Made by a program: the position numbers and the translations under genes
IMG/VR virus record: IMGVR_UViG_2541047912_000004
Coordinates: 1-44,088 of that record
Direction: 5' to 3' (one strand)
Length of the DNA stretch: 44,088 nt
Origin: a virus
Taxonomy: Duplodnaviria > Heunggongvirae > Uroviricota > Caudoviricetes
Shown here: piece by piece, positions 1 through 44,088 of the stretch
Numbering within the stretch: the first letter of the stretch is position 1
Layout of the letters: every line of letters begins with the position of its first letter
Notes under the pieces: model-generated
Database searches by the model: none
What the model was told of the DNA's origin: nothing
What the model saw: the letters and a program-made list of their open reading frames with translations, nothing else

Positions 1-1131
1 CTAAGCCGCGTGCTGCGATTCAGGGTTTACAGGCTCTCCGTGGGCTAACACTGCCAGCCCGGCAGCTTTAATATTACGTGCCGCGTTAATGTCGCGATCA
101 TGGTCTGCGCCGCATTCAGGGCAGTGCCATTTACGAACATTAAGAGGCATTTTTTGCATGGTGAAACCGCAGCAACTACAGCATTTTGAGGACGGTAAAT
201 ACTGGTCAATGGCGACCACTGACCGCCCGGCCCATTTGCCTTTGTACTGGAGCTGGCGAACAAGTTCGCTCCAGCCTGCGTCAGCTATTGCTTTAGACAG
301 CTTCGGGTTGCGGATCATGTTTTTCACCTTGAGGGATTCGACGCAAACAACTTGGTTTTCGTTAATCAGTTTGCGGGACAACTTGTGCAGATTGTCCATC
401 CGGCAATCGGCGATTTTCGCGTGGAGTCGGGCGACCTTTAAGCGGGCTTTAATACGGTTTCTTGAGCCTTTTTGCTTCCTGCTTAAACGTCGCTGTAGCA
501 GCGTTAATCGCTTCGCATATTTAGCGGTGTGGCGGGGATTGTCGGTTTTGAATCCGGTATCGGTGACGAATAAATCTTTTAAGCCCACATCAATGCCGAC
601 CGTTTTAGCGGTAACAGGCATTGATACAGGTTCAAACTCACACAGGCAGGAAACAAAGTACCTGCCAGCGCTATCTCTGGAAATGGTAACGGTTGACGGC
701 GCAGATGGTAATTCTCGACTCCAGCGAACATCCAGCGGCGACTTGCTCTTTGCTATATACAACTCGCCGTCACGGTGTTTAAACGCGCTGGCAGTGAACT
801 CAGCCACCTGTTTGTGCCGTTTGCTTTTGAAAGCCGGATATGCAACTCGTCCAGCAAAGAAGTTAGCAAAGGCGGCTTGTTGGTGGCGCAACGACTGCTG
901 GAGGGGAACGCAGGAAACATCATTCAGCCATATGTATTCAGGCTCTTTTTTGAGCGCCGTAAGGCGAGCGTTGGCCTGTAGATAACCGATCTTTTCTTTT
1001 CGCTCGTAGTACGCATCGGTACGCCAACGAAGGATGGAATTGTAGACGAAGCGCACACAGCCAAACGTCTGAGCTAAAAGCTCAGCCTGCTCAGTTGTCG
1101 GGTAAAACCGGTATTTATATGCGCGTTTCAT
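1..1131 (-). CDS. tnpB: IS200/IS605-family TnpB (OrfB) RuvC-like nuclease; solo copy, no tnpA in window
   Basis: 376-aa ORF with the typical OrfB N-terminus (YKYRFYPT..EQ), RuvC-like motifs (GIDVGL, DxDINAARNI) and a C-terminal CxxC..CxxC zinc finger. ATG at 1129..1131, stop at window position 1..3. Lies outside the prophage. Confidence 0.85.
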   Translation of the reverse strand: MKRAYKYRFYPTTEQAELLAQTFGCVRFVYNSILRWRTDAYYERKEKIGYLQANARLTALKKEPEYIWLNDVSCVPLQQSLRHQQAAFANFFAGRVAYPAFKSKRHKQVAEFTASAFKHRDGELYIAKSKSPLDVRWSRELPSAPSTVTISRDSAGRYFVSCLCEFEPVSMPVTAKTVGIDVGLKDLFVTDTGFKTDNPRHTAKYAKRLTLLQRRLSRKQKGSRNRIKARLKVARLHAKIADCRMDNLHKLSRKLINENQVVCVESLKVKNMIRNPKLSKAIADAGWSELVRQLQYKGKWAGRSVVAIDQYLPSSKCCSCCGFTMQKMPLNVRKWHCPECGADHDRDINAARNIKAAGLAVLAHGEPVNPESQHAA

Positions 1132-1239
1132 GTGTTCACATACTAAAGAGGAAAATGTGATTATGCAAAGTACAGTTAGTCGGAAAACCGCCTCCTTTCC
1201 TCCCCGGTCTGAAGGCCGAGGTTTCCCGGAGGCATTCTA

Positions 1240-1716
1240 ATGAAACTCATCAGTAACGATCTGCGCGATGGCGATAAGCTGCCGCATCGTCATGTCTTTA
1301 ACGGCATGGGTTACGATGGCGATAATATTTCACCGCATCTGGCGTGGGATGATGTTCCTGTGGGAACGAAAAGTTTTGTTGTCACCTGCTACGACCCGGA
1401 TGCGCCAACCGGCTCCGGCTGGTGGCACTGGGTAGTTGTTAATTTACCCGCTGATACCCGCGTATTACCGCAAGGGTTTGGCTCTGGTCTGGTAGCAATG
1501 CCAGACGGCGTTTTGCAGACGCGTACCGACTTTGGTAAAACCGGATACGATGGCGCAGCGCCGCCGAAAGGCGAAACCCATCGCTACATTTTTACCGTTC
1601 ACGCGCTGGATGTAGAACGTATTGATGTCGATGAAGGTGCCAGCGGCGCGATGGTCGGGTTTAACGTTCATTTTCACTCTCTGGCGAGTGCCTCGATTAC
1701 TGCGATGTTTAGTTAA
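1240..1716 (+). CDS. ybhB: YbhB-like PEBP/UPF0098 family protein (host gene flanking the lambda attachment site)
   Basis: 158-aa protein with no signal peptide and PEBP-family-like sequence. GGAGG Shine-Dalgarno upstream of the ATG. Position next to the lambda attB-like junction matches the ybhB-att-ybhC arrangement I recall for E. coli. Confidence 0.8.
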   Translation: MKLISNDLRDGDKLPHRHVFNGMGYDGDNISPHLAWDDVPVGTKSFVVTCYDPDAPTGSGWWHWVVVNLPADTRVLPQGFGSGLVAMPDGVLQTRTDFGKTGYDGAAPPKGETHRYIFTVHALDVERIDVDEGASGAMVGFNVHFHSLASASITAMFS

Positions 1717-1806
1717 TCACTCTGCCAGATGGCGCAATGCCATCTGGTATCACTTAAAGGTATTAAAAACAACTTTTTGTCTTTTTACCTTCCCGTTTCG
1801 CTCAAG

Positions 1807-1821
1807 TTAGTATAAAAAAGT
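1807..1821. other. attR: Prophage attachment junction, lambda core copy 1 (bacterial B' arm on the left, phage P arm on the right)
   Basis: TTAGTATAAAAAAGT matches the reverse complement of the lambda 15-bp core GCTTTTTTATACTAA at 14/15. The left flank cgtttcgctcaag is the complement of the attB arm ACTTGAGCGAAACG. The right flank (about 1822..1975) resembles the lambda P arm (gtgacctgtaacaga is the complement of TCTGTTACAGGTCAC). Confidence 0.8.
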
Positions 1822-2343
1822 TGAATGTGAAACGGTAAAAACCATTAATATCAACGCATTATAATTGATTCAGTCTAAAAAATAGACTGCATAATGCTAC
1901 AAAACACAACATATCCAGTCACTATGAATCAACCACTTAGATAGTATTAGTGACCTGTAACAGAGCATTAGCGCAAGGTGATTTTTTGTCTTCTTGCGCT
2001 AATTTTTTGTCAACATACTGGGTTATCTGAATTTACAACCATGCTCAGTATCTCGATAAGCGCAGGGAGATGATGCAGTGGTGGGCGGACTGGATTGATG
2101 AAAAGGTGGAGTAATCCATCTTAACTATCGAATGGCACAAAGCCTCGCAATCCAGTGCAAAGCTTTGTGTGTCTCATCAACTACCGCAAGTATCGATCGA
2201 TTGAGACTTGGATGATAGAATAAATTCGTAGCACTGTTTTTTAAAGTATCATCTCGCTCATGGTTACGTGATAGAAAAAGGACAAAATAATCTTAAATTT
2301 AAAAGCATATAAATCATACAAATAAAATTGTGGTGGGTGCGTA

Positions 2344-3342
2344 ATGTCTGATATTCGACAAAATAGAATAGAGTTAAATGAAGTGCATATAGCTCGCTCC
2401 ATGGCTATATTTCTAGTTGTTTTACTTCATTCTTCAGGTGCTTTTTTTATGCAGTTTGGAGATCATTGGTGGATTGTTAATTTATACAGTTCTTTTTCAA
2501 GGCAGTGTATAGGTCTTTTTTTTCTTATCACTGGATACCTTTTTTATGAAAAAAACATAAACCCAACAGCACACCTAAAAAAAGGAGTGTCGAGATTGAT
2601 AATACCATTCATATTTTGGTGGGTGGTATATTATATCTACAATACAGAGATTAACAACAAATCATATAATTCTATATTTCAACCAAGTGAGGTACACCTT
2701 TGGTTTATGTATGCATATATTTGTATATATATGTTTTTACCAATAATTTGCAACTCATTAAAACACATACCAACATATTACATTTTAATTATTGTAAGCA
2801 TGCTTTTTTACTCAAATTCCATTGTTCCTGTAGTTGATAAAACGATAATGAAGGTAACATGGTTTGATGTAAAACTAGTGTCTGAAAATGGGATATATAT
2901 CCTTATTGGGGCAATAATAAGGAGATATAACGATAAAATAAAAAAATGCAATGCAGTGATACCATTGGTGATTATTGTTATGTCGTGCCTGTTAACATCA
3001 ATGGCGTCTAGTTGGTGGTCTGAAATAACAGGCAGGCCTGAGCAGTTTTTCTTTAAAAATACATCTCCACTTGTATTAATATGTGTTATTTCTTCATTTA
3101 CATTATGCATGTCATACTCAAAAATAATTAGCAAAAGATTAATGAATTTATTTACATCAATATCAAATGTTTCATTTGGTATATACTTCGTCCATTTCTT
3201 TTTTGTTCGAGAAATTAGACTCGGGTATAATCAAGAAAACGCATATTTCATGATACCATTGCTAACAATCATTTATTTTTTAATGTCATATTGCATATCA
3301 ATAATTCTAAGCAAGATCCCTTTGCTTAGAAAAGTAATATAA
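2344..3342 (+). CDS. Integral-membrane acyltransferase family 3 protein (O-antigen acetylase-like, candidate lysogenic conversion gene)
   Basis: 332-aa highly hydrophobic multi-pass protein. The N-terminal region carries an R..A..LVVLLH motif typical of acyltransferase-3 enzymes. Strongly AT-rich. Convergent with the tailspike, with adjacent stop codons. Placement after the tailspike and next to att parallels oac in phage Sf6. Confidence 0.75.
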   Translation: MSDIRQNRIELNEVHIARSMAIFLVVLLHSSGAFFMQFGDHWWIVNLYSSFSRQCIGLFFLITGYLFYEKNINPTAHLKKGVSRLIIPFIFWWVVYYIYNTEINNKSYNSIFQPSEVHLWFMYAYICIYMFLPIICNSLKHIPTYYILIIVSMLFYSNSIVPVVDKTIMKVTWFDVKLVSENGIYILIGAIIRRYNDKIKKCNAVIPLVIIVMSCLLTSMASSWWSEITGRPEQFFFKNTSPLVLICVISSFTLCMSYSKIISKRLMNLFTSISNVSFGIYFVHFFFVREIRLGYNQENAYFMIPLLTIIYFLMSYCISIILSKIPLLRKVI

Positions 3343-5589
3343 TTATGGATTATTAACCTTCCATCTTTTATCATAGTAATGCAAATATCCCTGAGACGTT
3401 AGTGTCATATGGACAATCGCTTGGGATATTTGCGCGTTCTGAAAATTAACTCTAATAAATACTTGAGTGCCAATTGTTATTTTTGATACAGATATCCCGT
3501 CAAGAGTCTTGTCTCCTTGTATTTTATTAACCCAAACACCTGACGAAGACAAGGTTGCCTGATCCTTTCCGCTTATACTAAATATAATTTTACCTCCTGT
3601 TGCCAGTGAGGTGTTTACTCCATTTTGAGATATTGGAATTATTGTAATTTCACCAGCAATGAAAACACCATTTTTGTATTTAGATTCCTCACCTTGTTCA
3701 CAAATTAAAATATCAATACATCTACCCCATGGTACTAGGATTGTTGCATTTTCAGTTTTTACTTGTGGATATACAGCTGAAACACCTGCAGATTCGAAAT
3801 TTTTTGCTGATAAAACAACTCCGTCAGATCCATTTCTAAATCCCATTCCTGTATGATCACCGTATGTCCTTCCATGAGAGATGAATCCTCTTACATACTC
3901 TTCGGATACTACGCTACCAGTGGTTTCCTTCTGAAAGATAAATGTTTCACCAAAAGAAAAACCACGACATTGGTATTGGCTCTGATAATTTTCTGAGTTC
4001 TTAAAAAAGGAAATGCCTTTATATGCTGTTACATAGCCAGATCTAAATTGAACGGAAACAGGGGTTGTTTGTTCATCTGGAGGTAACTCCACAAAATGTG
4101 TAACATTTTGGCTGTTTGATTCCTGTAACCATACAGAAACACCATCTATAATCATGGTTGAAAATCTACTGTTTATTTCTAACTCAGAAAAATCAAGAAC
4201 ATGATCACCTGTAACACCCTCAACTCCAAACCCATCAATACTTAAAGACCTGAACTGATAGAATTTATGCGGTAACTCACAACCATCAGCTGCAATATTC
4301 ATTGCGCTAGTGTACATTAATGGGTAAGGACTTATAATTGGTTCATATGTTTCTCTATCTATTGCAGCCCCCCAAAGATACCCAACATTACAATGTCTTG
4401 CCCAGTTGGAAGAGAATGTAGTAGATGTGCCAGCCAAACCGAAACCATAGATACAATCATATGCTTGGTTGTTTGTAACATTACTGACAAAGCATGATAA
4501 GGGAAGTGCAAATTTATAATGTAGAAATATGTTATTTTTAATATCATATTCACTACCCCCGCCAAAGGTTTGTGTTTGACCAGAAATGACCAATGGGCTA
4601 CCTGAATATTCATCGTCAGCGTTGCGAAAACACATATTCTTTACTTTAAGATTGTGCCCCCAACTTCCCATAACAAAACCACCACTTCCTGATGTATAAA
4701 CAATACTTTTTTGTGGATTAATCCCATATAGATTTAGACTAATCCCTTCCCATCTAAACTGGCTAATGTCAATTTGAGTGTTACCAATATATATAGGCTG
4801 GTCTATGAAAACAGGAAGTTTAGTTAGATAAGCTTTATTAAGTGCTAATCCATCATTTGTTACACCTGTTAAATCAACGCCACCCATGCTTGGCGCTCTA
4901 GGATACCCTGTGGCCTGAATAGTACTCCAGTCAATATATGGAGCATCCATCCACGCTCCAAACATACGTGGTGTTACGTACCCCTTACCTTGAAGATCAC
5001 GTTTCCAGCGTTTACCACCCGCAGTGACAATGACCATGCCGTTATCATCTGCAGAAGTAGAATCTGTGAAATCGGCCACAAACAGACCACCACCAGTATC
5101 ACCTGATACTGTCGGCTTCATGCCTGTAGTGTGGAAGTCGACGAAAATCTTTTGCTGATCTCGCTCAGGCTCAATTGTCCTTAACATTGCTATATCAGGG
5201 CATGTCCCGATGTATTTAAGACCGTCTTCCCCTGATAGAGATACTTTAAGCTGATCAGGATCATACTTCAGCACATTTGGGAATTTGAACTGCTGTGCAC
5301 CATATGCATCATAAACAGCCATAGAATGGCCTTGCACAGTTACGAACTTGGCAATCTGTCCGTTATATACCGGATATCCAGCATCGTTAATGATGATTGG
5401 TTGCGAAACAGGAACGTGAGAACCGTCTTCATTCTCCACATAAACCTGAATCTGGTTTTCAGGATTTACCGGGTCAGTGTCAATTTTACCGATATAAATT
5501 TTGCCATTGGCTACGGCTTTAAAAGAACGAGCCATAGTGAAGAGTTGCGAAGGCATGCTTACCACAACATTTGCGGTGATATCTGACAT
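3343..5589 (-). CDS. Tailspike protein (P22 gp9-like N-terminal head-binding domain, divergent C-terminal receptor-binding domain)
   Basis: The N-terminus [43 protein letters not shown] closely matches the P22 tailspike head-binding domain. Start set at the internal ATG 5587..5589 (GGAG upstream); the ORF track extends 16 codons further. Confidence 0.85.
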
Positions 5590-5677
5590 TTCATTGCTCC
5601 AGACGAATGATATGATGCAACCATGATGTGATTGCATACCGAAATGGTACTATTGAGTATTTATCCAGTAGGTTACG

Positions 5678-5971
5678 ATGCCATTCCACCCAACTGGTGA
5701 GGCATCAAGGATGTACAGCAAATACGACGAGGCGCAGTTTCACTTGAGACTTCCGCATGAACTCCACGCGAAAATTAAGCAGCGTGCGAAGATGAATAAC
5801 AGGTCGCTGAACTCAGAGATAATTGCAGCGATTGAAGAATCATTGGCTAAACAAAGCTCTGCATCAGTTTACATTGACGATGCAGAGCGTATGGCAGAAC
5901 AACAATCTGATATAGTTAAGAAAATTGTCTTTGATACGCTCAAAGAGCTATATAAAAAAGACAGCAGCTAA
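5678..5971 (+). CDS. mnt: Mnt-like ribbon-helix-helix repressor
   Basis: Similar to P22 Mnt (..NNRSLNSEI.., AERMAEQQSDIVKKIVFDTLKELYKK versus P22 AERLADEQSELVKKMVFDTLKDLYKK). An alternative start at ATG 5711 gives 86 aa, closer to P22 Mnt length. Confidence 0.7.
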   Translation: MPFHPTGEASRMYSKYDEAQFHLRLPHELHAKIKQRAKMNNRSLNSEIIAAIEESLAKQSSASVYIDDAERMAEQQSDIVKKIVFDTLKELYKKDSS

Positions 5972-6060
5972 CCATCAGTTACGGAGGATTTATGCAAAGA
6001 GATATGATGAATATTGCGTTCTACATATTTGGTTTTTGCACGTTCCTGGTGTTTGAAAAG

Positions 6061-8058
6061 CTATTCTGACAAAGCATCAGACTTAGCCCCCTGCGTCAGA
6101 GCGTTAATTGCCTTTTGTGCCTGCTGCATTGCTTTCTCAAAGGCTGTTGATCCGCGTGGGGTGTTTGCCATTCGGAGCATTGCATTTCTGAATGGTTCGC
6201 TCTCATAGGCGCGAGTAAGAAGTCCGTAGCTTACCGCTGCGCCAGTTGTCGCCGGGTTCATTGCCGTCCCATACCCGATAATGAACGGGATGGTTTGCTG
6301 CCCTGTTGGTGTTGTTACTGCCGCTTTTGCAGCCTGCTGCGTGGATTGCAGGTAGTTTTTCAATCCTTTCAGATAAGCAGCGTCCTGCCCCTTAAATGTG
6401 ATGCCAGTCTGGTTTTGCAGGATGTTAAGCTGTCGAAGGAACTGGTCAGGGGATCCGCCAGATTTCTCCATCGCCTTTCCAATGATGCCATTGCGCATTT
6501 GCGCCCTGCCAACACGACCAACTGAGTTATACAGAGTCTTAATTTCCGATTTGTTCTTGCTGAATATCATGTTGTTGACAACTTCCGGCGTCAGATCGCC
6601 TTTCATGAGAACATTCTTCAGCCTGGTATTCTTTAGTTTCGCTGCTTCGTCAGCATAGACGGCATTGGCCTGCTGATATTTACGGAGAGTATCGTTGCCA
6701 AGATTCTGACCAATGGCACCATTGATATCGTCGGTCATTGCCTTGTAAACGCGCTGAATGGCAGCATCGGAACGGTTTGGTAGCACTGGTCGTTCACCCT
6801 TCACGTCCATTCTGAACTGGCTGCGCAGATCGCTTAATTGCTTCAAATCCAGATTTACCGGACCATCAGGACCAGCATTGCGAATAAGCTCATCACGATA
6901 GGATTGAAGTTTTGAAATCGTCTCGCTATCAGCGACCTTACCAAGCTTCTGCAGGTTAGATATCTCAGTATCAATCTGCTGAATTGCTCGCACAGGCTGA
7001 ATGTTTACTCCAGCCATAGCATTCTGAACCTGCTCCAGTCGATTACCGGCAGCACGACGAATTCCTGATGTTTTCGCTTTAAGGCTGTCAATAACAACTG
7101 CCGGATCGTACTCGCCGAATTTATCAGCAAATCTCTGCACCAACTGGCTTCTCGCTTCCTGTTGCGTTGCTCTCATTCCGCTTGTGCCAGCCAGAGGGAT
7201 ATTTTCTGCTGTAGTCTGCGCCATTTTTCCGACGCGGGAAGTTGGTTGTAACAGGTCTGTGGTGTGCAGAGGAACTCCTTCACGCTCTGCAAATCTGATA
7301 GCCTGTTGCGCTTCTGGCGCAATAGAACCACGAACGCCACGATAAGCAGCACCTAACCCACGTCCGGCAGCGTTAATAGCACTGCCAGCCAGCACACCAA
7401 CGCCTAAATCGGTGGCGAGTGCTTCCGCATCATCTTTCGCACTATTTGCAGCAAGTGATCCAACTGCGTTCTCAGCGAGAAGGCGAGTTGCCCCCTGAGC
7501 AATTCGACCAGCAAGTGTTGGTGCCTGTGCTGCCGCTCTCTCAACGCCAGCAGGAGTGAGGTAAGGCAATGCTTCAGCAAATACCCTTCCCTCTGTCGTT
7601 TGTGGAGTCAGCGCGCCTTGCTGAAGGCCAAAGCCCTGCTCTAATCCCTGCGTTGTTACTCGTGGCGCTGGTTGATATGTACCATCGCCAATACCGAGTT
7701 TACCGCCAGCCCAAGCCGCAGCGCTTGTTACAGCATCGGCAACTGATGCAGGTATGTTTGCCACGTTCACGCCAGCCTGCACCAGTCCGCGACCAGTCTC
7801 TTTTACTGCTTCGCCAAGATCAGACATAAATCCATTTTGCTGTGGTTGTTGCTGTGCTACTGGTTGTTGTGTCTCCACTGGCTGCACAGATGGCAATGGA
7901 TAGGCAGCATAGAAAGCTTGCTTAGCCTGCTCTGCATTGTCTCCGGCTTGCGGGGCAACGACTTCATTGAAGTATTGCTCCTGAGCCTGCACTTTTTGTT
8001 CTGGTGCTAACGCCTGATACTGTGGAGAGGCGATAACATCTTTCCATGCTTTAGCCAT
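6061..8058 (-). CDS. Ejection (internal virion) protein, P22 gp16-like
   Basis: 665-aa Ala/Gln/Gly-rich protein at the gp16 position of the P22 order (14-7-20-16). Start overlaps the stop of the upstream gene. Confidence 0.6.
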   Translation of the reverse strand: MAKAWKDVIASPQYQALAPEQKVQAQEQYFNEVVAPQAGDNAEQAKQAFYAAYPLPSVQPVETQQPVAQQQPQQNGFMSDLGEAVKETGRGLVQAGVNVANIPASVADAVTSAAAWAGGKLGIGDGTYQPAPRVTTQGLEQGFGLQQGALTPQTTEGRVFAEALPYLTPAGVERAAAQAPTLAGRIAQGATRLLAENAVGSLAANSAKDDAEALATDLGVGVLAGSAINAAGRGLGAAYRGVRGSIAPEAQQAIRFAEREGVPLHTTDLLQPTSRVGKMAQTTAENIPLAGTSGMRATQQEARSQLVQRFADKFGEYDPAVVIDSLKAKTSGIRRAAGNRLEQVQNAMAGVNIQPVRAIQQIDTEISNLQKLGKVADSETISKLQSYRDELIRNAGPDGPVNLDLKQLSDLRSQFRMDVKGERPVLPNRSDAAIQRVYKAMTDDINGAIGQNLGNDTLRKYQQANAVYADEAAKLKNTRLKNVLMKGDLTPEVVNNMIFSKNKSEIKTLYNSVGRVGRAQMRNGIIGKAMEKSGGSPDQFLRQLNILQNQTGITFKGQDAAYLKGLKNYLQSTQQAAKAAVTTPTGQQTIPFIIGYGTAMNPATTGAAVSYGLLTRAYESEPFRNAMLRMANTPRGSTAFEKAMQQAQKAINALTQGAKSDALSE

Positions 8059-9359
8059 TAATCACCCCATAGTGAAGAAAAGTTACTGCCAGTAGTAGAT
8101 TGTTGCCCTGGCATATTCTGCACCGGCTCCTGATAATCAAACTGTTTTTTAACAGTGTTCAACTTGCTTTCAAGCTGATTTCTAATCTTTCCGATAGAGT
8201 CACGAAAAGCCTTTTCACTCATTTTGGGGCTTAGGGCACCAACCGCATCGGATAATTTTTTACCCTCAGCATCTGAAAGAGCGCCCATACCCTTCAGGGA
8301 CTGCACCATAGGAAGGAATGTTTGAGCTTTAAAGGTGTCGAGCCTTGCTTCAAAGTTAGCTGCATCAGAGCCAGGAACTGTCGGAAACGCTGAGCGAATT
8401 CCTACTGCTTTTGAAAGGCCGGGGCTTTGCTCTATCTCGTTGAGAGAATCAAGCGCGGTGCTGAACGTATCAACTGCACCCTGAGCGGCGGCCTGCCTGT
8501 CAGCGCGTGCTATGTCAGCCTTTTGCCGAACATCTTCCTGTTTCTGTTTTAGCTCTTCAAGCTTTAACTGATTGCTTTCTCTGGCTATCTGTCTGTCCAG
8601 AGCCTTTTCTTGTAATTCTGCTCTTTGTATTTCACGGGAAAGAGCAGCATTCTGTGCGCTGATGTTCTGTCCACGTATCTGGATGTCCTGACCTCGAGCT
8701 GTTAATGCTTCTCCTGCCTGATTGCTGCGGATTGTCTCTGCCAGTCTGCCTCGGTCAATCTCACGACCAGCCATCTTGTCCTGAACATTGAAGTAGTCAA
8801 TCGGACCGAGAGCAGCCATCCCAAGGTGATCAACAAACTCACCAAATCCTGAAGGATTCTGCTGATACATCTGAGAAACGCTGTTAGGGTCAACACCGAC
8901 GCGCGCCAGCTCCTTGGCGTTGTTTTGCAGCCATGATTGCATTGCTTCTGGAGACGAGGCCGCAAGGCGTGCGCCAGCCGCTAAGGTGCCTATAGAATTG
9001 CGCTGGTCTTCGTCTGCCCACTTCATACCAGACTGAATCTTCTCTAATTGACCAGGATATTTGGTCATCAGATCTCGAACCTGCTGTCGATCACCTGACT
9101 GGATGGCTGCCGCATATTCTTTTTGGAATGCAGCATCCGCTTCCTGTTGCTTTGCGGCTTGATATGTTTGAGCGACACTACCCAGTCCCTGCAACGCCTG
9201 AAGGCCGATGTTATTGCGACCTGAACGCTCCATTTCGTTGTTCTGGCGAATATAGGCCAACGCCTCACTTACATCACTTGCCTTTGGCGCATTTGAGTTT
9301 TGCCCACCGATACCAGCAAGAAAACCGCCTGAGTTGATTCCTTGTTGCCAAGTAGCCAT
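8058..9359 (-). CDS. Ejection protein, P22 gp20-like
   Basis: 433-aa protein at the gp20 position in the P22-like late operon; coiled-coil-rich. Confidence 0.6.
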   Translation of the reverse strand: MATWQQGINSGGFLAGIGGQNSNAPKASDVSEALAYIRQNNEMERSGRNNIGLQALQGLGSVAQTYQAAKQQEADAAFQKEYAAAIQSGDRQQVRDLMTKYPGQLEKIQSGMKWADEDQRNSIGTLAAGARLAASSPEAMQSWLQNNAKELARVGVDPNSVSQMYQQNPSGFGEFVDHLGMAALGPIDYFNVQDKMAGREIDRGRLAETIRSNQAGEALTARGQDIQIRGQNISAQNAALSREIQRAELQEKALDRQIARESNQLKLEELKQKQEDVRQKADIARADRQAAAQGAVDTFSTALDSLNEIEQSPGLSKAVGIRSAFPTVPGSDAANFEARLDTFKAQTFLPMVQSLKGMGALSDAEGKKLSDAVGALSPKMSEKAFRDSIGKIRNQLESKLNTVKKQFDYQEPVQNMPGQQSTTGSNFSSLWGD

Positions 9360-9368
9360 ATTCCCACC

Positions 9369-10043
9369 TTAAAACAATGATCCAAGACCACCGATAATGC
9401 CGCCACCAATAGCGCCAACAGCCGTACCTATTCCTGGCACCACAGAGCCAATCATCGCCCCTGATGCCGCACCGCTCATGGCACCGCCCAAAGCTGATTG
9501 CAGTCCTGATGGTCGGTTAGCATTAGCCGCAGATGCTGCCGCCTGCTGTTGATACAATTGGCTGACGTTGTTAGCGTAGTTCTGTCCGGCATTTGCCTGA
9601 CCTGTAAGAGCACCAAGGCCGATATTTGCCAGATTGTTGTAGTTGTTCATCTGACCTGACAGCCAGTTTTGACCGAGTGTAGGTGCGATTGCTGCCAACT
9701 GGTTTCCTGTTGCTGTAGAGCCTAATCCACCAGTTGCCTCTGCTGCTGCCAGACTCTGGTAACGCGCCTGCCCTGCAAGGTCTTTGTACTGCTGGGAGTT
9801 GTAATACTGGTTAAGAGCCTGACCTTGCCCCTGAAGAGAGGAAAGATTCTGCAACTCTGATACGTACTGTTGAGCGAGTGGCGTGAACGGTGCAAGGTTT
9901 TGCATGTTCGTTTGCCACATTTCACGCTGCAGTTCGATACCCTTTTCAGTTGCGCGTGCCTGGGCTTTTGAACCGCCATCACTGCCACCTTTGCAGTAAA
10001 CAGCTTTGCTGAGGTGCTTATTGGCAATCTGGAAAATTAACAT
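9369..10043 (-). CDS. Ejection protein, P22 gp7-like
   Basis: 224-aa protein with a Gly/Ala-rich C-terminus at the gp7 position. The start is uncertain; the ORF overlaps the upstream gene by 26 nt. Confidence 0.55.
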   Translation of the reverse strand: MLIFQIANKHLSKAVYCKGGSDGGSKAQARATEKGIELQREMWQTNMQNLAPFTPLAQQYVSELQNLSSLQGQGQALNQYYNSQQYKDLAGQARYQSLAAAEATGGLGSTATGNQLAAIAPTLGQNWLSGQMNNYNNLANIGLGALTGQANAGQNYANNVSQLYQQQAAASAANANRPSGLQSALGGAMSGAASGAMIGSVVPGIGTAVGAIGGGIIGGLGSLF

Positions 10044-10500
10044 TCTTTAGCTCCTCGTATTTTGAGCGCGGTAACTGATAAATCGTGATGCCTACAGGCT
10101 TTCCATTGCTGGTATAAGCATCATCAAGGTGACCAACACGGGTAGCGCCAAGCAAACGGATAATTGACCGTCCGTATTTCGTGGTGTCAGGAACCATGGT
10201 AATGCTGTTAAGGAATGGTGAGTTTTCGAGAAGCCATTTGCAGAATAATCGATGCCCTTGCAGTGCATATTCGCCACGGAATCCGGGGTCATACACCGCA
10301 TGGCATTCAACAACGCTATGCCAGAAGTTACGCACTTCATGAACGCCAGCCAGCACTAATCCTTCGTAGATGCCGAGATATACCGCATCAGGCTTGATGT
10401 AGTATTTATCTCCACTGTCTACGATATTTCCCGTGTTTGCCGGGTTATTGAGGAATTCTGCAAGCTTCACCGGATTATCGATGAGCTTTATTTCCATCAC
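10018..10500 (-). CDS. Virion assembly protein, P22 gp14-like (assigned by position)
   Basis: 160-aa protein between the tail needle and gp7-like genes, as in P22 gene order. Confidence 0.5.
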
Positions 10501-11450
10501 TGCTCCGCAATGATTTTGATGGTTGTGGCAGTAAACGACGCACCATTCGACTGAACGGTTAACGTACTGCCATTTGTGGCAAGAAAGCCGTCTTTATCCA
10601 CACTGAAGAACGTAGCTAACAAGATGTTATCGGTTGTTGTCGCTGAGTTGCGACTGCTTACCAGTGTGTCAGGAACAGAACCTGAAAATGTTAGTTGCAT
10701 TGACCTGTTGGCGGTTCCGCTGGGCCACGTCCCGACGATCGACAGCTTGAAGAACAAGGTTTTGTTCTCGTTGAACACAACCATCTTGTTGTTAACGGTG
10801 TCGAAGAATGGTGCCAACGTGCCGGATGACGGCGTGAGCGTTTTCAGCAGGCTAACAAGGTTGGTCGGCGCTGTCGGGATGGTTACCGATACTCCTGAGT
10901 AAACAACCTCTGATTTCTTGCGCGTGGTGGCATACTCAAGCGCAGATATTCTTGTTGAGTGATCACCAACTGTGCTTTGTAGCGTCGAAATACTTCCCTC
11001 TGCCGCTGTGAGCCTGGTATCAAGTGCGTCGATATCGGTTGTATTCTGAGTTATTCGCGCATCATGGTTTGCTAACTCAGATTCATTGGCAGCAATTCGC
11101 GTCTCGTGATCAGCCAGCTCTGTTTCGGCAGCCGTAATCCTTGTTTCATGATCTGCAAGAGTGCTTTCCGCTGCTGCAATTCTATGTTCATGATTGATGA
11201 GAGTTGCTTCAGCAGCTTCAATTCTGGATTCATGGTCTGCAAGGGTGACATCCTGCTCATCATTCTTCACCTGTGCATCATAAGCCCCCTTCCCTGCTTC
11301 GTTGGCCTTGTTAGCCACGTTACCAACATCAGTGCCCTGTGCGATAACGTAAAGCAGATACGACTGCGAGAAGATATTGCGTGGAAGAACTGATGTATCG
11401 AGCCGCGTAGCCTGGATGATTACTGGCTCATTGAGATTCGAATCAGCCAT
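10497..11450 (-). CDS. Tail needle protein (gp26-like trimeric coiled coil) with an extended C-terminal domain
   Basis: Strong heptad repeats ([55 protein letters not shown]). 317 aa, longer than P22 gp26, consistent with a C-terminal knob. ATGA overlap with the upstream gene. Confidence 0.7.
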
Positions 11451-12868
11451 TACTCAATCCTTATCTGGCAGCCAGACAGAGTGACAGGTGACTTCGTGAT
11501 AACGCGCAATTTGAATCCGACATTTTTCCTGATGCGCCCGACTCGCTTCCACAAAACGCGTTTGTCGTAAACGAACGGTTCATTCTGCTCAATCATCTGC
11601 TCACGTCCGTAATTGATGCCGTCAGTGGTTGCAGAGAGAAAAAGGCGGTCGGCGTACTGCGCAACGCCAGTTGACGATTCAACCTCAAAGTCAAACACCC
11701 TGGCGTTATCCGCTTTGAACAACGGAGTAAACAGCAGGTGTTCCTGTTGCTTGTCGTACTGACTGCTGATATCGAATTGCAATTTCCCGGTCACCGATTC
11801 CAGCTTATCGCCGCACGTTATCTGATTTCCTTCGTAAATGAAGTCGATAGCGCGGTACACATCGTCATACAGTCCTGTTTTCAACACACACCATTGCGGA
11901 CCATTGGCGCTTGAAGATGCGTCGTAAACAAGAACATGGCGCGGAAGATGGATAATCAGCAGCTCATGCGCATCAAATCGCAGAGACTCCATCACACCAT
12001 CAGCCAGTTCATCAGCAGTGTAGGAGCGTAGTATTTTCTCAATGCTCGCGCTGGCGATTGGTGATACCTGACCAGAGCCGATGATGTACACAGACGGCGC
12101 ACCTGTTGCCGGATTGCTGATGAACGCATATGAATCAGAGAATGGCGTTTTGCAGTAAGTCCCGGCAATGCCTTTCTGCACCATCAGCGATGGCTGAGCG
12201 ACATACAAAGCAGCACCAACTGTGGTTGCACCAGTCAGGGAGAAATATTCAATCGTCGATGAACCAAAGCAGACGATGAAGTCTCGCCATGTGCCGATAC
12301 CGATGATGCCGTCCGGCTGCGATTCTGCGCGATATTGTGCGCTGTAACGGTCAGGATGCGATTCGTCTTCAAGGTCAGTGATAAACCATGAATCAGTTCC
12401 GTCTTTTGACCACGCATAACGCCCGCGTAAGCGCGTAATGTCACGAACAGAACCTAACTCATACTGCGTGAATCCGCTATCTGTAGGCCAGTTTGAGACG
12501 GTTTTAACCGTGCCATCATAGCGGTATTCGACCAGTTGCCCGTTAACACCTACCGCCTGTGATGTCCGACCATGAGCCATTGATACACGACCACTTCCGG
12601 CAACGTCACCGACTTCACTTTCGCCTTTGTACAGCTTGCCACCACACACGCGATAAACAGCATTCTGCGCCATGTTGTACTCGACGCCGCGCGATACACC
12701 GTTTACATCAGAGCGTTTGGCAATGCCAGGGAATGAGCGAAGATATCCGCTGCTGTTCAGGATTTCTTTGGGTGTAGCCAGCATATTCACTGGCAGATAG
12801 TCGATATAGTCGGCGTTTCGAAAGTCTTTTCCGACACCTTTCATAAGCGGAAGTTGCTGAATCGGCAT
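11450..12868 (-). CDS. Tail accessory protein, P22 gp10-like
   Basis: 472 aa, identical in length to P22 gp10 as I recall it, and at the conserved position between the gp4-like gene and the needle. Confidence 0.6.
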
Positions 12869-12877
12869 TTATTCACC

Positions 12878-13339
12878 TCACGTACTCGGATCATCTTTCT
12901 CGATGTAAAACCGATTCCACGTAAACGCGCTTTTGTTACCACTACCGCGAGGCATGTCATTTCGCCGCTCAAGTGGTGGTATTTTGGTTAAAGCGATGCA
13001 GATTGTCTGATATGCACTGTCAGCAGCGGTAAGGAGAGCGTCTGACGGCTGAATGACGTTATCCATGCACACTTGCACAGCGAGTTTCAAAGCGACGCCA
13101 TCATTTGCCCATGCAGGGATACCTGAATCATCGTCAGGTAACGGCATGATGCCGTTTTCTGTATCAGCAAACTGATACCCAAGCTCGATACCTTTTGCCT
13201 GCCATGCTGCCATCATGTCTTCGAGGTCATTAATGGCATCTTCAATTGCCTGAGGGTCAGCATCTGTCAACGTGGCATTGGAATACAGCCCAGCTTTTCG
13301 TAAAGCCTTTAGAACGAGATCACCCTTCGTTTTCGCCAT
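12878..13339 (-). CDS. Tail accessory (portal-closure) protein, P22 gp4-like
   Basis: 153-aa protein directly downstream of the coat region and upstream of the gp10-like gene. Confidence 0.6.
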   Translation of the reverse strand: MAKTKGDLVLKALRKAGLYSNATLTDADPQAIEDAINDLEDMMAAWQAKGIELGYQFADTENGIMPLPDDDSGIPAWANDGVALKLAVQVCMDNVIQPSDALLTAADSAYQTICIALTKIPPLERRNDMPRGSGNKSAFTWNRFYIEKDDPST

Positions 13340-13508
13340 CTTCTTCCGCCTTAGCCACTTTTTGCTTCGTTGCGGTTTCTTCAGGGGTTTTTACCCAGCC
13401 TTTTTTCAGGTGAGATTTAACTTCTTCGTCATCAACAATGATGTAATCGACAGCAAACTGACCACAGGTGATCATGTTTCCAGGCTTATAGAGCATTGTT
13501 CGTGCCAT
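13320..13508 (-). CDS. Small hypothetical protein between coat and gp4-like genes
   Basis: ORF of 75 aa in the track; the likely start is the internal ATG at 13506..13508 (MARTMLYKPGN..). Acidic C-terminus. Overlaps the gp4-like start by 20 nt. Confidence 0.3.
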   Translation of the reverse strand: MARTMLYKPGNMITCGQFAVDYIIVDDEEVKSHLKKGWVKTPEETATKQKVAKAEEDGENEG

Positions 13509-13549
13509 TGTCTTCTCCCAATAAAAATGGGGCCGAAGCCCCACCAAAA

Positions 13550-14803
13550 TTACTGCCCAGCAATAACGATGCCCGTATATTCAGGAACAAGTACAGAGCA
13601 ACCGTACAGAGTGGTGAAACGAGCAGTGGTTGCGCCTTTGATGTGGTCGAAGGCGTAAGACATGATCAGCGTAGCGCCCTGCTCGGTGGTTGCTGTCATT
13701 ACCTGTGGACCCTGACCAGTCGGGAACGCCAGTTTGCCGTACATCAGCTCAACAGAACCATCAGCCCAGAACAGGTTAGCAGGTGCTGCGTTCTTGTTGA
13801 GAATGGTGATTGCTGCTGATGCTGCCGGTTTGGCATCGACGTTTGCATATGGACGACTCGCAACATCGGTATTTTCAACAGGGAGAATCTTTGGAGAGAT
13901 TGTTACGGTAGTTCCGCTAACAGCCAGAACACGGAATACCTGCGGTTGCCCGGTGGTATCTTTTGTGATCTGGTGTACGGAATTCACACCGGCAATGGTG
14001 AACGCATCACCAACCTGCAAGCCAGATGCAGATACCGTAATAGTCCCCTGTCGGTTATCAACTGGCATACCATTTGAATCTTTCGCTTCAACCTTGTGTT
14101 CAGGTTGGTCTGATACTGTCAAGGATTCAGCGCTTCCTTTCGGTAATCGACCAGAAATATCGGTCTTGTAGCTATCAAAGGAAGCAACCGGAGGGATCTG
14201 CGCTTTTTCGTATGCTGTCAGGGTTGCGCCCTGAGCGTAGGCACGGTGACCAAGCTCGCCAGCAAGGTCTTTGTAGTTGAAGGGGTTCCAGAAAGAGCGA
14301 CGGTTGATACCCTGAGGTACACCAATCGCCGTCATGGTGGCATCAATATCTGCCGCACCATTCCACAAGGCAAGGCCCCGTGAGCCATTTTCTGAGGCAG
14401 GAATTGCGACCACGTTAGTAGCACGCTGCGTGACCATGGAAATCAGGTCAGAGTCAATCTGTGCAGCAAGGCGCATACCTGCGGCGCGACCAGCTTCAGT
14501 TTTATGTTCCGGGTCACGCATTTCACGCGCATCCAGAGTGTACAGAATGTTTTTCGGCTCCTTGAACACAGAAGGAACAAGGCGCTGAACCAGTGCTGTA
14601 GGCGTTTTGCTGCTGAGATCGAGGCCTTCCTCAATGTTCATGTGGTAATGCTGCGGACGATACAGAACATCACCTGCTCGCTGCATTGCTGTATCACCGG
14701 GACGGAATTTTTTAGCGTTACGGGAAACTACGCAGGCGGACTCAAAGCCTTCAACGTAGTTTTCGAACATGATTTCAAGGTCTTTTGCTAATTGGTTAGC
14801 CAT
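13550..14803 (-). CDS. Major capsid (coat) protein, P22 gp5 / Sf6 gp5-like
   Basis: 417 aa at the coat position downstream of the scaffold gene. Size and position match P22-like coats; sequence identity not verified. Confidence 0.75.
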   Translation of the reverse strand: MANQLAKDLEIMFENYVEGFESACVVSRNAKKFRPGDTAMQRAGDVLYRPQHYHMNIEEGLDLSSKTPTALVQRLVPSVFKEPKNILYTLDAREMRDPEHKTEAGRAAGMRLAAQIDSDLISMVTQRATNVVAIPASENGSRGLALWNGAADIDATMTAIGVPQGINRRSFWNPFNYKDLAGELGHRAYAQGATLTAYEKAQIPPVASFDSYKTDISGRLPKGSAESLTVSDQPEHKVEAKDSNGMPVDNRQGTITVSASGLQVGDAFTIAGVNSVHQITKDTTGQPQVFRVLAVSGTTVTISPKILPVENTDVASRPYANVDAKPAASAAITILNKNAAPANLFWADGSVELMYGKLAFPTGQGPQVMTATTEQGATLIMSYAFDHIKGATTARFTTLYGCSVLVPEYTGIVIAGQ

Positions 14804-14821
14804 GCTTAATGCTCCGATAGG

Positions 14822-15715
14822 TTATTTTTTTGCCTTTTTAGCGGCGAAATACGGCGTCCAGTCACCAGTTTCCAGCGCCTTGGCTTTCAATTTGTCGAGG
14901 TTGTTGATTACTGCGCCGTTGCTCCCCTTAACTGTCGGGGTTGTGGCTGCCGTGGTTTTTGCTTTTGGCATGATTCTGGCCTTCGATTCGATACGTTCCA
15001 GCAGACGACCAATTGCTACGGGGTTGGTAGCTTCTGCCAGTTGCTTGCGCAGTTCAGCGTTGCGACCGAGTGCCAGAACAACGATTTCCGGCTTCTCTGA
15101 CTCAAACAGGATCGCGTTTTGTGTCTCGATGGGGATTTCCTCGAGTACGGCCTGCTCAGCTTCCTGATAGCCAGGAACTTTGAGAGCCTTAACACGTTGC
15201 TGATATTTGGATAATCGCTCTTGATAGGCAGCCTGAAGCTCCTGCTCCTTCTGCTTGCGAGCCATCTCCTGTTGCTGGTACTTGCCGTTATCCTCTGCCC
15301 ACTTAGCCATGCGTTGCTGGTAGATTTCTTCATCGAAACCGATGTCCTCATCATCCAGTTTTGGCATTCGCGGTGGTTGAGTGATTACCGGCTGCTGCTC
15401 GACGGGTTTCTGAGACTGACGCATCAGCTCTTTCAGCTCGCGGTCTTTCTCTTTAATCGTCTTGCGCAGGTGTTTTACCAGTCCATGCTCTGCGCTATCT
15501 TCGCTGGTTGGCGAATCCAGCTTTTCGTCACCAAAGTAGAATTCCTGTTCTGATTCGTCGTCATCAGTTTCAGTAGCTTCCTCTGCATCATTGCCGGAGG
15601 ACTCACTGCCATCTTCTGTTTCGACTTCTTCAGCCAGCTCGACATCATCAGGAATCTGCTCTGACGCGTCGGTTTCGATTTCAACTTCTGGTGTGTTTTC
15701 TGCCATCTGGTCCAT
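14822..15715 (-). CDS. Scaffolding protein
   Basis: 297-aa protein with a highly acidic N-terminus and charged helical repeats, between the portal and coat genes. Confidence 0.7.
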   Translation of the reverse strand: MDQMAENTPEVEIETDASEQIPDDVELAEEVETEDGSESSGNDAEEATETDDDESEQEFYFGDEKLDSPTSEDSAEHGLVKHLRKTIKEKDRELKELMRQSQKPVEQQPVITQPPRMPKLDDEDIGFDEEIYQQRMAKWAEDNGKYQQQEMARKQKEQELQAAYQERLSKYQQRVKALKVPGYQEAEQAVLEEIPIETQNAILFESEKPEIVVLALGRNAELRKQLAEATNPVAIGRLLERIESKARIMPKAKTTAATTPTVKGSNGAVINNLDKLKAKALETGDWTPYFAAKKAKK

Positions 15716-15805
15716 TTGTTACCCCTGTTTACTCGATGTTCAGCCCATCGGAAGGCAATAGGGTGCCAGGCCTCATAAAGACAGCCATTGCACGTTATGG
15801 GTTAA

Positions 15806-18004
15806 TTACTGCTGTGGTTGTTGCTGAGTTGATTTTTGCAGGATGCTGCTGATGTCCATGCGCTGCGCATGGCCCTGAGCCTGACTTTTCAGGACAAGCT
15901 CTGCATCAGCACGGGCATTATCTCCTTGCTGTTGCTGGAACTGTCCGAGCAGTTTCAGAGCCTCGCGTATATCAGATTTCTGCTGGCTATCGGCAGATGC
16001 GAGGATTTTCACAACATTTGCCGCTGCAACCTGAGCATCAGTCTGTGCCTGGAATGCTTTAACCTGAATGGCTGCTTGTTCGTTCTGCGCTTTCTGCAAT
16101 TCAGCCTGACCAGCAAGAAGCTGACCTTGCGCAGCAACCATAGCCGGATCTGGCTGACTGGCCTGTTGTTGTTTCGCCTGCTCAACCATTTGCTGTTCTT
16201 CAGGCGTTCTCGGCTTGATAACGCCAGACAGAAGCAACTGATTGCGGTTGTATTCTTTCAGGTCTTCCATCCCTTCGCCGTCCATATTGTCGAGAATCAT
16301 CGACGATACAAGGTCATGCTTCGGCGTTCCTGGCGGGATAAGTGCCAGCATGGAAAGTAACGACTTAACCGTTGCATCACGGCGAGTAGCGAACGACTGA
16401 CCGACATCGACAGTCACTTCATAGTTACCCTGCGAAAGGTCGTTAAGCGCGATAACCTGCCCTGTCTGACGGTCAACCACTTCACCAGTCATCAGCGCCA
16501 CGTCATCGCTGCCGTCCTCATTAACGATACGCATCGGCGTATCACTGCCATAGACCTCACGCGCCATAGAAAGCCACACGACGCCAGCGCGGCGCATGGA
16601 TTTAGCCATGTTGTCCATGTAGATATAGGACTGCGTGTCCATCCGGTTAAAGATGCTATCAACGGTATCGGTGGCGACGTTGCTCGGCATGTTCTCAAGC
16701 TGCGACGCACCTGTAATTTGCTGAATAGCAGTTCCGGTGTACTGCAATAGCCCGGCAAGAGCAGGAGGCATTTGTGTTGTAGGCGTATAACTGCTGACCT
16801 GAGCCTGCGCAGTAATATCGCCGTTTTTGTTTTTCAGACTGACCATCGGCAGGAACGCCGGGCGCTTTTTGTTGCGCTCAGCCCAATGAGTAGCGAGAGG
16901 ACCAGGAATCATGTCAACATCAACTACAGGAATGCCATCACCGCCAGCCTGAGTAGCGTTATCTGCAATCATGGAAACCATCAGGTTCTCAAGACGCTGT
17001 GCATCCATCGCTTTTGCTGCGTGGCCTTCGATTCGCTCCTGATTATCAACAAATGAGCGACGCCCATATACCGGGATGAGAGGAATATGTTCGCCCGGAA
17101 TGCGCTTCGGTTCTTCCAGCCATTCAGCGCCAGACAGAAGACCGCAATAAACGCGGCGCTTCTTCACCGTTCGCTCGCCAATCAGTTCGAATGCACCATC
17201 GGTCAGCTCGTCGACAATATCTTTGATTTGCTCTTCATCATAGATTGCCGTTTCTCCGCTAACAGGGTTACGCCATGCTGTGAGCTTCACCTTCTCTATG
17301 CGAACTTCGTAGTAGCGACCAACATAGATAGCATCAGGAGTTGACCAGTCATATTGAGTGCCAGTGTCATCACGAGAAAGGCTTGCCGCGATGGAATCAG
17401 GGTATTCAGCCTCGAACGCTTTAGGCGTCATGGAGAACATTTCCATAGCCCACATAGCATCAGAGCGGTCATATTGCTTGCTGTCCTGATCGAAGAAGAC
17501 GCATGTCGCTGGGTCGTAAACAGGAAGAAGGCTTATACGGCGTTGCTCGTTACTCGGATCCATTTCATCTTCGTAATCGGCACACATGCGGAAACAACCG
17601 AATCCGCCCGTTACAGCATCATCAAATGCGTTATCACACGCTTCGCCACCGGATGTTTCCTGATAGTCAGCGCGGAATTTGCCGTTCATCTTTTCGGCCA
17701 ACGCTTCCGATGCCTTATCGTCCTTCGGCCTGAATTTAACGCTGATGCGATTCTGTCGATACTCGCCAATGATGCGATCACATTCACGGGCAATCTTATT
17801 CAGTTCAAAGCGCGGGTAATGCTCAAACCTGCCCTCATCAAATGAGTAACCAGCGTTTGTGCTGCCTTCCCACTGTGCGCCGGACACCCGTACGAAACGT
17901 TGAGCCTCAATAATCTGCTCACGCATATCCTGCGTTGCTGACCAGGCATTATCAAAGTTGCACAGCACCTTGCGATGCCAGTCAGTCATCTTTTTTTCTG
18001 CCAT
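15806..18004 (-). CDS. Portal protein (P22 gp1-like)
   Basis: 732 aa immediately downstream of the large terminase; glutamine-rich C-terminal barrel-like tail (..QQQGDN..QQQPQQ). Confidence 0.8.
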   Translation of the reverse strand: MAEKKMTDWHRKVLCNFDNAWSATQDMREQIIEAQRFVRVSGAQWEGSTNAGYSFDEGRFEHYPRFELNKIARECDRIIGEYRQNRISVKFRPKDDKASEALAEKMNGKFRADYQETSGGEACDNAFDDAVTGGFGCFRMCADYEDEMDPSNEQRRISLLPVYDPATCVFFDQDSKQYDRSDAMWAMEMFSMTPKAFEAEYPDSIAASLSRDDTGTQYDWSTPDAIYVGRYYEVRIEKVKLTAWRNPVSGETAIYDEEQIKDIVDELTDGAFELIGERTVKKRRVYCGLLSGAEWLEEPKRIPGEHIPLIPVYGRRSFVDNQERIEGHAAKAMDAQRLENLMVSMIADNATQAGGDGIPVVDVDMIPGPLATHWAERNKKRPAFLPMVSLKNKNGDITAQAQVSSYTPTTQMPPALAGLLQYTGTAIQQITGASQLENMPSNVATDTVDSIFNRMDTQSYIYMDNMAKSMRRAGVVWLSMAREVYGSDTPMRIVNEDGSDDVALMTGEVVDRQTGQVIALNDLSQGNYEVTVDVGQSFATRRDATVKSLLSMLALIPPGTPKHDLVSSMILDNMDGEGMEDLKEYNRNQLLLSGVIKPRTPEEQQMVEQAKQQQASQPDPAMVAAQGQLLAGQAELQKAQNEQAAIQVKAFQAQTDAQVAAANVVKILASADSQQKSDIREALKLLGQFQQQQGDNARADAELVLKSQAQGHAQRMDISSILQKSTQQQPQQ

Positions 18005-18005
18005 A

Positions 18006-19421
18006 TCAACCTACACCACAAGGAATTGAGTAACTGGAATAGTCTGGTTGCGCAACCGACTCCGGGCAATGCATACACATCATCAACGCATCAGCCAGGT
18101 TAGGAGATGGAATACCGAGCTTCTGCTTCATTTCGACCTTAGTCATTAGCTCCAGCTTCCCGTTGTTATTGAATTTGCGCTGAATCTGCGTCAGTTCTGC
18201 AAACAGTTTCTCCAGCATCTTCTCGCCTATCGCTTCTTTGTCGAAGCTCAGCATGTCGTCGGGGTCTGCATACTCACCGTGGACAACCGCCCGATATGTC
18301 AGATACAGCCTGTCAGCCAGCGCGTAATAGAATTGCGCTCGCTTATTGCGGAATACATCGCCAATAGTGCGAACGTTGTCACCCTGTACGACTTCATCAG
18401 CCCATGCTCCGGCCTGATACGGAGCATCTTCATCGAATGGCGATTCGCTGCCCTTGAACATCGTGGCGGTGATTTTCTTACCGGAGAACGCTTCCGTTGT
18501 CTGTCTGCGTAGCCCTGCACCGACACCATCGCCATCCCACAGGTAATGGTCAGCGCCGTCTTCAATCGCCAGCGAAGTAGCCCAGTCAGCACCCTCGTTG
18601 ATGTCCATCAGCAGACCTTCGGCAATGCGCTTAACTACCGAACCGTGACGCGATGCATAACCTTTAGCATCTGGCCCTGTATCTGATGGGTCATGCGCAG
18701 AGACAACAGCGCCTTTCGCTTTCCATCCGAGTTTCTTGTGCGCATCGGTTGCGGCTTCAAGCCATTCACGTTTGATGATTGCCATATCACTTGCGCTTAC
18801 TGGCTCACCAAGCCAGATGTGACGATACAGTGTCGGGTTTCTGCGTTTACACTCTTCCATCTCCAGACGGAGAACTTCAGGAAAGTGCGGGTTGTCGGTG
18901 TAGTTCACCGTCAGCAGACAAATATCATCGGGAGGGTTTACTACGAATCGCTGATAGGTATCGTCGAGGATGTTTTTCGGGTTGAAGCTCACCCATATTT
19001 CGGAAAATGGCTTGCGGATGGTTGGTATCAGGATATCCCATGATTCCTTCGTTACCGCTTCCGCTTCCTCCACCCAGCAGATATCAATGCCTTCGAGCGA
19101 TTTAATCTTCGTCGGGTTGTTTTTGATGCCGTAGAACATGAACTCAGCATTCGTCCCGAGATGACGAATCATGGAACGCTGAATTTCAAACTCAGCCGTA
19201 TACCCTTCACGCTCTATGGTGTCTTCAAGCAGCCGGATTACCGAATCGCTGATACTGTTTTGCAGTTCACGAGCGCAGAGAATACGCACTGGCTGCCGAC
19301 GCGCCGCTTCAACAAGCAGTCTCGCAATTGCCCATGATTTACCGCTACCTCGACCGCCTTTGGCGACTTTGTAGCGATGCGCCTCAATGAACGGTTCAAA
19401 GATAGGATTAATCGAGGTCAT
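18006..19421 (-). CDS. Terminase large subunit
   Basis: Walker A motif GGRGSGKSWAIARLL near the N-terminus; 471 aa; resembles the Sf6 gp2-type TerL. Confidence 0.9.
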   Translation of the reverse strand: MTSINPIFEPFIEAHRYKVAKGGRGSGKSWAIARLLVEAARRQPVRILCARELQNSISDSVIRLLEDTIEREGYTAEFEIQRSMIRHLGTNAEFMFYGIKNNPTKIKSLEGIDICWVEEAEAVTKESWDILIPTIRKPFSEIWVSFNPKNILDDTYQRFVVNPPDDICLLTVNYTDNPHFPEVLRLEMEECKRRNPTLYRHIWLGEPVSASDMAIIKREWLEAATDAHKKLGWKAKGAVVSAHDPSDTGPDAKGYASRHGSVVKRIAEGLLMDINEGADWATSLAIEDGADHYLWDGDGVGAGLRRQTTEAFSGKKITATMFKGSESPFDEDAPYQAGAWADEVVQGDNVRTIGDVFRNKRAQFYYALADRLYLTYRAVVHGEYADPDDMLSFDKEAIGEKMLEKLFAELTQIQRKFNNNGKLELMTKVEMKQKLGIPSPNLADALMMCMHCPESVAQPDYSSYSIPCGVG

Positions 19422-19858
19422 TTTCCGAATAGAGTACTCATCGGTGATGTTTCAATCTGGATTGCGCCGCCGTCTTTGCCTGTTAGCTCGTGATCAACCT
19501 TGTCGCGCCATTTATCCTTCTGTCGGTTCTTAAGCCAGAAGATGGCAGCTGTTGTATCAGGCGGGTAATACTTCTCAAGAGGAGTTTCGACAATTCTGTT
19601 TTCAATAACACGAATATCGATGTCTGGAGCCACGAAGCCCATAGCGCGTTGATAAAGACGGTCACTAACTTCTGCATCAGCGACGGCCTTACCCTTTTTT
19701 ATGGACTCCGAAAACTCAGGATAATCAAGCTTCCACTTGTTAATAGTTGACTCACTGACTTCGAAGAAATCAGCAAGCTCTGCATCGGTGTAGCCCAGCA
19801 AGCACAGTTTGCGTGCCTGTTCGGCATACGCCTCTTGATACTTTGTTGGGCGCGCCAT
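19418..19858 (-). CDS. Terminase small subunit (Sf6 gp1-like)
   Basis: 146 aa with an N-terminal helix-turn-helix-like region and a C-terminus GKDGGAIQIETSPMSTLFGK that matches my memory of Sf6 gp1. Overlaps the TerL start. Confidence 0.75.
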   Translation of the reverse strand: MARPTKYQEAYAEQARKLCLLGYTDAELADFFEVSESTINKWKLDYPEFSESIKKGKAVADAEVSDRLYQRAMGFVAPDIDIRVIENRIVETPLEKYYPPDTTAAIFWLKNRQKDKWRDKVDHELTGKDGGAIQIETSPMSTLFGK

Positions 19859-19860
19859 GT

Positions 19861-20103
19861 TTATGCTCCGGTGGTGAACAGGTCTAACGCTTCCTTCGAT
19901 TTACGCACCGCTTCGATAGTGCGGGTCGTGATATCTGAATTAGCGCCGCCTGACTGGAAGTGAATTTTGAATAGCTCAAGCTTCAGTTCGTCAGTGCCAA
20001 TGAACTGAAATGCTTCCTCTGCGGCTGCGTTCTGGTTCATGACCAGCTTGTAAATCTCTAACTGGAATTTCTGTTCTTCAGTCATGGGAATAATCTCTGC
20101 CAT
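19861..20103 (-). CDS. Small hypothetical protein upstream of the terminase genes (P22 ORF80-like position)
   Basis: 80-aa ORF with a GGAG Shine-Dalgarno, immediately upstream of terS. Confidence 0.4.
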   Translation of the reverse strand: MAEIIPMTEEQKFQLEIYKLVMNQNAAAEEAFQFIGTDELKLELFKIHFQSGGANSDITTRTIEAVRKSKEALDLFTTGA

Positions 20104-20430
20104 TGTTGGCTCCGTTTATCCGTTAAAAGGGATATCAGTTAAGTTATCCCGTGTAGGGTATAAGCCATTGTCGAGACCACTCATTGAATGGTCTCTGCAA
20201 TAACCGATGTCTTTCCATCAGTCCGCCACCACAAAGAATCTTTTTTGCCATAAGGCAGGAGGTTCATCTTTCAGTGGCTGCCAGTGTTATTCCCCCACTT
20301 ACTGGCTTGGGTTGTATCGCTGTACTGCCGTTAATTAGTGACCAGAAATTAACTCCGGTTTCATTATCAAGCCCACCAGTAGATGGGCTTTGTAATGAAG
20401 AGTTGTTATGAAAATTGCTCTAAACAAGCA

Positions 20431-20919
20431 TTAATAGCCATCAGAAGTAATCGCTACAGATTTCAATCCCTCAATGTCATCCTTGGACAGGGCGAACCAT
20501 TCACCGTGCTTTCTCTTTGCGGCAAATTTGCGATGAAGCATGTTTTCAGTTTCTCTTCCACCAGGGATCAGGCACTCAAGCTTCAAGCAGTCTGGTCCAG
20601 AGTTGCCAAGCGATTTGATGCGTTGTGGAATGTTGGATGAATACCCAATTTTGGTTAGCCCAGTTTTCTTCGATGACAAAACGTATACCTGAGGAGGTTC
20701 TTTTCTCTGGTCTTCCATTACACGTCTCATTGTTGCCATAAGTCCGCCGTGCATCAGCATTTCAACAAAGAACGCTGACCGAACACCTGACGACTTAAGC
20801 ATGCCAGAAAATTCACTTGCCAATTCCATTAACTCTGCGATGTTTTCAGGAACTTTTTGGCAGTTATCTTCCTTGTATAAGGAAATCATTCTTTGAAGCT
20901 TTTCTTCTAATTGGTTCAT
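20431..20919 (-). CDS. T5orf172 (GIY-YIG-like) domain protein; moron between the lysis and packaging genes
   Basis: The C-terminal half (VYVLSSKKTGLTKIGYSSNIPQRIKSL..HRKFAAKRKHGEWFALSKDD) fits the T5orf172/MUG113 domain pattern. Start set at the ATG 20917..20919 with an AAGG Shine-Dalgarno; the ORF track begins at a GTG 12 codons upstream. Preceded by an intrinsic terminator. Confidence 0.6.
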   Translation of the reverse strand: MNQLEEKLQRMISLYKEDNCQKVPENIAELMELASEFSGMLKSSGVRSAFFVEMLMHGGLMATMRRVMEDQRKEPPQVYVLSSKKTGLTKIGYSSNIPQRIKSLGNSGPDCLKLECLIPGGRETENMLHRKFAAKRKHGEWFALSKDDIEGLKSVAITSDGY

Positions 20920-21068
20920 AGCGTCTTTACCTTTTAGAAAGTGAGCCTGTCTCACAGAAAAGCCGCCCCGAGATGGTCGCCACCATATACGGCAGTTCTC
21001 AGGCTCAACTTTCTGAAAGGCTCGGGTGATGTAATATGCGCGTGAGATGCGCTGTGAAATTCAGATGT

Positions 21069-21093
21069 AAAAAAAGCCCCGCATCGCGAGGCT
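21069..21093 (-). terminator. Rho-independent terminator downstream of Rz
   Basis: GC-rich imperfect hairpin (gagcctcgcgatgcggggc on the minus strand) followed by a run of 7 U. Confidence 0.55.
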
Positions 21094-21124
21094 CATTAAA
21101 TGGACTTTGTGATTTGCAAAAAAA

Positions 21125-21562
21125 TTATTTCAGGCACTGAGTCCTGATGTACTCCTGCAGGTAGTTAACCTGCGCGGTTATCTTGTCGATTCCACTTCGG
21201 AGACGGTAATAATTGAGTTCAGCATCTGCTGTAAGTCTTGGGCTTTCTCCATCGCCCATGCTGCTGGCTCCGGTCGTTGACTTTGCACAGGTGGCGGCGA
21301 CTTGCAGGCGCTTACGCCCAGCAGAAACATCAGCACGAAGGCTTTCGATAGTAGCGTTAGCATCAGCAAGCTCCTTTGTGTATCTGGCGTCGAGTTCTGC
21401 TACATCACGTTGACGCTTCTGCATATCAGCGATGATGGATGTGGCTTTGTCGCGCTGGTCTTTATAGGCGATGGCGTTATCACGGTAATGATTAACAGCC
21501 CATGACAGGCAGACGATGATGCAGATAACCAGAGCGGAAATAATCGCGGTTAACCTGCTCAT
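21125..21562 (-). CDS. Rz: Spanin inner-membrane subunit Rz
   Basis: Near-identical N-terminus to lambda Rz ([32 protein letters not shown]); overlaps the R stop. Confidence 0.9.
21178..21369 (-). CDS. Rz1: Spanin outer-membrane lipoprotein subunit Rz1 (embedded in Rz in the +1 frame)
   Basis: 63-aa ORF wholly inside Rz with a lipobox (LLGVSAC) and a proline-rich stretch ([13 protein letters not shown]), as in lambda Rz1. Confidence 0.8.
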
Positions 21563-22035
21563 ACCTCAATCTCTCTGACCGTTCCGCCTGCTTCTTTGAA
21601 TTTTGCAATCAGGTTGTCAGCCTTATGCTCGAACTGCCCATAACCAGCCCCCGGCAGTGAAGCCCAGATGTTGCTGCAACGGTCGATAGCCTGACGGATA
21701 TCACCGCGATCAATCATCGGCAAAGCGCCACGTTCCTTAATCTGCTGCAATGCCACAGCGTCCTGGCTTTTCGGAGAGAAATCTTTCAGGCCAAGCTGCT
21801 TACGATAGGCATCCCACCAACGGGAAAGAAGCTGATAGCGACCGGCTGCTGTTGATTTGAGTTTTGGGTTTAGCGTGACAAGTTTGCGAGGGTGATCGGA
21901 GTAATCAGTGAATAGCTCTCCGCCAACAATGACGTCATAACCATGATTTCTGGTTTTCTGACGTCCGTTATCAGTTCCCTCTGACCACGCCAGCATATCG
22001 AGGAACGCCTTACGTTGATTATTGATTTCCACCAT
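21559..22035 (-). CDS. R: Endolysin, lambda R-type lytic transglycosylase
   Basis: 158 aa; the sequence ([62 protein letters not shown]..) is essentially lambda R. Confidence 0.95.
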
Positions 22036-22342
22036 CTTCTACTCCGGCTTTTTTAGCAGCGAAGCGTTTGATAAGCGAACCAATCGAGTCAGTACCGATG
22101 TAGCCGATAAACACGCTCGTTATATAAGCGAGGTTGCTACTTAGTCCGGCGAAGTCGAGAAGGTCACGAATGAACCAGGCGATAATGGCGCACATCGTTG
22201 CGTCGATTACTGTTTTTGTAAACGCACCGCCATTATATCTGCCGCGAAGGTACGCCATTGCAAACGCAAGTATTGCCCCGATGCCTTGTTCCTTTGCCGC
22301 GAGAATGGCGGCTAACAGGTCATGTTTTTCTGGCATCTTCAT
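22019..22342 (-). CDS. S: Holin, lambda S-type (dual-start MKM motif)
   Basis: 107 aa; [64 protein letters not shown].. matches lambda S107/S105. Confidence 0.9.
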
Positions 22343-22640
22343 GTCTTACCCCCAATAAGGGGATTTGCTCTATTTAATTAGGAATAAGGTCGATTACTGA
22401 TAGAACAAATCCAGGCTACTGTGTTTAGTAATCAGATTTGTTCGTGACCGATATGCACGGGCAAAACGGCAGGAGGTTGTTAGCGCAACCTCACGCTACC
22501 CGCTTTCACGAAGCCAGCCATTACGCTGGTTTTCTTTTATGCAAAGCACACCGCACCGTAGCCACAGCGGATAAGGTGATTATTTTTGTCTGTCTGGTAT
22601 TTGGGTTGATGTGCTTTCAGAAAGGTCGTGATTAAAACGC

Positions 22641-22673
22641 AAAAAGCCCCGAGCTATTAACTCAGGGCTTTAT
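22641..22673 (-). terminator. Strong intrinsic terminator about 25-55 nt downstream of the predicted late promoter start (tR'-like)
   Basis: Minus-strand RNA GCCCUGAG-UUAAUAG-CUCGGGGC (8-bp stem including one G.U) followed by UUUUU. Also reads as a hairpin plus U-tract on the plus strand. Confidence 0.6.
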
Positions 22674-22697
22674 TTAACGAGTGCATTTATCCATCGT

Positions 22698-22733
22698 TTG
22701 GTCAAATTTACCCAACTTTATTCAAAAAGTCAA
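22698..22733 (-). promoter_or_regulatory. Late promoter PR' with a qut-like pause element (target of the Q antiterminator)
   Basis: -35 TTGACT (22728..22733) and -10 TAAATT (22705..22710) on the minus strand with a 17-bp spacer, followed by an AACGAT element like the lambda PR' pause-inducing sequence. Lies directly downstream of Q. Confidence 0.6.
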
Positions 22734-22775
22734 TATCATGCCGTTAATATGTTGCCATCCGTGGCAATCATGCTG

Positions 22776-23399
22776 CTAACGTGTGACCGCATTCAAAATG
22801 TTGTCTGCGATTGACTCTTCTTTGTGGCATTGCACCACCAGAGCGTCATACAGCGGCTTAACAGTGCGTGACCAGGTGGGTTGAGTAAGGTTTGGGATTA
22901 GCATCGTTACAGCGCGATATGCGGCGCTTGCTGGCATCCTGGAATAGCCGACTCCTTTGCATCTTCCGCACTCTTTCTCGACAACTCTCCCCCACTGCTC
23001 TGTTTTTGCTATATCAACCGCACGGCCTGTACCGTGGCAATCTCTGCACCTTGCTCCCGGCGTCGCGGCACTACGGCAATAATCCGCATAAGCGAATGTT
23101 GCGAGCACTTGCAGTACCTTTGCCTTAGTATTTCCTTCAAGCTTTGCCACGCCACGGTATTTCCCCGATACCTTGTGTGCAAATTGCATCAGATAGTTGA
23201 TAGCCTTTTGTTTGTCGTTCTGGCTGAGTTCGTGCTTACCACAGAATGCAGCCATTCCGAATCCGGCTTGTGATTGCGCCATCCCCATAGCAGCCATCAC
23301 ATCAGTACCGGAAAGAGAGTCAGAAGCCGTAGCCCGTGGTGAGTCGCTCATCATCGGGCTTTTTGGCGAATGAAATTTAGCTACGCTTTCGAGTCTCAT
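22776..23399 (-). CDS. Q: Late gene antiterminator Q (lambda-type)
   Basis: 207 aa; sequence with CxxC zinc-binding motifs ([16 protein letters not shown]) matches lambda Q as I recall it. Confidence 0.9.
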
Positions 23400-24061
23400 G
23401 CGCCTTCTCCCTGTACCTGAATCAATGTGAGATTTCCGCAGAACACTGCGCCGGTATCGATATACATCTGGTTGGCAAACTTGAGTGGTTTCACTGCTGG
23501 CGTATGACCAAAGATGAACGTGTCCGCGCCTTTGATTTCTTTCACGATCCCGTCTTGTGAGTTGCTGATTCGTTCGCGGTTCCAGATTACCTGCTGATGA
23601 TCAACTGGCTTTCCAAACTCGTATTCGTCACAAGGATAATCGGCGTGGGAGATGACATATTTTTTACCTTTGCTCACCAGTTCGATGATTAACGGAAGTT
23701 CTTCTGCTTTATGGGCAAGAGCTTTAGCCAGAATTTCTTTGTCGTAATCGAGATTAAAGAACCAGCCACCGCCATTAAGCAGCCAGTGATTAACGCTTCC
23801 ACGCTCTGATAAGCCATCAATCATCATTTGCTCATGGTTTCCACGTACAGCTCTGAACCAGGGGAATGTGATTAATTCCAGGCATTCGACGTTCTCTGCA
23901 CCGCGATCGACCAAATCGCCAACCGAGATAAGCAGGTCTTTTTTGGTGTCGAATCCTATCGTATCCAGTTTGTTCATAAGGTTCGTGTAGCATCCGTGCA
24001 GATCGCCAACTACCCAAATATTTCGGTATTTGCTGCCATCAATTCTTTCGTAATAGCGCAT
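23396..24061 (-). CDS. ninI: Ser/Thr protein phosphatase NinI (lambda PPase, orf221)
   Basis: Metallophosphatase motifs GDLHG, GDLVDRG and GNHE; near-identical to the lambda phosphatase. Start set at the MRYYE.. ATG (24059..24061). Confidence 0.9.
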
Positions 24062-24245
24062 CTCTTTCACTCCATCCGCGATGAACCATAAGAACGTCGT
24101 TGACTATGGCGTGCATTTTCCCGTCTTTATCATCAACGTATTTTCTGACCGTACCGCGACTACATTTCAGTCTGCGTGCTACTTCTGTCTGGTTTCCGTA
24201 TGCTTCAACGAGCATGTCTGGAATGGTTTTTACTGAGAACGTCAT
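24039..24245 (-). CDS. ninH: NinH
   Basis: The 68-aa product [37 protein letters not shown].. matches lambda NinH. ATGA overlap with the rusA stop. The ORF track extends 14 codons upstream. Confidence 0.8.
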
Positions 24246-24637
24246 GCGGCCTCCAGTAGCTCTGTAATCATTGGCAAACTCCCGCATGTTTCAGTCACAA
24301 CCAACACAAGCATTCCACCTTTAATCGCCTGATAGCGCTTGATGCGCATATCGTCTATCTGACCGTCATCCAGCCAGAAGCCCGCACTGGTGAGTGCGTC
24401 AAAAACGGCTTTGGGCAGATTGTCCAAATCTCGTTTACGGTTATCGGGAGGTGCTGCGTGGATGGTTATTCTGATGCGAGGTGTGATTTTGATGTCTAGC
24501 TGTTGTTGCTGGATTATTTCGATTACTTCTTTTCGGTATCTCTTCCCCCAATCGCTGATGTAGTGGATCCCTCTTGAGTGTCGCCAATATCGGTTGTTTG
24601 AAGGAGGCCACGGCAATTTTATTCGGTAGGTTTTCAT
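24242..24637 (-). CDS. rusA: RusA-family Holliday junction resolvase
   Basis: 131 aa; motifs LPWPPSNNRYWRH and RDLDNL..FDALT..GFW.DD resemble E. coli RusA. Occupies the ninG position. Confidence 0.8.
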   Translation of the reverse strand: MKTYRIKLPWPPSNNRYWRHSRGIHYISDWGKRYRKEVIEIIQQQQLDIKITPRIRITIHAAPPDNRKRDLDNLPKAVFDALTSAGFWLDDGQIDDMRIKRYQAIKGGMLVLVVTETCGSLPMITELLEAA

Positions 24638-24924
24638 GACTTAATCTTCCCCTCATTCAGCAGTATCGCCTGCGTCCTGATCACACCTTCGAGGTGGTAA
24701 AGTCTGGCGTCTTTGTTGTCGAGATTATGGGTGCGTCGGTCGATTTCATCGTGACACGCGCTACAAGCCCATGCGCCGATCAGGTCGTCAGGCTTCATTC
24801 CCGTTCCGCAAATTCCAGCCATCCGGTAATGTGCCAGAACTGTAGTTTCAGGGTTGCCATTGCATACGCCGTAAATACGTACCTGGCATTCTCTGCCGCG
24901 TGCTTCTTTGCGTAGATTAGCCAT
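24634..24924 (-). CDS. YbcO-like (DUF1364) small Cys-rich protein, putative nuclease
   Basis: 96-aa protein with several conserved Cys/His, upstream of rusA as in the DLP12 ybcO-rusA arrangement. Family assignment is from memory. Confidence 0.5.
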   Translation of the reverse strand: MANLRKEARGRECQVRIYGVCNGNPETTVLAHYRMAGICGTGMKPDDLIGAWACSACHDEIDRRTHNLDNKDARLYHLEGVIRTQAILLNEGKIKS

Positions 24925-25646
24925 TAAGCAGCCTCCCCTGTTACTTTCAGCATTCCGTTATCGAGCAGCTTTCTGGTCAGCCACTGTTGACCACGCCCGG
25001 TGATTTTTGTGGTGAACGATATCTGTATTCCGTGATTTGTGTTGACCGCTGTTTCTTTCACTGTGAAATAGCCGCGATCCATATATTCCTGCATTGGCAC
25101 ATTGCGCCGGGTACCTGAAGCAATAAGGATTTTGTGATCGCGCATCCACGCAAACAGTTTGTTTGGACCAATACCGACAACCTTTGCAAAGTTTCCAATC
25201 AAAATTCCGCTGGCCTCGCCAACGCGATCGGCAAACTCAACTTTAGGTGCGGCAATTGCGAGCTGGTTTTCCAGTTGCATTTTCTGCTCAGCAAGGTCAG
25301 CAGCAAGGCGCAACGCTTCTGGTAGCGTTTTGGGGATATTAACCGCAGCTTCTTCAAGCTCTCGCCAGCGGTCAACAAGGCGAGCGGTGAACTCTGGCGA
25401 CAACTGGGCAACAACAACAATACTATCTCGCTTACCTTGTTCGCCTTCGAAGACGTAATTCTCGTACTGAACATTGAACCCTAAGTTATTGATTCTTTCG
25501 GAAACCTCAATTTGAGGAAGCCGGATAACACCATTTTTAGCCAGCGTTTCGATGGTACGTTTCACATTGTCATGACGCTTACCAACCAACTCAGCGATTT
25601 CAATGCTTGTCATTTTGATGGCATTGCCATTTATTAACTCATTCAT
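24924..25646 (-). CDS. Rha-family regulatory protein with a C-terminal antirepressor (KilAC/Ant-like) domain
   Basis: 240 aa. The N-terminus (MTSIEIAELVGKRHDNVKRTIETLAKNGV) looks like a Rha/Bro-N DNA-binding region; the C-terminal half resembles antirepressor C-domains. Confidence 0.6.
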   Translation of the reverse strand: MNELINGNAIKMTSIEIAELVGKRHDNVKRTIETLAKNGVIRLPQIEVSERINNLGFNVQYENYVFEGEQGKRDSIVVVAQLSPEFTARLVDRWRELEEAAVNIPKTLPEALRLAADLAEQKMQLENQLAIAAPKVEFADRVGEASGILIGNFAKVVGIGPNKLFAWMRDHKILIASGTRRNVPMQEYMDRGYFTVKETAVNTNHGIQISFTTKITGRGQQWLTRKLLDNGMLKVTGEAA

Positions 25647-25833
25647 CGTCTTCTTCCTCGTACATTGAGCTATTCGGATCGCTCATCAGTTCTGCGCAGC
25701 AATCGGAGCACACGTGAACTTCCAGCACATGCAGCTTCTGACCGCAGTTAGCGCACGTTAAAGCCCGCTCGACGCTTTCTTGTTCGTAACTTCGATTTGG
25801 GTCAATCACCTTGTTTTCCTCATGCGGTTCCAT
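25639..25833 (-). CDS. ninF: NinF-like small zinc-ribbon protein
   Basis: C-terminal ESVERALTCANCGQKLHVLEVHVC.DCCAELMSDPNSSM.EEEDD matches lambda NinF as I recall it. Start set at the ATG 25831..25833; the 154-aa track ORF is an in-frame upstream over-extension. Confidence 0.7.
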   Translation of the reverse strand: MEPHEENKVIDPNRSYEQESVERALTCANCGQKLHVLEVHVCSDCCAELMSDPNSSMYEEEDDE

Positions 25834-25948
25834 TTGGCCTGTAACAGCCCGTAGACATAATCGAATGTCTTTACCTGGCTTTCTGTGGGGATTGGTTTCT
25901 TGCGGGATTTGGTGCGTTTGGTAGGAGTAAAAATCAGGTTGTCTAACG

Positions 25949-26122
25949 CTATTTGAGTAATGCTTCGTCGCTGTCTCGCCACACGTCCTCCTTTTCCTGC
26001 GGTAGTGGCAAAACTCCTGTTGGTGTTCTTTCACACCGGAGACACCATCGATTCCAGTAAGGTTGCCCGGGTCGAAAGCGATCGCCTTCCTTTCGCTCTC
26101 CACATCGATAACAGTGCTTCAT
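25949..26122 (-). CDS. ninD: NinD-like small zinc-ribbon protein
   Basis: 57-aa product [34 protein letters not shown].. with two CxxC pairs. ATGA overlap with the stop of the upstream methyltransferase gene. Confidence 0.6.
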
Positions 26123-26709
26123 GCGATCACCATTTTGCATGGTTTAATCGCCATGCCGGGAGCCAGTTCAAAATCGGAGTCGCACTGATTTCCCCACATA
26201 TCCCACCCGGTCACTTTGTCGCGGCTAAATAACTCACAGCGCGGCACGTCGCCAAGCAACTTAGCTAACATGTCTCTTACGATCGGTGGTTTTGCACTGT
26301 GCTCCATTCTCGGTGCGGTAAAGTGCTGGCATATTGAAGCGTCCATTCTCTCAGGTAACCGCCCTCGAACGGCAAACAAGCAATCCTCGCTATTTGCCCG
26401 GGTCATATGCCCCATTCCGATCGCACTGTTGCCTTTGTGCTTATTGGTTTTGTGCCAAGTAAAGCCTTTCATAGTCATCAACCTGAATCCCCACGCCTCA
26501 ATTACCTTTAGCGCTTCGGCTGGCTGTGTCGGCACCCACCACATCGCTAACAAGCAAGATTCTGGATCCGCTAAATCCCATACTGGCAGTCGGCAAATGT
26601 CCTGAACATTCATAACATCGTATTTATGTCCAGCACCGCGATTGCCATCGTTGGCTTTGTCGCGATATTGCCAAGGCGGATCTGCGTAAATAAGTTGGTA
26701 TTTGTTCAT
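26119..26709 (-). CDS. MT-A70 family DNA N6-adenine methyltransferase (orphan, phage-encoded)
   Basis: 196 aa with the catalytic DPPW motif near the N-terminus ([10 protein letters not shown]). No adjacent restriction endonuclease gene. Confidence 0.8.
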
Positions 26710-27146
26710 TCAGTTTTATCTCCCCATCTCGCTTTCCACTCCAGAGCCAGTCGCGCTTCGTCTGACCACTTAACGCCATGTTCTGTACCGAATGCCTGTA
26801 TAAGCTCTAATAGCTCCGCAAATTCGCTTACACGCATCCTGCTGGTTGACTGACCTATTACCACAAAGCCATTCCCGGCAAGGTTAGGAACAACGTCTTG
26901 CTGCTTTAATGCTGCGGTAAACACACACTTCCAGCTTTCTGCATCCAGCCAGCGACCATGCCATTCAACCTGACGAGAGACGTCACCAAGGCAAGCCCAA
27001 AGCTTTCGATTCTGGTCTAAGCTGCGGTTGCGTTCCTGAATGGTTACTACGATTGGTTTGGTTGGGTCTGGAAGGATTTTCTGGATAGCTTGAATGGCGT
27101 TCTGCTGATGGATGGGGCTTCTTAGTTCAAACGTTAGTTTCCTCAT
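26706..27146 (-). CDS. ninB: NinB recombination protein (Orf family)
   Basis: 146 aa, the same length as lambda NinB, at the first position of the nin region. Confidence 0.75.
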   Translation of the reverse strand: MRKLTFELRSPIHQQNAIQAIQKILPDPTKPIVVTIQERNRSLDQNRKLWACLGDVSRQVEWHGRWLDAESWKCVFTAALKQQDVVPNLAGNGFVVIGQSTSRMRVSEFAELLELIQAFGTEHGVKWSDEARLALEWKARWGDKTE

Positions 27147-27363
27147 GGGATGAACTCCAGTTTGTGATGTTAAATTCCCATTTAATTACCTTTGCATACC
27201 CAATTTTGAACCCATCAATACCTATCCACCGCTTGCCACTCCAATAAGCTGTGCCACTTTGCTTGAAATGATGTGGATGCCTAGATTGAGTGGTCACAGT
27301 TACAGGTAAATATGGCTTCGGGTATTCCCCATTCCCTGGATAACCAGATTTAATTTTGCTCAT
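27127..27363 (-). CDS. Hypothetical small protein
   Basis: 78-aa ORF, translationally coupled between the membrane protein and ninB. Confidence 0.4.
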   Translation of the reverse strand: MSKIKSGYPGNGEYPKPYLPVTVTTQSRHPHHFKQSGTAYWSGKRWIGIDGFKIGYAKVIKWEFNITNWSSSHEETNV

Positions 27364-27686
27364 TGATACCCTCTCTCACTTAATCGCCTCCACGCTTCGT
27401 TAAACTCTTCTCGAGTTGCGCCGGATTTTCTTTCTTCAAACATCATGCATTCGCTGATGTCTCCCCATGACTTTGGTCGCTTTTCAGCGAACAGATCATC
27501 CCATTCGAATACCCAGCGGCCTGATTTTCGGTAGTGGTAAATGGTCAGCCATGTTGTGCTGTTCGCTGGATACCCATAGAGAACTTCGACTTTTTGATCA
27601 CGGTCTTTATGCTTTTTCAGCAGGATAAAGCCAGCAACCAGCGAAGCTCCGGCAAGAATGATGATTGGAATTTGCCAGTCAGCCAC
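27360..27686 (-). CDS. Hypothetical single-pass membrane protein (moron downstream of a terminator)
   Basis: 108 aa with an N-terminal transmembrane helix (IPIIILAGASLVAGFILL) followed by a charged soluble domain. Starts about 20 nt after a strong terminator. Confidence 0.5.
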   Translation of the reverse strand: MADWQIPIIILAGASLVAGFILLKKHKDRDQKVEVLYGYPANSTTWLTIYHYRKSGRWVFEWDDLFAEKRPKSWGDISECMMFEERKSGATREEFNEAWRRLSERGYQ

Positions 27687-27705
27687 ACTTCCCTCTCACC
27701 CAAAT

Positions 27706-27736
27706 AAAAAGGCCTGCGATTACCAGCAGGCCTGTT
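27706..27736 (-). terminator. Rho-independent terminator downstream of the replication genes (tR2-like position)
   Basis: Minus-strand hairpin GGCCUGC-UGGUAAUC-GCAGGCC followed by UUUUUAUUU. Confidence 0.65.
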
Positions 27737-27762
27737 ATTAGCTCAGTGATGTAGATGGTCAT

Positions 27763-29643
27763 TTAATACTCCGTCACGTTTTCCTGTCGCCACGCCTCGT
27801 CATATTCCGATTTCGGCATATTGGCGATGTAGCTATATGGCGATCCTGATTCAAGTTGCAGGAACTGGTGCGATTGCTCGTCAAGGAACAACGGGACACC
27901 ACCTTCCCAACCTTCGCCGTTACGTTGTTTTTCAAGCATCAAAACAGATGCCGGAGATGCCAGTAGCTGTTCGTCCTTCTCTGACATCTTTTCACCACTC
28001 TGAACTCTCTGTAACGCTCTCTCGCGAGCCTTGTTACGCCAGATGATGAAAAGGTTGTCTGTCAGGTCTGTTATCGCTCCAGAGCCTTTTACGTCCATTT
28101 TCCCGGTTGGTTTTTCTTCGCTGTCTCCTTTTCGCGAGTGAGTAACGAGAATGACGTGGGAGTTTGTTTTGTTTTTGAAGTCGCAAATCGAGTCAACAAA
28201 CGCCTTCTGCCCGTTATAGTCATCGTCGCCTATGCCACATTTCATCAGGCTGTCGATGATGAATAACTGGATCCCGTATCGGCGGCGAGCGTAGTCGAAT
28301 ATTTCGATCAGCCTGTCGGCTTTCGCCGTTCCGGTCAGGCCAAACACCCAAAGTCTTTCGTCATAAAATTTAAATGCAGAGTCAATTTCCAGCACTGGCG
28401 GCATCTTGCAGCACGTCGCCTGACGGGTAAGGCGCTTAAGGAGAATACCAGGCTTCAGCTCAAGTGACGCGATGCACGTCTTCACCCCCTGACGCATTGC
28501 CTCAAGTGCCATATGCCCGACAACCTCCGTTTTTCCGTGACCGTTCACACCATTGACCAGCGTCAACTCGGCCTCACGGAACTGGAATTTATCTGCCAGA
28601 GATTCCCACGGTGGATTAAACAGATACTGCTGCTTGCCGTAGAAAGCGTTGATAGTGTCCTGGTAAAACTCTCGCGCGCTGTAGAGTTCTTCAGGATCGA
28701 AGTAGGATGCCGTGCCGATGTACTGCCAGATTTCATCCTCGGTAACACCGTTCATCAGGCATTCGTTGATGTCTTTGTACGGCAGAGTAACAAGACGGCA
28801 ACGATGTTCACCGAGTCGGCTTGCGATTTCCCTTGCGGCTTCACGACCAACATCATCAACGTCCATCGAGATGAATATTTCCTCAAACCTGTCGAGGTTG
28901 TGATACTCAAACTCAATCCACTGTTGCTTAGCGCCTTTCCCGCCACCAAACGGCACGGATAACGCCGAGATGCCGTATTGCGCATAGCTCATACAATCAA
29001 TTTCGCCTTCGCAAAGTACAACCGCCCTCACGCCAGCGTCCAGAGCCTGCCATCCGAACAGACAAGGTTCGCAATCACCTTCTGCCATAATGACTTTCTT
29101 CCCGTCCGGGCGCTCAGTGCTGATTCGCTTGACCTGCAACAACTCACCATCGCGTTTGTACGGAATCACCAGAGCATCCAGTTCTCGCTCTCCATTCCAC
29201 ACCTTGCCGCTGACAACCTCGTAGCGCTTTACGATTTCTGGAGATATGCCACGCGATTGCAGGTACTCAAGATGGGATTCTGTTCTGGTAACGTAGCGGG
29301 CGATTTTCTTGCGGTCAGGTCTGGAGAATTTCTTCTCACGTCTGGCATCGAAATGGTGATCGTCATCCTTGATACCGAGAAATGCTTTCGCTTCCTGCAT
29401 AGCCTGATGCAGGTTAATTCCACGACATGCCATCCATAAATCAAGCATGTCACCGCCGTCTCCCTCAGCGAAATCAGCCCATTTTTTCTTGCCGCTAAGG
29501 TTGACCTTAAGGCTGTTTCCCTTGTCGCCGTTGACGTTACCGGCAACCCACTCATGCCCCTCTTTCTTGCCGTTTGGCAACAGGTGCGGAGCCACCCTGT
29601 CAACCTGCGCCCAAAGCAGGTCGCTGAGTTCACTTGGCGTCAT
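27763..29643 (-). CDS. Bifunctional primase-helicase-like replication protein (TOPRIM plus P-loop NTPase)
   Basis: 626 aa. Putative TOPRIM acidic motif (VVLCEGEIDCMS), Walker A (GVNGHGKT) and a Walker B-like motif (LFIIDS). Occupies the lambda P position downstream of the O-like initiator. Confidence 0.7.
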   Translation of the reverse strand: MTPSELSDLLWAQVDRVAPHLLPNGKKEGHEWVAGNVNGDKGNSLKVNLSGKKKWADFAEGDGGDMLDLWMACRGINLHQAMQEAKAFLGIKDDDHHFDARREKKFSRPDRKKIARYVTRTESHLEYLQSRGISPEIVKRYEVVSGKVWNGERELDALVIPYKRDGELLQVKRISTERPDGKKVIMAEGDCEPCLFGWQALDAGVRAVVLCEGEIDCMSYAQYGISALSVPFGGGKGAKQQWIEFEYHNLDRFEEIFISMDVDDVGREAAREIASRLGEHRCRLVTLPYKDINECLMNGVTEDEIWQYIGTASYFDPEELYSAREFYQDTINAFYGKQQYLFNPPWESLADKFQFREAELTLVNGVNGHGKTEVVGHMALEAMRQGVKTCIASLELKPGILLKRLTRQATCCKMPPVLEIDSAFKFYDERLWVFGLTGTAKADRLIEIFDYARRRYGIQLFIIDSLMKCGIGDDDYNGQKAFVDSICDFKNKTNSHVILVTHSRKGDSEEKPTGKMDVKGSGAITDLTDNLFIIWRNKARERALQRVQSGEKMSEKDEQLLASPASVLMLEKQRNGEGWEGGVPLFLDEQSHQFLQLESGSPYSYIANMPKSEYDEAWRQENVTEY

Positions 29644-29750
29644 GATTCCCTCAGATTGAGATTTTTAAACCAGAAATCGACAAACGAAATACTTAACCAA
29701 CCGTGGTTATAACCAGCGACCAGTAGCGATTTGATTTTTGATTTCATGGT

Positions 29751-30611
29751 TCACCTGTCGAAAAACACGTAGCCAGTTTTCGATACGGTGATTGCGGATG
29801 ATGGTTTGGATTGTGGTTGAATAGTTTCTGGCTTCTCGTCGTTCCAGCGTTGACCGTTCAGGTAGCTCGATGGTAACAACCTGTCGAATCCGAACTGCTT
29901 ACCATTCCTGCATGCGATGTCTTCTGCCAGCATCGTGGCAAACTCTCTTGCCGTACCCCTGGTAGTTTTACGCCATTCCCTGAACTGTGTTCTGAATGCC
30001 GAAGCTGCGTTTTTCTTCCCGGCTTTCCGCATGCCTGCACACCAGAATATTTCCTCGAATGCCTTGTCGGTTTCTTCGTGACGGTCATGTGATTTTTCAC
30101 ACTCCGTCCGAACACTTTCGGACATAGTGTTTTTATTATTTCTTTTTTCTTTTGTAATAGTTTCTTTTGTGTGTCCCTGTTTTGGTGACAGCGCTGTCAC
30201 CGTTTTGGTGACACTTTTTGTCACCAATGCAGTGACATTATCACCAGAGTAGTGACACCCTTCTATTTGCCATTCCTCGATGTTCTTGTTAGGCCCGATT
30301 TGCTGGCCTTCGCGAAGGATAACCTTCATCGCGATAAGCTCATTCTTGGCCTTATTTACCTTCTGTCTTGGCAGCCTGGTAATTTGAGCTAACTGACTAT
30401 CAGAGATGCGATCCATCTTTTTACCGTAGCCGTATGTTTTACGGCATATGGCGTGGGCAACCTTGCTCTGATTTTTCGTTAAATCTGCGCCGATAAGCTC
30501 TTCATACAGGGCATTTGCAAGACGGGTATAACCATCTTCAACTTCTGCCACACGACGCTCCACAGGCCGTTGTGAAGGCCTTAAATGTGTTACGGTTGCA
30601 AGATTACTCAT
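29751..30611 (-). CDS. Replication initiator, lambda O-like N-terminal domain
   Basis: The N-terminal region ([66 protein letters not shown]) is similar to the lambda O iteron-binding domain. Iterons lie inside the gene. Confidence 0.8.
30130..30257. repeat. Origin of replication: iterons (inverted TGTCACC/GGTGACA units) plus an adjacent AT-rich region inside the O-like gene
   Basis: Four to five repeats containing GGTGACA/TGTCACC between 30173 and 30257 (ttttggtgacagcgctgtcaccgttttggtgacactttttgtcaccaatgcagtgaca..), flanked by an AT-rich tract at 30130..30170, as in ori-lambda. Confidence 0.7.
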
Positions 30612-30750
30612 GACCTTTCTCCTTCTGCATCAGCTTCACTTTTTCCAACTCAGCCCGGAATCGACCAGGCTGCTTGAAGCTGGACAGGAAGCGATCACGT
30701 AGTATGTGTTTGTGAATTTTGTCCTGGTAAGGACTGAGTTGTTTTGTCAT
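30604..30750 (-). CDS. Small hypothetical protein (48 aa) between cII and O, translationally coupled to O
   Basis: Hand-translated: [48 protein letters not shown]. Its stop codon overlaps the ATG of the O-like gene. Not in the ORF track (under 60 aa). Confidence 0.35.
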
Positions 30751-30782
30751 AATGACTCCTGTTGATAGATCCAGTAATGACC

Positions 30783-31076
30783 TCAGAACTCCATCTGGAT
30801 TTGTTCAGAACGCTCGGTTGCCGCCGGGCGTTTTTTATTGGTGAGAATCGAAGCAACTTGTCGTGCCAATCGAGCCATATCGTCGTCAACGACGCCCCAT
30901 TCAAGAACAGCAAGCAGCATTGAGAACTTTGGAATCCAATCCCTCTTCCACCTGCTGATCTGCGACTTATCAACTCCCACAGCTTCCGCTGTCTTCTCAG
31001 TTCCAAGCATTGCGATTTTGTTAAGCAACGCACTCTCGATTCTTAGAGCCTCGTTGCGTTTGTTTGCACGAACCAT
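30783..31076 (-). CDS. cII: CII transcriptional activator
   Basis: The 97-aa product [61 protein letters not shown].. is essentially lambda CII. Start at the ATG 31074..31076; the track ORF is over-extended upstream. Confidence 0.9.
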
Positions 31077-31124
31077 ATGTAAGTATTTCCTTAACAAATA
31101 AGAAGTTATGCGCATCAACTTATG

Positions 31125-31167
31125 CGCGTTGTATTCCCGCATTTCGGCGGGAATGAGGACCATGACT
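31125..31167 (-). promoter_or_regulatory. nutR (boxA plus boxB) between cro and cII
   Basis: On the minus strand, boxA TGCTCTTTAACA (complement of 31156..31167) is followed by the boxB hairpin CCCGCCGAAATGCGGG (complement of 31125..31140). The same boxB sequence occurs at nutL. Confidence 0.7.
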
Positions 31168-31184
31168 GTTAAAGAGCAATTTGC

Positions 31185-31370
31185 TTATGCCGCTTTGCGG
31201 TAAGCGCTTTCTTGATACTTCAGGGCGCCAGCTGTAACGACTTCCAGTCGATAGGCGTCTTTCTCTGGGATGACTTCCTTCCACTGAGAGACTGCTGCGT
31301 CGCTAATGCCTAACGCTTTAGCTACAGCACGCTGGGTTCCGAAGTGGTCGATAACATCTTTCTTGTACAT
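31185..31370 (-). CDS. cro: Cro repressor (P22-type)
   Basis: 61 aa, MYKKDVIDHFGTQRAVAKALGISDAAVSQWKEVIPEKDAYRLE.., matching P22 Cro as I recall it. Confidence 0.85.
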   Translation of the reverse strand: MYKKDVIDHFGTQRAVAKALGISDAAVSQWKEVIPEKDAYRLEVVTAGALKYQESAYRKAA

Positions 31371-31384
31371 AGACTCGCTCCGAA

Positions 31385-31450
31385 ATTAAAGAACACTTAA
31401 ATTATCCACTAAAGGAATCTTAAGTCAAGTTTATTTAAGATGTCTTAACT
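31385..31450. promoter_or_regulatory. OR operator region with three P22-type 18-bp operators, overlapping divergent PR and PRM
   Basis: Three sites fit ANTNAAG-N4-CTTNANT: attaaagaacacttaaat (31385..31402), actaaaggaatcttaagt (31408..31425) and atttaagatgtcttaact (31433..31450). The c2 ATG follows the last site directly, suggesting a leaderless PRM transcript. Confidence 0.75.
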
Positions 31451-32101
31451 ATGAAAACTCAATTGATGGGAGAGCGCATTCGCGCTCGGAGAAAAGAACT
31501 CAAGATCAGGCAGGCCGCACTTGGAAAGATGGTCGGCGTGTCTAATGTTGCCATATCTCAGTGGGAACGCTCTGAGACAGAGCCAAATGGAGAGAATCTT
31601 CTCGCCCTGGCTAATGCGTTGAAGTGTTCCCCTGACTATCTGATGAAAGGAGAGGAAAGTCTTTCAAACATTGCCTATCACAGTAGGCATGATCCAAGAG
31701 GGTCATACCCTCTGATTAGCTGGGTGAGCGCAGGATGCTGGATGGAAGCTGTAGAACCATATCATAAGCGTGCAATAGATAACTGGTACGATACAACCGT
31801 AGACTGTTCAGAAGATTCGTTTTGGTTGGACGTGAAGGGAGACTCAATGACGGCTCCGGCCGGTCTCAGTATCCCTGAAGGAATGATAATACTCGTCGAT
31901 CCTGAAGTAGAGCCGCGTAACGGGAAACTGGTAGTTGCAAAGCTCGAAGGAGAAAACGAGGCAACTTTCAAGAAGTTAGTTATTGATGCAGGCAGGAAGT
32001 TTCTAAAACCACTTAACCCACAATATCCGATGATCGAGATCAACGGAAACTGCAAAATCATCGGCGTAGTTGTCGATGCAAAACTAGCAAACCTTCCATA
32101 A
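31451..32101 (+). CDS. c2: Prophage repressor C2 (P22-type, LexA-like autocleavage domain)
   Basis: 216 aa; the N-terminal HTH (QAALGKMVGVSNVAISQWERSETEPN) and C-terminal S24 peptidase-like domain (GDSM..KLVVAKL) are very similar to P22 C2. Confidence 0.9.
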   Translation: MKTQLMGERIRARRKELKIRQAALGKMVGVSNVAISQWERSETEPNGENLLALANALKCSPDYLMKGEESLSNIAYHSRHDPRGSYPLISWVSAGCWMEAVEPYHKRAIDNWYDTTVDCSEDSFWLDVKGDSMTAPAGLSIPEGMIILVDPEVEPRNGKLVVAKLEGENEATFKKLVIDAGRKFLKPLNPQYPMIEINGNCKIIGVVVDAKLANLP

Positions 32102-32102
32102 G

Positions 32103-32128
32103 GGGGCATTCGCCCCCTTTTTTTTATT
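32103..32128 (+). terminator. Rho-independent terminator immediately after c2
   Basis: GGGGGCATTCGCCCCC hairpin followed by TTTTTTTT. Confidence 0.75.
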
Positions 32129-32168
32129 TCCTTTAAAAATCAAAGCCAAACTTAAGTTACGAAAGAAA

Positions 32169-32222
32169 ATTTAAGTTTTCTTCAAAAATACTCTTGACCA
32201 TTAATTAAAGAGATCTTAAATT
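32169..32222 (+). promoter_or_regulatory. OL operators and PL promoter
   Basis: -35 TTGACC (32194..32199), 17-bp spacer, -10 TAAATT (32217..32222). A perfect operator attaaagagatcttaaat (32204..32221) overlaps the -10, and a second near-consensus operator lies at 32169..32186. Confidence 0.6.
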
Positions 32223-32268
32223 TAAGCCATCAGCAGGACGCTGGAAGCCAAACGGAACAGATTGGCAG

Positions 32269-32308
32269 GCTCTTTAACATTGATGGGATTGTCCCGCCGA
32301 AATGCGGG
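32269..32308 (+). promoter_or_regulatory. nutL (boxA plus boxB)
   Basis: boxA GCTCTTTAACA (32269..32279) followed by the boxB hairpin CCCGCCGAAATGCGGG (32293..32308), identical to the nutR boxB. Confidence 0.7.
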
Positions 32309-32710
32309 AACCAAAGAGTAGTTGGCTTTGGGATTGGATGAATGAGCAGGCTGATGCTCGACCAATGTATAAACAGCGCTCATGGCAAGCAGTAACCAAT
32401 CTGCGCCTCAAGACAGCGTCACTGGTAGTGCGGGCGCTCTAACCAGTAAGCCGGAGTTCAGCACCGGCCATCCAATCGCCAAAGTCAATTCCATAGGCGT
32501 TATGCAGCCGCCACCATATTCAAGAAAGCTGCACAAGAGGTAGGAGGATTTATGTGAATACTTACATTCAATTGAGAGGTTAATTAAATAGAACTGATCG
32601 AGCAGAGTCCATAAAGGCTCATAAATGCTCTTCCATCCCCGTCTAATTGGCGGGGAAGGAAACCACTTTGTAATAAAAAAAATTCCAAAGTTGTTTCATC
32701 GGAGGTCAAC

Positions 32711-33010
32711 ATGACAGTAGTCATTACATATCTGGCTGACGATAACGCCAGAAATCGCCGCAGAGCACGCAGACAGGCTCAACGTGAACAGGCAATGCAA
32801 GAGCAGCGACTGGCGCGAAAAATTGCGCTAAAGCTCTCTGGTTGCGTCAGAGCAGATAAAGCAGCATCACTCGGAAGCCTTTGCTGCAAGAAGGCAGATG
32901 AAGTCGAGCGTAAACAGAACCGTATTTACTACCGCAAGCCACGCAGTGAAATGGGTGTGACTTGTGTTGGTCGCCAGAAAATGAAATTAGGCAGCAAACC
33001 ACTTATTTGA
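32711..33010 (+). CDS. N-like transcription antiterminator (arginine-rich motif)
   Basis: 99-aa basic protein with an N-terminal arginine-rich motif (DNARNRRRARRQAQREQA). First gene downstream of PL and nutL. Confidence 0.65.
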   Translation: MTVVITYLADDNARNRRRARRQAQREQAMQEQRLARKIALKLSGCVRADKAASLGSLCCKKADEVERKQNRIYYRKPRSEMGVTCVGRQKMKLGSKPLI

Positions 33011-33018
33011 GGTGAGAT

Positions 33019-33489
33019 ATGACAAAATCATGGAGCGTACCTTTTCCTGAATCAGAAACTGAACATGATGGAATGCCTGTTTTCTGGAGATTCCAAGCGA
33101 CAGTTGAAGAAGATGGAATCAAAATATTCGCACTTCAATATATAGCTTTTCATCAGACAGAGCATTATGCATGGTTGGTTCCTGCGCATTGGATTGTTAA
33201 TTTTAAACCAGCACCAAATCAGTGGTTACAGGAATGGAAACAAAGGAGAAATAGATATGCAATTAAGAAAGTAGCAAAAAATGCAGAAAGATCTTTTGCA
33301 TTCCCAACGAAGAAACTTGCCATTGAGAGTTTATTGCGCCGGAAGAAATACCATTTAATGAGAATCAAACAAGATTTGGCTGTTGTATCAACTCTTGTTG
33401 ATGGGATGAAGAATATTGATACATCAACACCAGATATTGAATATAACTTTGGGCACAACCAAGAAACAGAAAATTGGGTATTTTATTAG
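33019..33489 (+). CDS. Hypothetical protein, first gene of the AT-rich island downstream of N
   Basis: 156-aa ORF with no recognisable motifs; markedly AT-rich codon usage. Followed by hairpins including a terminator-like GCCCTC-CAGTGT-GAGGGC-GATTTTTTA (about 33598..33625). Confidence 0.5.
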   Translation: MTKSWSVPFPESETEHDGMPVFWRFQATVEEDGIKIFALQYIAFHQTEHYAWLVPAHWIVNFKPAPNQWLQEWKQRRNRYAIKKVAKNAERSFAFPTKKLAIESLLRRKKYHLMRIKQDLAVVSTLVDGMKNIDTSTPDIEYNFGHNQETENWVFY

Positions 33490-33639
33490 TACGAGTAAGC
33501 ACTGTGTATTCATTCCAACGAGTGAATACACGGAGCAATGTCGCTCGTAACTAAACAGGAGCCGACTTGTTCTGATTATTGGAAATCTTCTTTGCCCTCC
33601 AGTGTGAGGGCGATTTTTTATCTATGAGGATATGAACAG

Positions 33640-34008
33640 ATGTCAAACATCAAAAAATATATCATTGATTACGACTGGAAAGCATCAATAGAAATTGAAA
33701 TCGACCATGACGTAATGACAGAGGAAAAACTTCACCAGATTAATAATTTCTGGTCAGACTCTGAATGCCGACTCAATAAACACGGCTCTGTATTAAATGC
33801 TGTATTAATCATGCTGGCGCAACATGCTCTGCTTATAGCAATTTCAAAAGACCTAAATGCATATGGTGTTGTTTGTGAGTTCGACTGGAATGATGGAAAT
33901 GGTCAGGAAGGATGGCCTCCAATGGATGGTAGCGAAGGAATAAGAATTACCGATATCGATACATCAGGAATATTTGATCCAGATGATATGACTATCAAAG
34001 CCGCCTGA
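33640..34008 (+). CDS. Hypothetical acidic protein (122 aa), second gene of the AT-rich island
   Basis: By hand count about 22 Asp/Glu versus 9 Lys/Arg; AT-rich; no recognisable catalytic motif. Confidence 0.5.
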   Translation: MSNIKKYIIDYDWKASIEIEIDHDVMTEEKLHQINNFWSDSECRLNKHGSVLNAVLIMLAQHALLIAISKDLNAYGVVCEFDWNDGNGQEGWPPMDGSEGIRITDIDTSGIFDPDDMTIKAA

Positions 34009-34101
34009 GCGCGGCTTTACCGCATACCAATAATGCTTCACGAGAGGTGTTTATTCATGAGCGTAAACGCTGATTAATGAACGCAGTTGATAGGATATAA
34101 A

Positions 34102-34614
34102 ATGGCATTTATAAAGATTCTTGAATTAATTTCCCTAAGTGAGATTAATAATGTTGTCAAATATAACCCTATTTCTGGTGAGTTCACATGGCTAAAATCT
34201 TATGGAGCAAGGAAGATAGGTGGAACTGCCGGAACAATAACAACAAGCGGCTACTTAAGGATTTTCATTAACGGAAGACACTATGCTGCACATAGACTTG
34301 CATGGATTATCACTTTCGGTGTTGAGCCTGAAGGTATTATCGACCATATAAATGGCATAAAGACAGATAACAGAATTTGCAATCTGAGGCTTGCAACTTA
34401 CTCACAGAATTCAATGAATAGTAAAATAAACACCCTCAACAAATCAGGTTGCAAAGGAGTCACATGGAAGAAGGAAAGTAGAAAGTGGGCTGCCTATGGG
34501 AAATTAAACGGGAAGAAAAAACATCTAGGGTACTTTAATGAATTAGAAGATGCCAAAAAAGCTTACTGCGACTTTGCCAGAAAGCATCACGGCGAATTCT
34601 ACAGGAGCAAATAA
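34102..34614 (+). CDS. HNH endonuclease with a C-terminal AP2-type DNA-binding domain (homing-endonuclease-like)
   Basis: HNH motif region (AHRLAWIITFGVEPEGIIDHINGIKTDNRICNLRLATYSQNSMN) and an AP2-like segment (GVTWKKESRKWAAYGKLNGKKKHLGYFNELEDAKKAYCDFARKHHG). Start set at the ATG 34102 (AGGA Shine-Dalgarno); the track ORF begins at a TTG at 34087. Confidence 0.75.
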   Translation: MAFIKILELISLSEINNVVKYNPISGEFTWLKSYGARKIGGTAGTITTSGYLRIFINGRHYAAHRLAWIITFGVEPEGIIDHINGIKTDNRICNLRLATYSQNSMNSKINTLNKSGCKGVTWKKESRKWAAYGKLNGKKKHLGYFNELEDAKKAYCDFARKHHGEFYRSK

Positions 34615-34748
34615 TGAATGAATATATTTTAGCTGGTAGCGGCGTCATGTCCGCTTTCTACCCGCACGAATCTGAATTATCACGCCGAGTTAAACAATTA
34701 ATCAGAGCAGCAAAGAAACAACTGGAGGCGTTATGCGCAATGAAATAG
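34614..34748 (+). CDS. cIII: CIII-like small protein (44 aa; putative FtsH inhibitor)
   Basis: Hand-translated: MNEYILAGSGVMSAFYPHESELSRRVKQLIRAAKKQLEALCAMK. The ES.L.RR..L pattern resembles the CIII amphipathic core. GGAG Shine-Dalgarno. Not in the ORF track. Confidence 0.55.
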   Translation: MNEYILAGSGVMSAFYPHESELSRRVKQLIRAAKKQLEALCAMK

Positions 34749-34885
34749 CCATCAATCACCAGATGCTTCGTGCGGCACAAAACAAAGCAGTAATAGCCAG
34801 ATTTATTGGTGATTCCAAAATGTGGCTTGAAGCAAATAAAGCGATGAAATCAGCTATCAACCTTCCGTGGTATCGCAGGAAATGA
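34733..34885 (+). CDS. kil: Kil-like small protein (50 aa)
   Basis: Hand-translated: MRNEIAINHQMLRAAQNKAVIARFIGDSKMWLEANKAMKSAINLPWYRRK. The ATFIGD.KM motif resembles lambda Kil as I recall it. Confidence 0.45.
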   Translation: MRNEIAINHQMLRAAQNKAVIARFIGDSKMWLEANKAMKSAINLPWYRRK

Positions 34886-34966
34886 GTTTTACAGATAACT
34901 GGTCAGACGAAGAATTCATTCGTCAGATGAACAAAATGCTCAATCAGCACAAAGAACAGGAGAAAG

Positions 34967-35278
34967 ATGATGATTCTGACTCTGAATGATAAGCGTGAAA
35001 TATCGCAAATAATCGCAAGTTTTACTGATGAAGATTACGAACGAATCAACAGTGAAGTTGATCGCCTCTGCAAACGTTGCGACCCAATAAGCGAAATGCT
35101 TCGCTCATATAAACCAGATGAACACACTAAGGACGCTATCGACTGGCTGGAAGATGATGACTGTAACTATCAGGAAAAAGCCGCTGAATGGTTCTGGGAT
35201 GCAATAACCGAAAGAGTTAAGGCTGAATATGCCTTCGCAATATTCAAACGCAGACATATTTATGGAGAAGCAGCATGA
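34967..35278 (+). CDS. Hypothetical acidic protein (103 aa) immediately upstream of recT (Gam position)
   Basis: AGGAG Shine-Dalgarno followed by ATGATG; stop overlaps the recT ATG (ATGA). No recognisable motif. Confidence 0.5.
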   Translation: MMILTLNDKREISQIIASFTDEDYERINSEVDRLCKRCDPISEMLRSYKPDEHTKDAIDWLEDDDCNYQEKAAEWFWDAITERVKAEYAFAIFKRRHIYGEAA

Positions 35279-36186
35279 GCAATATCGTTGAATTCGTTAA
35301 ACAGCAGGAGCAGTTATTCTGCGGAGCATTGACTGAACAGACGGTGACATGGGCTAAGGAAAGCCAGTTTGCAATTCAGTATTTCCAGAAAAACGATTAC
35401 CTGGCTAAAACAGCACTGGCAAATCCAACCAGCGCACAGAACGCCATCATCAATGTTGCGGCGATCGGTATCACCTTAAACCCTGCAAGCAAACTGGCTT
35501 ATCTAGTTCCGCGCGATGGCATGGTTTGCCTTGATATCAGCTATATGGGATTGCTTCATATTGCAATGGAGTCTGGTGTTATCTCATGGGGTCAGGCAAA
35601 ACTTGTTCATGCTAACGATACCTATGAGTCAAACGGGCTTGATAAAGCACCAACCCATAAATACAACGCCTTCGGTGATCGTGGTGATATCGTTGGCGTT
35701 TACTGCACAGTTAAGACGCCGGCAGGTGATTATCTAACGGAAGAGATGAGTCTGGCTGAAATTGAGGCTGTAAGGAAAACAAGCAAGGCGGCATTCAGCG
35801 ATAAAGGACCATGGGTAAATCACTGGAATGAGATGGCGCGAAAGACGGTCGTAAAGCGTGCAAGCAAGTATTGGCCTAAGGCATCACGTCTTGATAGTGC
35901 TATTCACGTACTAAACGAAGAAGAAGGTGTGTGGACTGAACCAGTTATGCCGCACAAATCAGAGGAAGATATCCGCGAAGATGAACGGAAACGCCAGCAG
36001 GAAATAATGGATAAAGCACAACTTCTTTGCGATGAAATGGCTCAGGCAGAAAACATGGACGATTTGAAGCGATATTTTGCAGAAGCATATCGCCTGACAT
36101 CTGGAATGAAATTGCAGCAGAACGTACAAGCCATTTACGCAGAATGCAAAGCGAAACTGGAGGTTGCCAGTGAGCAAACTATATGA
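35275..36186 (+). CDS. recT: RecT-family single-strand annealing recombinase
   Basis: 303 aa; the conserved region GPWVNHWNEMARKTVVKRASKYWP aligns with RecT (GPWVTHWEEMAKKTAIRRLFKYLP). Confidence 0.85.
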   Translation: MSNIVEFVKQQEQLFCGALTEQTVTWAKESQFAIQYFQKNDYLAKTALANPTSAQNAIINVAAIGITLNPASKLAYLVPRDGMVCLDISYMGLLHIAMESGVISWGQAKLVHANDTYESNGLDKAPTHKYNAFGDRGDIVGVYCTVKTPAGDYLTEEMSLAEIEAVRKTSKAAFSDKGPWVNHWNEMARKTVVKRASKYWPKASRLDSAIHVLNEEEGVWTEPVMPHKSEEDIREDERKRQQEIMDKAQLLCDEMAQAENMDDLKRYFAEAYRLTSGMKLQQNVQAIYAECKAKLEVASEQTI

Positions 36187-36652
36187 AATTGCCAATGAAT
36201 ACGCAAAATTGATGGATTCAGATTTAGAACCAGAGATGATTGCTGACACAATAGAAGGCATGGAAGGAGAATTTACCGATAAAATAGAGCAACTTCTTTC
36301 CATTATTAAAAATGAATCTGGTTATGCCGAACGCCTCAAGGAAGAGGCAAAGTCACTGAATGAGCGAGCCGCAGTAATTCAAAATAAGATTGACAGCATC
36401 AAATCATATATAGCGTCATCGCTTGAAATGGTTGGCAAGAAAAATATTCGAGCAGGTATTCACCAGGTAACAATCCGCAAACCGTCAGAAACTGTAGAAA
36501 TCATCGACTCAAGCGCCCTTCCTCCTGAATACGTTGAGTTTGAAACGACAATTAAAGCCGACAAACTGGCAATCAAACACCAACTAAAAGCAGGAATAAA
36601 TATCCCCGGCGCTCAACTCAAAGTTGGGAAACCTTCACTTCTTATCAAATAA
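36170..36652 (+). CDS. Hypothetical protein downstream of recT (possibly Gp157-like)
   Basis: About 160 aa, acidic and predicted helical. Start set at the GTG 36170 preceded by GGAGG; the track begins at a TTG at 36164. Family assignment is tentative. Confidence 0.45.
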   Translation: MSKLYEIANEYAKLMDSDLEPEMIADTIEGMEGEFTDKIEQLLSIIKNESGYAERLKEEAKSLNERAAVIQNKIDSIKSYIASSLEMVGKKNIRAGIHQVTIRKPSETVEIIDSSALPPEYVEFETTIKADKLAIKHQLKAGINIPGAQLKVGKPSLLIK

Positions 36653-36663
36653 CGGTATCGCCT

Positions 36664-36978
36664 ATGAAAAAGACTCCATGGGAGAAATGGGAAGTCGATT
36701 TCTTGCGCGAAGTAGCGGCGACAATGCCAGTTGAAGTTATCGCTGAAAAACTGGAAAGGACTGAAAAAGCAGTAATGGCGAAAGCAACAAGGATTGGCGC
36801 TGACATTGTTAGCCGACTTCGTGGAAGACGCTGGACAAGAGCCGAAGTATCACTTTTCGGTAAGTTCTCCGCAGAAGAAATAGCAATTGCAACCTGCCGC
36901 TCAATTTATTCAGTAAGAGCTATGCGATACAAGCTAAAAAAACTCGATGAAGAAAGAGAAGGCATACGAATAAATTAA
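36664..36978 (+). CDS. Hypothetical protein (104 aa)
   Basis: ORF in the early-left operon; no recognisable motif. Confidence 0.45.
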
Positions 36979-36994
36979 CAAAGAGGAATTAATC

Positions 36995-37159
36995 ATGAGA
37001 GGTCTTGCATACAATCCCGGCATTCTTCCGGCAGAAATGATTAGCCAACGCGTAAAGCCAATGCCATCGAGAGAAGAATTGCTTAAGAGAAAGAGTTTCG
37101 GTTCTGTTAATGACAACAAATATCTGAATGCGATGTGGCGCAAAGGAGGCAACCAGTGA
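36995..37159 (+). CDS. Small hypothetical protein (54 aa)
   Basis: Hand-translated: [54 protein letters not shown]. Shine-Dalgarno AAGAGG; its stop overlaps the GTG start of the next gene. Confidence 0.35.
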
Positions 37160-37929
37160 GCAAGATTGATTATCAGGCACTGCGTGCTAAGGCAGAAAAA
37201 GCAACGTGTGGTGTATGGTCGCTCGAATATGGAGAGAGCCGATTTGATGGTGATGATGCGCTAATTCATCGTGAAGTTGCTGGATATATTCCCATTTGCA
37301 GAATTGAAGGAGCGCATCCAGAAAGCGGTTTCGATGAAGATTTCCAAATGGAACAGCAGGCCAATGCTGAATTCATCGCAGCAGCCAGTCCAACTACCGT
37401 ACTGGCACTGCTGGATGAACGGGAAAGAAACCAGCAATACATAAAACGCCGCGACCAGGAGAACGAGGAGATTGCGCTAACGGTAGGGAAGCTGCGTGTT
37501 GAGCTGGAAGCAACAGAGAACAACCTTATTGATAGTGAATGCCATGTTGCTGAACTGGAAGAAGCGCTACGCGATAAGCAGGTGTTACTTGAAGCCTCAG
37601 AAAAGCGCAACGCAAAATTACAAAGCGAGAATGCATACATCCGCAACCGGTTCAAAGAACTGGACCTGTTAATCGGGAAAAACATTCTGGTCATGCAGGC
37701 TGCCATTATCGAATGGCAGGCAACTGGCGACGCTAAGAGCGGACTGGCATGGATTTATAACACACTGTTTGGCCCAGGCGAATTGCCGGACGAATCTGAG
37801 CAAGATGCTCAGGCCTACTTTAATCGCAAATATGCACCGATTGACGAAAAGCTTATGGCGCTTCACAAGTGGTTTTGGGAACAAAGTGAAGCCGAGCGCG
37901 CCGCTGGCATCAAGGAGGAGTCTGAGTGA
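37156..37929 (+). CDS. Ead/Ea22-like family protein (coiled-coil)
   Basis: The N-terminus ([21 protein letters not shown]) resembles Ea22-like proteins; central coiled-coil. Start set at the GTG 37156 preceded by AAGGAGG; the track begins at an upstream ATG with no Shine-Dalgarno. Confidence 0.55.
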
Positions 37930-38420
37930 TGGTCATTTCACCTATAACGCTGAAAGCGGCGCAGGAATTTATCGCACAGCACCACCGACACAATAAACCA
38001 CCAGTGGGGCATAAATTCAGCATTGGTCTGAGAAATAATGCCGGAGAATTGATAGGTGTGGCGACAGCTGGTCGACCTGTTGCACGACATTTCGACGATG
38101 GATTAACGCTTGAAGTAAATCGCACATGTACCACAGGAGAACGCAACGCTAACAGCGCGCTTTATGGTGCTATCTGGCGGGCAGCAAAAGCTATGGGTTA
38201 TCAACGTTGTATTACGTACACCCAGGCAGATGAATCAGGAGCATCTCTTCGCGCAGCTGGTTTTGTTCGTGTGAAAGAGCTTCCTCCAAGAAAAAGCTGG
38301 GCGGAATCAAGCGTCGCCCTGCGGAGTAAACGCGATCCGGTCGGAAACGGTGGTATTCCTCGTGTGCTCTGGGAAATCAGGAGAATGAGTACCACTGGCA
38401 TTCGCATCAAAGGAGAGTGA
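37929..38420 (+). CDS. Hypothetical protein (163 aa)
   Basis: Start overlaps the Ea22-like stop (TGATG). No confident family assignment. Confidence 0.5.
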   Translation: MVISPITLKAAQEFIAQHHRHNKPPVGHKFSIGLRNNAGELIGVATAGRPVARHFDDGLTLEVNRTCTTGERNANSALYGAIWRAAKAMGYQRCITYTQADESGASLRAAGFVRVKELPPRKSWAESSVALRSKRDPVGNGGIPRVLWEIRRMSTTGIRIKGE

Positions 38421-38421
38421 T

Positions 38422-38709
38422 ATGGCAACTTTGCAGGAATTAATCGACCTGACGCCAGAACAGGAAAAAGCGTGGAATCGCCTTGTGAAGGCTGTAAAGG
38501 ATTTCAGGGCAGCCGGAGGAAAGTTTTATAGCGTCCTGGACACGCTGAGCGCATACAACGGCGAGCACGTTGCCAGCATTGATAACGATAAGGGCTACCA
38601 CACTGCAAGCGTCTATATGCCTAGCATTGATGCGCCAGGGCTAACCAGTTGGGCTGATGATTGGCACGGCATCACGCTGAAAGATGGCGTTGAAGTGGAT
38701 GAGGACTAA
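38422..38709 (+). CDS. Hypothetical acidic protein (95 aa)
   Basis: Tightly packed in the operon; no recognisable motif. Confidence 0.45.
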   Translation: MATLQELIDLTPEQEKAWNRLVKAVKDFRAAGGKFYSVLDTLSAYNGEHVASIDNDKGYHTASVYMPSIDAPGLTSWADDWHGITLKDGVEVDED

Positions 38710-38712
38710 CAC

Positions 38713-39555
38713 ATGACAACTTTCACCGACAAAGAACTGATTAAAGAAATCAAAGAACGAATCAGCAGCCTAGAGGTTCGAGACGATATTGAGCGCCGTG
38801 CTTATGAAATTGCTCTGGCATCGCTGGAAGCAGAGCCTGTTCTGTATCAGTCCTGCACTCGCCCCACCTGGAATAGCGGTGTTCCGTGGACGGAATGGAA
38901 AGAACGAAGTCGTGAGTGCTACGAAGACGATTTGCGTTTTACAGACACGCCTGACCATGCCGGTTGGATATACAAATGTCGAAAACTATACACCACTCCG
39001 CCAGCGCCGATAGCGTTAGAGGCCATTGAAAACGCAATTGAATACATTCGTAGTATCGCTTTTCACATCGATGAAGACGATTACCACGGCAAACATATTG
39101 CGTATTTCATGCGACAAGCATTGGCCTGGCTGGAAGGGCATTCATGCAGCGACGACAGACTGGGTAAAGCCGACAATCAACCAGTACGCGGCAACCAGGC
39201 TGCCGAATCCAATCGCGGTAATGAGTGGACCGGCAATCCTGATATTGATAACGCAATCATCATGCTCGACCGCATAGATACGGCGGAAAGTTACGATGAT
39301 GACCGTATTGAGGCTGTTAAGGCTGTTTTGCGTAGACTGGCAGGCAACTCTCCGGTAACTCCGGATGGTTGGATAAGCTGTAGTGAGCGAATGCCCCCTC
39401 AAGATGATTGGATTTTAATTTATTCAAAGCACGGCGAGTATATGGCAGGACAGGTACAAGGGGAATACGTGGAGTTGAGCGACGGCACTTTATCGTGGTT
39501 AGGGAACGCCTTGTTCTGGATGCCGCTACCAGAACCGCCGCAGGAGGCGAAATGA
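38713..39555 (+). CDS. Hypothetical protein with a DUF551-like C-terminal domain
   Basis: 280 aa; the C-terminal segment (DGWISCSERMPPQDDWILIY..EY..G.......W..LPEPP) resembles the DUF551 phage domain. Confidence 0.5.
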   Translation: MTTFTDKELIKEIKERISSLEVRDDIERRAYEIALASLEAEPVLYQSCTRPTWNSGVPWTEWKERSRECYEDDLRFTDTPDHAGWIYKCRKLYTTPPAPIALEAIENAIEYIRSIAFHIDEDDYHGKHIAYFMRQALAWLEGHSCSDDRLGKADNQPVRGNQAAESNRGNEWTGNPDIDNAIIMLDRIDTAESYDDDRIEAVKAVLRRLAGNSPVTPDGWISCSERMPPQDDWILIYSKHGEYMAGQVQGEYVELSDGTLSWLGNALFWMPLPEPPQEAK

Positions 39556-39812
39556 TGGATGTAAAAGAGAAGGTTTTGCAGGTGATGCGTTCCCGGGCTG
39601 CCCTGCAAGATAAAGCTCTCGGCGGGGAATATCCATTCAGGATGGCAACCTGGAATTTGCGGTTGGCAATGGAGAAGGAATTTCCTGATGAAGAATGGCG
39701 TTCGGCAGATTTGCGCAAAATTCTTATGGAGATGGCTAAAGACGGAACAGTATCTAAAGATAACCATGCCAGCCGGATTGGTCAGGCGGTATGGAGACTG
39801 GAGGTGCGGTAA
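39552..39812 (+). CDS. Hypothetical protein (86 aa)
   Basis: Start at ATGATG 39552 preceded by CAGGAGG, overlapping the upstream stop; the track ORF is over-extended upstream. Confidence 0.45.
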   Translation: MMDVKEKVLQVMRSRAALQDKALGGEYPFRMATWNLRLAMEKEFPDEEWRSADLRKILMEMAKDGTVSKDNHASRIGQAVWRLEVR

Positions 39813-39889
39813 TGGCTAACCTGCAACTTGCCGTCAAAGGTGAATAACAATCCTCGCACTCGCGGGGATTTCTTTTATATGGGGATAAT

Positions 39890-40690
39890 ATGACCATCCA
39901 CTTTCACGGCAGCCCAATATGGGGGGATGAGCATGCCCCTACAGATATGCTGATTAAAGCCCTTTACCGTGATGGTGGGGCTTTTGTTTCATTTGCCAGA
40001 CCAGAGCAGATGAAAAAGATTGCCATGTTCCCTTGTGATATACGCCTTGATAACGGCGCTTTTAGCGACTGGATGAAAGCATTAAAGAAAGGCACTCCGG
40101 TAGACTGGAGTAAGAGACGAGCAAAATTCTACGACTTTGTTGGGAAGTGGTTCAGCAGAATTGAATGGTTTCTTATACCTGACGTTATCGAAGGGACAGA
40201 GGCAGAAAACGACGAGCAGATTGAGTTGGTTCCTGATTGGCTAAAATCAAAAGCGGTTCCGGTCTGGCATACCGACGAATCAATTGAACGTCTTTTACGC
40301 CTTTCTAGCAAATTTGAATGGGTGGCGATTGGATGCTGCGGCCCACACAGGCACATACGCTCTAAATGGTGGGAACAGAGAATGGATGAAGTTTTCACTG
40401 AGCTTTATATCAATCGTAATTTGAAAGTGAAAATTCATGGTCTTCGAATGCTCGACGTGAGAGTTCTTGGTATGTATCCGTTCGCCAGTGCGGATTCTAC
40501 TAATGTTGCTGTTAACGTACCGAAGACAGAGAAGCGATTTCCTGAGATTACCGACAAACTGGCACGTACAGCTGTACTTCGCGCAGCTATTGAAAAGGTG
40601 CACCCACCATCGATATCAGCATGGGTAGACAGAAAGATGAGAGAGCCGGCGCAAGCCGGTTTTTTATTTGAATTCACCGACGCCGCTTAA
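39890..40690 (+). CDS. Hypothetical protein (266 aa); weak TGT-fold-like motifs, function unknown
   Basis: Last sizeable gene of the early-left operon before xis. Contains RLDNGAF and WVAIGCCGP segments that loosely resemble tRNA-guanine transglycosylase motifs (see findings). Followed by a terminator. Confidence 0.55.
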   Translation: MTIHFHGSPIWGDEHAPTDMLIKALYRDGGAFVSFARPEQMKKIAMFPCDIRLDNGAFSDWMKALKKGTPVDWSKRRAKFYDFVGKWFSRIEWFLIPDVIEGTEAENDEQIELVPDWLKSKAVPVWHTDESIERLLRLSSKFEWVAIGCCGPHRHIRSKWWEQRMDEVFTELYINRNLKVKIHGLRMLDVRVLGMYPFASADSTNVAVNVPKTEKRFPEITDKLARTAVLRAAIEKVHPPSISAWVDRKMREPAQAGFLFEFTDAA

Positions 40691-40710
40691 TGCGGATTTC
40701 TTTTATCTGA

Positions 40711-40734
40711 ACTCGCTACGGCGAGTTTTGTTTT
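40711..40734 (+). terminator. Rho-independent terminator
   Basis: ACTCGC-TACG-GCGAGT hairpin followed by TTTGTTTT. Confidence 0.55.
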
Positions 40735-40747
40735 ATGGAGATGATAA

Positions 40748-40915
40748 ATGCACTTCCGAGTCACAGGTGAATGGAATGGAGAGCCATTCAACAGAGTTAT
40801 CGAAGCAGAGAACATCAACGACTGCTATGACCACTGGATGCTGTGGGCGCAGATAGCACATGCAGACGTAACCAATATTCGAATTGAAGAACTGAAAGAA
40901 CACCAAGCCGCCTGA
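40748..40915 (+). CDS. Small hypothetical protein (55 aa)
   Basis: Hand-translated: MHFRVTGEWNGEPFNRVIEAENINDCYDHWMLWAQIAHADVTNIRIEELKEHQAA. GGAG Shine-Dalgarno; followed by a CCGCC-TGAT-GGCGG-TTTTTT terminator (about 40907..40927). Confidence 0.4.
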   Translation: MHFRVTGEWNGEPFNRVIEAENINDCYDHWMLWAQIAHADVTNIRIEELKEHQAA

Positions 40916-40941
40916 TGGCGGTTTTTTATTGGAGACAAGAA

Positions 40942-41094
40942 ATGTCAGATTTGGCTATGAAGGTTTTGAAATGGCAATCAACTGGCGATGTCGGCATCAG
41001 TAGCGCAACTCTTGCCTCAATCGCATGTGGCCTGAAAAAGAATATCTATGGTCATCACTTCGGCGCTCCCCATGACGCAGCAGACTTTCGGTGA
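40942..41094 (+). CDS. Small hypothetical protein (50 aa)
   Basis: Hand-translated: MSDLAMKVLKWQSTGDVGISSATLASIACGLKKNIYGHHFGAPHDAADFR. GGAG Shine-Dalgarno. Confidence 0.35.
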   Translation: MSDLAMKVLKWQSTGDVGISSATLASIACGLKKNIYGHHFGAPHDAADFR

Positions 41095-41355
41095 TGCATT
41101 GCACTTGTTGAGCAGATTCCAGAAATCAGAGATTCATTCAACAAGGTTGCAAAGCGCGTTCCGGCATTCAAAGGAATCCTCAACGAATGGGATTCCCTCG
41201 TTGCTCTGTTGAAGTCTGAAATGAAGATACACGGAAACAAAGCACCAGAGACTTACAGAAGAATCAGCGAGCTACGCAAGGACTACCCATGAAATAACAC
41301 CGCCTCACACTCGGTGAGGCCTGTTCATTGCTCAATGATATCCAGACCTACCATC

Positions 41356-41379
41356 GCCGCATCAATGCGGCTTTTTCTT
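41356..41379 (+). terminator. Rho-independent terminator-like hairpin just upstream of xis
   Basis: GCCGCA-TCAA-TGCGGC hairpin followed by TTTTTCTT. Confidence 0.5.
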
Positions 41380-41403
41380 GCGTGTAATTGCGGAGACTTT
41401 GCG

Positions 41404-41622
41404 ATGTACTTGACACTTCAGGAGTGGAACGCTCGCCAGCGACGCCCAAGAAGCCTTGAAACAGTTCGTCGATGGGTACGCGAGTGCAGGATATTCCCTC
41501 CTCCGGTTAAGGATGGAAGAGAGTATCTGTTCCACGAATCAGCGGTAAAGGTTGACTTAAATCGACCAGTAACAGGTAGCCTTTTGAAGAGGATCAGAAA
41601 TGGGAAGAAGGCGAAGTCATGA
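41404..41622 (+). CDS. xis: Excisionase Xis (lambda-type)
   Basis: The 72-aa product MYLTLQEWNARQRRPRSLETVRRWVRECRIFPPPVKDGREYLFHESAVKVDLNRP.. is essentially lambda Xis. Start at the internal ATG 41404; the track ORF is over-extended. Confidence 0.9.
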   Translation: MYLTLQEWNARQRRPRSLETVRRWVRECRIFPPPVKDGREYLFHESAVKVDLNRPVTGSLLKRIRNGKKAKS

Positions 41623-42670
41623 GCGCCGGGATTTACCCCCTAACCTTTATATAAGAAACAATGGATATTACTGCTACAGGGACCCAAGGACGGGTAAAGA
41701 GTTTGGATTAGGCCGAGACAGGAGGATAGCAATCACTGAAGCTATACAGGCCAACATGGAGTTATTTTCAGGACACAAGCACAAGCCTCTGACAGCGAGA
41801 ATCAACAGTGATAATTCTGTTACGTTACATTCATGGCTTGATCGCTACGAAAAAATCCTGGCCAGCAGAGGAATCAAGCAGAAGACACTCATAAATTACA
41901 TGAGCAAAATTAAAGCAATAAGGAGGGGTCTGCCTGATGCTCCACTTGAAGACATCACCACAAAAGAAATTGCGGCAATGCTCAATGGATACATAGACGA
42001 GGGCAAGGCGGCGTCAGCCAAGTTAATCAGATCAACACTGAGCGATGCATTCCGAGAGGCAATAGCTGAAGGCCATATAACAACAAACCCTGTCGCTGCC
42101 ACTCGCGCAGCAAAATCAGAGGTAAGGAGATCAAGACTTACGGCTGACGAATACCTGAAAATTTATCAAGCAGCAGAATCATCACCATGTTGGCTCAGAC
42201 TTGCAATGGAACTGGCTGTTGTTACCGGGCAGCGAGTTGGTGATTTATGCGAAATGAAGTGGTCTGATATCGTAGATGGATATCTTTATGTCGAGCAAAG
42301 CAAAACAGGCGTAAAAATTGCCATCCCAACAGCATTGCATGTTGATGCTCTCGGGATATCAATGAAGGAAACACTTGATAAATGCAAAGAGATTCTTGGT
42401 GGAAAAACCATAATTGCATCTACTCGTCGCGAACCGCTTTCATCCGGTACAGTATCAAGGTATTTTATGCGCGCACGAAAAGCATCAGGTCTTTCCTTCG
42501 AAGGGGATCCGCCTACCTTTCACGAGTTGCGCAGTTTGTCTGCAAGACTCTATGAGAAGCAGATAAGCGATAAGTTTGCTCAACATCTTCTCGGGCATAA
42601 GTCGGACACCATGGCATCACAGTATCGTGATGACAGAGGCAGGGAGTGGGACAAAATTGAAATCAAATAA
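41600..42670 (+). CDS. int: Integrase Int (lambda-type tyrosine recombinase)
   Basis: The 356-aa sequence (MGRRRSHERRDLPPNLYIRNNGYYCYRDPRTGKEFGLGRDRRIAITEAIQAN.., catalytic region HELRSLSARLY..GHKSDTMASQYRDD) is essentially lambda Int. Overlaps the end of xis as in lambda. Confidence 0.95.
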   Translation: MGRRRSHERRDLPPNLYIRNNGYYCYRDPRTGKEFGLGRDRRIAITEAIQANMELFSGHKHKPLTARINSDNSVTLHSWLDRYEKILASRGIKQKTLINYMSKIKAIRRGLPDAPLEDITTKEIAAMLNGYIDEGKAASAKLIRSTLSDAFREAIAEGHITTNPVAATRAAKSEVRRSRLTADEYLKIYQAAESSPCWLRLAMELAVVTGQRVGDLCEMKWSDIVDGYLYVEQSKTGVKIAIPTALHVDALGISMKETLDKCKEILGGKTIIASTRREPLSSGTVSRYFMRARKASGLSFEGDPPTFHELRSLSARLYEKQISDKFAQHLLGHKSDTMASQYRDDRGREWDKIEIK

Positions 42671-42743
42671 TGATTTTATTTTGACTGATAGTGACCTGTT
42701 CGTTGCAACAAATTGATAAGCAATGCTTTTTTATAATGCCTAC

Positions 42744-42758
42744 TTAGTATAAAAAAGC
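42744..42758. other. attL: Prophage attachment junction, lambda core copy 2 (phage P' arm on the left, bacterial B arm on the right)
   Basis: TTAGTATAAAAAAGC is the exact reverse complement of the lambda core GCTTTTTTATACTAA. The left flank (42680..42743) resembles the lambda P' arm; the right flank aggcttcaacgg is the complement of the attB arm CCGTTGAAGCCT. Confidence 0.85.
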
Positions 42759-42804
42759 AGGCTTCAACGGATTCATTTTTCTATTTCATAGCCCGGAGCA
42801 ACCT

Positions 42805-44088
42805 GTGAACACATTTTCAGTTTCCCGTCTGGCGCTGGCATTGGCTTTTGGCGTGACGCTGACCGCCTGTAGCTCAACACCGCCCGATCAACGTCCTTCT
42901 GATCAAACCGCGCCTGGTACCTCTTCTCGCCCGATTCTGTCGGCAAAAGAAGCGCAGAATTTCGATGCTCAACACTATTTTGCATCCCTGACACCAGGTG
43001 CGGCAGCATGGAATCCTTCCCCGATTACCCTGCCTGCGCAACCTGACTTTGTTGTCGGCCCGGCGGGTACTCAAGGTGTAACGCATACCACGATTCAGGC
43101 GGCGGTAGATGCGGCAATTATCAAGCGTACCAACAAGCGCCAGTATATTGCCGTGATGCCTGGTGAGTATCAGGGAACGGTGTATGTCCCTGCCGCTCCG
43201 GGTGGAATTACTCTGTACGGTACAGGTGAAAAACCGATTGATGTGAAGATTGGGCTTTCCCTTGATGGTGGCATGAGCCCTGCCGACTGGCGTCACGACG
43301 TCAACCCGCGCGGCAAATATATGCCAGGTAAACCGGCGTGGTATATGTACGATAGCTGCCAGAGTAAACGCAGCGACAGTATCGGTGTTCTCTGCTCTGC
43401 GGTCTTCTGGTCACAAAACAATGGCCTGCAACTGCAAAACCTGACCATCGAAAACACGCTGGGCGATAGCGTAGATGCGGGTAACCATCCGGCGGTGGCA
43501 CTGCGTACTGATGGCGACAAAGTGCAGATCAATAACGTCAACATTCTCGGTCGTCAGAACACCTTCTTTGTCACCAACAGCGGTGTGCAGAACCGTCTGG
43601 AAACGAATCGTCAGCCGCGTACGCTGGTGACCAACAGCTATATTGAAGGGGATGTGGATATCGTTTCTGGTCGCGGCGCAGTGGTGTTCGATAACACCGA
43701 ATTCCGCGTGGTGAACTCCCGTACCCAGCAAGAAGCGTATGTGTTTGCACCGGCTACGCTGTCCAACATTTACTACGGTTTCCTCGCCGTAAACAGCCGT
43801 TTCAATGCTTCCGGTGATGGCGTGGCGCAACTGGGCCGCTCGCTGGATGTTGATGCCAATACCAACGGTCAGGTAGTGATCCGTGATAGCGCCATCAACG
43901 AAGGTTTTAACACAGCCAAACCGTGGGCTGATGCGGTGATCTCTAATCGTCCGTTTGCGGGTAACACCGGCAGCGTTGATGATAACGACGAAGTACAGCG
44001 CAATCTGAATGACACTAACTACAACCGCATGTGGGAATACAATAACCGCGGCGTGGGTAGCAAAGTGGTTGCAGAGGCGAAGAAGTAG
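42805..44088 (+). CDS. ybhC: YbhC-like outer-membrane lipoprotein (pectinesterase-fold acyl-CoA thioesterase family), host gene
   Basis: 427 aa with a lipoprotein signal peptide and lipobox (LALAFGVTLTACSS) and a long beta-helix-like repeat-rich body. Position next to the att site matches ybhC. Confidence 0.85.
   Translation: MNTFSVSRLALALAFGVTLTACSSTPPDQRPSDQTAPGTSSRPILSAKEAQNFDAQHYFASLTPGAAAWNPSPITLPAQPDFVVGPAGTQGVTHTTIQAAVDAAIIKRTNKRQYIAVMPGEYQGTVYVPAAPGGITLYGTGEKPIDVKIGLSLDGGMSPADWRHDVNPRGKYMPGKPAWYMYDSCQSKRSDSIGVLCSAVFWSQNNGLQLQNLTIENTLGDSVDAGNHPAVALRTDGDKVQINNVNILGRQNTFFVTNSGVQNRLETNRQPRTLVTNSYIEGDVDIVSGRGAVVFDNTEFRVVNSRTQQEAYVFAPATLSNIYYGFLAVNSRFNASGDGVAQLGRSLDVDANTNGQVVIRDSAINEGFNTAKPWADAVISNRPFAGNTGSVDDNDEVQRNLNDTNYNRMWEYNNRGVGSKVVAEAKK

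Follow-up and report, generated by a model that had tools for sequence, protein, structure and literature searches.

The region 1807–42758 of the window (the whole 44,088-nt stretch of DNA that was analysed) very probably corresponds to one complete temperate phage genome of ~41 kb, a P22-like podovirus belonging to the clade of CUS-3, JEP4 and 720R6 that would have integrated through lambda-type Int recombination of its own lambda-like attP with attB-lambda of E. coli (ybhB/ybhC). The initial annotation described it as an apparently intact mosaic lambdoid prophage at attB-lambda, with P22-like virion genes, lambda Int, Xis and attP, and P22 immC-type immunity; this reading is supported, with several module labels corrected below. 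The proposed bounds are correct because the spliced host flanks reproduce the uninterrupted ybhB-ybhC site at 100%: core copies are found at both ends, ybhB and ybhC lie outside, and deletion of 1817–42753 in silico restores an empty E. coli site (100% identity). The splice (1400–1816 joined to 42754–43150, 814 nt) matches uninterrupted ybhB-ybhC in one piece and at 100% in several E. coli genomes, and this site is uninterrupted in 3492 of 5426 complete genomes. The bio-side flank carries ybhB (1240–1716, plus strand), which is 100% identical to the host-flank ybhB ('kinase inhibitor') that ON470605 contains and bears this name in the empty-site matches; the gal-side flank carries ybhC (42805–44088, plus strand), named so in every matching E. 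coli genome. P22-like genes are contiguous with ybhB in all 20 complete E. coli genomes among the matches listed, and another assembly carries the same left half of the prophage (99.92% identity). The whole mosaic was not found in any E. coli complete genome or phage record searched.

A search of the whole window for the lambda 15-bp core (GCTTTTTTATACTAA, up to two mismatches, 0.07 matches expected by chance) gave exactly two matches, both on the minus strand. The core copy of attL (B-O-P'), at 42744–42758, is exact and its overlap is 42747–42753; that of attR (P-O-B'), at 1807–1821, reads ACTTTTTTATACTAA, with the 7-bp overlap TTTATAC at 1810–1816. The overlaps are identical at both junctions, and the single mismatch at attR (A for G on the minus strand, i.e. 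T at 1821 on the plus strand, as initially reported) falls within the phage-derived C core site (CAACTTT vs CAGCTTT in lambda). The C' site also shows one variant, GTAGG for GTTGG, which is common to JEP4. The names of the att sites are taken from established lambda att maps. The lambda-type P arm (1822–1965, minus strand), aligned with those of lambda, JEP4 and 720R6, is 85% identical to lambda 27528–27742 and keeps P1, P2 and the H1 and H2 IHF cores, the Xis/Fis region and the spacers being diverged. The P' arm (42671–42743, minus strand) shows a single difference from lambda, and the rebuilt attP aligns end to end with those of lambda (89%) and JEP4 (92%). The core search, the arm alignment and the restored empty site together confirm the view that the junction repeats are the lambda core, flanked by lambda-like P and P' arms inside and attB-like arms outside.

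The recombination proteins had been described as essentially those of lambda, and they are: Xis (41404–41622, plus strand; Pfam Exc) matches lambda Xis at 71 of 72 residues (G59S) and Int (41600–42670, plus strand; Pfam Arm-DNA-bind_1 and Phage_integrase) matches lambda Int at 352 of 356 (I53M, H164P, I248V, E269K), its catalytic residues R212, K235, H308, R311, H333 and Y342 being intact. The one-base departures of both C and C' from lambda, the ~15% divergence of the P arm in the Xis/Fis/IHF region and the four Int substitutions were counted against the main reading. A sib/tI element (1968–2010, plus strand), made of a 10-bp perfect stem (TTAGCGCAAG/CTTGCGCTAA) and TTTTTT, is conserved with lambda 27528–27570 and lies downstream of int in the circular phage; by analogy with lambda, it would act in int retroregulation. 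Next to it, 2031–2114 (plus strand) encodes the last 27 codons and the stop of an Sf6/HK620-type integrase of the IntS family (tblastn, 96% to residues 359–385 of Sf6 and HK620 Int). This remnant adjoins the P arm in JEP4 and 720R6 too, and the sequences indicate that it is the record of an integration-module swap: the lambda module would have replaced an Sf6/HK620-type xis-attP-int module, leaving behind the end of the old integrase. The state before the swap is presumably that of E. coli strain 573, which shows argW, a full-length IntS, an acyltransferase and a tailspike.

The gene that follows (2344–3342, plus strand; 33% G+C) encodes a membrane acyltransferase (Acyl_transf_3, PF01757, E = 5e-34), a candidate O-antigen acetylase that can be viewed as a moron. 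It sits at the position of Sf6 oac, with which tblastn gave no match, and is 55% identical to the acyltransferase beside the full-length IntS of strain 573. It would probably modify the O-antigen of the lysogen, the receptor of the tailspike. The tailspike (3343–5589, minus strand; 748 aa, starting at Met17 of a 764-codon ORF) fuses a P22-type head-binding domain (PF09008 Head_binding) to a different receptor-binding domain (PF27114 Phage_tail_beta). It is 80% identical over its full length to that of strain 573, and over residues 130–761 it shares 46–50% identity with those of unrelated phages. Exactly this protein appears in 176 listed blocks of public assemblies; this spread, together with the site and host flank that the prophage's left half shares with the one contig compared, would also fit a vertically inherited and possibly grounded prophage and was counted against the main reading. 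Further on, 5711–5971 (plus strand) encodes an 86-aa Arc/Mnt-family repressor (Pfam Arc and Repressor_Mnt; from codon 12 on, 99% identical to its homologue in strain 573). This mnt is the only part of the P22 immI region present, as no arc or ant was found in the prophage.

All virion genes upstream of the tailspike are on the minus strand. They encode the ejection proteins gp16 (6061–8058; 98% to Sf6; Pfam Phage_P22_gp16), gp20 (8058–9359; 85% to Sf6, 98% to 720R6; Pfam Inj_translocase) and gp7 (9369–10043; 93% to 720R6; Pfam P22_gp7), then gp14 (10018–10500; 95% to 720R6), the tail needle gp26 with its knob (10497–11450; 99% to JEP4, 80% to Sf6), gp10 (11450–12868; 99% to Sf6, HK620 and JEP4), gp4 (12878–13339; 100% to CUS-3 and 720R6), the coat (13550–14803; 95.7% to CUS-3; Pfam P22_CoatProtein), the scaffold (14822–15715; 99.3% to CUS-3), the portal (15806–18004; 99.3% to CUS-3; Pfam P22_portal), TerL (18006–19421; 99.8% to CUS-3; Pfam Terminase_3) and TerS (19418–19858; 100% to CUS-3). 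That gp14, gp7 and gp20 are best matched to 720R6 alone, a record of a putatively viable phage, was also counted against the main reading. The virion module had been called Sf6/P22-like. It is indeed P22-like overall, but its procapsid and packaging genes (TerS, TerL, portal, scaffold, coat and gp4, 96–100% to CUS-3) are of CUS-3 type: the portal is only 55% identical to that of Sf6 and 35% to that of P22, and the coat is 29% identical to that of P22 and has no detectable match in Sf6. Among the virion genes, resemblance to Sf6 is restricted to TerL, gp10 and gp16, with gp20 and the needle more distant.

The late control and lysis genes (minus strand) include Q (22776–23399; 100% to lambda), PR' (22733–22705; TTGACT-17-TAAATT) and the terminator tR' (22671–22643; 13-bp stem), in a region collinear with the P22 gene 23–gene 13 intergenic region, followed by S (22019–22342; 99% to lambda, 100% to CUS-3), R (21559–22035; 98% to lambda, 100% to CUS-3), Rz (21125–21562; 97% to Sf6, 94% to P22) and the embedded Rz1 (21181–21363; 93% to P22). 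The lambda-like assignment made initially thus holds for Q, S and R (98–100%) but not for Rz/Rz1, which are of P22/Sf6 type (Rz, only 58% to lambda). The same applies to the nin region (23396–27686, minus strand), where ninB, ninH and ninI are lambda-like but the rest is a patchwork: roi and a 96-aa hkbD homologue (24634–24924) are HK620/CUS-3-like, a RusA-family resolvase gene (24242–24637) is 95% identical to that of JEP4, whereas its HK620 and CUS-3 counterparts reach only 48%, and an MT-A70 methyltransferase gene, a ninF-containing ORF and two small ORFs are also present.

The replication genes are of mEp043 type: a 626-aa Toprim/DnaB-like primase-helicase (27763–29643, minus strand; Pfam Toprim_2 and DnaB_C) and a 286-aa O-like initiator (29751–30611, minus strand) are 99.5% and 99.3% identical over their full length to gp55 and gp54 of phage mEp043, respectively. 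The immunity region (30783–32221, both strands) comprises cII (30783–31076, minus strand), cro (31185–31370, minus strand; 100% to CUS-3 and JEP4), OR1-3 (31385–31450; OR differs from that of P22 at 3 of 80 nt), c2 (31451–32101, plus strand; 100% to CUS-3 and JEP4; HTH_3 and Peptidase_S24), timm (32100–32119) and OL and PL (32169–32222). The attribution of c2, cro and their operators to P22 is borne out, C2 and Cro being 92% and 95% identical to those of P22; the region contains four exact ANTNAAG-N4-CTTNANT sites and one with one mismatch (7 in the whole window vs 1.7 expected), as well as the PR and PL hexamers. The cII gene is of lambda type (96% identity to lambda cII) and is not P22 c1. 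The early-left operon (32711–41212, plus strand) encodes N (32711–33010), an ea10 homologue, an HNH-AP2 endonuclease, a cIII-like protein (34614–34748), kil, RecT (35275–36186), Gp157, Ea22-like, Mom-like and DUF551 proteins and other accessory ORFs.

CUS-3 (CP000711), a K1-specific P22-like prophage of E. coli RS218, shares TerS, TerL, portal, scaffold, coat, gp4 and gp10 (96–100%), c2 and cro (100%), cII (99%), N (97%), S and R (100%), roi and hkbD with the prophage. By contrast, its integrase is of IntS type and has an att core of its own, its tailspike is an endosialidase accompanied by neuO, its ejection proteins resemble those of HK620, its Q is of phage 21 type, its replication genes are of DnaB type, and it carries ant. 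JEP4 (MT740315) and vB_EcoP-720R6 (ON470605) are P22-like and share the lambda int-xis-attP module and the IntS remnant by the P arm. JEP4 additionally has the C' variant in common with the prophage, as well as its immunity region (100%), needle, portal and coat, and 720R6, located at bio-ybhB, covers 59% of the prophage at ~96–98% identity. Both differ in the tailspike receptor domain, the downstream cargo and Q (phage 21-type), and both lack the A variant in the C site; in JEP4, TerS/TerL are of P22 type, the replication genes are of DnaB type and a further immI-like region is present, and in 720R6 the primase-helicase is divided between two CDS. The P22-like temperate phage phiHS3 ('Hueyvirus'), which inserts itself upstream of ybhC and is mitomycin C-inducible, clusters with CUS-3, JEP4 and 720R6; compared by description, it reportedly differs in having dual tailspikes that are capsule-specific and, in its conversion locus, an O-antigen ligase (bioRxiv 10.64898/2026.05.19.726188).

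The share of the prophage that aligns is 16% for lambda, 19% for P22 and 33% for Sf6. Lambda (NC_001416) shares the xis-int-attP-sib block (98%), Q (100%), S and R (98–99%), cII (96%), ninB/ninH/ninI, ea10 and the integration site; none of its head and tail genes is found in the prophage, and its immunity, replication, recombination and Rz/Rz1 genes differ. Sf6 (NC_005344) and P22 (NC_002371) share the overall P22-like virion gene order but differ in coat, scaffold, portal and TerS types and use tRNA-targeting integrases. Sf6 shares TerL (99%), gp10 (99%), gp16 (98%), gp20 (85%), needle (80%), Rz (97%) and the int-acyltransferase-tailspike layout, but its oac has no detectable similarity to the prophage acyltransferase. 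P22 shares C2 (92%), Cro (95%), near-identical operators and gene 23 (98%), but has gtrABC and a full immI region. Taken as a whole, the prophage appears to be built from ~1.6 kb of lambda xis-int-attP-sib, CUS-3-type packaging and head genes, mEp043-type replication genes, ejection proteins closest to 720R6 (93–98%; gp16 and gp20 are Sf6-like as well), a tailspike and an acyltransferase that form a private pair, Q, S and R of lambda type with Rz/Rz1 of P22 type, and an immunity block whose repressor, Cro and operators are of P22 immC type and whose cII is of lambda type.

Such scattering of lambda-identical segments (int-xis, Q, S, R, ninB/H/I, cII and ea10) over a P22-like backbone could suggest two elements, i.e. 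a lambda-like remnant beside a P22-like prophage, or a recent in-host recombinant. This is extremely improbable: each lambdoid function is found in one copy and in canonical order, with a single integrase, immunity region, replication module, lysis cassette and structural operon in ~41 kb; lambda 1–27500 has no match, and neither a second copy, duplicated or truncated, of any core lambdoid function nor an internal att-like junction was seen in the prophage. Furthermore, the joint between the lambda attP and the IntS remnant is common to the free phage JEP4, and therefore the mosaic would be older than its present host. It is also quite unlikely that T at 1821 reflects a post-integration mutation or an aberrant secondary-site recombination, even though G occupies this position of C in lambda, JEP4 and 720R6 alike and the rebuilt attP with both variants was not found in IMG/VR. 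Within attR, the base falls on the P-arm side, beyond the 7-bp overlap, and should therefore be phage-inherited according to the lambda strand-exchange mechanism; the identical variant junction occurs in four IMG/VR contigs with differing neighbouring content, and the host flanks are exactly those of primary attB. T at 1821 is thus best viewed as a phage-borne C-site variant that recurs in other prophages, not as core damage.

Another alternative is that the prophage is structurally complete but grounded (cryptic), with excision or particle formation blocked by subtle missense mutations or by its variant core sites C and C' and its divergent P arm, and is inherited vertically in one E. coli lineage. 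The att divergence and Int substitutions described above, H164P among them, would fit this, as would the many assemblies with the exact tailspike, the one contig compared, whose copy of the left half of the prophage shares both the site and the tnpB-ybhB flank, and the absence of the whole mosaic from the complete genomes and phage records searched. It is nevertheless unlikely. All ORFs are open and near-identical to genes of viable phages, the variant C' site is also found in the isolated phage JEP4, the overlaps are identical at both junctions, and a related phage at the same site is inducible. The variant C site is found in several different prophages, all at attB, and Int has therefore evidently used such sites. 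Every essential gene is full length and 92–100% identical to its counterpart in CUS-3, JEP4, Sf6, lambda or mEp043, except gp7, gp14 and gp20, which are closest to 720R6. In agreement with the intactness initially proposed, ORF lengths and protein identities, to which missense defects are invisible, revealed no inactivating lesion in these genes, and no transposase was seen inside the prophage.

The reading as one complete phage leads to the following model, drawn from the known biology of the modules, in which the prophage would be inducible. C2 would keep PL and PR off until the SOS response triggers its autocleavage through the S24 domain, which would free N and the early operons from repression. 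Excision would follow by Int- and Xis-mediated recombination of attL and attR at their identical 7-bp overlaps, Q would switch on the late operon, and headful packaging would begin in or near terS. This element seems to be an ordinary mosaic temperate phage of E. coli, apparently intact, in which a CUS-3-type short-tailed virus carries lambda integration genes; the combination of a P22-like virion with lambda integration genes at the lambda site is already known in several isolated phages.

The initial annotation described a mosaic, P22-like prophage inserted at the lambda attachment site, and this description is supported, with corrections to several module labels (head, Rz/Rz1, nin region, cII, arc/ant and the base at 1821). 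The lambda common core, GCTTTTTTATACTAA, has two copies in the window, each on the minus strand, against 0.07 matches expected by chance. As previously described, both junctions carry it: the copy at 42744–42758 (attL) is exact (15/15), and the copy at 1807–1821 (attR) agrees at 14 of 15 positions, its single mismatch being the T reported at 1821 on the plus strand. The 7-bp overlap TTTATAC is identical at 1810–1816 and 42747–42753. Outside the left and right core copies lie the host genes ybhB (1240–1716, bio side) and ybhC (from 42805, gal side). An empty site was built in silico by joining window positions 1400–1816 to 42754–43150. The resulting 814 nt match, at 100% and in a single piece, the unoccupied ybhB-ybhC intergenic site of several E. 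coli genomes, a site that is unoccupied in 3492 of the 5426 complete genomes. The element has therefore inserted precisely at the lambda attB, and the proposed bounds 1807–42758 are right; excision would be expected to restore attB exactly.

The products of int (41600–42670) and xis (41404–41622) are, as had been noted, essentially the lambda proteins: Int is identical to lambda Int at 352 of 356 residues (I53M, H164P, I248V and E269K being the differences) and Xis to lambda Xis at 71 of 72 (G59S). Their Pfam matches are Arm-DNA-bind_1, Phage_integrase and Exc, and the Int catalytic residues R212, K235, H308, R311, H333 and Y342 are all intact. With its arm-binding domain and RKHRHY set, Int is a heterobivalent tyrosine integrase, accompanied by a lambda Xis. 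The attP rebuilt from the two junctions aligns end to end with those of lambda (89%) and of the isolated phage JEP4 (92%), and the lambda-like P and P' arms proposed to lie inside the junctions are indeed found there. The P' arm is that of lambda except for one base of the C' core site (GTAGG for GTTGG), a variant also carried by JEP4. The P arm shares about 85% identity with that of lambda: P1, P2 and both IHF cores are kept, and the Xis/Fis region and the spacers have diverged. Taken together, the two arms appear to provide the arm-type Int sites and the IHF, Xis and Fis sites, the function of the Xis/Fis region not being assured.

Strand exchange by lambda Int takes place within the 7-bp overlap. 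Position 1821 lies on the P-arm side of this overlap in attR, so its variant base comes from the C site of the phage (CAACTTT versus CAGCTTT). The mismatch could be viewed as damage to the core, a reading rejected because the same variant attR junction recurs in four IMG/VR contigs that have different sequences next to it. The T at 1821 is thus a phage-borne C-site polymorphism of the att/int lineage. The rebuilt attP with both the C and C' variants has no match in IMG/VR, where the attR form alone was found.

The lambda homology extends to window position 2018 (lambda 27528) and therefore takes in the sib/tI hairpin and its T-run (1968–2010). In lambda, sib/tI retroregulates int. Directly beyond this lambda-derived block lies a remnant (2031–2114) that encodes the C-terminal 27 residues, together with the stop codon, of an integrase of the Sf6/HK620 type (IntS), with 96% identity. 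It is followed by an Acyl_transf_3 gene (2344–3342) and then by the convergent tailspike gene, an order that is also that of int, oac and tailspike in Sf6. In E. coli strain 573, the order is tRNA-Arg, a full-length IntS gene, acyltransferase, tailspike, mnt and gp16, which looks like the ancestral layout. The phages JEP4 and vB_EcoP-720R6 (hereafter 720R6) carry the same IntS remnant against the same P arm. These shared features suggest that the IntS-type module was replaced once, in a common ancestor, by a block comprising xis, int, attP and sib of lambda.

The P22-type virion set is complete and lies on the minus strand (3343–19858) in the conserved order terS, terL, portal, scaffold, coat, gp4, gp10, gp26, gp14, gp7, gp20, gp16 and tailspike. 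Its Pfam matches are P22_portal, P22_CoatProtein, P22_Tail-4, Phage_stabilise, Phage_tail_NK, P22_gp7, Inj_translocase, Phage_P22_gp16 and Head_binding. Each gene was compared with those of lambda, Sf6, P22, HK620, 720R6, JEP4, CUS-3 and mEp043. The virion module had been called Sf6/P22-like, which holds for the gene set but not for the head: identity to CUS-3 reaches 100% for TerS, 99.8% for TerL, 99.3% for both portal and scaffold, 95.7% for coat, 100% for gp4 and 98.9% for gp10, whereas the portal is only 55% identical to that of Sf6 and the coat protein has no match in Sf6 and 29% identity to that of P22. The procapsid and packaging genes are thus of CUS-3 type. By contrast, gp16 (98%) and gp20 (85%) are Sf6-like, the knobbed needle is closer to that of JEP4 (99%) than to that of Sf6 (80%), and gp7 and gp14 have their nearest matches in 720R6.

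The tailspike has a P22-type head-binding domain and begins at Met17 of the open reading frame, which gives a protein of 748 aa; the start that would give 764 aa was discarded, as it yields no exact protein match whereas the Met17 form does. The exact 748-aa protein is found in 176 blocks of public assemblies, and in one assembly, GCA_019587585.1, the left half of the prophage is 99.92% identical, with the same tnpB-ybhB flank. The receptor domain shares 46–50% identity with tailspikes of unrelated phages and 80% with that of strain 573. Among complete genomes, the nearest tailspike and acyltransferase pair is only 80% and 55% identical, respectively. The region 2929–4189, which covers the 3' half of the acyltransferase gene and the C-terminal region (about 280 residues) of the tailspike, has about 33% G+C. 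It is the sole part of the left arm that is strongly diverged from strain 573, the DNA on either side being 95% identical, so the exchanged unit seems to span both convergent gene ends.

The immunity region was said to be that of P22, with operators of the form ANTNAAG-N4-CTTNANT, and the comparisons agree. C2 and Cro are 92% and 95% identical to those of P22 and 100% identical to those of CUS-3 and JEP4. C2 has HTH and Peptidase_S24 domains. The DNA-recognition helix region is unchanged from P22. OR differs from that of P22 at 3 of 80 nt; it contains three exact 18-bp operators, and OL contains at least two more (one exact, one with a single mismatch). On the other hand, cII is of lambda type (96%). 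From the second P22 immunity region (immI: mnt, arc, ant), an mnt homologue (5711–5971) is the only gene between gp16 and the tailspike gene, and no match to arc or ant was found in the prophage. The N protein (32711–33010, plus strand, 99 aa) has a counterpart of the same length in CUS-3 (97%); its residues 1–64 are 95–98% identical to N of HK620 and JEP4, and its last 35 residues are 57% identical to the C-terminus of lambda N.

The early-left operon encodes RecT, Gp157, an Ea22-like protein, a Mom-like protein, DUF551, an HNH-AP2 endonuclease and other accessory products. No cIII homologue was found using lambda, Sf6 or HK620 proteins; a weak match to P22 c3 (E = 0.04) points to a 44-aa reading frame at 34614–34748, which is probably cIII. 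Between the ea10 homologue and cIII-like/kil lies a homing-endonuclease-like gene of low G+C with HNH_3 and AP2 domains (34087–34614, plus strand), found at that position in none of eight reference phages. The Mom-like protein (37926–38420, plus strand, 164 aa) matches only positions 20–159 of a 245-position PHROG profile; together with an MT-A70 methyltransferase of the nin region (26119–26709, minus strand; PADLOC MTase_II, E = 2.5e-70), it is a candidate for DNA modification. A 266-aa product (39890–40690, plus strand) has no Pfam match and covers only positions 10–317 of the 509 of PHROG 887 ('queuine tRNA-ribosyltransferase'). The protein could be a shortened or diverged member of that family, or the name could be wrong for it. 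PADLOC found no defence system among early-left reading frames of unassigned function, recognizing only the MT-A70 methyltransferase, the HNH endonuclease and, weakly (PDC-S57), a T5orf172/MUG113-domain (GIY-YIG-like) protein of 174 aa. The latter (20431–20955, minus strand) is encoded between the lysis cassette and terS, where P22, HK620 and JEP4 carry rha or kilA-type genes.

The lambda-like character attributed to the late control and lysis genes applies to Q (100% to lambda Q, with PR' and tR' downstream) and to S and R (98–99% to lambda, 100% to CUS-3), but not to Rz (94–97%) and Rz1 (93%), which are of P22/Sf6 type, Rz sharing only 58% identity with lambda Rz. Likewise, the nin region, also labelled lambda-like, is a patchwork in which ninB, ninH and ninI are lambda-like whereas roi and hkbD resemble those of HK620 and CUS-3; it further includes a RusA-family resolvase gene. 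ARAGORN found no tRNA, nor did Rfam give any match at gathering thresholds, so the tRNA genes that Sf6 and 720R6 have downstream of Q are absent here. The O-like (286 aa) and Toprim/DnaB-like (626 aa) replication proteins are equal in length and 99.3–99.5% identical to those of the viable phage mEp043.

Such a mixture might suggest a composite of two elements, a reading discarded since every core function is present in a single copy, in lambdoid order. No transposase, insertion sequence or broken reading frame was seen inside the prophage. The essential genes are full length. Apart from gp7, gp14 and gp20, which are nearest to 720R6, they are 92–100% identical to genes of CUS-3, JEP4, Sf6, lambda or mEp043, all of which have been grown or induced. 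The regulatory sites OR/PR, OL/PL, timm, PR'/tR' and sib/tI are present, and no inactivating lesion was found among the genes and sites of the prophage, which thus looks intact, as first thought. From this gene and site content, we infer that the prophage would be inducible.

Megablast of the prophage in two halves retrieved no record with at least 80% coverage among 50,697 phage records and 5,426 complete E. coli genomes; neither set thus contains this exact mosaic, although its parts are common. Such absence of an exact module combination is normal for lambdoid mosaics. The aligned fraction of the prophage is 16% for lambda, with no match to lambda 1–27500 (head and long non-contractile tail genes, nu1 to J), 19% for P22, 28% for HK620, 33% for Sf6, 45% for JEP4 and 59% for 720R6. 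The values for P22, HK620, Sf6, JEP4 and 720R6 fall short of the similarity used for a genus (about 70% of nucleotides over the genome to a classified exemplar), here Lederbergvirus. As this is true of many phages placed there, it is a matter of formal taxonomy rather than of the kind of phage, which is a P22-like podovirus of the CUS-3/JEP4 clade, within Lederbergvirus in the broad sense. The pairing of a P22-like phage with the integration module of lambda has precedents: the match to JEP4, Huey and Gally starts at the att core and continues from there, and P22-like genes are contiguous with ybhB in all 20 complete E. coli genomes listed. Outside the prophage, between bioA and ybhB, the window encodes a 376-aa IS200/IS605-family TnpB (1–1131, minus strand; OrfB_IS605, Cas12f1-like TNB and HTH), present in only a subset of the E. 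coli genomes that share this flank (query coverage starting at 1 or about 1237); since the window begins with its stop codon, an omega-RNA region, if there is one, would fall outside the window.

The following working scheme may be proposed for the life cycle. In the lysogen, C2 would repress PL and PR. RecA-stimulated autocleavage of C2 would free N-dependent early transcription, and Int and Xis, with host IHF and Fis, would recombine attL with attR. The genome would then be replicated by the O-like and primase-helicase proteins, Q would act as antiterminator at PR', and the CUS-3-type terminase would carry out headful packaging from terS, leftwards in window coordinates, before S, R, Rz and Rz1 lyse the cell. 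Since headful packaging would run away from terS and across attR, packaging that starts before excision could load DNA beyond attR (ybhB, bio, uvrB), i.e. laterally transduce the adjacent host region. The 720R6 record itself includes this flank: positions 1–7719 of ON470605.1 are 7.7 kb of host DNA (uvrB, bioDCFBA, ybhB) on the attR side only, and its other end coincides with the int stop codon. Such a structure would be expected either of an assembly derived from a prophage or of virion DNA packaged in situ (laterally) across attR. A 2026 preprint (bioRxiv 10.64898/2026.05.19.726188) shows that phiHS3, a P22-like phage placed in a clade with CUS-3, JEP4 and 720R6, has its integration site upstream of ybhC, responds to mitomycin C by induction and carries out lateral transduction. 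Two readings are tentative and rather doubtful: that the present prophage laterally transduces ybhB-bio-uvrB, and that the low-G+C acyltransferase and tailspike pair (2344–5589) forms an undescribed cassette for receptor specificity and serotype conversion directed at an E. coli O-antigen.

These results matter little beyond annotation and do not overturn current understanding. They provide a clear example of modular exchange among lambdoid phages, in which the footprint of the old tRNA-targeting integrase is still visible and is common to a clade. For the host strain, they point to a probably inducible prophage, whose acyltransferase may modify the O-antigen and which may laterally transduce the bio-uvrB region.

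Follow-up and report, generated by a model that had tools for sequence, protein, structure and literature searches.

A putative serotype-conversion and host-recognition cassette, with abutting acyltransferase and tailspike genes, in a P22-like prophage of Escherichia coli

Introduction

Why should a membrane acyltransferase gene lie tail to tail with a tailspike gene at the end of an E. coli prophage, so closely that the two stop codons touch? Could the two genes form one unit that sets both the surface glycan attacked by the phage and its disguise in the lysogen? That one temperate phage may carry an O-antigen-attacking enzyme together with an O-antigen-disguising enzyme is a textbook principle: the acetyltransferases of Sf6 and phiV10 have been described in this role, and Oac of Sf6 acetylates the O-antigen, which blocks the phage's own tailspike (PMC9558356).

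Here we analyse a stretch of 44,088 nucleotides of caudoviral DNA (the window; IMG/VR record IMGVR_UViG_2541047912_000004). A preliminary description had proposed that it contains a horizontally acquired O-antigen recognition and modification cassette, in which the tailspike would recognise or cleave a specific polysaccharide and the acyltransferase would modify it in the lysogen. At the level of sequence comparison, as opposed to biochemistry, this interpretation is supported. The locus very probably serves a P22-like (Lederbergvirus-type) prophage of ~41 kb, integrated at E. coli att-lambda, as its cassette for serotype conversion and host recognition. It is a rare new allele of a well-known arrangement (Sf6, phiV10), not a new kind of system, and would leave the current understanding of how such systems work unchanged.

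Results

The cassette occupies a variable slot beside the attachment site

The pattern GCTTTTTTATACTAA matches twice in the window, at 1807..1821 (1 mismatch) and at 42744-42758 (exact), against a chance expectation of 0.07, and the prophage is flanked by ybhB and ybhC. It has a lambda-type Int and of IntS only a 3' fossil, unlike Sf6, which has an argW IntS-type integrase. To the left of the acyltransferase gene are the att core (1807-1821) and the int fossil (2030-2114), to its right is the tailspike gene, and it is encoded on the strand opposite the late genes (Table 1). Scanning the window against Rfam and for tRNA genes gave no hits, and neither cassette protein had a match in NCBIfam or PADLOC.

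Table 1. Coordinates of the cassette and of its left-hand context in the window.
Feature	Position	Strand	Remarks
att core, lambda-type	1807..1821	-	Prophage end adjoining ybhB; partner core 42744-42758
Terminator-like hairpin with T-run, attP arm	1960..2010	+	Inverted repeat; context, outside the cassette
IntS-type integrase 3' fossil (IYNHAQYLDKRREMMQWWADWIDEKVE, then stop)	2030..2114	+	Conserved left anchor of the variable slot
Hairpin right after the fossil stop	2136..2169	+	Inverted repeat, 14-nt arms, 86% complementary
Acyltransferase upstream region	2226..2343	+	Shine-Dalgarno-like GGTGGG 6-11 nt before ATG; presumed promoter site
AT3-only membrane acyltransferase, 332 aa	2344..3342	+	Putative O-antigen O-acetyltransferase
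Diverged ~2-kb block versus E. coli 573 prophage	2400..4390		40-70% nt identity; near-identical flanks
Perfect 10-bp stem-loop, acyltransferase 3' end	3305..3331	-	Candidate terminator of the tailspike (late) transcript
Abutting stops of the convergent genes (TAA, TTA)	3340..3345	both
Tailspike, 748 aa	3343..5589	-	Convergent with the acyltransferase
AT-rich parallel beta-helix and C-terminal beta-sandwich, residues ~221-748	3343..4929	-	Predicted receptor binding/depolymerase
Linker and intermediate domain, residues 114-220	4930..5250	-	~97-100% common to 573, mip270_04 and P0012-type prophages
P22-type head-binding domain, residues 1-113	5251..5589	-	Right anchor of the slot

What bounds the slot on the left? 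Over positions 1803-2176 the window shares ~88% identity with the left attP arm of phages 434 and lambda. A terminator is annotated in that arm, to the left of attP in phage 434, and the hairpin at 1960..2010 is its counterpart. The integrase fossil matches the IntS C-terminus of E. coli 573 in translation, and its DNA is 93-96% identical to the int 3' ends of two argW prophages (L004 and L020). Taken at face value, the fossil would prove that the cassette came from an argW-type phage. We do not uphold so strong a reading, since phage 434 carries this fossil in its attP arm and further att-lambda prophages have it too, listed in RefSeq as a partial hypothetical protein; a recombination anchor common to these elements is the better description. 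The hairpin behind it, also kept in E. coli 573 downstream of intact intS, is probably the former int terminator. The contents of the slot vary: the sibling att-lambda prophage ECNB21-M121 carries a gtrA-gtrB-gtrC-like operon there, and the att-lambda P22-like prophage HB37 a small ORF and a different tailspike.

The acyltransferase gene is intact

The preliminary description had allowed for the acyltransferase being a pseudogene. Its reading frame is intact, it matches PF01757 (Acyl_transf_3) over the full length of the profile, from position 3 to 325 of its 326, with 118 bits (cutoff 31) and E 5e-34, and the AT3 catalytic histidine and its associated motifs are kept. PF01757 is the sole domain in the 332 residues, with no fused SGNH domain. 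AT3-only enzymes of the Oac type are polytopic, with about 10 TM helices; here a crude Kyte-Doolittle scan finds 6 non-overlapping strongly hydrophobic 19-mers (8 overlapping peaks), and weaker ones are likely.

The R/K-x10-H motif of TMH1, which contains the invariant catalytic histidine (H25 in OafA; PMC7448272), is present as R18 and H29, 10 residues apart, and both columns are invariant in an alignment with phiV10 Oac, Sf6 Oac and an AT3-SGNH protein. The FFxISG motif of TMH2 appears as FFLITG (residues 59-64), with Thr in place of Ser. Invariant, too, are F59, G64 and G189, the last matching the invariant TMH6 glycine (OafA G202). At the RXXR position the protein aligns with K80-G-V-S-R84, that is, K-x3-R; other subfamily members read K-G-V-R-K, K-G-F-I-N or K-G-F-H-K in this segment, which is degenerate across the small subfamily. 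RXXR (Oac R73/R75-76; OafA R69/R72) is essential in characterised enzymes, OafB included, and its conservation is high, not absolute (PMC7448272).

This AT3 subfamily is rare, comprising eight database clusters; the cluster of the window protein has 72 member sequences, none of them truncated. Compared with the copies in two other assemblies (L002 and L016, see below), the gene shows 12 synonymous nucleotide differences and 1 non-synonymous. Among characterised enzymes phiV10 Oac comes nearest, with 27% identity across 95% of the length (E 1e-20); at this distance acceptor sugar and position are not predictable. A PDB sequence search with the acyltransferase found nothing, and a profile scan of 185,579 species-representative genomes with the family alignment found no relative.

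Positions 2226..2343 upstream of the gene are identical (100%) to the E. coli 573 prophage, the identity continuing through the first ~17 acyltransferase codons. A consensus promoter scan gave fewer sites than shuffles (12 versus 18.9 expected), and upstream of the gene it yielded no convincing sigma-70 promoter. Phase variation was considered and rejected: there is just one GATC upstream, and the T8 and A7/T7 tracts within the gene are constant among the three copies.

The tailspike combines a conserved head-binding domain with a predicted beta-helix

The P22-like N-terminal head-binding domain noted previously is borne out by PF09008 (Head_binding, E 7e-66, profile positions 1-113 of 113) and by PDB sequence matches to 7sg7, 8tvr and 1lkt over residues 1-116/137 (Sf6 and P22 tailspikes). 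Its DNA is ~90-94% identical to that of many P22-like phages, IME10, Sf101, HK620 and CUS-3 among them. Residues 118-213 have PDB sequence matches to CBA120 TSP2 and WceF.

Structure prediction had been suggested as a check of the C-terminus. The monomer model of the receptor-binding part is a right-handed parallel beta-helix whose matches include tailspike depolymerases as well as glycoside hydrolases or lyases; we count this predicted fold among the established points. The tailspike family alignment contains conserved acidic residues, for example D435, E457 and D466 (full-length numbering). Beyond the head-binding domain, no near-identical DNA was found among 50,697 phage records, and the protein is ~50% identical to tailspikes of unrelated phages with other N-terminal adaptors. 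The tailspike is thus chimeric, as described: a conserved head-binding domain carries a receptor-binding part from a family that also occurs with other adaptors, and this is the normal state for P22-like tailspikes. Megablast and blastn of the whole cassette against the same 50,697 records returned the head-binding domain and the attP arm as sole matches. In the literature, 14 tailspike subtypes have assigned serogroups (PMC10408124); none of the phages named in the text of that paper is among our ten full-length matches.

Stop codons abut, and a hairpin lies within the acyltransferase gene

The junction reads GTAATATAA immediately followed by TTATGGATT, with the stops at 3340-3342 and 3343-3345. 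The identical junction recurs in two independent assemblies, Logan ERR10376201 (L002) and IMG/VR UViG_3300045988 (L016), which excludes an assembly artefact. In relatives the stops are 12-33 bp apart, mostly with a GC-rich hairpin in the spacer. This allele has lost the usual intergenic bidirectional terminator, and the stops therefore abut.

Does this leave no room for a terminator, as had been stated? Taken literally, the statement stands, the spacer being 0 bp; a perfect 10-bp hairpin at 3305-3331, however, lies inside the acyltransferase coding sequence. It was found by terminator scan, RNA fold and inverted-repeat search alike, begins 12 nt beyond the tailspike stop and is followed on the minus strand by UUAUUGAUAU. 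It is the sole perfect stem of at least 10 bp in 2344-5589, and any such stem occurs in just 1% of shuffles. The hairpin is AT-rich with a poor U-tract, and L016 and L002 depart from it in the loop or at one base of the stem, the stem change being uncompensated in one copy. We infer that termination of the tailspike transcript probably relies on this embedded hairpin.

The acyltransferase and the C-terminal part of the tailspike are AT-rich

The acyltransferase and the C-terminal part of the tailspike are AT-rich against the prophage, as the preliminary description had it: 29.6% GC and 36-38% (residues 221-748), versus 47.9% for the rest of the prophage. GC3 is 0.28 in the acyltransferase and 0.27 in the tailspike C-part. 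Measured against 1-kb windows of that remainder (mean 0.480, sd 0.032, minimum 0.371), the acyltransferase at 0.296 lies ~5.7 sd under the mean. Neither the head-binding domain (GC 0.425) nor residues 114-220 (0.464) are AT-rich, so the drop in GC begins at ~nt 4930, away from the domain junction. Low GC is general in oac-like and gtr genes (phiV10 oac likewise has 0.31) and alone is therefore no proof of recent transfer. A second, weaker AT-rich island lies at ~32.5-34.5 kb (GC 0.375-0.41).

A block spanning both genes is exchanged between relatives

How do related prophages differ in this slot? The prophage of strain 573 is ~100% identical to the window at 2226-2400 and again from 4390 onward. 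Between these positions lies a diverged block that spans acyltransferase codons ~20-332 and tailspike codons ~400-748 (the C-terminal ~350 residues), its edges having been placed by a sliding 60-nt identity profile and protein comparisons. Tailspike residues 1-400 of 573 are accordingly ~100% identical to those of the window and its C-terminal part 44-74%; in mip270_04, residues 1-216 are ~100% identical and the C-terminal part ~45-50%. The 573 acyltransferase is 55% identical to that of the window, whereas that of mip270_04 comes from an unrelated AT3 lineage. Both prophages, which are the nearest relatives and reside in serogroup O32 hosts, show the convergent acyltransferase-tailspike geometry of the window, but they keep a 30-32 bp GC-hairpin spacer where the window has 0 bp, and they encode intact IntS and are integrated at argW, not att-lambda.

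An adjacent convergent AT3 acyltransferase accompanies this receptor-binding family in 5 of 5 lysogenic contexts: the window type (332 aa); the strain 573 or L017 type (332 aa, 55% identical to the window's); the P0012 type, with an AT3-SGNH protein of 611 aa; L009, with AT3 plus gtrABC; and mip270_04, with its unrelated AT3 enzyme of 349 aa. Directly behind a 55%-identical acyltransferase, P0002, come gtrA-gtrB-gtrC and, in convergent orientation, a tailspike of this same family. A single lytic-phage context was inspected, that of P0014, and it has the receptor-binding domain and no acyltransferase. Other lytic phage types also have this domain family.

The proposal of a horizontally acquired recognition and modification cassette thus held in every part that could be examined computationally: the locus sits in the canonical serotype-conversion slot, and the pair is exchanged as a block.

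Relatives of the receptor-binding region occur in O32 genomes

Which O-antigen might the tailspike attack? DNA-level relatives of its receptor-binding region are present in only 2 of 5426 complete E. coli genomes, and the window allele in none of the 5426. The O32 wzx-wzy genes occur in 9 of these genomes, and both genomes with relatives are among the nine. The two are perhaps clonally related, in which case they count as one event (p ~0.002) instead of two (~2e-6). By this sequence association the target of the tailspike is most likely an O32-type or related O-antigen, and the receptor-binding family seems to be tied to this little-studied serogroup. The O32 antigen is that of Shigella boydii 14 and resembles O83. 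A literature search on the O32 structure and on phage NRG857CP3 gave nothing usable.

Discussion

In the mechanism that we propose, the tailspike would join the virion via its conserved P22-type head-binding domain, and the beta-helix receptor-binding part would bind, and probably cleave, the host O-antigen. The AT3-only inner-membrane acyltransferase, presumably produced during lysogeny under control of the region upstream of its gene, may move acetyl from cytoplasmic acetyl-CoA, its putative donor, to the O-antigen as putative acceptor on the periplasmic side, making the modified O-antigen of the lysogen a poor substrate for the same or related phages. By analogy with Sf6 and phiV10, we propose that the O-antigen is acetylated, that the lysogen expresses the gene and that superinfecting phages are excluded. 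Both specificities would move together: the cassette, framed on the left by the 3' end of an integrase gene or its fossil and on the right by the N-terminal tailspike domains, would be swapped by homologous recombination, at times with breakpoints inside both genes.

Might the pair act on another glycan, be it capsule (K antigen), colanic acid or ECA, which the tailspike would recognise and the acyltransferase acylate? The AT3 family includes enzymes for a wide range of surface glycans (PMC9558356). Capsule depolymerases (Klebsiella K2, Acinetobacter) are among the matches of the beta-helix model, alongside O-antigen tailspikes, and the K1 endosialidase tailspike of the P22-like phage CUS-3 has the same head-binding domain. 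CUS-3 also carries the capsule O-acetyltransferase NeuO; NeuO-type enzymes, however, are not known to be AT3 proteins, which speaks against this reading. Homologues of the acyltransferase adjoin gtrABC, typical O-antigen glucosylation machinery, and a gtr-like operon fills the same slot in the sibling prophage. Moreover, DNA-level relatives in O32 genomes only mean an association with the O-antigen cluster, and we regard action on a different glycan as very unlikely. About as unlikely is that the acyltransferase is a decaying or silent passenger, impaired or untranscribed, so that the cassette works as a tailspike gene only. Such decay could explain the change of RXXR, of which both arginines are essential in OafA and Oac, to K-x3-R, and silence would fit the consensus scan, in which no promoter stands out upstream, as well as exposure to antisense late transcription, there being no terminator against the strongly transcribed late operon. 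Against this stand the full-length Pfam match, the retained invariant His, Phe and Gly, the three independent copies, which differ by 12 synonymous substitutions and 1 non-synonymous, and the 72-member cluster without truncation, and RXXR is itself highly rather than absolutely conserved among characterised AT3 enzymes.

The reading that grants real acetylation and denies self-exclusion is unlikely as well, if less so. Here the modification would make or preserve the epitope of the phage's own tailspike, or mainly guard against other phages or host immunity, and the linkage of the two genes would be positional. One receptor-binding family pairs with AT3-only enzymes of two lineages, with AT3-SGNH and with AT3 plus gtr, and acyltransferases this different suggest that the link is perhaps a shared slot and not a specific one; O-antigen modification also affects immunity and competing phages, as with BTP1 GtrC (PMC9558356). 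Against this, the block that differs from 573 covers the acyltransferase body and the C-terminal half of the tailspike, with identical DNA on both sides, as matched specificities predict, and Sf6 and phiV10 are each kept from adsorbing by the very modification that they encode. We therefore retain the serotype-conversion and host-recognition cassette as the preferred reading.

Could the C-terminal half of the tailspike and the acyltransferase further be a matched recognition/immunity pair, swapped as a ~2-kb unit with breakpoints inside both genes? We offer this tentatively and think it somewhat doubtful. If true, one crossover pair would switch both the O-antigen variant attacked and the modification protecting the lysogen, and the pair would resemble a toxin-immunity or colicin-immunity module. 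At least five alternative acyltransferases, each with its own tailspike variant, would then diversify the O32-type O-antigen, and loss of the terminator in the present allele would couple the two genes still more tightly. Two prophages identical on both sides and differing just in a 2-kb block across both genes are a natural experiment; this allele pair would make co-evolution of tailspike specificity and O-antigen modification directly testable, and the answer bears on how serotypes evolve, how phage host range is predicted and how phage therapy is designed.

How close is the locus to known systems? Sf6 is, like the window prophage, a P22-like podovirus with the same head-binding domain (PDB 7sg7, residues 1-116, E 3e-62), and its gene 14 tailspike, an endorhamnosidase, converges with the AT3-only oac (gene 15, ~333 aa), which lies between tailspike and int/att. 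The two differ in that Sf6 Oac is only ~20% identical in alignment to the window acyltransferase and is not recovered by tblastn at E 1e-3, the two receptor-binding domains have no sequence relationship, and the stops, which abut in the window, are 33 bp apart in Sf6, where a terminator is annotated in the spacer. In phiV10, a Uetakevirus infecting E. coli O157, oac is likewise convergent with the tail fibre/tailspike, at a spacer of 12 bp, and is annotated for O-antigen acetylation and superinfection immunity; genus, N-terminal tailspike adaptor and receptor (O157) are different. The gtr loci of P22, epsilon34 and BTP1 occupy the same tailspike-att/int slot in P22-like prophages. BTP1 GtrC is OafB, an AT3-SGNH protein, whereas the window has, instead of a three-gene glucosylation operon, a single AT3-only gene with no SGNH domain.

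A convergent acyltransferase-tailspike pair

The two genes at the attachment-site end of the prophage are most probably a lysogenic-conversion pair of the type carried by phages Sf6 and phiV10. A Pfam scan matches Acyl_transf_3 (PF01757) to the 332-residue protein end to end (E = 5e-34) and identifies residues 1-113 of the tailspike as the P22 head-binding domain (PF09008, E = 7e-66), so that the preliminary description correctly recognized a P22-like N-terminus; in a PDB sequence search, matches to the Sf6 and P22 tailspikes end at residue ~116-137. The two stop codons touch, GTAATATAA being directly followed by TTATGGATT. Because the identical junction occurs in two independent public assemblies, L002 (Logan ERR10376201) and L016 (IMG/VR UViG_3300045988), an assembly artefact is ruled out and the abutting convergent stops described earlier are real.

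The reported AT-richness is equally borne out. GC content is 0.296 in the acyltransferase gene and 0.36-0.38 for tailspike residues 221-748, against 0.479 for the prophage outside the cassette (1-kb windows: mean 0.480, sd 0.032, minimum 0.371). The AT-rich stretch starts near nt 4930, at tailspike residue ~221; AT-richness does not extend to the head-binding domain (0.425) or to the domain that follows it, residues 114-220 (0.464). Differences between the tailspike gene and its copies in L002 and L016 cluster at codons 102-108 (~5266-5286), the end of the head-binding domain, which looks like a small recombination patch.

Features of the cassette and its surroundings
Feature	Position	Strand	Remarks
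Lambda-type att cores	1807-1821 and 42744-42758		delimit ~41-kb prophage
Integrase fossil, left anchor	2030-2114		3' end of IntS-type integrase gene, last ~27 codons; IYNHAQYLDKRREMMQWWADWIDEKVE, then stop
Acyltransferase	2344-3342	+	332 aa, intact; ORF listing and Pfam PF01757
Perfect stem, at least 10 bp	3305-3331	-	only one within the two genes
Tailspike	3343-5589	-	748 aa; ORF listing and Pfam PF09008
Short ORFs, second AT-rich island	32711-33010, 33019-33489, 33640-34008, 34087-34614	+
Integrase	41600-42670		356 aa; prophage end opposite cassette

Known counterparts and function

Sf6 and phiV10 show the geometry of the window cassette: the Sf6 tailspike gene, 14, is convergent with oac, beyond which lies int, and phiV10 has oac convergent with its tail fibre gene. 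In these two phages, O-antigen acetylation prevents adsorption of the phage itself (PMC9558356). By analogy, the tailspike would bind and depolymerise O-antigen, probably of type O32, the AT3 enzyme would O-acetylate that O-antigen in the lysogen, and the modification would lower adsorption of this phage or of its relatives. That the modification is real and yet not self-excluding, or not matched to the tailspike, is unlikely. The type of system is already well known, and the cassette is a rare new member. It has an AT3 enzyme of an uncharacterised subfamily and an unassigned receptor-binding subtype; its minor peculiarities are the co-swapped block and the embedded hairpin that goes with a spacer of zero length.

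Could the acyltransferase be silent or impaired? We consider this very improbable. An alignment shows that it retains the residues that do not vary among 31 characterised carbohydrate acetyltransferases of the AT3 type (PMC7448272), namely R18-x10-H29, which includes the catalytic His, FFLITG at 59-64 and G189. Among the AT3 membership features only RXXR is not clearly present; K80-x3-R84 stands in its place, and the motif is degenerate across the subfamily. Against two other copies the gene shows 12 synonymous differences and one non-synonymous, a pattern that does not fit a pseudogene, the status named earlier as refuting the proposal. The family is tiny, with 8 clusters among 5.8 billion proteins and two loci in IMG/VR, and is absent from all 185,579 species-representative genomes searched; its nearest characterised relative is phiV10 Oac (27% identity). 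The gene contains one T8, one T7 and three A7 tracts (2442-2448, 2516-2523, 2549-2555, 2577-2583, 2940-2946), which could in principle permit slipped-strand phase variation; no tract-length variation was seen across the three available copies.

A target glycan other than O-antigen is also quite improbable. Several observations support a cassette for recognition and modification of O-antigen. Among 5426 complete E. coli genomes, only two have DNA-level relatives of the receptor-binding region, and both belong to the nine that carry O32 wzx-wzy; the chance of this is about 2e-6 for two independent genomes and about 0.002 for two of clonal origin. Other att-lambda P22-like prophages are identical to the window until ~2176-2219 and then diverge, the variable slot before the head-binding domain holding a gtrA-gtrB-gtrC-like operon in ECNB21-M121 and a small ORF plus a different 883-aa tailspike in HB37. 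A 55% identical acyltransferase, P0002, has gtrA, gtrB and gtrC immediately after it and then a tailspike gene in convergent orientation, whose product belongs to this receptor-binding family. An adjacent convergent AT3 enzyme accompanies this receptor-binding family in 5/5 lysogenic contexts, in five versions: AT3-only of 332 aa (window type), AT3-only of 332 aa and 55% identical (strain 573 / L017 type), AT3-SGNH of 611 aa (P0012 type), AT3 plus gtrABC (L009) and an unrelated 349-aa AT3 (mip270_04). No acyltransferase adjoins the family in the single lytic-phage context inspected, P0014.

The tailspike

The structure prediction proposed earlier for the tailspike C-terminus gave a beta-helix: the AlphaFold model of residues 114-748 (mean pLDDT 81.5) is a right-handed parallel beta-helix with a C-terminal beta-sandwich, and Foldseek matches it to the CBA120 TSP2, Acinetobacter AM24 and Klebsiella K2-2 tailspikes (E ~1e-13). 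Precomputed Pfam annotation assigns the receptor-binding family to PF27114; its members on Kagunavirus, T7-like and large lytic phages are ~50% identical to this one, and the N-terminal adaptor differs in each. The tailspike is thus chimeric as stated earlier, yet this is the rule for such proteins.

Block exchange and anchors

We compared the window with one related prophage, that at argW of E. coli 573. The two DNAs agree at ~100% over 2226-2400 and again from 4390 on, a stretch that runs through mnt and gp16; identity in the interval is only 40-70%. Each gene contains one of the breakpoints, since the diverged block takes in codons ~20-332 of the acyltransferase gene and ~400-748 of the tailspike gene. 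Protein identity is 55% for the acyltransferases; for the tailspikes it is 100% across residues 221-400 and 44-74% thereafter. Matched specificities that move together would predict such a co-diverged block, and we hypothesize from this alignment that tailspike and acyltransferase travel as a matched pair.

The integrase fossil at the left anchor is 93-96% identical to the 3' end of intact intS genes in argW prophages, and also occurs in the attP-left arm of phage 434 (L015, ~1725-1815) and of lambda-type prophages (L013, 8030-8113; L014, 8016-8099). It looks like a common recombination anchor by which serotype-conversion cassettes can pass between phages whose integrases differ. On the right, the N-terminal part of the tailspike serves as anchor and begins at nt 4931 or nt 5245, according to which relative is compared.

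Two O32 strains, NZ_CP102853.1 (L001, L019) and NZ_CM132654.1 (L020), have genomes of similar size and argW P22-like prophages whose tailspikes share the first ~216 residues and differ in their C-terminal parts, and whose AT3 enzymes (332 and 349 aa) are unrelated. These differences suggest cassette turnover within one serogroup.

The missing terminator

A GC-rich hairpin spacer parts the two stops in most relatives: 32 bp in strain 573 (ATCTCCCCCAT...ATGGGGGAGAT), 30 bp in mip270_04 and 32 bp in the P0012 type. Sf6 has 33 bp with an annotated terminator and phiV10 12 bp without a hairpin, as against 0 bp in the window. Both window proteins stop at the same relative point as the corresponding strain 573 proteins; the spacer is therefore precisely absent from this allele. 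The perfect stem within the acyltransferase gene begins, on the minus strand, 12 nt beyond the tailspike stop, with UUAUUGAUAU after it; a stem of this kind occurs in only 1% of shuffled sequences. It is AT-rich and carries an uncompensated stem change in one other copy, and is a plausible candidate for an embedded terminator of the late transcript. No U-tract follows the hairpin on the plus strand. Transcription of the acyltransferase gene probably continues, in antisense, into the tailspike gene.

Prophage setting

The order InsQ/TnpB gene, ybhB, prophage, ybhC identifies an E. coli chromosome segment. P22-type mnt and gp16 adjoin the tailspike gene, and gp20, gp7 and the virion genes after them were recognised in L002, a near-identical copy. 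With the att cores, these neighbours place the cassette in the tailspike-att interval, where P22-like phages keep O-antigen modification genes. The immI region has mnt only, without arc or ant. In the interval from mnt to the injection gene gp16, L002 (3618-4563) has ~560 bp that the window (5678-6060) lacks, with an ORF of 161 aa that has no Pfam match. A second, milder AT-rich island (~32500-34600; GC 0.375-0.41 in 1-kb windows) in the early/immunity region may be another moron or accessory cluster. The IS200/IS605-type InsQ/TnpB gene beside ybhB (1-1131, minus strand) is an uninterrupted 376-aa ORF; its orthologue is annotated in RefSeq as frameshifted in HB37 and ECNB21-M121.

Follow-up and report, generated by a model that had tools for sequence, protein, structure and literature searches.

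In P22-like phages the stretch that separates gene 16 from the tailspike gene has been described as a variable 'ant moron', which in ST64T, ST104 and Para1 holds only mnt and one unknown gene (Villafane et al. 2008, PMC2629481). Read-through into the tailspike gene of P22 is influenced by the ant moron, perhaps with the participation of Mnt and Arc (Villafane et al. 2008, PMC2629481). The established role of Mnt in P22 is protection against the induction that the antirepressor of a superinfecting P22 would drive (PMC11016777). For phage L, the possibility that a lone mnt is a decaying relic has been raised (Zaworski et al. 2020, PMC8022706). P22-like prophages in E. coli, Shigella and Salmonella very commonly have an mnt-only region, and the question of what such regions do dates from the L and ST64T genomes. 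A preliminary description of the DNA considered here had implied that a lone mnt is rare; this does not hold, since E. coli P22-like prophages commonly have this layout and published work already describes it. A lone mnt is a known state in P22-like phages, not an unusual one, and for the prophage itself nothing unusual follows. Our analysis narrows the mnt-only question, in that a distant antirepressor gene and an inverted repeat are removed as likely targets of the repressor.

The DNA that we analysed (the window, meaning the whole stretch of 44,088 nucleotides) is a P22-like (Lederbergvirus) prophage of the Sf101/IME10 type, lying in the orientation opposite to the usual phage map. It agrees with the description of an mnt-only ant moron: mnt is present, arc and ant are absent, and the tailspike gene is immediately divergent. 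The features that enter the argument are listed here by position in the window.

3343..5589, minus strand: tailspike gene, homologue of P22 gene 9 (Head_binding match, E 6.8e-66)
5615..5637, minus strand: inverted repeat ATGCAA-N11-TTGCAT, read as a probable hairpin with a 9-bp stem in the tailspike-sense RNA leader
5635..5651, no strand assigned: candidate Mnt operator CATACCGAAATGGTACT with the dyad core TACC-N5-GGTA, aligned to P22 Omnt AGGTCCACCGTGGACCT
5653..5679, plus strand: Pmnt-like promoter TTGAGT-15-TACGAT, positional homologue of the annotated P22 Pmnt
5656..5684, minus strand: putative vestige of Pant, ATGGCA-17-AATACT, directed at the tailspike gene from the position of P22 Pant
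5696..5702, plus strand: mnt ribosome-binding site GGTGAGG, read from the sequence
5711..5971, plus strand: mnt, encoding a predicted repressor of the Mnt family, 86 aa long, in which an N-terminal ribbon-helix-helix is followed by a C-terminal Mnt tetramerisation helix
5992..6069, plus strand: hydrophobic ORF of 25 codons, MQRDMMNIAFYIFGFCTFLVFEKLF, just 3' of mnt, with a GGAGG ribosome-binding site at 5983..5987
6061..8058, minus strand: gp16-like ejection protein gene (from the ORF map), the final late gene ahead of the mnt cassette
24924..25646, minus strand: Rha/KilAC antirepressor-like gene in the nin region (Pfam ANT, E 9.5e-33; Phage_pRha, E 1.3e-08)

The Mnt homologue that the preliminary description had placed between the gp16-like gene and the tailspike gene is confirmed by the ORF map, by domain and structure matches and by comparison with P22. 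Residues 7-49 match Pfam PF03869 (Arc, E 7.5e-15) and residues 57-82 match PF11423 (Repressor_Mnt, E 2.1e-13), while the best solved structures are 1MNT, with which residues 6-79 align (E 3.5e-19), and 1QEY, the Mnt tetramerisation domain (E 1.7e-08). Taken together with 48.8% identity to P22 Mnt, these matches identify the predicted product as a true Mnt-family repressor. The ORF tool lists the gene as 5678..5971. ATG 5711, for a product of 86 aa, is the most likely start, because the GGTGAGG lies 8 nt upstream of it, because the -10 hexamer predicted for the mnt promoter overlaps ATG 5678, and because the PGAP annotation in E. coli genomes is the 86-aa form. The ribosome-binding site is kept as GAGGCAT in most of the classes aligned, and differs in P22, in epsilon34 and in the Serratia and Buttiauxella gaviniae relatives.

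Set against the annotated P22 record, the ORF map places mnt between gene 16 and the tailspike gene and in the opposite orientation to the late operon. The true start of the tailspike gene is ATG 5589, with a GGAG ribosome-binding site 7 nt upstream (5597..5600), and the N-terminal 110 aa of the protein are 74-98% identical to nearly all of the relatives' tailspikes, with a few lower, to 54%. The gp16-like protein shows 34-39% identity to the C-terminus of P22 gp16 and 98-100% to most E. coli relatives; in relatives its gene is annotated as a DNA transfer or lytic transglycosylase protein. The spacing between these two genes is 471 bp and contains only mnt and the 25-codon ORF, with mnt 121 bp from the tailspike start. 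Because the space is so short, no arc or ant is hidden at the locus. Searched by tblastn against the whole window, P22 Arc gave nothing better than E 0.21, and P22 Ant gave a best E of 0.11, inside the distant Rha/KilAC gene; neither an Ant homologue beside mnt nor a sar antisense RNA was found. The earlier statement that arc and ant are missing next to mnt is thereby confirmed, and an overlooked ant-like gene adjoining mnt was found neither in the 121-bp gap nor by tblastn with P22 Ant. The components that make up a complete P22-type immI region, namely a divergent arc, ant with sar, and a strong Pant overlapped by Omnt, are lacking.

The likeness to P22 immI (mnt, Omnt, Pmnt, Pant, arc, sar and ant) lies in the location between gene 16 and gene 9, the strand of mnt, the two-domain Mnt, the presence of a Pmnt homologue and the position of the candidate operator relative to it. 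The window differs from P22 in having no arc, sar or ant and an apparently decayed Pant, and also in lacking a terminator before the tailspike gene, whereas P22 has the ant terminator before gene 9. A consensus scan reported no terminator-like site between the gp16-like and tailspike genes and none 3' of mnt, where the fold of 5960..6110 was also not significant. Phages L, ST64T and ST104 are similar to the window in that mnt diverges from the tailspike gene over approximately 135 bp without arc or ant, and in that the operator and Pmnt are retained and Pant appears decayed. However, their Mnt is of a different class (Gln-Asn-Arg, with a perfect AAGACCAC-G-GTGGTCTT operator and approximately 49% identity), orf62 lies downstream on the other strand, and the P22-type tailspike leader is kept there.

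Sf101 of Shigella flexneri and IME10 of E. coli share 95-97% nucleotide identity with the window from the tailspike start to mnt, inverted repeat included (96.5% over 801 bp for IME10, 95.3% over the 680 aligning bp for Sf101), and differ from it in the receptor-binding parts of the tailspike. At the gp16 position Sf101 has a longer gene of 2736 bp, annotated 'lytic tail fiber protein', with no match to the C-terminus of the window gp16. JEP4 and the prophage of E. coli A3 share the Mnt N-terminal domain, the operator type and the divergent tailspike, but not the C-terminal oligomerisation segment; they carry a P22-type tailspike leader without the inverted repeat, and between mnt and gene 16 they have a separate module in which an HTH repressor is accompanied by Rha and by KilA or P22AR-C genes.

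To place the operator, the intergenic regions between mnt and the tailspike gene were aligned to the control region annotated in P22. In both the window and P22 the operator, or its candidate, ends 1 nt short of the ATTGAG that carries the Pmnt -35 hexamer. BLAST homology between the window class and the JEP4, VSe13 and L040 classes begins at 5632 to 5635. To the left of the candidate operator the window class has GATGCAACCATGATGTGATT, whereas the other three classes have the P22-type tailspike leader; the candidate operator and everything to its right are therefore common to classes that are wholly different on the left. The TACC-N5-GGTA(C) core recurs in relatives from E. coli, Shigella, Salmonella, Citrobacter, Buttiauxella and Serratia, all with the recognition strand AQFHLRL. 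Symmetry varies, with four of eight dyad pairs in the window, six of eight in JEP4 and all eight in L and P22, and the site of one Buttiauxella relative (L094) is a perfect GTACC-N5-GGTAC with 5-bp arms.

The recognition strand and the half-site co-vary over three Mnt classes, each of which occurs in several genera.

Class His-Phe-Asn-Phe-Arg: half-site AGGTCCAC; P22, epsilon34, Pluralibacter, Pectobacterium
Class Gln-Phe-Asn-Leu-Arg: half-site AAGACCAC; L, Gally, and a degraded copy in Symbiopectobacterium
Class Gln-Phe-His-Leu-Arg: half-site AGTACC; the window class

Knight and Sauer are said to have found that the operator specificity of Mnt is set by Arg2, His6, Asn8 and Arg10. At three of these four positions the window protein differs from that of P22 (Arg2 to Tyr5, His6 to Gln9 and Asn8 to His11), while the fourth is kept as Arg13, and the half-site changes from AGGTCCAC in P22 to AGTACC in the window. 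Beyond the P22 class, the comparison yields operator predictions for two further Mnt specificity classes; such pairs of residues and half-sites could help specificity work on repressors of the Arc/Mnt type.

A search of the prophage for sequences resembling the P22 Mnt operator recovered this positional homologue at 5635..5651 but no second site beyond chance. The candidate operator is unique in the 44-kb window at up to 3 mismatches, and further searches of the window with the 17-mer at that threshold, with TACC-N5-GGTA, with a relaxed GTACC-N5-GGTAC and with the P22 operator gave only 5635..5651 or chance-level matches. These searches bear on the suggestion that Mnt may regulate the distant Rha/KilAC gene. 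The Pfam ANT and Phage_pRha matches confirm that gene; it is the one antirepressor-like gene of the prophage, as had been stated, and this is what would recommend it as a target. However, neither the operator nor the dyad occurs anywhere else in the window, and none of the chance-level relaxed dyads is close to the gene. Moreover, it overlaps the upstream NinF-domain ORF by 8 nt and the downstream YbcO by 1 nt. Overlapped on both sides and lying within the nin operon, the gene leaves no intergenic space for a promoter or operator of its own. That Mnt regulates this gene is so improbable that we set it aside.

The inverted repeat at 5615..5637, which the preliminary description had offered as a possible operator, is real, but the operator role is unsupported. 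It is a near-palindrome of 23 bp lying between mnt and the tailspike gene, with arms that extend to 9 bp (8/9 complementary) around a 5-nt spacer, and it takes a perfect 9-bp form in the IME10-type (C5621T) and L073-type (A5631G) variants, all of which could be read in favor of an operator. It is single-copy in the window, although the 6-bp version is expected 0.42 times by chance and at least one copy arose in 37 of 100 shuffles. The repeat is confined to the window/Sf101/IME10 class and lies outside the segment homologous to the P22 control region. The JEP4, VSe13, L040, L094 and L095 classes are without it despite their having the same recognition strand, and because classes that share the DNA-binding domain lack it, the repeat is not the conserved Mnt operator.

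Substitutions in the arms of the repeat point the same way. On the tailspike-sense strand the single mismatch is a U.G pair, which the IME10-type and L073-type changes turn into U-A or C-G, and three other arm substitutions (at 5634, 5630 and 5629) yield U.G or G.U pairs, which preserve RNA pairing but break the symmetry of the DNA; two others break a pair. Pairing in the tailspike sense is found in 99% of cells, with five extra pair types and zero double compensatory changes, counts that reflect one-sided changes only and for which the shuffle control is uninformative. The fold of the window hairpin is not significant (z -1.17). The P22 and L leaders have another hairpin, CCGUAGCCAUGCUGCGG, which is longer in L (z -2.6), and the distance from the end of the hairpin to the tailspike AUG is 27 nt in P22 and L versus 25 nt in the window. 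The repeat is probably a leader-RNA hairpin of the tailspike gene, a reading for which this evidence is suggestive only, and it is very improbable that it serves as the Mnt operator. The site at 5635..5651 is, from its alignment, most likely the better operator candidate of the two.

Promoters were scored with a simple position weight matrix of hexamer frequencies, a crude scan that placed both P22 promoters at their exact annotated coordinates: Pant (TTGACA-17-TATATT) with 16.7 bits and Pmnt (TTGAGA-17-TATCAT) with 14.3 bits. The Pmnt homologue is among the top plus-strand matches in every mnt-only class, with scores of 8.5 (window), 9.2 (JEP4 and VSe13), 10.5 (L) and 11.7 (Gally). The spacer of the window Pmnt is 15 bp long, 2 bp less than that of JEP4, VSe13 and L, and this should weaken the promoter. 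At the position of Pant the score falls to 6.8 in the window and 4.1 in L, against 16.7 in P22, and the site is not in the top matches for Gally and JEP4; in the window the consensus scan did not report it. Its -35 hexamer is variable among the mnt-only classes (ATGGCA, TCGGCA, CAGGCA, TAAGCA). As judged from these alignments and scores, Pant is decayed in the mnt-only classes while Pmnt and the candidate operator have been kept.

We agree with the preliminary description that the target of the window Mnt is not obvious. The explanation that we favor, with somewhat more confidence than doubt, is a self-contained, autoregulated Mnt cassette under purifying selection. The ant moron of the window retains only the mnt half of the P22 immI region: the candidate operator, the abutting Pmnt-like promoter, the ribosome-binding site and mnt itself, perhaps with the 25-codon ORF on the same transcript. 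Mnt would be made in the lysogen as a tetrameric ribbon-helix-helix repressor that most likely binds the candidate operator and regulates its own transcript; we infer both the binding and the sign of this autoregulation. The candidate operator would also cover the start region of the former Pant, and because Pant has lost quality at both -35 and -10, leftward transcription from its vestige into the tailspike gene is predicted to be weak at best. On the simplest reading, expression of the tailspike in lytic growth would come from late-operon read-through from gene 16, running antisense over mnt. Against this explanation stand the only partly symmetric operator of the window, the short Pmnt spacer and the existence of some operator and mnt mutants, and self-regulation alone does not explain why the cassette is maintained.

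It is conceivable that Mnt acts on the tailspike gene, a target that had also been suggested at the outset and that is possible but weak. The Pant vestige might still work, with Mnt silencing the tailspike in the lysogen, or Mnt might brake late read-through or set tailspike dosage. The operator would lie over about +1 to +15 of the leftward promoter, as it does in P22, the tailspike gene is divergent from mnt in nearly every locus of this class (see below), and the ant moron has the reported effect on read-through into the P22 tailspike gene (Villafane et al. 2008, PMC2629481). However, the leftward promoter reaches only 6.8 bits where P22 Pant has 16.7, and it is not conserved among the mnt-only classes, and the adjacency of the two genes may merely mark the boundaries of recombination modules. 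We also know of no advantage in silencing a cytoplasmic tailspike, which counts against such control. In our judgment Mnt is unlikely to govern the tailspike gene.

Among 95 unique loci with an Mnt N-terminal domain of the window class, drawn from six genera, the tailspike gene is the divergent upstream neighbor in 94, and the remaining locus is too near a contig end to tell. The gap between mnt and tailspike is 121 to 136 bp in 78 of the 94, and the other 16 carry a homing-endonuclease-like ORF, IS2 or other inserts. We considered whether the larger gaps hold a cargo gene under Mnt control and rejected the idea, their contents being HNH/AP2-type endonuclease-like ORFs or an IS2 element. More broadly, 143 of 5426 complete E. 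coli genomes match at least 80% of a 541-bp probe and 409 of 5426 have partial matches; the lone-mnt layout is found with a more distant mnt in phages JEP4, Gally, VSe13 and L, and also in phage ECO26.1.

One of the 94 loci, in a CUS-3-like phage (L157), has a complete CUS-3-like immI region as well, with an Arc-like gene, a P22-type ant (85% identity) and a further two Mnt-like genes, and the cassette still lies beside the tailspike. Because L157 carries both, the cassette is not simply the remnant of a P22-type immI region of the same lineage that has lost arc and ant. The Gln-His-Arg mnt and its TACC-N5-GGTA operator may form a selectively maintained mobile cassette, not a leftover, that is tied to tailspike 5' ends and kept for control of the tailspike, by repressing or blocking transcription into that gene, or for action in trans against the antirepressor modules of competitors. 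The arrangement recurs in 94 of 95 loci over six genera, in one case although a complete immI region with Mnt proteins of its own is also present. We regard this extension as tentative, more doubtful than not, and the linkage could equally reflect recombination or module boundaries.

By analogy with P22, the resident Mnt might repress the Pant of superinfecting relatives that carry ant and an operator of the same type. Such protection is the established role of Mnt in P22 (PMC11016777), and it would explain purifying selection and conservation of the recognition strand without any target in cis. However, no locus with this operator type next to arc or ant was found, either among the 95 protein-defined loci or among at least 120 viral-contig stretches matching ATACCGAAAYGGTAC, where the P22-like ones listed have the mnt-tailspike layout. 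Approximately half of those stretches are unrelated chance matches. We consider repression of incoming antirepressor genes improbable as the reason for keeping mnt. Among the matches listed, five unrelated loci have two copies of ATACCGAAAYGGTAC 515 bp apart, without homologues of Mnt, the tailspike, Arc or Ant.

Among 52 distinct alleles of the window-class mnt, 35 codon variants are synonymous and 36 non-synonymous, which puts the per-site non-synonymous to synonymous ratio at approximately 0.25; only one allele contains a nonsense change, the other 51 being intact. Disruption does occur: a Citrobacter relative combines an early stop in mnt with mutation of the operator core, mnt is frameshifted in the prophage of strain 8GC, the gene is also disrupted in one further relative (L053), and in three others (L018, L074 and L088) the operator core is altered while mnt is intact. 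On these counts mnt is under purifying selection, which is not strict, because some relatives have a mutated operator core or a disrupted mnt.

The same data speak to the view, raised for phage L (Zaworski et al. 2020, PMC8022706), that mnt is a harmless and functionless leftover of a recent loss of arc and ant. The partly asymmetric operator, the shortened Pmnt spacer and the occasional pseudogenes and operator mutants are what such decay would look like. The low per-site ratio and the intact state of nearly all alleles argue the other way, as do the spread of the class over six genera with the operator core kept and the perfect palindromic operators that L and Gally hold without ant. We think it improbable, to about the same degree as the protective role in trans, that mnt is merely decaying. 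Tailspike control, immunity in trans and slow decay are each possible beside the autoregulated cassette, and sequence alone does not separate them.

The small ORF that follows mnt may belong to the cassette. Its frame is open in 45 of 45 unique relatives, one of which has CTG in place of the ATG start, and its variants among these relatives comprise 10 synonymous and 18 non-synonymous changes. A PHROG search with it gave no match. The ORF is also found behind a different gene in the Gally/LF82 prophage.

A literature search combining Sf101 and Mnt returned only unrelated MNT and Mnt proteins. In the Sf101 record the gene is annotated 'partition protein ATPase' with a longer, 97-aa start, and in IME10 mnt is unannotated.

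The Mnt homologue of the window (5711..5971), set against those of JEP4, VSe13 and E. coli A3, is a mosaic in which a single N-terminal DNA-binding domain is joined to one of two types of C-terminus. The C-terminal helix is P22-like in the window and in Sf101, whereas JEP4, VSe13 and A3 carry the unrelated sequence EEERLxSLISERVKEVAADILRKEKTRD. This arrangement suggests that the protein has been subject to domain shuffling, and the benefit of such shuffling is perhaps that mixed tetramers are avoided where several Mnt-like proteins coexist. Three Mnt-like genes are present in one CUS-3-like endosialidase phage (L157, IMGVR_UViG_2648501336_000006, 7309..10417): two precede an Arc-like gene and a P22-type ant, and the third, which is of the window's class, adjoins the tailspike gene and is separated from ant by a 270-aa gene. 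In JEP4 (L005 3270..5930) and A3 (L011 4361..6792), a different immunity-like module, in which a C2-like HTH repressor gene points away from antirepressor-like genes (Rha and KilA or P22AR-C), is located between mnt and gene 16; the window lacks this module. In PHROG 795 and across the RefSeq records of phages, those of Sf101 (NC_027398 gp14) and P22 included, Mnt homologues widely carry the label 'partition protein ATPase'; this label is wrong for a ribbon-helix-helix repressor of 83-86 aa. The mnt gene of IME10 is not annotated in its record.

The control region of the window class also differs from that of JEP4, VSe13 and phage L by a 2-bp deletion in the spacer common to the divergent promoters (window 5659..5673), which A3 and one further locus (L033) share. 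The deletion leaves the mnt promoter with a 15-bp spacer and places AATACT in 17-bp register with ATGGCA on the opposite strand.

The tailspike frame can be followed for a further 16 codons 5' of its start without a stop, as far as an ATG at 5637 (window 5589..5637, - strand) that falls within both the candidate Mnt operator and the inverted repeat, and for this reason the ORF tool reports a tailspike of 764 aa rather than 748. No ribosome-binding site accompanies this ATG, and the upstream extension is therefore probably an accident. P22 and L share a conserved hairpin in the leader of the tailspike gene:

L004 (P22) 1586..1602, - strand: leader hairpin CCGUAGCCAUGCUGCGG
L241 (phage L) about 1378..1400, - strand: leader hairpin CCGUAGCCAUGCUGCGG

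This hairpin falls in the 'boundary sequence', which in P22 and CUS-3 is found beside ant as well. In the window its place is taken by an unrelated, probable hairpin at nearly the same distance from the tailspike start codon.

About 12 relatives have an inserted ORF of 164-179 aa, on the same strand as mnt, that separates the start of the tailspike gene from the control region of mnt. Its predicted product looks like an HNH/AP2-type homing endonuclease, and the first codons of the tailspike (MSDIT) are present twice at the junction with it. Examples from related viral contigs are:

L017 3330..3869, mnt strand: endonuclease-like ORF
L052 3369..3869, mnt strand: endonuclease-like ORF
L091 2636..3130, mnt strand: endonuclease-like ORF

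In E. coli FACU 2024 (L010 2687..3915), an IS2 element separates the tailspike gene from the mnt control region; it adjoins the candidate operator, and mnt is intact.

Directly 3' of mnt lies a small hydrophobic ORF that overlaps the gp16 stop codon:

5983..5987, + strand: ribosome-binding site GGAGG of the small ORF
5992..6069, + strand: 25-codon ORF (MQRDMMNIAFYIFGFCTFLVFEKLF)

PHROG gives no match to this ORF, and it is not annotated in any record examined. All 45 unique relatives keep the frame open, one of them with CTG in place of the ATG start, and the ORF is also found in the Gally/LF82 prophage, behind a different gene. It could encode a small membrane peptide made in the lysogen.

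Follow-up and report, generated by a model that had tools for sequence, protein, structure and literature searches.

The lysis-to-packaging junction of a P22-like prophage, contained in the 44,088-nt stretch of DNA analysed here (the window), carries a small T5orf172-type gene that looks like a late mobile nuclease cassette rather than a gene benefiting the lysogen, because the interchangeable genes found at this slot share a folded leader. The protein was already annotated, being identical to RefSeq WP_016245257.1 ("GIY-YIG nuclease family protein") and corresponding to HK106 gp64 and phrog_4284; the leader is the newer part of our findings. Our favoured reading, which we hold tentatively, is that the slot gene is a mobile, homing-type nuclease gene that would be expressed late and gated at translation. 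We infer the nuclease activity, the late-only expression, the translational gating and the homing from the features described below.

The slot ORF (20431..20919, minus strand) starts at an ATG and encodes 162 aa plus the stop codon, not the 163 aa of the sequence-only reading, which had correctly located it between Rz and the packaging genes. Upstream, and on the same strand, are the holin (22019-22342), the lysozyme (21559-22035) and the final lysis gene, the i-spanin Rz (21125..21562; Pfam Phage_lysis, 1.8e-36; phrog_13, 3.1e-72), with Rz1 nested inside it (21178-21369). The downstream late genes (18006..20103, minus strand) are DUF2560/hkbM (19861-20103), the small terminase TerS (19418-19858; phrog_309, 2.1e-68) and the large terminase TerL (18006-19421), and are followed by the portal gene; positions 19800 to 20341 are 99% identical to CUS-3, where the DUF2560 and terminase genes carry annotation. 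Between the slot gene and DUF2560/hkbM there is a conserved, non-coding 3' trailer (20104..20430, minus strand), which shows 94-99% identity in relatives with other slot genes and which, in relatives, has a Gp49-family gene inserted at about position 20205.

An in-frame GTG at 20955 would lengthen the protein to 174 aa. We rejected it as the start because the GTG-to-ATG stretch is part of the non-coding leader common to unrelated ORFs, and in leaders of the epsilon34 type it is out of frame or interrupted by a stop; the start is thus the ATG at 20919. The protein has homologues at identities from 30% up to 100%, and each half of the ORF has a dN/dS of 0.07-0.15, which puts the ORF far beyond chance; the slot gene is a real, conserved coding sequence under purifying selection.

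The assignment of the C-terminal half to T5orf172 was also borne out. Approximately residues 78-151 of the 162-aa protein match MUG113 (PF13455; E=7.4e-15, 55.7 bits, cut-off 22.3) and T5orf172 (PF10544; E=3.3e-10, 40.8 bits, cut-off 20), both scored in Pfam with the 174-aa version and both above threshold. The same assignments are precomputed for homologues of the protein, and a profile search retrieved 38,241 relatives of its C-terminal domain. The canonical GIY-YIG family PF01541 stayed below threshold (12.5 bits vs 22.6, E=0.18) and NCBIfam gave no match to the protein. T5orf172 and MUG113 share a Pfam clan with PF01541, and we therefore place the protein in the GIY-YIG superfamily on these two matches. 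In the AlphaFold model (pLDDT 88.4), the N-terminal domain (aa 1-75; 20695..20919, minus strand) is a predicted antiparallel three-helix bundle, generic and slightly acidic, and is followed by a nuclease-type core of beta-beta-alpha-beta-alpha topology (aa ~76-155; 20455..20694, minus strand), so that the ORF would encode a small two-domain nuclease made of a helical bundle and a GIY-YIG-type T5orf172 core. The N-terminal ~75 aa, called unassignable before, indeed match no family in Pfam or NCBIfam, and a Pfam scan of the protein found no Zn-finger, HTH, AP2 or RepA_N domain. A search with this domain only, of limited sensitivity, matched just truncated copies of the slot gene, and so we see no sign of its capture from another protein.

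Residues Y79, K90-I91-G92, R100, E125, H129 and W141-F142 are invariant over 23-36 homologues, down to 24% identity. Lysine (K90) replaces the second tyrosine of the GIY-YIG motif, as is usual for T5orf172. Judged from the sequence, Y79, K90-I91-G92, R100 and E125 appear to supply the catalytic signature of the GIY-YIG superfamily, and the active site of the nuclease domain is predicted to be intact. We take this signature to map to Y6/Y17/R27/E75 of I-TevI, with E123-T-E125-N presumably aligning with the E73-R-E75-N helix, which would make E125, not E140, the equivalent of the catalytic E75. The distinction concerns a common variant (P0002, 114 member sequences) in which glycine replaces E140 in the GEWF motif. 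In a profile search against PDB sequences we obtained weak, motif-level alignments to T4 endonuclease II and BH0048 (E ~0.4-0.6), which taken by themselves lack significance; these matches, at E ~0.5, are nonetheless motif-correct GIY-YIG proteins. Structure searches with the whole AlphaFold model returned no GIY-YIG entries among the matches listed.

Directly 3' of Rz, where one had been proposed, there is an intrinsic terminator (GAGCCTCGCGATGCGGGGCTT and then a T-run; 21074..21094, minus strand) with a hairpin of nine pairs, six of them G-C; its homologues in HK106, epsilon34 and phi80 are annotated as rho-independent. After it comes a conserved, non-coding 5' leader (20920..21073, minus strand) that is common to T5orf172, Rha, KilA-N and second GIY-YIG ORFs. 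In alignments, homology between alleles extends from the terminator through the ATGAA at window position 20915, and over its final ~55 nt the leader does not differ from one allele to another. Among phage records, 153 contain the leader, which in phi80 lies ahead of rha and in HK620 ahead of hkbK; what a variable-gap DNA pattern retrieved was mostly due to chance, and a BLAST filter was needed. A covariance model of the leader scores 168 bits at 20905-21073, its sole copy on the minus strand of the window, and a comparison with Rfam gave nothing at gathering score over the window and nothing at E<=1 over 19800-21300.

Within the leader, a long hairpin of ~91 nt (20930..21020, minus strand) includes the Shine-Dalgarno in its basal helix, where CCUUU (21020-21016) pairs with AAAGG (20934-20930). 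The slot gene does have its own Shine-Dalgarno and ATG, as had been claimed, with AAGG (20930..20933, minus strand) 10 nt before the start codon; this site is paired in the consensus structure, and the predicted probability that the Shine-Dalgarno 5-mer is unpaired is 0.01. The leader of the window folds with a dG of -66 kcal/mol (z=-4.2). RNAalifold on 14 distinct leaders gave 30 pairs, with 97.1% of cells in the consensus structure paired; 15 pairs were changed on both sides, whereas shuffled alignments gave 4.3+/-1.4 such pairs (0/500) and slid controls 2-6. This covariation result rests on an independent alignment (A6), which we preferred because the covariance-model alignment (A8) is fitted to the model and takes in reverse-strand matches. 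When the leaders of greatest divergence were added in a second MAFFT alignment (A7), the arms were misaligned and RNAalifold gave a poor structure. A near-invariant U-G pair and further G-U pairs in the hairpin favour its formation as RNA of the gene-sense strand. The hairpin also contains a putative upstream ORF of 19 codons (20927..20986, minus strand), from an ATG at 20986 to a TAA at 20929-20927, just after the Shine-Dalgarno. Many leader variants have a start codon at this position, with frame and stop unevenly kept; in CUS-3/L007-type leaders the uORF continues in frame into the main ORF, and L056-type leaders have no ATG/GTG there. Inspection of the leader by eye found no convincing LexA box or IHF site.

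A consensus scan of 19800-21700, which weak or non-sigma-70 promoters may escape, found no sigma-70-like promoter on the gene strand, and the annotations of HK106, phi80 and epsilon34 show none at the corresponding site. Likewise, in the alignments we read no promoter-like element kept across leader variants; weak -10-like hexamers do occur in an AT-rich patch that separates the terminator from the hairpin. No terminator-like site was seen on the minus strand from the slot stop codon to DUF2560, the nearby terminator being only upstream of the gene, whose orientation is that of the Q-dependent late operon. Lytic-phase, low-level expression is predicted because no promoter was detected, the orientation is that of the late operon, a terminator lies upstream and the Shine-Dalgarno is sequestered.

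The slot is variable among related prophages, as anticipated by the sequence-only reading. It contains Rha, Rha plus Gp49, KilA-N, a 30%-identical GIY-YIG gene, HNH (phage Dewey) or anti-CRISPR-annotated genes (phage Huey), and the same terminator and ~150-nt leader precede Rha, KilA-N or another GIY-YIG gene. In relatives, the alternative to the T5orf172 gene is another gene, without empty sites. Replacement of alleles is near ORF-exact at the start codon, and its 3' limit lies 32-89 nt from the stop codon, with homology picking up again at 20398 where the allele is Rha or KilA-N, and at 20341 in epsilon34/CUS-3. Among 5426 complete Escherichia coli genomes the slot gene occurs in 81 and the slot flanks in 2720. 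In DLP12-like prophages the gene is located exactly at the K-12 borD position, and it is intact and 100% identical in heavily decayed DLP12-like remnants beside IS elements. The identical protein was found in at least five genomic backgrounds: one P22-like phage with a PBSX-type TerL, a second with another terminase and holin, DLP12/lambda-like prophages, the HK97-like HK106, and Chlobot. For instance, the ORF is identical to that of HK106 at 488 of 489 nt, with 81% identity in both the leader and Rz. We discarded this near-identity as specific evidence of homing drive, because two other alleles are equally clonal in E. coli: Rha, with 224/248 genomes at >=99%, and the second GIY-YIG gene, with 57/58.

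Relatives of the slot gene sit 3' of unrelated lysis cassettes, between the tail tube gene V and the chaperone gene G, and in another structural region. The V-G copy, a 51% homologue, is a true insertion with its own upstream terminator and leader plus a downstream terminator, and its homology with a 49% post-lysis homologue is limited to the ORF. In a Salmonella prophage, the leader of the slot gene is found ahead of an HNH_3+AP2 gene that lies between Q and the holin, and a Klebsiella prophage has a 76% homologue that overlaps with the beginning of an Endonuclease_NS gene. The slot gene is sporadic and its relatives occupy several intergenic sites near conserved essential genes, as free-standing homing endonuclease genes do, with the proviso that at this slot the alternative is another gene.

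The function of T5orf172 domains, described in the sequence-only reading as poorly defined, is better documented than that: they form a GIY-YIG subfamily in which Odn of phage ICP1 cleaves DNA in a glutamate-dependent manner (PMC8263062), and phage T5orf172 genes are regarded as homing endonuclease genes, with a terminase in 35% of their neighbourhoods (PMC10448857). In our favoured reading, the slot gene would have no independent transcription and would belong to the Q-antiterminated late operon behind the lysis-cassette terminator, so that only read-through by antiterminated polymerase, that is, lytic growth, would transcribe it. Translation would be kept low until the leader hairpin is opened or processed, and terminator, leader and ORF would form a portable cassette in which the leader may carry Rha, KilA-N, HNH-AP2 or T5orf172 ORFs. 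The likeliest role of the protein would be that of a free-standing, homing-type DNA endonuclease, selfish or competitive, which would cut the DNA of related phages or prophages during co-infection or induction and would thereby promote its own inheritance and recombination at the boundary between the lysis and packaging modules.

Homing is suggested by the identical protein of the T5orf172 allele in at least five backgrounds and by relatives at several late-operon sites. Against it, we recognised no sequence-specific DNA-binding domain in the protein; homologous recombination through the conserved leader and trailer would suffice for allele exchange; and the intact gene in decayed DLP12-like remnants points to possible retention at the host level. 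The common E140G variant also speaks against it. Since the alleles do not differ in the final ~55 nt of the leader, the 5' junction has no obvious self-immunity polymorphism.

It is possible, if somewhat unlikely, that the protein is instead a domesticated conflict nuclease, used in late lytic growth to the benefit of the phage, which would cut satellites (PICI-/P4-like), co-resident prophages or superinfecting phages, its N-terminal bundle providing targeting through oligomerisation or a protein partner, in the manner of the borrowed RepA_N of Odn. The strong purifying selection on both domains and the retained catalytic residues agree with this, as do the Huey and Dewey genes in the slot and the Klebsiella homologue that overlaps Endonuclease_NS; tight translational gating would suit a toxic effector, and Odn and Odn-like coliphage nucleases provide a precedent (PMC8263062; PMC10448857). 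However, we detected no homologue of the N-terminal domain within other architectures, and hence no hint of its capture from a target element, and the gene is present in just 81 of the 5426 genomes. PADLOC-DB 2.0 gave no significant defence-system match, its only candidate (PDC-S57, 8e-6, 23.6 bits) being a weak, domain-level match over the nuclease core.

An unlikely extension of the favoured reading concerns the terminator and leader, which might constitute an undescribed, portable cis-regulatory RNA socket with allele swaps driven by nuclease cutting at rival junctions. Such a leader would serve toxic genes of the nuclease and Bro-network types (T5orf172, HNH-AP2, Rha, KilA-N) in lambdoid late operons, gating could operate through processing, uORF translation or a trans factor, and nuclease alleles would cut at or near the leader-ORF junction of their rivals, so that homing would take place between alternative genes and not into an empty site.

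That the protein is a DNA-binding regulator equivalent to Rha or KilA-N is distinctly unlikely; here it would modulate replication or transcription late in infection with a T5orf172 core that binds instead of cutting, like CapR of the satellite PLE, reportedly a domesticated transcriptional repressor of the capsid operon. The widespread E140G change suggests that some conserved acidic residues are dispensable, but E140 is presumably not the counterpart of the catalytic E75 of I-TevI, which we take to be E125, and the invariance of the GIY-YIG Tyr, Arg and Glu counterparts at 24-30% identity would be unexpected if catalysis were dispensable. The slot, terminator and leader are common with phi80 rha, HK620 hkbK and other proteins of the "Bro network", to which the Rha and KilA-N slot genes belong (PMC10111431), and CapR shows that a relative of T5orf172 homing endonucleases, itself no homing nuclease, can take part in the conflict of a satellite with a phage (PMC10448857).

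The sequence-only reading had seen in the gene a moron that benefits the lysogen, in the place of bor or lom in lambda. Of this, the position holds for bor, in lambda and DLP12; lom is located in the lambda tail region. A moron has its own promoter, usually its own terminator, and is expressed from the prophage, and a combination of own promoter and downstream terminator was not seen at the slot gene in the consensus scan of 19800-21700. We thus consider it very unlikely that the lysogen transcribes this gene from a promoter of its own, as a classical moron or a defence gene that protects the host from other phages: the borD place, the intact copies in decayed remnants, an upstream terminator that would shield the gene from read-through, the AT-rich patch, and the terminators on both sides of the V-G homologue, as expected of an inserted unit, are outweighed by the promoter scan, leader variants with no shared promoter-like element, the late-operon orientation, the Shine-Dalgarno sequestered in a conserved hairpin, the lack of a significant match to known defence systems, and a leader that is also that of phi80 rha, annotated with a lytic-growth phenotype.

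On its own the slot gene is ordinary, since its nuclease family is known and the gene had been annotated before; it is its context that matters. Roughly half of complete E. coli genomes have the flanks of this lambdoid slot. It acts as a socket in which the terminator is fixed and the structured leader covaries, and unrelated DNA-binding or nuclease genes are exchanged exactly at its start codon. If the leader gates translation, this would explain how phages can carry the potentially toxic Rha, KilA-N and nuclease genes, and the leader and E125 offer a handle on the long-unexplained function of "Bro network" slot genes. The same handle could serve for a second question, the possible part of homing-type nucleases in shaping the module boundaries of temperate phages, which has been proposed for lytic phages.

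Several known systems resemble parts of this locus. HK106 gp64 (YP_007151734.1) is the same protein (98.9-100% identity) in the same place after Rz and the terminator; unlike the window, HK106 is an HK97-like siphovirus with a Rha-type leader, 81% identical to ours, and its slot gene is followed by an HNH endonuclease gene and cos instead of DUF2560 and a P22-type terminase. Products gp68 of epsilon34 and gp64 of g341c have the same two-domain plan, slot, terminator and leader, but with 30% identity they represent a separate allele, found in 58 complete E. coli genomes. The rha genes of phi80 and P22 and hkbK of HK620 share the slot, terminator, leader and ATGAA start, whereas their proteins (Phage_pRha, KilA-N and ORF11CD3 domains) are unrelated to the slot protein; Rha inhibits phage growth in IHF- hosts, and its annotation in phi80 states that it inhibits DNA synthesis in such hosts. 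The slot between Rz and the packaging genes is likewise that of lambda bor and DLP12 borD, although bor encodes a lipoprotein on the opposite strand, with its own promoter and expression in the lysogen, and the slot gene has the late-operon orientation and no detectable promoter.

At the protein level, the GIY...YIG...R...E signature is common to the homing endonucleases I-TevI and the T4 Seg proteins and to the restriction enzymes Hpy188I and Eco29kI. The small dimeric Hpy188I and Eco29kI appear to resemble the slot protein in size and in the plan of a helical N-terminus plus GIY-YIG domain, and in I-TevI the order of the nuclease and DNA-binding domains is the reverse. The T5orf172 proteins of ICP1, which are shown or putative homing nucleases, together with Odn (Gp88) and CapR, also combine a C-terminal T5orf172 with a distinct N-terminal domain, there used for targeting, and share with the slot gene the terminase neighbourhoods, the boundaries of genetic exchange and the conserved Arg and Glu (PMC10448857, PMC8263062). 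They differ in being larger and in having Zn-finger (CapR/DUF723/DUF4397) or RepA_N domains, as most described T5orf172 homing endonucleases do (PMC10448857), in place of a 75-aa helical bundle; in addition, ICP1 is a lytic vibriophage, the slot gene belongs to a temperate lambdoid late operon, and no structured leader like that of the slot gene has been described for them. For the leader, the closest parallel is the IsrK-orf45-anrP region of Gifsy-1, where transcription past a terminator gives an mRNA, inactive in translation, that encodes a toxic antirepressor-type regulator, and where a short upstream ORF, as possibly in our leader, is accompanied by alternative structures that control ribosome access (PMC4825925); IsrK, however, has its own promoter and acts in trans, and the slot leader bears no sequence or Rfam relationship to it.

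The slot gene between Rz and the packaging genes is a minus-strand ORF of 162 aa that starts at ATG 20919 and ends with the stop codon at 20431. The ORF listing also offers an alternative start at GTG 20955 (174 aa), which we rejected because the stretch from GTG to ATG is part of a leader common to unrelated ORFs; in related leaders its frame is shifted or interrupted by a stop. All listed neighbours are co-directional with the slot gene: holin (22019-22342), lysozyme (21559-22035) and Rz with embedded Rz1 (21125-21562) upstream and, downstream, DUF2560/hkbM (19861-20103), the small (19418-19858) and large (18006-19421) terminase genes and, beyond, the portal, in a P22-like prophage with CUS-3, Sf6 and HK620 as close relatives. 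A hairpin and T-run lie just 3' of Rz (21094 to 21074, minus strand), and HK106, epsilon34 and phi80 each have a rho-independent terminator annotated at the homologous site. Both the position and the terminator proposed in the sequence-only reading therefore stand.

The T5orf172 domain claimed in that reading was recovered in the C-terminal half, where the Pfam profiles MUG113 (7.4e-15) and T5orf172 (3.3e-10) match above their curated cut-offs. The canonical GIY-YIG Pfam profile scored below threshold on the protein, NCBIfam returned no match, and in PHROGs the whole protein falls into phrog_4284, which has no function annotated. The C-terminal domain had 38,241 relatives in an exhaustive profile search; within the best 150 of these matches, the N-terminal part was mostly aligned in about 12 further proteins of about 160-220 aa, counted apart from close relatives and truncated copies of the slot gene. 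Y79, K90-I91-G92, R100, E125, H129 and W141-F142 are invariant in alignments of 23 to 36 homologues, down to 24% identity. The catalytic residues of I-TevI are Y6, Y17, R27 and E75; by comparison, we take Y79 to be the GIY tyrosine, K90-I91-G92 the YIG strand, and R100 and E125 the catalytic arginine and glutamate, and E123-T-E125-N presumably corresponds to I-TevI E73-R-E75-N, which it matches locally in a striking way. From the 36-sequence alignment, AlphaFold (pLDDT 88.4) predicted three long helices bundled at the N-terminus (residues 3-20, 23-43 and 49-71) and a C-terminal beta-beta-alpha-beta-alpha core. The dN/dS values against homologues of 76-83% identity were 0.07-0.15, similarly low in each half, so both domains are functional; the ORF is conserved as coding sequence, and the refuting condition that the sequence-only reading set on this point does not hold. 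The slot gene is already annotated and belongs to a known family, of which it is a new, small-architecture member and a predicted nuclease. In P0002, a common variant (alignment A1, position 140; 114 member sequences from Salmonella and E. coli), GGWF replaces the otherwise nearly invariant GEWF, together with D110Y. Several assemblies contain truncated copies of 70-111 aa (P0010, P0012, P0015 and P0025), so the slot gene decays occasionally.

The slot proved variable among relatives, with alternative alleles encoding Phage_pRha, alone or with a Gp49-family gene, Phage_pRha+ORF11CD3 (in CUS-3), KilA-N+ORF11CD3, or a second, epsilon34-type T5orf172 protein. The Bro network of shuffled domains, as originally described by Iyer, Koonin and Aravind in 2002, reportedly included T5orf172. 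The alternative slot proteins are themselves 'Bro network' proteins (PMC10111431). On the 5' side of the slot, the alleles are homologous across Rz, the terminator and the leader as far as 20915 (ATGAA). Homology picks up again at 20398 or 20341, a short way past the stop codon, and replacement therefore runs from the exact start codon to 32-89 nt past the stop. The 327-nt trailer (20104-20430) is non-coding and 94-99% conserved in relatives irrespective of the slot gene. It contains a terminator-like hairpin (20241-20262, plus strand; TTTTTTGCCATAAGGCAGGAGG) and is overlapped by small plus-strand ORFs (20184-20411 and 20207-20338) with no sign of being genes; in relatives' trailers, a Gp49/Sf6 gene-66 family gene is inserted at about 20205. 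HK106 lacks hkbM, yet its trailer adjoins 82 nt from the 5' end of that gene, so the HK106 cassette derived from a P22-like phage.

Phage Chlobot has the slot protein at 100% identity, and HK106, an HK97-like siphovirus, has it at 98.9% (gp64); in epsilon34, g341c and NM-3 the same slot holds homologues with 30% identity. The identical protein WP_016245257.1 occurs in five genomic backgrounds, namely P22-like prophages with a PBSX-type TerL, as in the window, P22-like prophages with another terminase and holin, DLP12/lambda-like prophages, either intact or heavily decayed, HK106, and Chlobot. In DLP12-like prophages the T5orf172 gene is exactly at the place of K-12 borD, and the positional analogy with bor in the sequence-only reading is therefore correct; the one with lom is not, because lom is located elsewhere. 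In two DLP12-like remnants (L009 and L011, about 3654-3681), an IS3/IS150 element adjoins the cassette inside the Rz terminator; homology to the window ends at 21084, with the element in place of the lysis genes, and the T5orf172 ORF is 100% intact despite their loss. One of these copies is carried by pF138-4, a 'plasmid' of 42.7 kb.

The ORFs of the window and HK106 agree at 488 of 489 nt, versus about 81% identity in the leader and Rz. Among 5426 complete E. coli genomes, 2720 contain the slot flanks and 81 the ORF, every copy with at least 99% identity (79 full length, two truncated). We considered the contrast between ORF and flanks in the HK106 comparison as a sign of nuclease-driven spread and dropped it, because the Rha and second GIY-YIG alleles of the slot are equally uniform (at least 99% identity in 224 of 248 and 57 of 58 genomes, respectively); clonality therefore comes with the slot and is not peculiar to the T5orf172 gene.

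The family is not confined to this slot. Homologues with 76-83% identity, and one with 49%, sit behind unrelated lysis cassettes, and one with 38% lies in another structural region. At the junction of the lambda-like tail genes V (tube) and G (chaperone) there is an inserted homologue with 51% identity (L143, 3790-4540), bounded by a terminator on each side and preceded by a leader; this insert is a complete portable cassette within an essential operon. The DNA of the 51% homologue is homologous to that of the 49% one only in the ORF, and their leader types differ. In a Klebsiella variicola prophage (L017, 5001-6187), a 76% homologue overlaps the start of an Endonuclease_NS (DNA/RNA non-specific endonuclease) gene, forming a tandem pair of nuclease genes behind the lysis cassette.

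The leader, about 150 nt from terminator to ATG (20920-21073, minus strand), is conserved in 153 phage records. It lies upstream of phi80 rha and HK620 hkbK, and is found in many Stx phages and in phages of Salmonella, Klebsiella, Enterobacter and Pantoea; in one distant phage the leader, but not the ORF, is recognisable at the DNA level. In many lambdoid phages, slot genes behind it encode Rha, KilA-N or T5orf172 proteins and, elsewhere, an HNH-AP2 gene follows. The computed folding energy of the window leader is -66 kcal/mol (z=-4.2). With 14 distinct leaders aligned by MAFFT, RNAalifold gave a small hairpin and a long one of about 98 columns (20930-21020 in the window, minus strand). Pair counting over the 14 leaders found 97.1% of cells paired and both sides changed in 15 of 30 pairs, compared with 4.3+/-1.4 in shuffles (0/500) and 2-6 with slid partners; G-U pairs, including a nearly invariant one, speak for RNA of the gene-sense strand. 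The Shine-Dalgarno (SD) lies in the basal helix, within AAAGG (20934-20930), which pairs with CCUUU (21020-21016); two of the five pairs covary. The computed unpaired probability of the SD 5-mer was 0.00-0.05 in seven of nine leaders from the slot or ahead of T5orf172 homologues, 0.11 in epsilon34 and 0.40 in the tail-operon copy. It was higher in three divergent leader copies before other genes, and similarly low in two ordinary late genes; the case for structure rests on covariation, not on this figure.

A covariance model from the leader alignment found one gene-strand copy in the window and extra copies (58.8-67 bits) before phi80 gp49 (4075-4220 of L018), before an unassigned 141-aa ORF (L022, 8507-8637) and, in the Q-holin interval of a Salmonella prophage, before an HNH_3+AP2 endonuclease-type gene (L140, 1378-1531). 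Rfam gave no match to the leader, at gathering score over the window or at E<=1 over 19800-21300. A 19-codon uORF (20986-20927, minus strand) may lie inside the hairpin, its TAA immediately past the SD; a start codon recurs there in many leader variants, with frame and stop not uniform, so it is a possibility only. The annotated Rha ORF of CUS-3 starts at the uORF-position ATG, and phi80 rha from an in-frame GTG in the leader, so slot-gene annotations are inconsistent.

No promoter was found in a consensus scan of the gene strand over 19800-21700, the aligned leader variants share no conserved promoter-like element, and the HK106, epsilon34 and phi80 annotations place none at the equivalent site. 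The slot gene is co-oriented with the late operon, and the only nearby terminator is upstream. In lambda, Q-modified polymerase reads through terminators. Together with the sequestered SD, these features predict low-level, lytic-phase expression, the opposite of a lysogenic-conversion gene, and speak against the lysogen-benefit moron of the sequence-only reading. Its description of T5orf172 as poorly defined no longer holds. The domain is regarded as a GIY-YIG subfamily, and DNA cleavage by ICP1 Odn (Gp88) needs the glutamate equivalent to I-TevI E75 (PMC8263062). Barth, Dunham and Seed class T5orf172 genes among the homing endonuclease genes; several phage lineages are enriched in them, and they lie at genetic-exchange boundaries, with a terminase gene in 35% of their neighbourhoods (PMC10448857).

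The reading we rank first, tentatively and at slightly under an even chance, is a late-expressed, translationally gated, mobile homing-type GIY-YIG nuclease. Transcription would come via the late operon, by Q-modified polymerase passing the upstream terminator, and translation would be kept low by SD pairing in the leader hairpin. Its main weaknesses are that the 5' junction is identical between alleles, that the alternative allele is another gene and not an empty site, and that the slot protein has no recognisable DNA-binding domain, unlike most of the T5orf172 proteins in that study, which carry N-terminal Zn-finger or RepA_N domains (PMC10448857). Second, and doubtful, comes a domesticated conflict nuclease of benefit to the phage; CapR and Odn are domesticated T5orf172 derivatives (PMC10448857). 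A non-catalytic regulator, equivalent to the Rha and KilA-N proteins that occupy the same slot, appears unlikely. Least probable is a lysogen-expressed moron or defence gene; the sole observation in favour of host benefit, the intact ORF in decayed DLP12-like remnants, is accounted for equally well by recent decay, and the expected expression is instead lytic and low.

The conserved structured leader and the socket-like replacement, exact at the start codon, are the more interesting part and, leaving aside the 1995 rha paper, we know of no earlier description of either. The closest documented analogue, although not homologous, is the IsrK-orf45-anrP leader of Gifsy-1, where read-through of a terminator produces an mRNA that encodes a toxic regulator but is translationally silent (PMC4825925).

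Follow-up and report, generated by a model that had tools for sequence, protein, structure and literature searches.

A probable mosaic of known lambdoid modules behind N in the early-left operon of a P22-like Escherichia coli prophage

Positions 33019 to 34614 of the window (the whole stretch of 44,088 nucleotides that was analysed) very probably represent a mosaic of the early-left (PL) operon of a P22-like E. coli prophage, assembled from four independent modules, each of which has been sequenced before. The first would be orf156 (L0079 of 933W, approximately gp45 of HK97), which would encode an early protein directly after N. The second would be the lambda ral-ea10 spacer, predicted to encode the Hfq-dependent sRNA PreS (LPR1) up to tL2a. 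The third would be ea10, as the orthologue of lambda Ea10, and the fourth a rare free-standing HNH(-AP2-like) cassette, lying in place of the ea10-cIII spacer and of cIII codons 1-5. Judged by sequence comparison, all components are already catalogued, with at least 98% identity to genes or RNA of lambda, 933W, HK97 or RefSeq E. coli. The discovery value of the interval is small; what interest remains lies in the L0079/gp45 family. The features of the interval and its surroundings are as follows.

32711..33010, + strand: N antiterminator gene, given as context (phrog_271 at 5.4e-37; Pfam N_peptide, weak).
33019..33489, + strand: orf156, encoding a basic protein of 156 aa (pI 9.07); its start codon, preceded by the ribosome-binding site GAGGTGAG, lies 8 nt downstream of the N stop.
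33499..33536, + strand: conserved hairpin opening the spacer that is homologous to lambda (inverted repeat; alignment with lambda and 933W).
33532..33619, + strand: putative PreS (LPR1) Hfq-dependent sRNA of about 88 nt, processed to about 68 nt (from about 33552); identical to lambda.
33592..33619, + strand: tL2a intrinsic terminator, also the PreS terminator (8-bp G+C-rich stem, T6 tail).
33640..34008, + strand: ea10, orthologue of lambda Ea10, 122 aa, DUF2528 (119 of 122 residues identical to lambda Ea10; PF10800 at 1.9e-45).
33997..34018, + strand: 8-bp hairpin across the ea10 stop codon, with no T-run, kept in lambda (alignment).
34032..34051, + strand: weakened terminator-like hairpin in the spacer between ea10 and cIII; its 3' arm contains the left boundary of the HNH cassette.
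34042..34631, + strand: HNH cassette of about 590 bp, delimited by alignment with the HNH-less S87, 933W and lambda and with the HNH-bearing 2017-02-2CC and EC6.
34102..34614, + strand: free-standing endonuclease of 170 aa, HNH_3 plus AP2-like (HNH_3 at 1.8e-15; phrog_99 at 1.2e-68; PADLOC HEase at 4.8e-5).
34614..34748, + strand: cIII of the P22 type, PF08134 (Pfam cIII at 6.8e-26); codons 1-5 come from the HNH cassette.
34733..34885, + strand: kil, given as context (Pfam Lambda_Kil at 1.7e-20).

The initial annotation had described three plus-strand reading frames, and these were recovered at 33019-33489 (156 aa), 33640-34008 (122 aa) and 34087-34614 (175 aa, from a TTG). Its placement of the interval in the PL operon just after N was also confirmed, with orf156 in the slot that sieB-orf28-ral occupy in lambda. 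Minus-strand and small overlapping reading frames within the interval matched no PHROG and were taken as spurious. A block shared with Stx phages at about 98% begins in the 3' end of N, at about 32957 (megablast coverage from query position 358). The gene order is N-L0079-ssb(ea10)-cIII in 933W and N-gp45-terminator-cIII in HK97. The slot after N is hypervariable; across 82 related contigs it is filled by at least 15 alternatives.

Do the three genes belong together? They had been presented as a horizontally acquired island of morons with an undescribed defence, exclusion or counter-defence function, a reading that we regard as extremely improbable. The interval is indeed AT-rich relative to the window, its accessory slot elsewhere holds Ral or an exclusion-type membrane protein, and both orf156 and Ea10 are without an assigned function. 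The genes, however, are not inherited as a trio. Among the 82 PreS-bearing viral contigs that formed our sample, 11 carry orf156, 33 carry ral and 28 carry ea10; orf156 is accompanied by ea10 in 5 contigs and stands without it in 6, and the HNH gene is seen with and without orf156 and with and without ea10. By their presence and absence among relatives, orf156, ea10 and HNH assort independently and do not form a unit. Moreover, ea10 and its spacer are conserved lambda backbone, and PADLOC matches are limited to a chance-level Cas1_II and a homing-endonuclease model. The anatomy of a moron, with its own promoter and its own terminator, was found for none of the three genes (consensus scan): 8 nt separate N from orf156, and the stop codon of HNH overlaps the start of cIII. 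The three-gene island as a unit is largely refuted.

The compositional argument for such an island held in a modest form. The GC content of the interval is 38.0%, against 47.1% for the whole window and 49% for N, which places it at about the 5th percentile (5.3% of equal-sized windows are equal or lower), but cIII/kil differ little from it (42%), and the following early-operon genes are at 39-42%. The lowest GC of the window (33%) is found at 2-5 kb, outside the interval. Terminator-like hairpins had also been said to separate the genes. One canonical intrinsic terminator is present within the interval, at 33592-33613 followed by T6, whereas the hairpins at 33499-33536, 33997-34018 and 34032-34051 are either weak or not followed by a T-run; between 32100 and 35300, four terminator-like sites were counted, against 2.4 +/- 1.4 in shuffles. 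A consensus scan, which is weak evidence, found no plus-strand promoter-like site between 32222 and 34888, and the count of promoter-like sites was at chance (7 found against 7.9 expected).

The hairpin between the first two genes, read earlier as a moron boundary, corresponds to PreS/tL2a of lambda. Homology to the lambda ral-ea10 spacer starts at 33500, and the alignment reveals no difference from lambda over 33500-33623. The location and sizes of PreS and the 3' end at tL2a are described for lambda in a preprint (bioRxiv 10.1101/2024.10.31.621285); with the lengths given there, we placed PreS in the window by counting back from the terminator. The RNA would fold at -30 kcal/mol (z -2.9) and tL2a at -12.9 kcal/mol (z -4.5), and the 8-bp G+C-rich stem of tL2a with its U6 tail is an Hfq-type 3' end, as PreS requires. 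The HK97 annotation, too, carries a putative terminator after gp45. A scan of 32000-35500 against Rfam 15, from which PreS is absent, returned nothing real. In lambda, PL fires on induction or infection, and PreS builds up from the first minutes onward and increases the translation of DnaN (bioRxiv 10.1101/2024.10.31.621285). The 88-nt sRNA and its terminator are identical in lambda and the window, as is the order from sRNA to ea10 to cIII, whereas upstream of PreS lambda carries ral and the window orf156. By its identity to the lambda RNA, the supposed boundary hairpin is the functional sRNA PreS of lambda, kept among lambdoid phages with very different neighbours. Because N, orf156 and PreS all precede the first intrinsic terminator that could be detected, they would share an immediate-early transcript. 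Rho-dependent termination may take place between N and orf156.

No protein of the interval had been given a name before. This no longer holds for the second, which is lambda Ea10, or strictly for the first, which is catalogued as the hypothetical protein L0079/gp45, although it is indeed without a known function. The orf156 protein shows no difference from 933W L0079 (100% identity), is 99.4% identical to HK97 gp45 and matches phrog_1636 over its full length (2.7e-112, positions 1-156 of 156). Its gene differs from that of 933W by 6 synonymous and 0 nonsynonymous changes; on this basis and that of a confident structural model, orf156 is a real gene, and the substitution pattern indicates that it is under strong purifying selection. 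The position is likewise shared with 933W and HK97, upstream of the PreS terminator and at a distance of 8-60 nt from N, while the neighbours differ from those in the window: HK97 is without ea10, and 933W has a lambda-type cIII and Red genes. We found orf156 in 597 of 5426 complete E. coli genomes (about 11%), and most Stx phages among the matches carry it.

What does this protein look like? It matched nothing in Pfam or NCBIfam, its sole match in PADLOC was Cas1_II at chance level (E 0.018), and no transmembrane segment or known defence domain was found in it. An earlier AF2 model, built from 22 close homologues alone, was poor (pLDDT 59); the final alignment combined these 22 with 17 distant homologues from an exhaustive profile search and yielded a confident model (pLDDT 92.1). 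A search of this model against the PDB by fold gave no match, and sequence searches of the PDB with orf156, Ea10 and the HNH protein found nothing. The predicted fold occurs also in uncharacterised proteins of diverse phages, both virulent and temperate. Homologues lie in the early-left operon of Cronobacter, Rosenbergiella and Pectobacterium prophages, and T47, K87, R91 and K109 are invariant among distant members of the family, E46 nearly so. With lambda Ral and SieB, orf156 shares its place in the genome, between N and PreS, as well as a non-essential accessory status. It has no sequence or family similarity to Ral (66 aa) or to SieB, a membrane protein; orf156 is soluble, basic and 156 aa long, and its predicted fold differs from theirs.

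We propose that orf156 would act as an early accessory protein of the lytic cycle rather than as a defence gene expressed from the prophage, because it lies upstream of the first terminator in the immediate-early transcript; the term accessory is reached by exclusion. The presence of fold relatives in phages of either lifestyle, virulent or temperate, would be a further argument for a lytic-cycle role. Could it be a SieB- or Rex-like protein, expressed by the prophage for superinfection exclusion or defence? Its slot holds sieB-type genes in some relatives and it occurs in 11% of E. coli genomes, but the absence of a promoter-like site upstream and the start 8 nt after N mean that orf156 should be repressed in lysogens. 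Since it also has no transmembrane or known defence domains, and homologous folds are found in virulent phages, we hold this role to be very unlikely.

As a rival reading, a more specific function can be put forward tentatively, as a possibility at rather less than even chances: orf156 may be an immediate-early counter-defence or host-takeover protein, analogous to Ral, that binds a host protein or nucleic acid. Several observations fit, namely its rank as first gene after N and 5' of the first terminator, its purifying selection and invariant residues, its fold relatives in phages of both lifestyles, and the early-left location of its homologues in the other three genera. In addition, orf156 and ral occur together in 0 of the 82 contigs, where about 4.4 would be expected under independence. 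However, this mutual exclusivity may be mere allele competition for one slot, and early phage proteins often have unrelated roles. In Pfam, PHROGs, NCBIfam, PADLOC and the PDB fold search, orf156 resembled no anti-restriction or anti-defence family; neither it nor Ea10 matched Ral, Lar, ArdA, Ocr, KlcA, SieB or PADLOC families (Pfam, PHROGs, NCBIfam, PADLOC), and the literature that we searched on L0079 and HK97 gp45 contained no functional study and reported no phenotype. It is possible, with the same reserve, that L0079/gp45 is a widespread phage family with a fold unseen in solved structures, made immediate-early with N, and a counter-defence or host-takeover factor that replaces Ral in lambdoid phages, Shiga-toxin phages included. 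The L0079/gp45 gene, which occupies the first slot behind N and is present in some 11% of the complete E. coli genomes, with a confident model and no solved relative of its product, is worth an experiment.

The second gene is the clearest piece of lambda backbone. Ea10 matches PF10800 (DUF2528) with 154.1 bits against a cutoff of 22, over profile positions 1-104 of 104, and it alone turned out to be homologous to a known Ea protein (lambda Ea10, 119/122). The gene sits between tL2a and cIII as in lambda, its flanks align with lambda, and the ribosome-binding site is shared; the proteins are 98% identical. Downstream, lambda passes straight to its own type of cIII, whereas the window has the HNH cassette and then a P22-type cIII. 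The gene is conserved among lambdoid phages (200 phage records at 95-99% identity) and goes under the name 'ssb' in old records. In lambda, ea10 is non-essential by CRISPRi, and Ea10 is an abundant early protein.

The strong acidity noted at the outset was borne out (pI 4.36, net charge -13 over 122 aa), and together with abundant early synthesis it would suit a DNA-mimic anti-restriction protein; the 'ssb' label in many records would suggest a protein that binds single-stranded DNA. We consider either role decidedly unlikely. Ea10 matches DUF2528 only, and not ArdA, Ocr, KlcA or the SSB OB-fold family (Pfam); it has no sequence relative in the PDB, and so acidic a protein is improbable as a binder of single-stranded DNA. 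The DNA-mimic idea was judged by family search and charge, and the charge is less extreme than in classical DNA mimics. The literature that we found describes the role of Ea10 as still 'not fully understood' and held no functional study linking it with defence. An identity of Ea10 with P22 gene 17 was considered, as the H-19B copy is labelled 'gp17', and dropped: no P22 record was among the tblastn matches listed, and the literature search was empty. A block to lambda replication initiation, reportedly mapped to ea10-ral by Sergueev et al. 2002, was not used, as the citing papers concern the exo-xis region.

The third gene had been called an HNH-AP2 endonuclease, and the first half of that name is firm. 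The HNH_3 domain (PF13392) scores 56.7 bits against a cutoff of 24.8 and is intact, with its conserved His and Asn residues in the motif IIDHINGIKTDNRICNLRLATYSQN as read from the translation, whereas AP2 (PF00847) remains under its gathering score of 33.3 (29.2 bits, E 1.2e-6). From the TTG at 34087 the reading frame would encode 175 aa; the true start is likely the ATG at 34102, which lies behind AGGA, gives 170 aa and is used by RefSeq for identical copies. The TAA stop overlaps the cIII ATG (TAATG).

Relative to the HNH-less allele, the cassette takes the place of about 60 bp, which extend from the 3' part of the spacer between ea10 and cIII, through the ribosome-binding site of cIII, to the fifth codon of that gene. 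It is a replacement with fuzzy edges and not a clean insertion. The hairpin at its left edge is weakened to -5.5 kcal/mol in the window, against -8.5 in S87 and -9.9 in lambda, and between lambda and S87 it carries a compensatory change from C-G to T-A. The cIII N-terminus MNEYIL is linked to HNH in 5 of 5 IMG/VR contigs. HNH is present in 9 of 5426 E. coli genomes (7 at 97% coverage or more and 2 IS1-truncated copies), against 1108 genomes with the flanking cIII-kil segment, or about 1% site occupancy. The gene always abuts cIII and the empty sites can be aligned; it is thus optional, being absent from otherwise nearly identical genomes, and where present it occupies one constant site flanked by conserved genes. 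Its closest relative among the proteins encoded in the phage collection that was searched is 54% identical; the family is multi-copy in virulent siphophages, and relatives are labelled 'homing endonucleases'.

That the cassette has been swapped for about 60 bp of spacer and the first cIII codons fits a homing endonuclease, the possibility already raised at the start and the simplest reading of an HNH(-AP2-like) gene. Free-standing HNH-AP2 homing endonucleases form a class that was reportedly described by Magnani et al. 2004 and Balaji et al. 2005. With phage members of this class (HNH_3 plus AP2; phrog_99) the window gene shares the HNH_3 domain with a candidate AP2 partner, a size of about 170 aa, a free-standing intergenic site and presence/absence polymorphism; it differs in an identity of at most 54%, in its sub-threshold AP2 and in its residence in a temperate lambdoid early operon and not in a virulent phage.

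Might the endonuclease instead serve the phage, as a weapon against competitors or as a cofactor in packaging or recombination, and not be a selfish homing element? It is integrated in the operon through its TAATG coupling to cIII, it adjoins recombination genes and it weakly matches the PADLOC 'HEase' model. Yet it is found in only 9 genomes against the 1108 with flanking cIII-kil, it does not adjoin terminase genes, and IS1 truncation is already present among its copies; HNH_3 with AP2 is typical of free-standing homing endonucleases, multi-copy in virulent phages. A service to the phage seems unlikely. By its anatomy, HNH is probably a homing endonuclease. We envision that it would be read through from the operon, translationally abutted to cIII, and that it would persist and spread by cutting the HNH-less cIII-proximal alleles of co-resident phages. 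At about 1% site occupancy the cassette is not obviously invasive, and the altered cIII codons 1-5 linked to it are only suggestive of cleavage and copying by repair. As such, the cassette would offer a natural example of a homing-endonuclease-like element that, in a temperate phage, has rewritten the beginning of cIII.

In its structural half, the window, a P22-like E. coli prophage, shares 94-96% identity with vB_EcoP-720R6, Kapi1, CUS-3, Sf101 and similar phages. The early-left operon runs on the + strand in the order N, three ORFs, cIII, kil, two small ORFs, RecT and a Gp157-family gene. The initial annotation saw the three ORFs as a candidate for an undescribed defence, exclusion or counter-defence function. 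They all lie where it placed them, but the interval is not a novel defence island: it combines already catalogued lambdoid parts with a rare, probably selfish endonuclease gene; we regard the observation as partly confirmed and its interpretation as partly supported. The region contains:

31451-32101 (+), cI-like repressor
32100-32121 (+), terminator after the cI-like repressor
32194-32222 (+), PL-like promoter (consensus match)
32711-33010 (+), N, directly before ORF1
33019-33489 (+), ORF1 (orf156)
~33532-33619 (+), PreS small RNA
33640-34008 (+), ORF2 (ea10)
34102-34614 (+), ORF3 (HNH gene)
34614-34748 (+), P22-type cIII
34733-34885 (+), kil
between kil and RecT (+), two small ORFs
35275-36186 (+), RecT, followed by the Gp157-family gene

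For ORF3, the ATG at 34102 (170 aa, AGGA six bases upstream) is a better start than 34087 and is also the RefSeq start of identical copies. Directly upstream of RecT, orf103 (34967-35278, +) encodes an acidic early protein (pI 4.65, phrog_3486), and the 40-aa ORF before it (34867-34989, +) matches phrog_17766 and phrog_2123 ('recombinase') over their N-terminal part.

The interval had been called AT-rich, with genes separated by terminator-like hairpins. GC content is low (orf156 36.1%, ea10 38.2%, HNH gene 37.6%; whole interval 38.0% versus 47.1% for the window and 49% for N), a level as poor in GC as just 5.3% of equal-sized windows. Yet GC is low in cIII, kil and the following ORFs too (39-42%), and the true AT-rich extreme lies at 2-5 kb (33% GC). 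As for the hairpins, one is a canonical intrinsic terminator (33592-33613 plus T6), whereas those at 33499-33536, 33997-34018 and 34032-34051 lack T-runs or are weak. Between 32100 and 35300 we found four terminator-like sites against 2.4 +/- 1.4 in shuffles, which is not clearly over chance; the promoter and terminator scans score consensus matches only. AT content peaks next to the tailspike, in an Acyl_transf_3 gene (2344-3342, +) for an Oac-like O-antigen acyltransferase, which would qualify as a 'moron' more readily than the PL interval. Also part of this region are 3343-5637 (-), 1-1131 (-) and 1240-1716 (+); beyond the acyltransferase gene, the presence of a TnpB/IS605 gene and a PEBP-family gene probably signals the end of the prophage.

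Judged by sequence, ORF2 and the hairpin that precedes it are lambda sequences. Within the 150-bp spacer before ea10, 33500-33623 is identical to the lambda ral-ea10 spacer, which encodes the Hfq-dependent sRNA LPR1/PreS, a ~88-nt RNA processed to ~68 nt with its 3' end at tL2a; the RNA is already expressed by 10 min after induction and raises DnaN translation (bioRxiv 10.1101/2024.10.31.621285). Counting these published lengths back from the T-run places PreS at ~33532-33619, a segment that folds at -30 kcal/mol (z -2.9). Rfam 15 holds no PreS family, and the HK97 annotation marks the PreS terminator as a terminator after gp45. ORF2 itself, said to match no nameable protein, is lambda Ea10 (119/122 identical), with a full-length match to Pfam DUF2528 (1.9e-45). 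By tblastn, 200 phage records, among them lambda, 434, SfI and Stx phages, encode Ea10 at 95-99% identity; in 933W it is annotated 'ssb, similar to Ea10'. The family extends past lambdoid phages, since distant relatives (34% amino-acid identity) adjoin gemA among the early genes of the Mu-like Burkholderia phages phiE255 (NC_009237, 25147-25476) and vB_E427.

Historically noticed as an abundant early protein, lambda Ea10 is non-essential by CRISPRi; its role 'is not fully understood' (bioRxiv 10.1101/2024.10.31.621285), and a literature search found no functional study. Its acidity (pI 4.36, net charge -13) is the one property in line with the earlier idea of a DNA mimic, whereas Pfam gives no match to the ArdA, Ocr or KlcA families, nor to SSB; PDB sequences contain no relative.

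How are these parts assembled? We surveyed 82 IMG/VR contigs containing PreS with enough flank. The gene just upstream of PreS is ral in 33 and orf156 in 11 (13-14 of 82 by last-ORF clustering), and the slot otherwise holds one of more than ten other small ORFs, mostly uncharacterised; Nmad5 accounts for 9 contigs, a membrane protein of 149 aa for 7 and DUF7446 for 3. For ORF1, then, the proposal that this is the lambda ral/sieB position was right. orf156 and ral never occur together, against ~4.4 co-occurrences expected under independence. Downstream of PreS, ea10 is found in only 28/82 contigs; orf156 occurs with it in five and without it in six, and the HNH gene with and without each. Thus, PreS is the constant element and the three genes are independent modules, not one island. 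The hypervariable slot (loci L018-L136) maps to 33490-33500 here. Given its clean absence from several relatives, ea10 behaves as an optional cassette: in HK97 (2971-3166), EC6 (3440-3581) and comparison loci L013, L014 and L016, the PreS terminator is joined directly to the ea10 3' untranslated sequence. A mosaic junction lies inside the N 3' end (~32957), the N-terminal part of N being of a different type; from there to 34056, just past ea10, the window is ~98% identical to 933W and other Stx phages.

orf156 starts 8 nt past the N stop, behind GAGGTGAG, and in the stretch from N to the PreS terminator the consensus scan found neither a promoter-like site nor an intrinsic terminator. N, orf156 and PreS would therefore form one immediate-early transcript, and orf156 would act in the lytic cycle. 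The protein has no Pfam or NCBIfam match and no meaningful PADLOC match, but belongs to phrog_1636 (2.7e-112) and is 100% identical to 933W L0079 (six synonymous, no nonsynonymous differences) and 99.4% to HK97 gp45, which likewise lie directly after N. It is present in 597/5426 complete E. coli genomes at 95-100% nucleotide identity. Close homologues are confined to Enterobacterales prophages, lying between N and cIII in Cronobacter, ahead of a RecT/YqaJ/SSB block in Rosenbergiella and next to xis-int in Pectobacterium; more distant members occur in other phage contexts. An exhaustive profile search gave 87 cluster representatives at E<1e-3, mostly 130-160-aa phage proteins, and all those scanned are unannotated.

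The AlphaFold2 model (34 sequences) is confident (pLDDT 92.1, pTM 0.79): residues 19-55 form three long antiparallel strands, followed by two short helices, a short strand, a long helix of 33 residues (98-130) and a C-terminal tail that is also ordered. The distant alignment keeps T47, K87, R91 and K109 unchanged throughout, and E46 nearly so. Foldseek found nothing in the PDB (best E 0.74, TM <0.25). In BFVD, 13 viral proteins, all uncharacterised, scored E<1e-3; they belong to phages of Erwinia, Achromobacter, Delftia, Sinorhizobium, Rhizobium, Tenacibaculum and Cellulophaga, and we take several of these phages to be virulent. An early counter-defence or host-takeover role for the L0079/gp45 family is a tentative suggestion, and on balance doubtful.

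ORF3 had been named an HNH-AP2 endonuclease. The HNH part stands (HNH_3, 56.7 bits, His/Asn motif intact), while the AP2 match is sub-threshold (29.2 bits); it also matches phrog_99 (1.2e-68) and the PADLOC 'HEase' model (4.8e-5). Relatives are encoded in 2448 phage records, none above 60% identity (best 54%, Hafnia phage Meifeng); a virulent siphophage often carries several of them, and they are annotated as homing endonucleases. The gene is rare in complete E. coli genomes (seven copies at >=97% coverage plus two IS1-truncated), whereas the adjoining cIII-kil segment occurs in 1108. It is dispensable, as one copy, in a decayed prophage of E. coli WP8-S18-CRE-02 (L006, 2754-3805), is 5'-truncated by IS1A.

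In every case the HNH gene directly adjoins cIII, its stop overlapping the cIII start (TAATG). Aligning HNH-bearing with HNH-less alleles bounds the cassette at ~34042-34631, where it takes the place of ~60 bp that comprise the 3' part of the ea10-cIII spacer plus the ribosome-binding site and codons 1-5 of cIII. The cIII N-terminus is consequently MNEYIL, instead of MHFQL in HNH-less S87, and the MNEYIL allele carries HNH in 5/5 IMG/VR contigs, with or without ea10 or orf156. These features fit a free-standing homing endonuclease whose carrier allele would have an altered target. The spacer hairpin (34032-34051) weakens from -9.9 kcal/mol in lambda and -8.5 in S87, which differ by a compensatory C-G to T-A change, to -5.5 in the HNH allele, where the T-tail is also broken, which would make it easier for transcription to continue into the HNH gene.

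Follow-up and report, generated by a model that had tools for sequence, protein, structure and literature searches.

A P22-like prophage encodes a minimal DpdA-like protein, a putative DNA guanine transglycosylase, at the end of its early-left operon

What does a temperate phage gain from a 266-aa protein encoded at the far end of its early-left operon, just ahead of the genes for excision and integration, and is that protein an enzyme that alters DNA? The question is raised by positions 1 to 44,088 of IMG/VR record IMGVR_UViG_2541047912_000004, a tailed-phage sequence; this stretch of 44,088 nucleotides is called the window here. An initial annotation of this DNA had pointed to three short motifs loosely reminiscent of tRNA-guanine transglycosylase (TGT) and of the DNA-modifying enzyme DpdA, and had proposed a DpdA-like protein that inserts a 7-deazaguanine base, derived from host preQ0, as an anti-restriction strategy. 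The open reading frame lies exactly where it had been placed, at 39890-40690 on the + strand; it runs from an ATG to a stop codon, encodes 266 aa, and has a GGGG Shine-Dalgarno-like run 5' of the ATG.

The window is a complete P22-like (podovirus) prophage integrated at att-lambda. Its landmarks are as follows.

1240-1716, host ybhB-like gene flanking the prophage
3343-5637, tailspike gene with a P22 head-binding domain
5678-5971, Mnt/Arc gene
31451-32101, + strand, cI-like repressor gene
32711-33010, + strand, N-like antiterminator gene at the head of the early-left operon (phrog_271, E 5e-37)
41401-42670, + strand, xis and lambda-type int, with int at 41600-42670 (phrog_629, phrog_7244/phrog_1)
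42805-44088, host ybhC-like gene flanking the prophage

On the + strand between 31451 and 42670, the gene order is cI-like, N-like, HNH, RecT, Gam-like, accessory genes, dpdA-like, two small ORFs, xis and int. The xis and int genes, found just downstream of the dpdA-like gene, mark the end of both the operon and the prophage, and the original placement of the gene at the end of the early-left operon is thus correct. A search for sigma-70-like promoters in the region 39300-41700 found none, against 3.4 expected. Because the region is devoid of such promoters and the gene occupies a position in an N-type operon, its expression most likely depends entirely on transcripts from pL that are antiterminated and read through to it in the lytic phase.

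Several other genes of the prophage deserve mention. An HNH endonuclease gene (34087-34614, + strand; phrog_99, E 1e-68) is found in the early-left operon, 5' of the RecT and Gam-like recombination genes. The same operon contains a 164-aa ORF (37926-38417, + strand) that matches PHROG 1384, 'Mom-like DNA modification protein', at E 7e-43; its match to the Pfam Mom family PF25680 is weak (24 bits, under the cutoff of 27.1). This ORF may be a second DNA-modification gene of the prophage. Related IMG/VR loci numbered 79, comprising 29 with a DpdA-like protein at least 98% identical to that of the window, 25 at 57-88% and 25 at no more than 48% identity; a Mom-like gene and dpdA occur together in just 2 of the 79 (L012, L014). 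At the other end of the prophage, an Acyl_transf_3 gene (2344-3342, + strand) of about 33% GC adjoins the tailspike gene, and is probably a lysogenic-conversion moron encoding an O-antigen acetyltransferase.

Based on profile comparison, the 266-aa protein belongs to PHROG 887, 'queuine tRNA-ribosyltransferase' (E 1.3e-102, residues 1-265). The DpdA of Salmonella phage 7-11 is found in the same group, as is that of phage CAjan (E 8e-96), deletion of which results in loss of dPreQ0 from the phage DNA (PMC6884629). A family profile was generated from an alignment of 42 sequences and compared by hhalign with CAjan DpdA alone (95% probability, E 3e-8) and with a CAjan DpdA-based DpdA1 profile of 22 sequences (96.4% probability, E 1.4e-9, 149 columns). 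In the latter comparison the catalytic motifs are in register, with LDNGAFS of the family paired with LDSGAFS of DpdA1, VPVWH with LPCFH, AIG with LGG, IHGL with VHGF, and SADST with SCDSS.

The initial annotation had allowed that the likeness might be coincidental, in which case the protein would be an unrelated TIM-barrel enzyme. Several searches were indeed empty. No Pfam family was recovered at E values up to 10, the TGT family PF01702 included; NCBIfam and PADLOC, with its DpdA model, gave no match; sequence searches of the PDB with the single protein and with the family profile yielded chance matches only; and hhalign detected no significant similarity between the family profile and one E. 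coli Tgt sequence. The silence of Pfam and PADLOC is uninformative, since the validated CAjan DpdA has no Pfam match either and only a marginal one in PADLOC. CAjan DpdA is equally invisible to sequence search of the PDB.

Prediction of the structure with AlphaFold2, using the 42-sequence alignment, gave a model with a mean pLDDT of 92.4 and a pTM of 0.88. Its eight beta-strands alternate with helices to form a predicted (beta/alpha)8 barrel, and two more helices complete the C-terminus. The conserved residues lie at or just past the C-terminal ends of model strands 3 to 8, which form the catalytic face of a TIM barrel. When the model was compared with the PDB using Foldseek, generic barrels were ranked alongside TGT-family proteins, which would suit an unrelated barrel as well. 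By contrast, structure search of BFVD gave 27 significant matches, and all named ones are queuine tRNA-ribosyltransferases. The predicted model shows a TGT-type (beta/alpha)8 fold. PHROG 887, hhalign, BFVD and the residue conservation described below all point to DpdA/TGT, and mere coincidence, which is refuted as far as computation goes, is hardly credible. The early reservation can therefore be dropped in view of the profile and fold matches and the conserved motifs, and the profile and structure searches that had been proposed for a TGT fold did recover one. Our analysis supports the assignment of the protein to the DNA guanine transglycosylases of the phage DpdA family, as a minimal version with a putative function.

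It had also been observed that the zinc subdomain of TGT is lacking, and this is borne out. The protein has three cysteines (C49, C149 and C150), none of which is invariant in the family; there is no conserved Cys cluster, and D202 is followed by only some 64 residues (two helices). The zinc motif (CxCxxC...H) is absent from the 42-sequence family alignment. This is no argument against activity, because the validated CAjan DpdA is likewise without a Cys-based zinc site.

Six elements of the putative active site can be located in the gene.

40043-40063, + strand, RLDNGAF (residues 52-58), which aligns with LDSGAFS of CAjan DpdA
40172-40195, + strand, LIPDVIEG (residues 95-102), with D98 just after beta-4 of the model
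40256-40270, + strand, VPVWH (H127), which aligns with H132 in the invariant LPCFH of CAjan DpdA
40319-40345, + strand, glycine motif WVAIGCCGP (residues 144-152), which aligns with ITIGG/LGG of DpdA1
40436-40456, + strand, HGLRMLD (H183, R186) in beta-7, which aligns with KVHGFG of DpdA1
40487-40501, + strand, SADST (D202-S203) at the end of beta-8, which aligns with D206 in SCDSS of CAjan DpdA

Conservation was counted in 124 family representatives that are mutually no more than 50% identical (taken from 50%-identity clusters). D98 and H127 are present in 100% of them, D54 in 98%, phenylalanine or tyrosine at position 58 in 98%, and G148 in 97%; the values are slightly lower for H183 (94%), R186 (92%), D202 (92%) and S203 (89%). 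The three motifs that first drew attention to the protein (RLDNGAF, LIPDVIEG and WVAIGCCGP) are thus all present as real active-site elements, D54, D98 and G148 being 97-100% conserved. Three further conserved elements had been overlooked, namely H127 in VPVWH, H183 in IHGLR, and D202-S203 in SADST, the nucleophile motif.

In bDpdA, the enzyme of a bacterial Dpd system, D95 is the general acid/base, F99 a gate, D130 and H181 recognise the base, G206-G207 form the pocket and D256 is the nucleophile; guanine exchange is lost in its D95A and D256A mutants, which are altered at the counterparts of D54 and D202 (PMC10164549). The residues of the 266-aa protein were mapped onto these by inference from the CAjan alignment, the motif spacing and the published residue list. 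D54, H127, G148 and D202 align with invariant residues of CAjan DpdA. In the hhalign alignment D98 is offset by two residues from CAjan D105, which is invariant, and the two are taken to correspond because the spacing of the motifs matches (44/29/21/35/19 residues versus 42/27/21/34/19). On this basis D54 is predicted to be the general acid/base (equivalent to bDpdA D95 and CAjan D63), F58 a base-stacking or gate residue (bDpdA F99), D98 the base-recognising aspartate (bDpdA D130, TGT D156) and H127 a contact to the Watson-Crick edge (bDpdA H181). The G148 motif would form the pocket for the 7-substituent (bDpdA G206-G207, TGT G229-G230), and D202 is the predicted covalent nucleophile (bDpdA D256, TGT D280). 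H183 aligns with CAjan H187 in the hhalign comparison and may be equivalent to the histidine at 'position 196' of 9g DpdA, a residue conserved in DpdA1-like proteins but missing from DpdA2 (Hutinet 2019).

The protein is already known, as a near-identical copy has been catalogued as a phage DpdA, and the novelty implied by the initial annotation is not retained. Supplementary Data 1 of Hutinet 2019 includes the DpdA-only phages HK106 (YP_007151699), SfI, PEAT2, 7-11, SE131, SEN1, SPN3UB and BTP1, all of which bar SfI were recovered by tblastn with the 266-aa protein. The HK106 protein, gp29, is 98.5% identical, is also encoded next to xis/int, and is labelled 'queuine tRNA-ribosyltransferase' in RefSeq. 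HK106 is an HK97-like phage, whereas the window is the prophage of a P22-like podovirus. The gamma-proteobacterial singleton DpdAs (HK106 gp29, 7-11 gp032, MED16 gp38 and those of SEN1, SPN3UB, BTP1 and PEAT2; Hutinet et al. 2019 Suppl. Data 1, Simoliunas et al. 2021) share family, length and motifs with the 266-aa protein and are not accompanied by que genes. The 266-aa protein falls in this singleton subgroup, which is without preQ0 synthesis genes. These proteins form their own similarity cluster, and it was stated that their functional divergence needs more work (Hutinet et al. 2019). The 2019 catalogue and the MED16 paper were the only literature found on DpdA function in lambdoid or temperate phages.

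Among the nearest known enzymes are the DpdA1 proteins of the Queuovirinae (CAjan gp35 and 9g DpdA), which are validated preQ0 DNA transglycosylases. They belong to the same PHROG 887 and have the D/H/G/H/D motifs in register, and neither CAjan DpdA nor the 266-aa protein has a Cys-based zinc site or a Pfam match. Identity between the two is about 19% over the aligned core, and the C-terminus of CAjan DpdA is 40 residues longer. The CAjan gene lies inside a folE-queD-queE-queC-yhhQ cluster, whereas that of the window has no such neighbours, and CAjan modifies about 30% of G, compared with 0.02-0.13% in phages that carry a singleton. Another comparison is with bDpdA of the Dpd restriction-modification system of S. 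Montevideo (PDB 7UI4), a protein of 413 aa with four insertions, including the 128-residue zinc-containing Ins8; the ATPase DpdB is required by this enzyme, and the ADG is produced by DpdC. The 266-aa protein lacks these insertions and does not match the PADLOC DpdA model, and the ORFs of the window that were scanned include no dpd cluster. It has been proposed that bacterial DpdA uses the large zinc-containing insertion on DNA, and the absence of this insertion counts against reading the 266-aa protein as a DpdA.

If the protein is a transglycosylase, where does its base come from? The FolE, QueD, QueE, QueC and YhhQ proteins of CAjan and the Vut_1 protein of a relative were compared with the window by tblastn, and nothing better than E 0.5 was found; at this sensitivity, the initial remark that the window has no preQ0 synthesis genes is correct. 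Such genes are also missing from all 79 related IMG/VR loci. The window thus falls in group 3 of Hutinet 2019, the DpdA-only phages.

A Vut_1/YhhQ transporter gene is found directly upstream of dpdA in 20 of the 25 relatives at 57-88% identity, although several of these loci are near-duplicates and the 20 represent fewer independent cases. Loci with this arrangement are L034-L043, L047-L055, L058 and L069. The stop codon of vut lies within a few nucleotides of the start of dpdA (e.g., in L038, 9540-9995 followed by 10001-10798). PEAT2 and most relatives in this identity range have the adjacent Vut gene, whereas the allele of the window has none, and tblastn detected no vut remnant upstream of dpdA in the window. 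A transporter gene was found in 0 of the 29 loci at 98% identity or more, which are E. coli prophages, and in 1 of the 25 at 48% or less. The absence from the E. coli allele of a transporter that stands beside many relatives counts against the DpdA reading. YhhQ is the preQ0/preQ1 transporter of E. coli (cited in PMC6884629), and no correlation of YhhQ with any phage group was reported (Hutinet 2019).

A second association is provided by a DpdA-Dam fusion (P0006; L004 6001-7383, also L005, L006 and L042). The protein has 460 aa and combines a DpdA part, 76% identical to the protein of the window, with a DNA N6-adenine methylase domain of the Dam type (PF05869, E 4e-58). The fusion gene has Vut_1 upstream and xis and int next to it downstream, in the early-left operon of a prophage. 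Through the neighbouring Vut gene the family is linked to free 7-deazapurine bases, and through the Dam fusion to DNA. Use of a host precursor fits both the lack of que genes in the window and the transporter beside many relatives. Precursor made by E. coli is sufficient for the purpose, as phage DpdA or DpdA2 alone modifies plasmid DNA (PMC6884629, PMC10516641).

These associations also bear on the nature of the substrate. The pairing of a transporter gene with a TGT gene resembles the YhhQ/TGT pathway by which bacteria salvage queuine, and together with the TGT fold it could indicate a phage tRNA-guanine transglycosylase that places preQ0, preQ1 or salvaged queuine in tRNA and tunes translation during lytic growth. 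Traces of modified base in DNA would then be a side reaction, in line with the very low modification of 7-11 and MED16 (PMC6884629, PMC8306585). However, Tgt and ArcTGT (PF01702) have an N-terminal beta-sheet lid, a zinc subdomain and C-terminal RNA-binding domains, all of which are missing from the 266-aa protein, and there is no Pfam TGT match. Its closest relatives by sequence and structure are the DNA-acting DpdAs, a DNA adenine methylase forms part of the fused relative, and E. coli already has Tgt. Given the missing TGT-specific domains, the greater similarity to DpdA and the Dam fusion, a role in tRNA is quite unlikely, and the substrate of the protein is presumably DNA, unlike that of the TGTs.

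Protein is another conceivable target. In type IV CBASS, the N-terminus of a CD-NTase is the target of Cap10 (PDB 9NTN) and its partner Cap9 (bioRxiv 10.1101/2025.04.06.647259), and a Cap10-like enzyme would attach the 7-deazaguanine to a protein (deazaguanylation) and not to nucleic acid. This is very improbable here: tblastn found no Cap9/QueC-like gene in the window to serve as a partner, no CD-NTase was seen among the window ORFs scanned, there was no PADLOC match, the relatives at the sequence level are DpdA1 proteins, and the gene is set in a lytic phage operon, not in a defence island.

The chemistry of two phages with homologous proteins gives an indication of the likely product. In the DNA of 7-11, the homologue of which (gp032) is 58% identical to the 266-aa protein, dADG was found at 50 per 10^6 nucleotides, or about 0.02% of G (PMC6884629). 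In that of MED16 (gp38, 43% identical), dADG was found at 354 per 10^6 nucleotides, about 0.13% of G, together with a trace of dPreQ0 (PMC8306585). By our own arithmetic these densities would amount to about 4 to 30 modified sites per 41-kb genome. The low levels of 0.02-0.13% of G, and the finding of dADG instead of the expected dPreQ0, count against the DpdA reading (PMC6884629, PMC8306585). When all ORFs of the two complete phage genomes and the window were compared (BLASTP, E <= 1e-4), DpdA was the sole protein common to 7-11, MED16 and the window; no shared DpdC-like partner that might explain the amide of dADG was detectable by BLASTP. The restriction enzymes that were tried were not noticeably affected by the dADG of MED16 (PMC8306585), and the anti-restriction role suggested initially is for this reason unproven.

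About 99% DNA identity with unrelated lambdoid prophages is confined to a block, bounded by blastn as follows.

39813-40750, + strand, dpdA mosaic cassette

In comparisons with relatives that have a vut gene, homology sets in at the start codon of dpdA or no more than about 10 nt from it, and the dpdA block behaves as a mosaic cassette. Inside it, terminator-like hairpins flank the gene at 39849-39870 and 40709-40728. The region 39300-41700 contains 11 hairpins, including 40640-40665 and 40905-40924, compared with 2.0 +/- 1.6 in shuffled sequence; this enrichment looks like a signature of module boundaries in an antiterminated operon. The cassette also includes an ORF of 11 codons (MANLQLAVKGE, 39813-39848, + strand) just 5' of the hairpin that precedes dpdA, and at the equivalent place in HK106 there is an annotated ORF of 29 codons (gp30). 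A very different location is seen in L007 (E. coli CP057104), where a homologue of 44% identity (6001-6810) lies between the holin and M15 endolysin genes of a lysis cassette, with a gene for a ParB_N-N6_N4 DNA methyltransferase about 800 bp 3' of it.

The family has approximately 1800 representatives at 50% identity. Of 5426 complete E. coli genomes, 81 carry the gene; in every case it is chromosomal and bears the NCBI annotation 'hypothetical protein'. Identity is 95-100% across these 81 genomes and morphologically unrelated phages. Truncated or split copies of near-identical sequence were also observed (L059 6175-6971, L060 4049-4845, P0010, P0011, P0018, P0023 and P0080), in which a single frame covers the C-terminal half alone or the encoded protein has a length of 154-212 aa; these suggest occasional decay of dpdA in E. 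coli prophages.

Could the gene as a whole be a relic? The barrel might be decayed or repurposed, binding or excising a base without insertion (as a plain glycosylase or a sink for precursor), or it might have no function in the lambdoid phages of E. coli. The loss of the upstream transporter gene from the E. coli allele would be consistent with this, as would the truncated copies (P0010, P0011, P0018, P0023, L059 and L060), and mycobacteriophage Orion, which carries a singleton DpdA of a different subgroup, has unmodified DNA (PMC6884629). Against this, the catalytic residues are all intact and strongly conserved, the 95-100% identity noted above points to purifying selection, and E. coli makes preQ0, whereas M. 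smegmatis does not. We consider such decay or repurposing unlikely.

The protein probably acts after replication as a DNA guanine transglycosylase, drawing in the lytic phase on preQ0 made by the host or on a similar base, and leaves a sparse mark, probably dADG. Once the phage is induced or infects a cell, antitermination by the N-like protein would carry transcription from pL as far as the dpdA-like gene. The enzyme would flip out guanine from double-stranded phage DNA, at a small number of sites set by sequence, and replace it, after replication, with a 7-deazaguanine base, either preQ0 or a close derivative from the FolE-QueD-QueE-QueC pathway of the host; in many relatives the base might be imported by the adjacent YhhQ/Vut transporter. 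D98, H127 and the G148 loop would hold the incoming base, which D54 would activate. The end product in virion DNA would most likely be sparse dADG, as in 7-11 and MED16, with anything from a few sites to a few tens in each genome, and the mark may act as protection or identification versus some host defence.

A more far-reaching proposal can be made, although it is rather unlikely. The singleton subgroup might be functionally distinct from DpdA1 and, with the abutting YhhQ/Vut importer, might constitute a two-gene 'import and insert' cassette from which the importer was lost in the E. coli allele. It would make sparse, sequence-specific dADG without a DpdC-type partner; the enzyme would either insert the base as the amide or hydrate the nitrile on its own. 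In lambdoid phages the mark might then serve as an epigenetic self-label for a particular defence system, for packaging or for regulation, and not as a bulk anti-restriction shield.

Compared with the existing catalogue, the present analysis adds a residue-level map of the active site, the tight vut-dpdA cassette of one subclade, the DpdA-Dam fusion, and the finding by BLASTP that 7-11, MED16 and the window have no partner in common to account for dADG. In annotation, the label of the gene can be changed to DpdA-family DNA-guanine transglycosylase, of putative function. DpdA-only temperate phages are common, and the literature leaves unsettled the activity of the singletons, the base that they use and the purpose of the sparse mark. 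An inducible lambdoid prophage of E. coli, for which que mutants of the host are available, is probably the easiest system in which to address the question of the singleton DpdAs.
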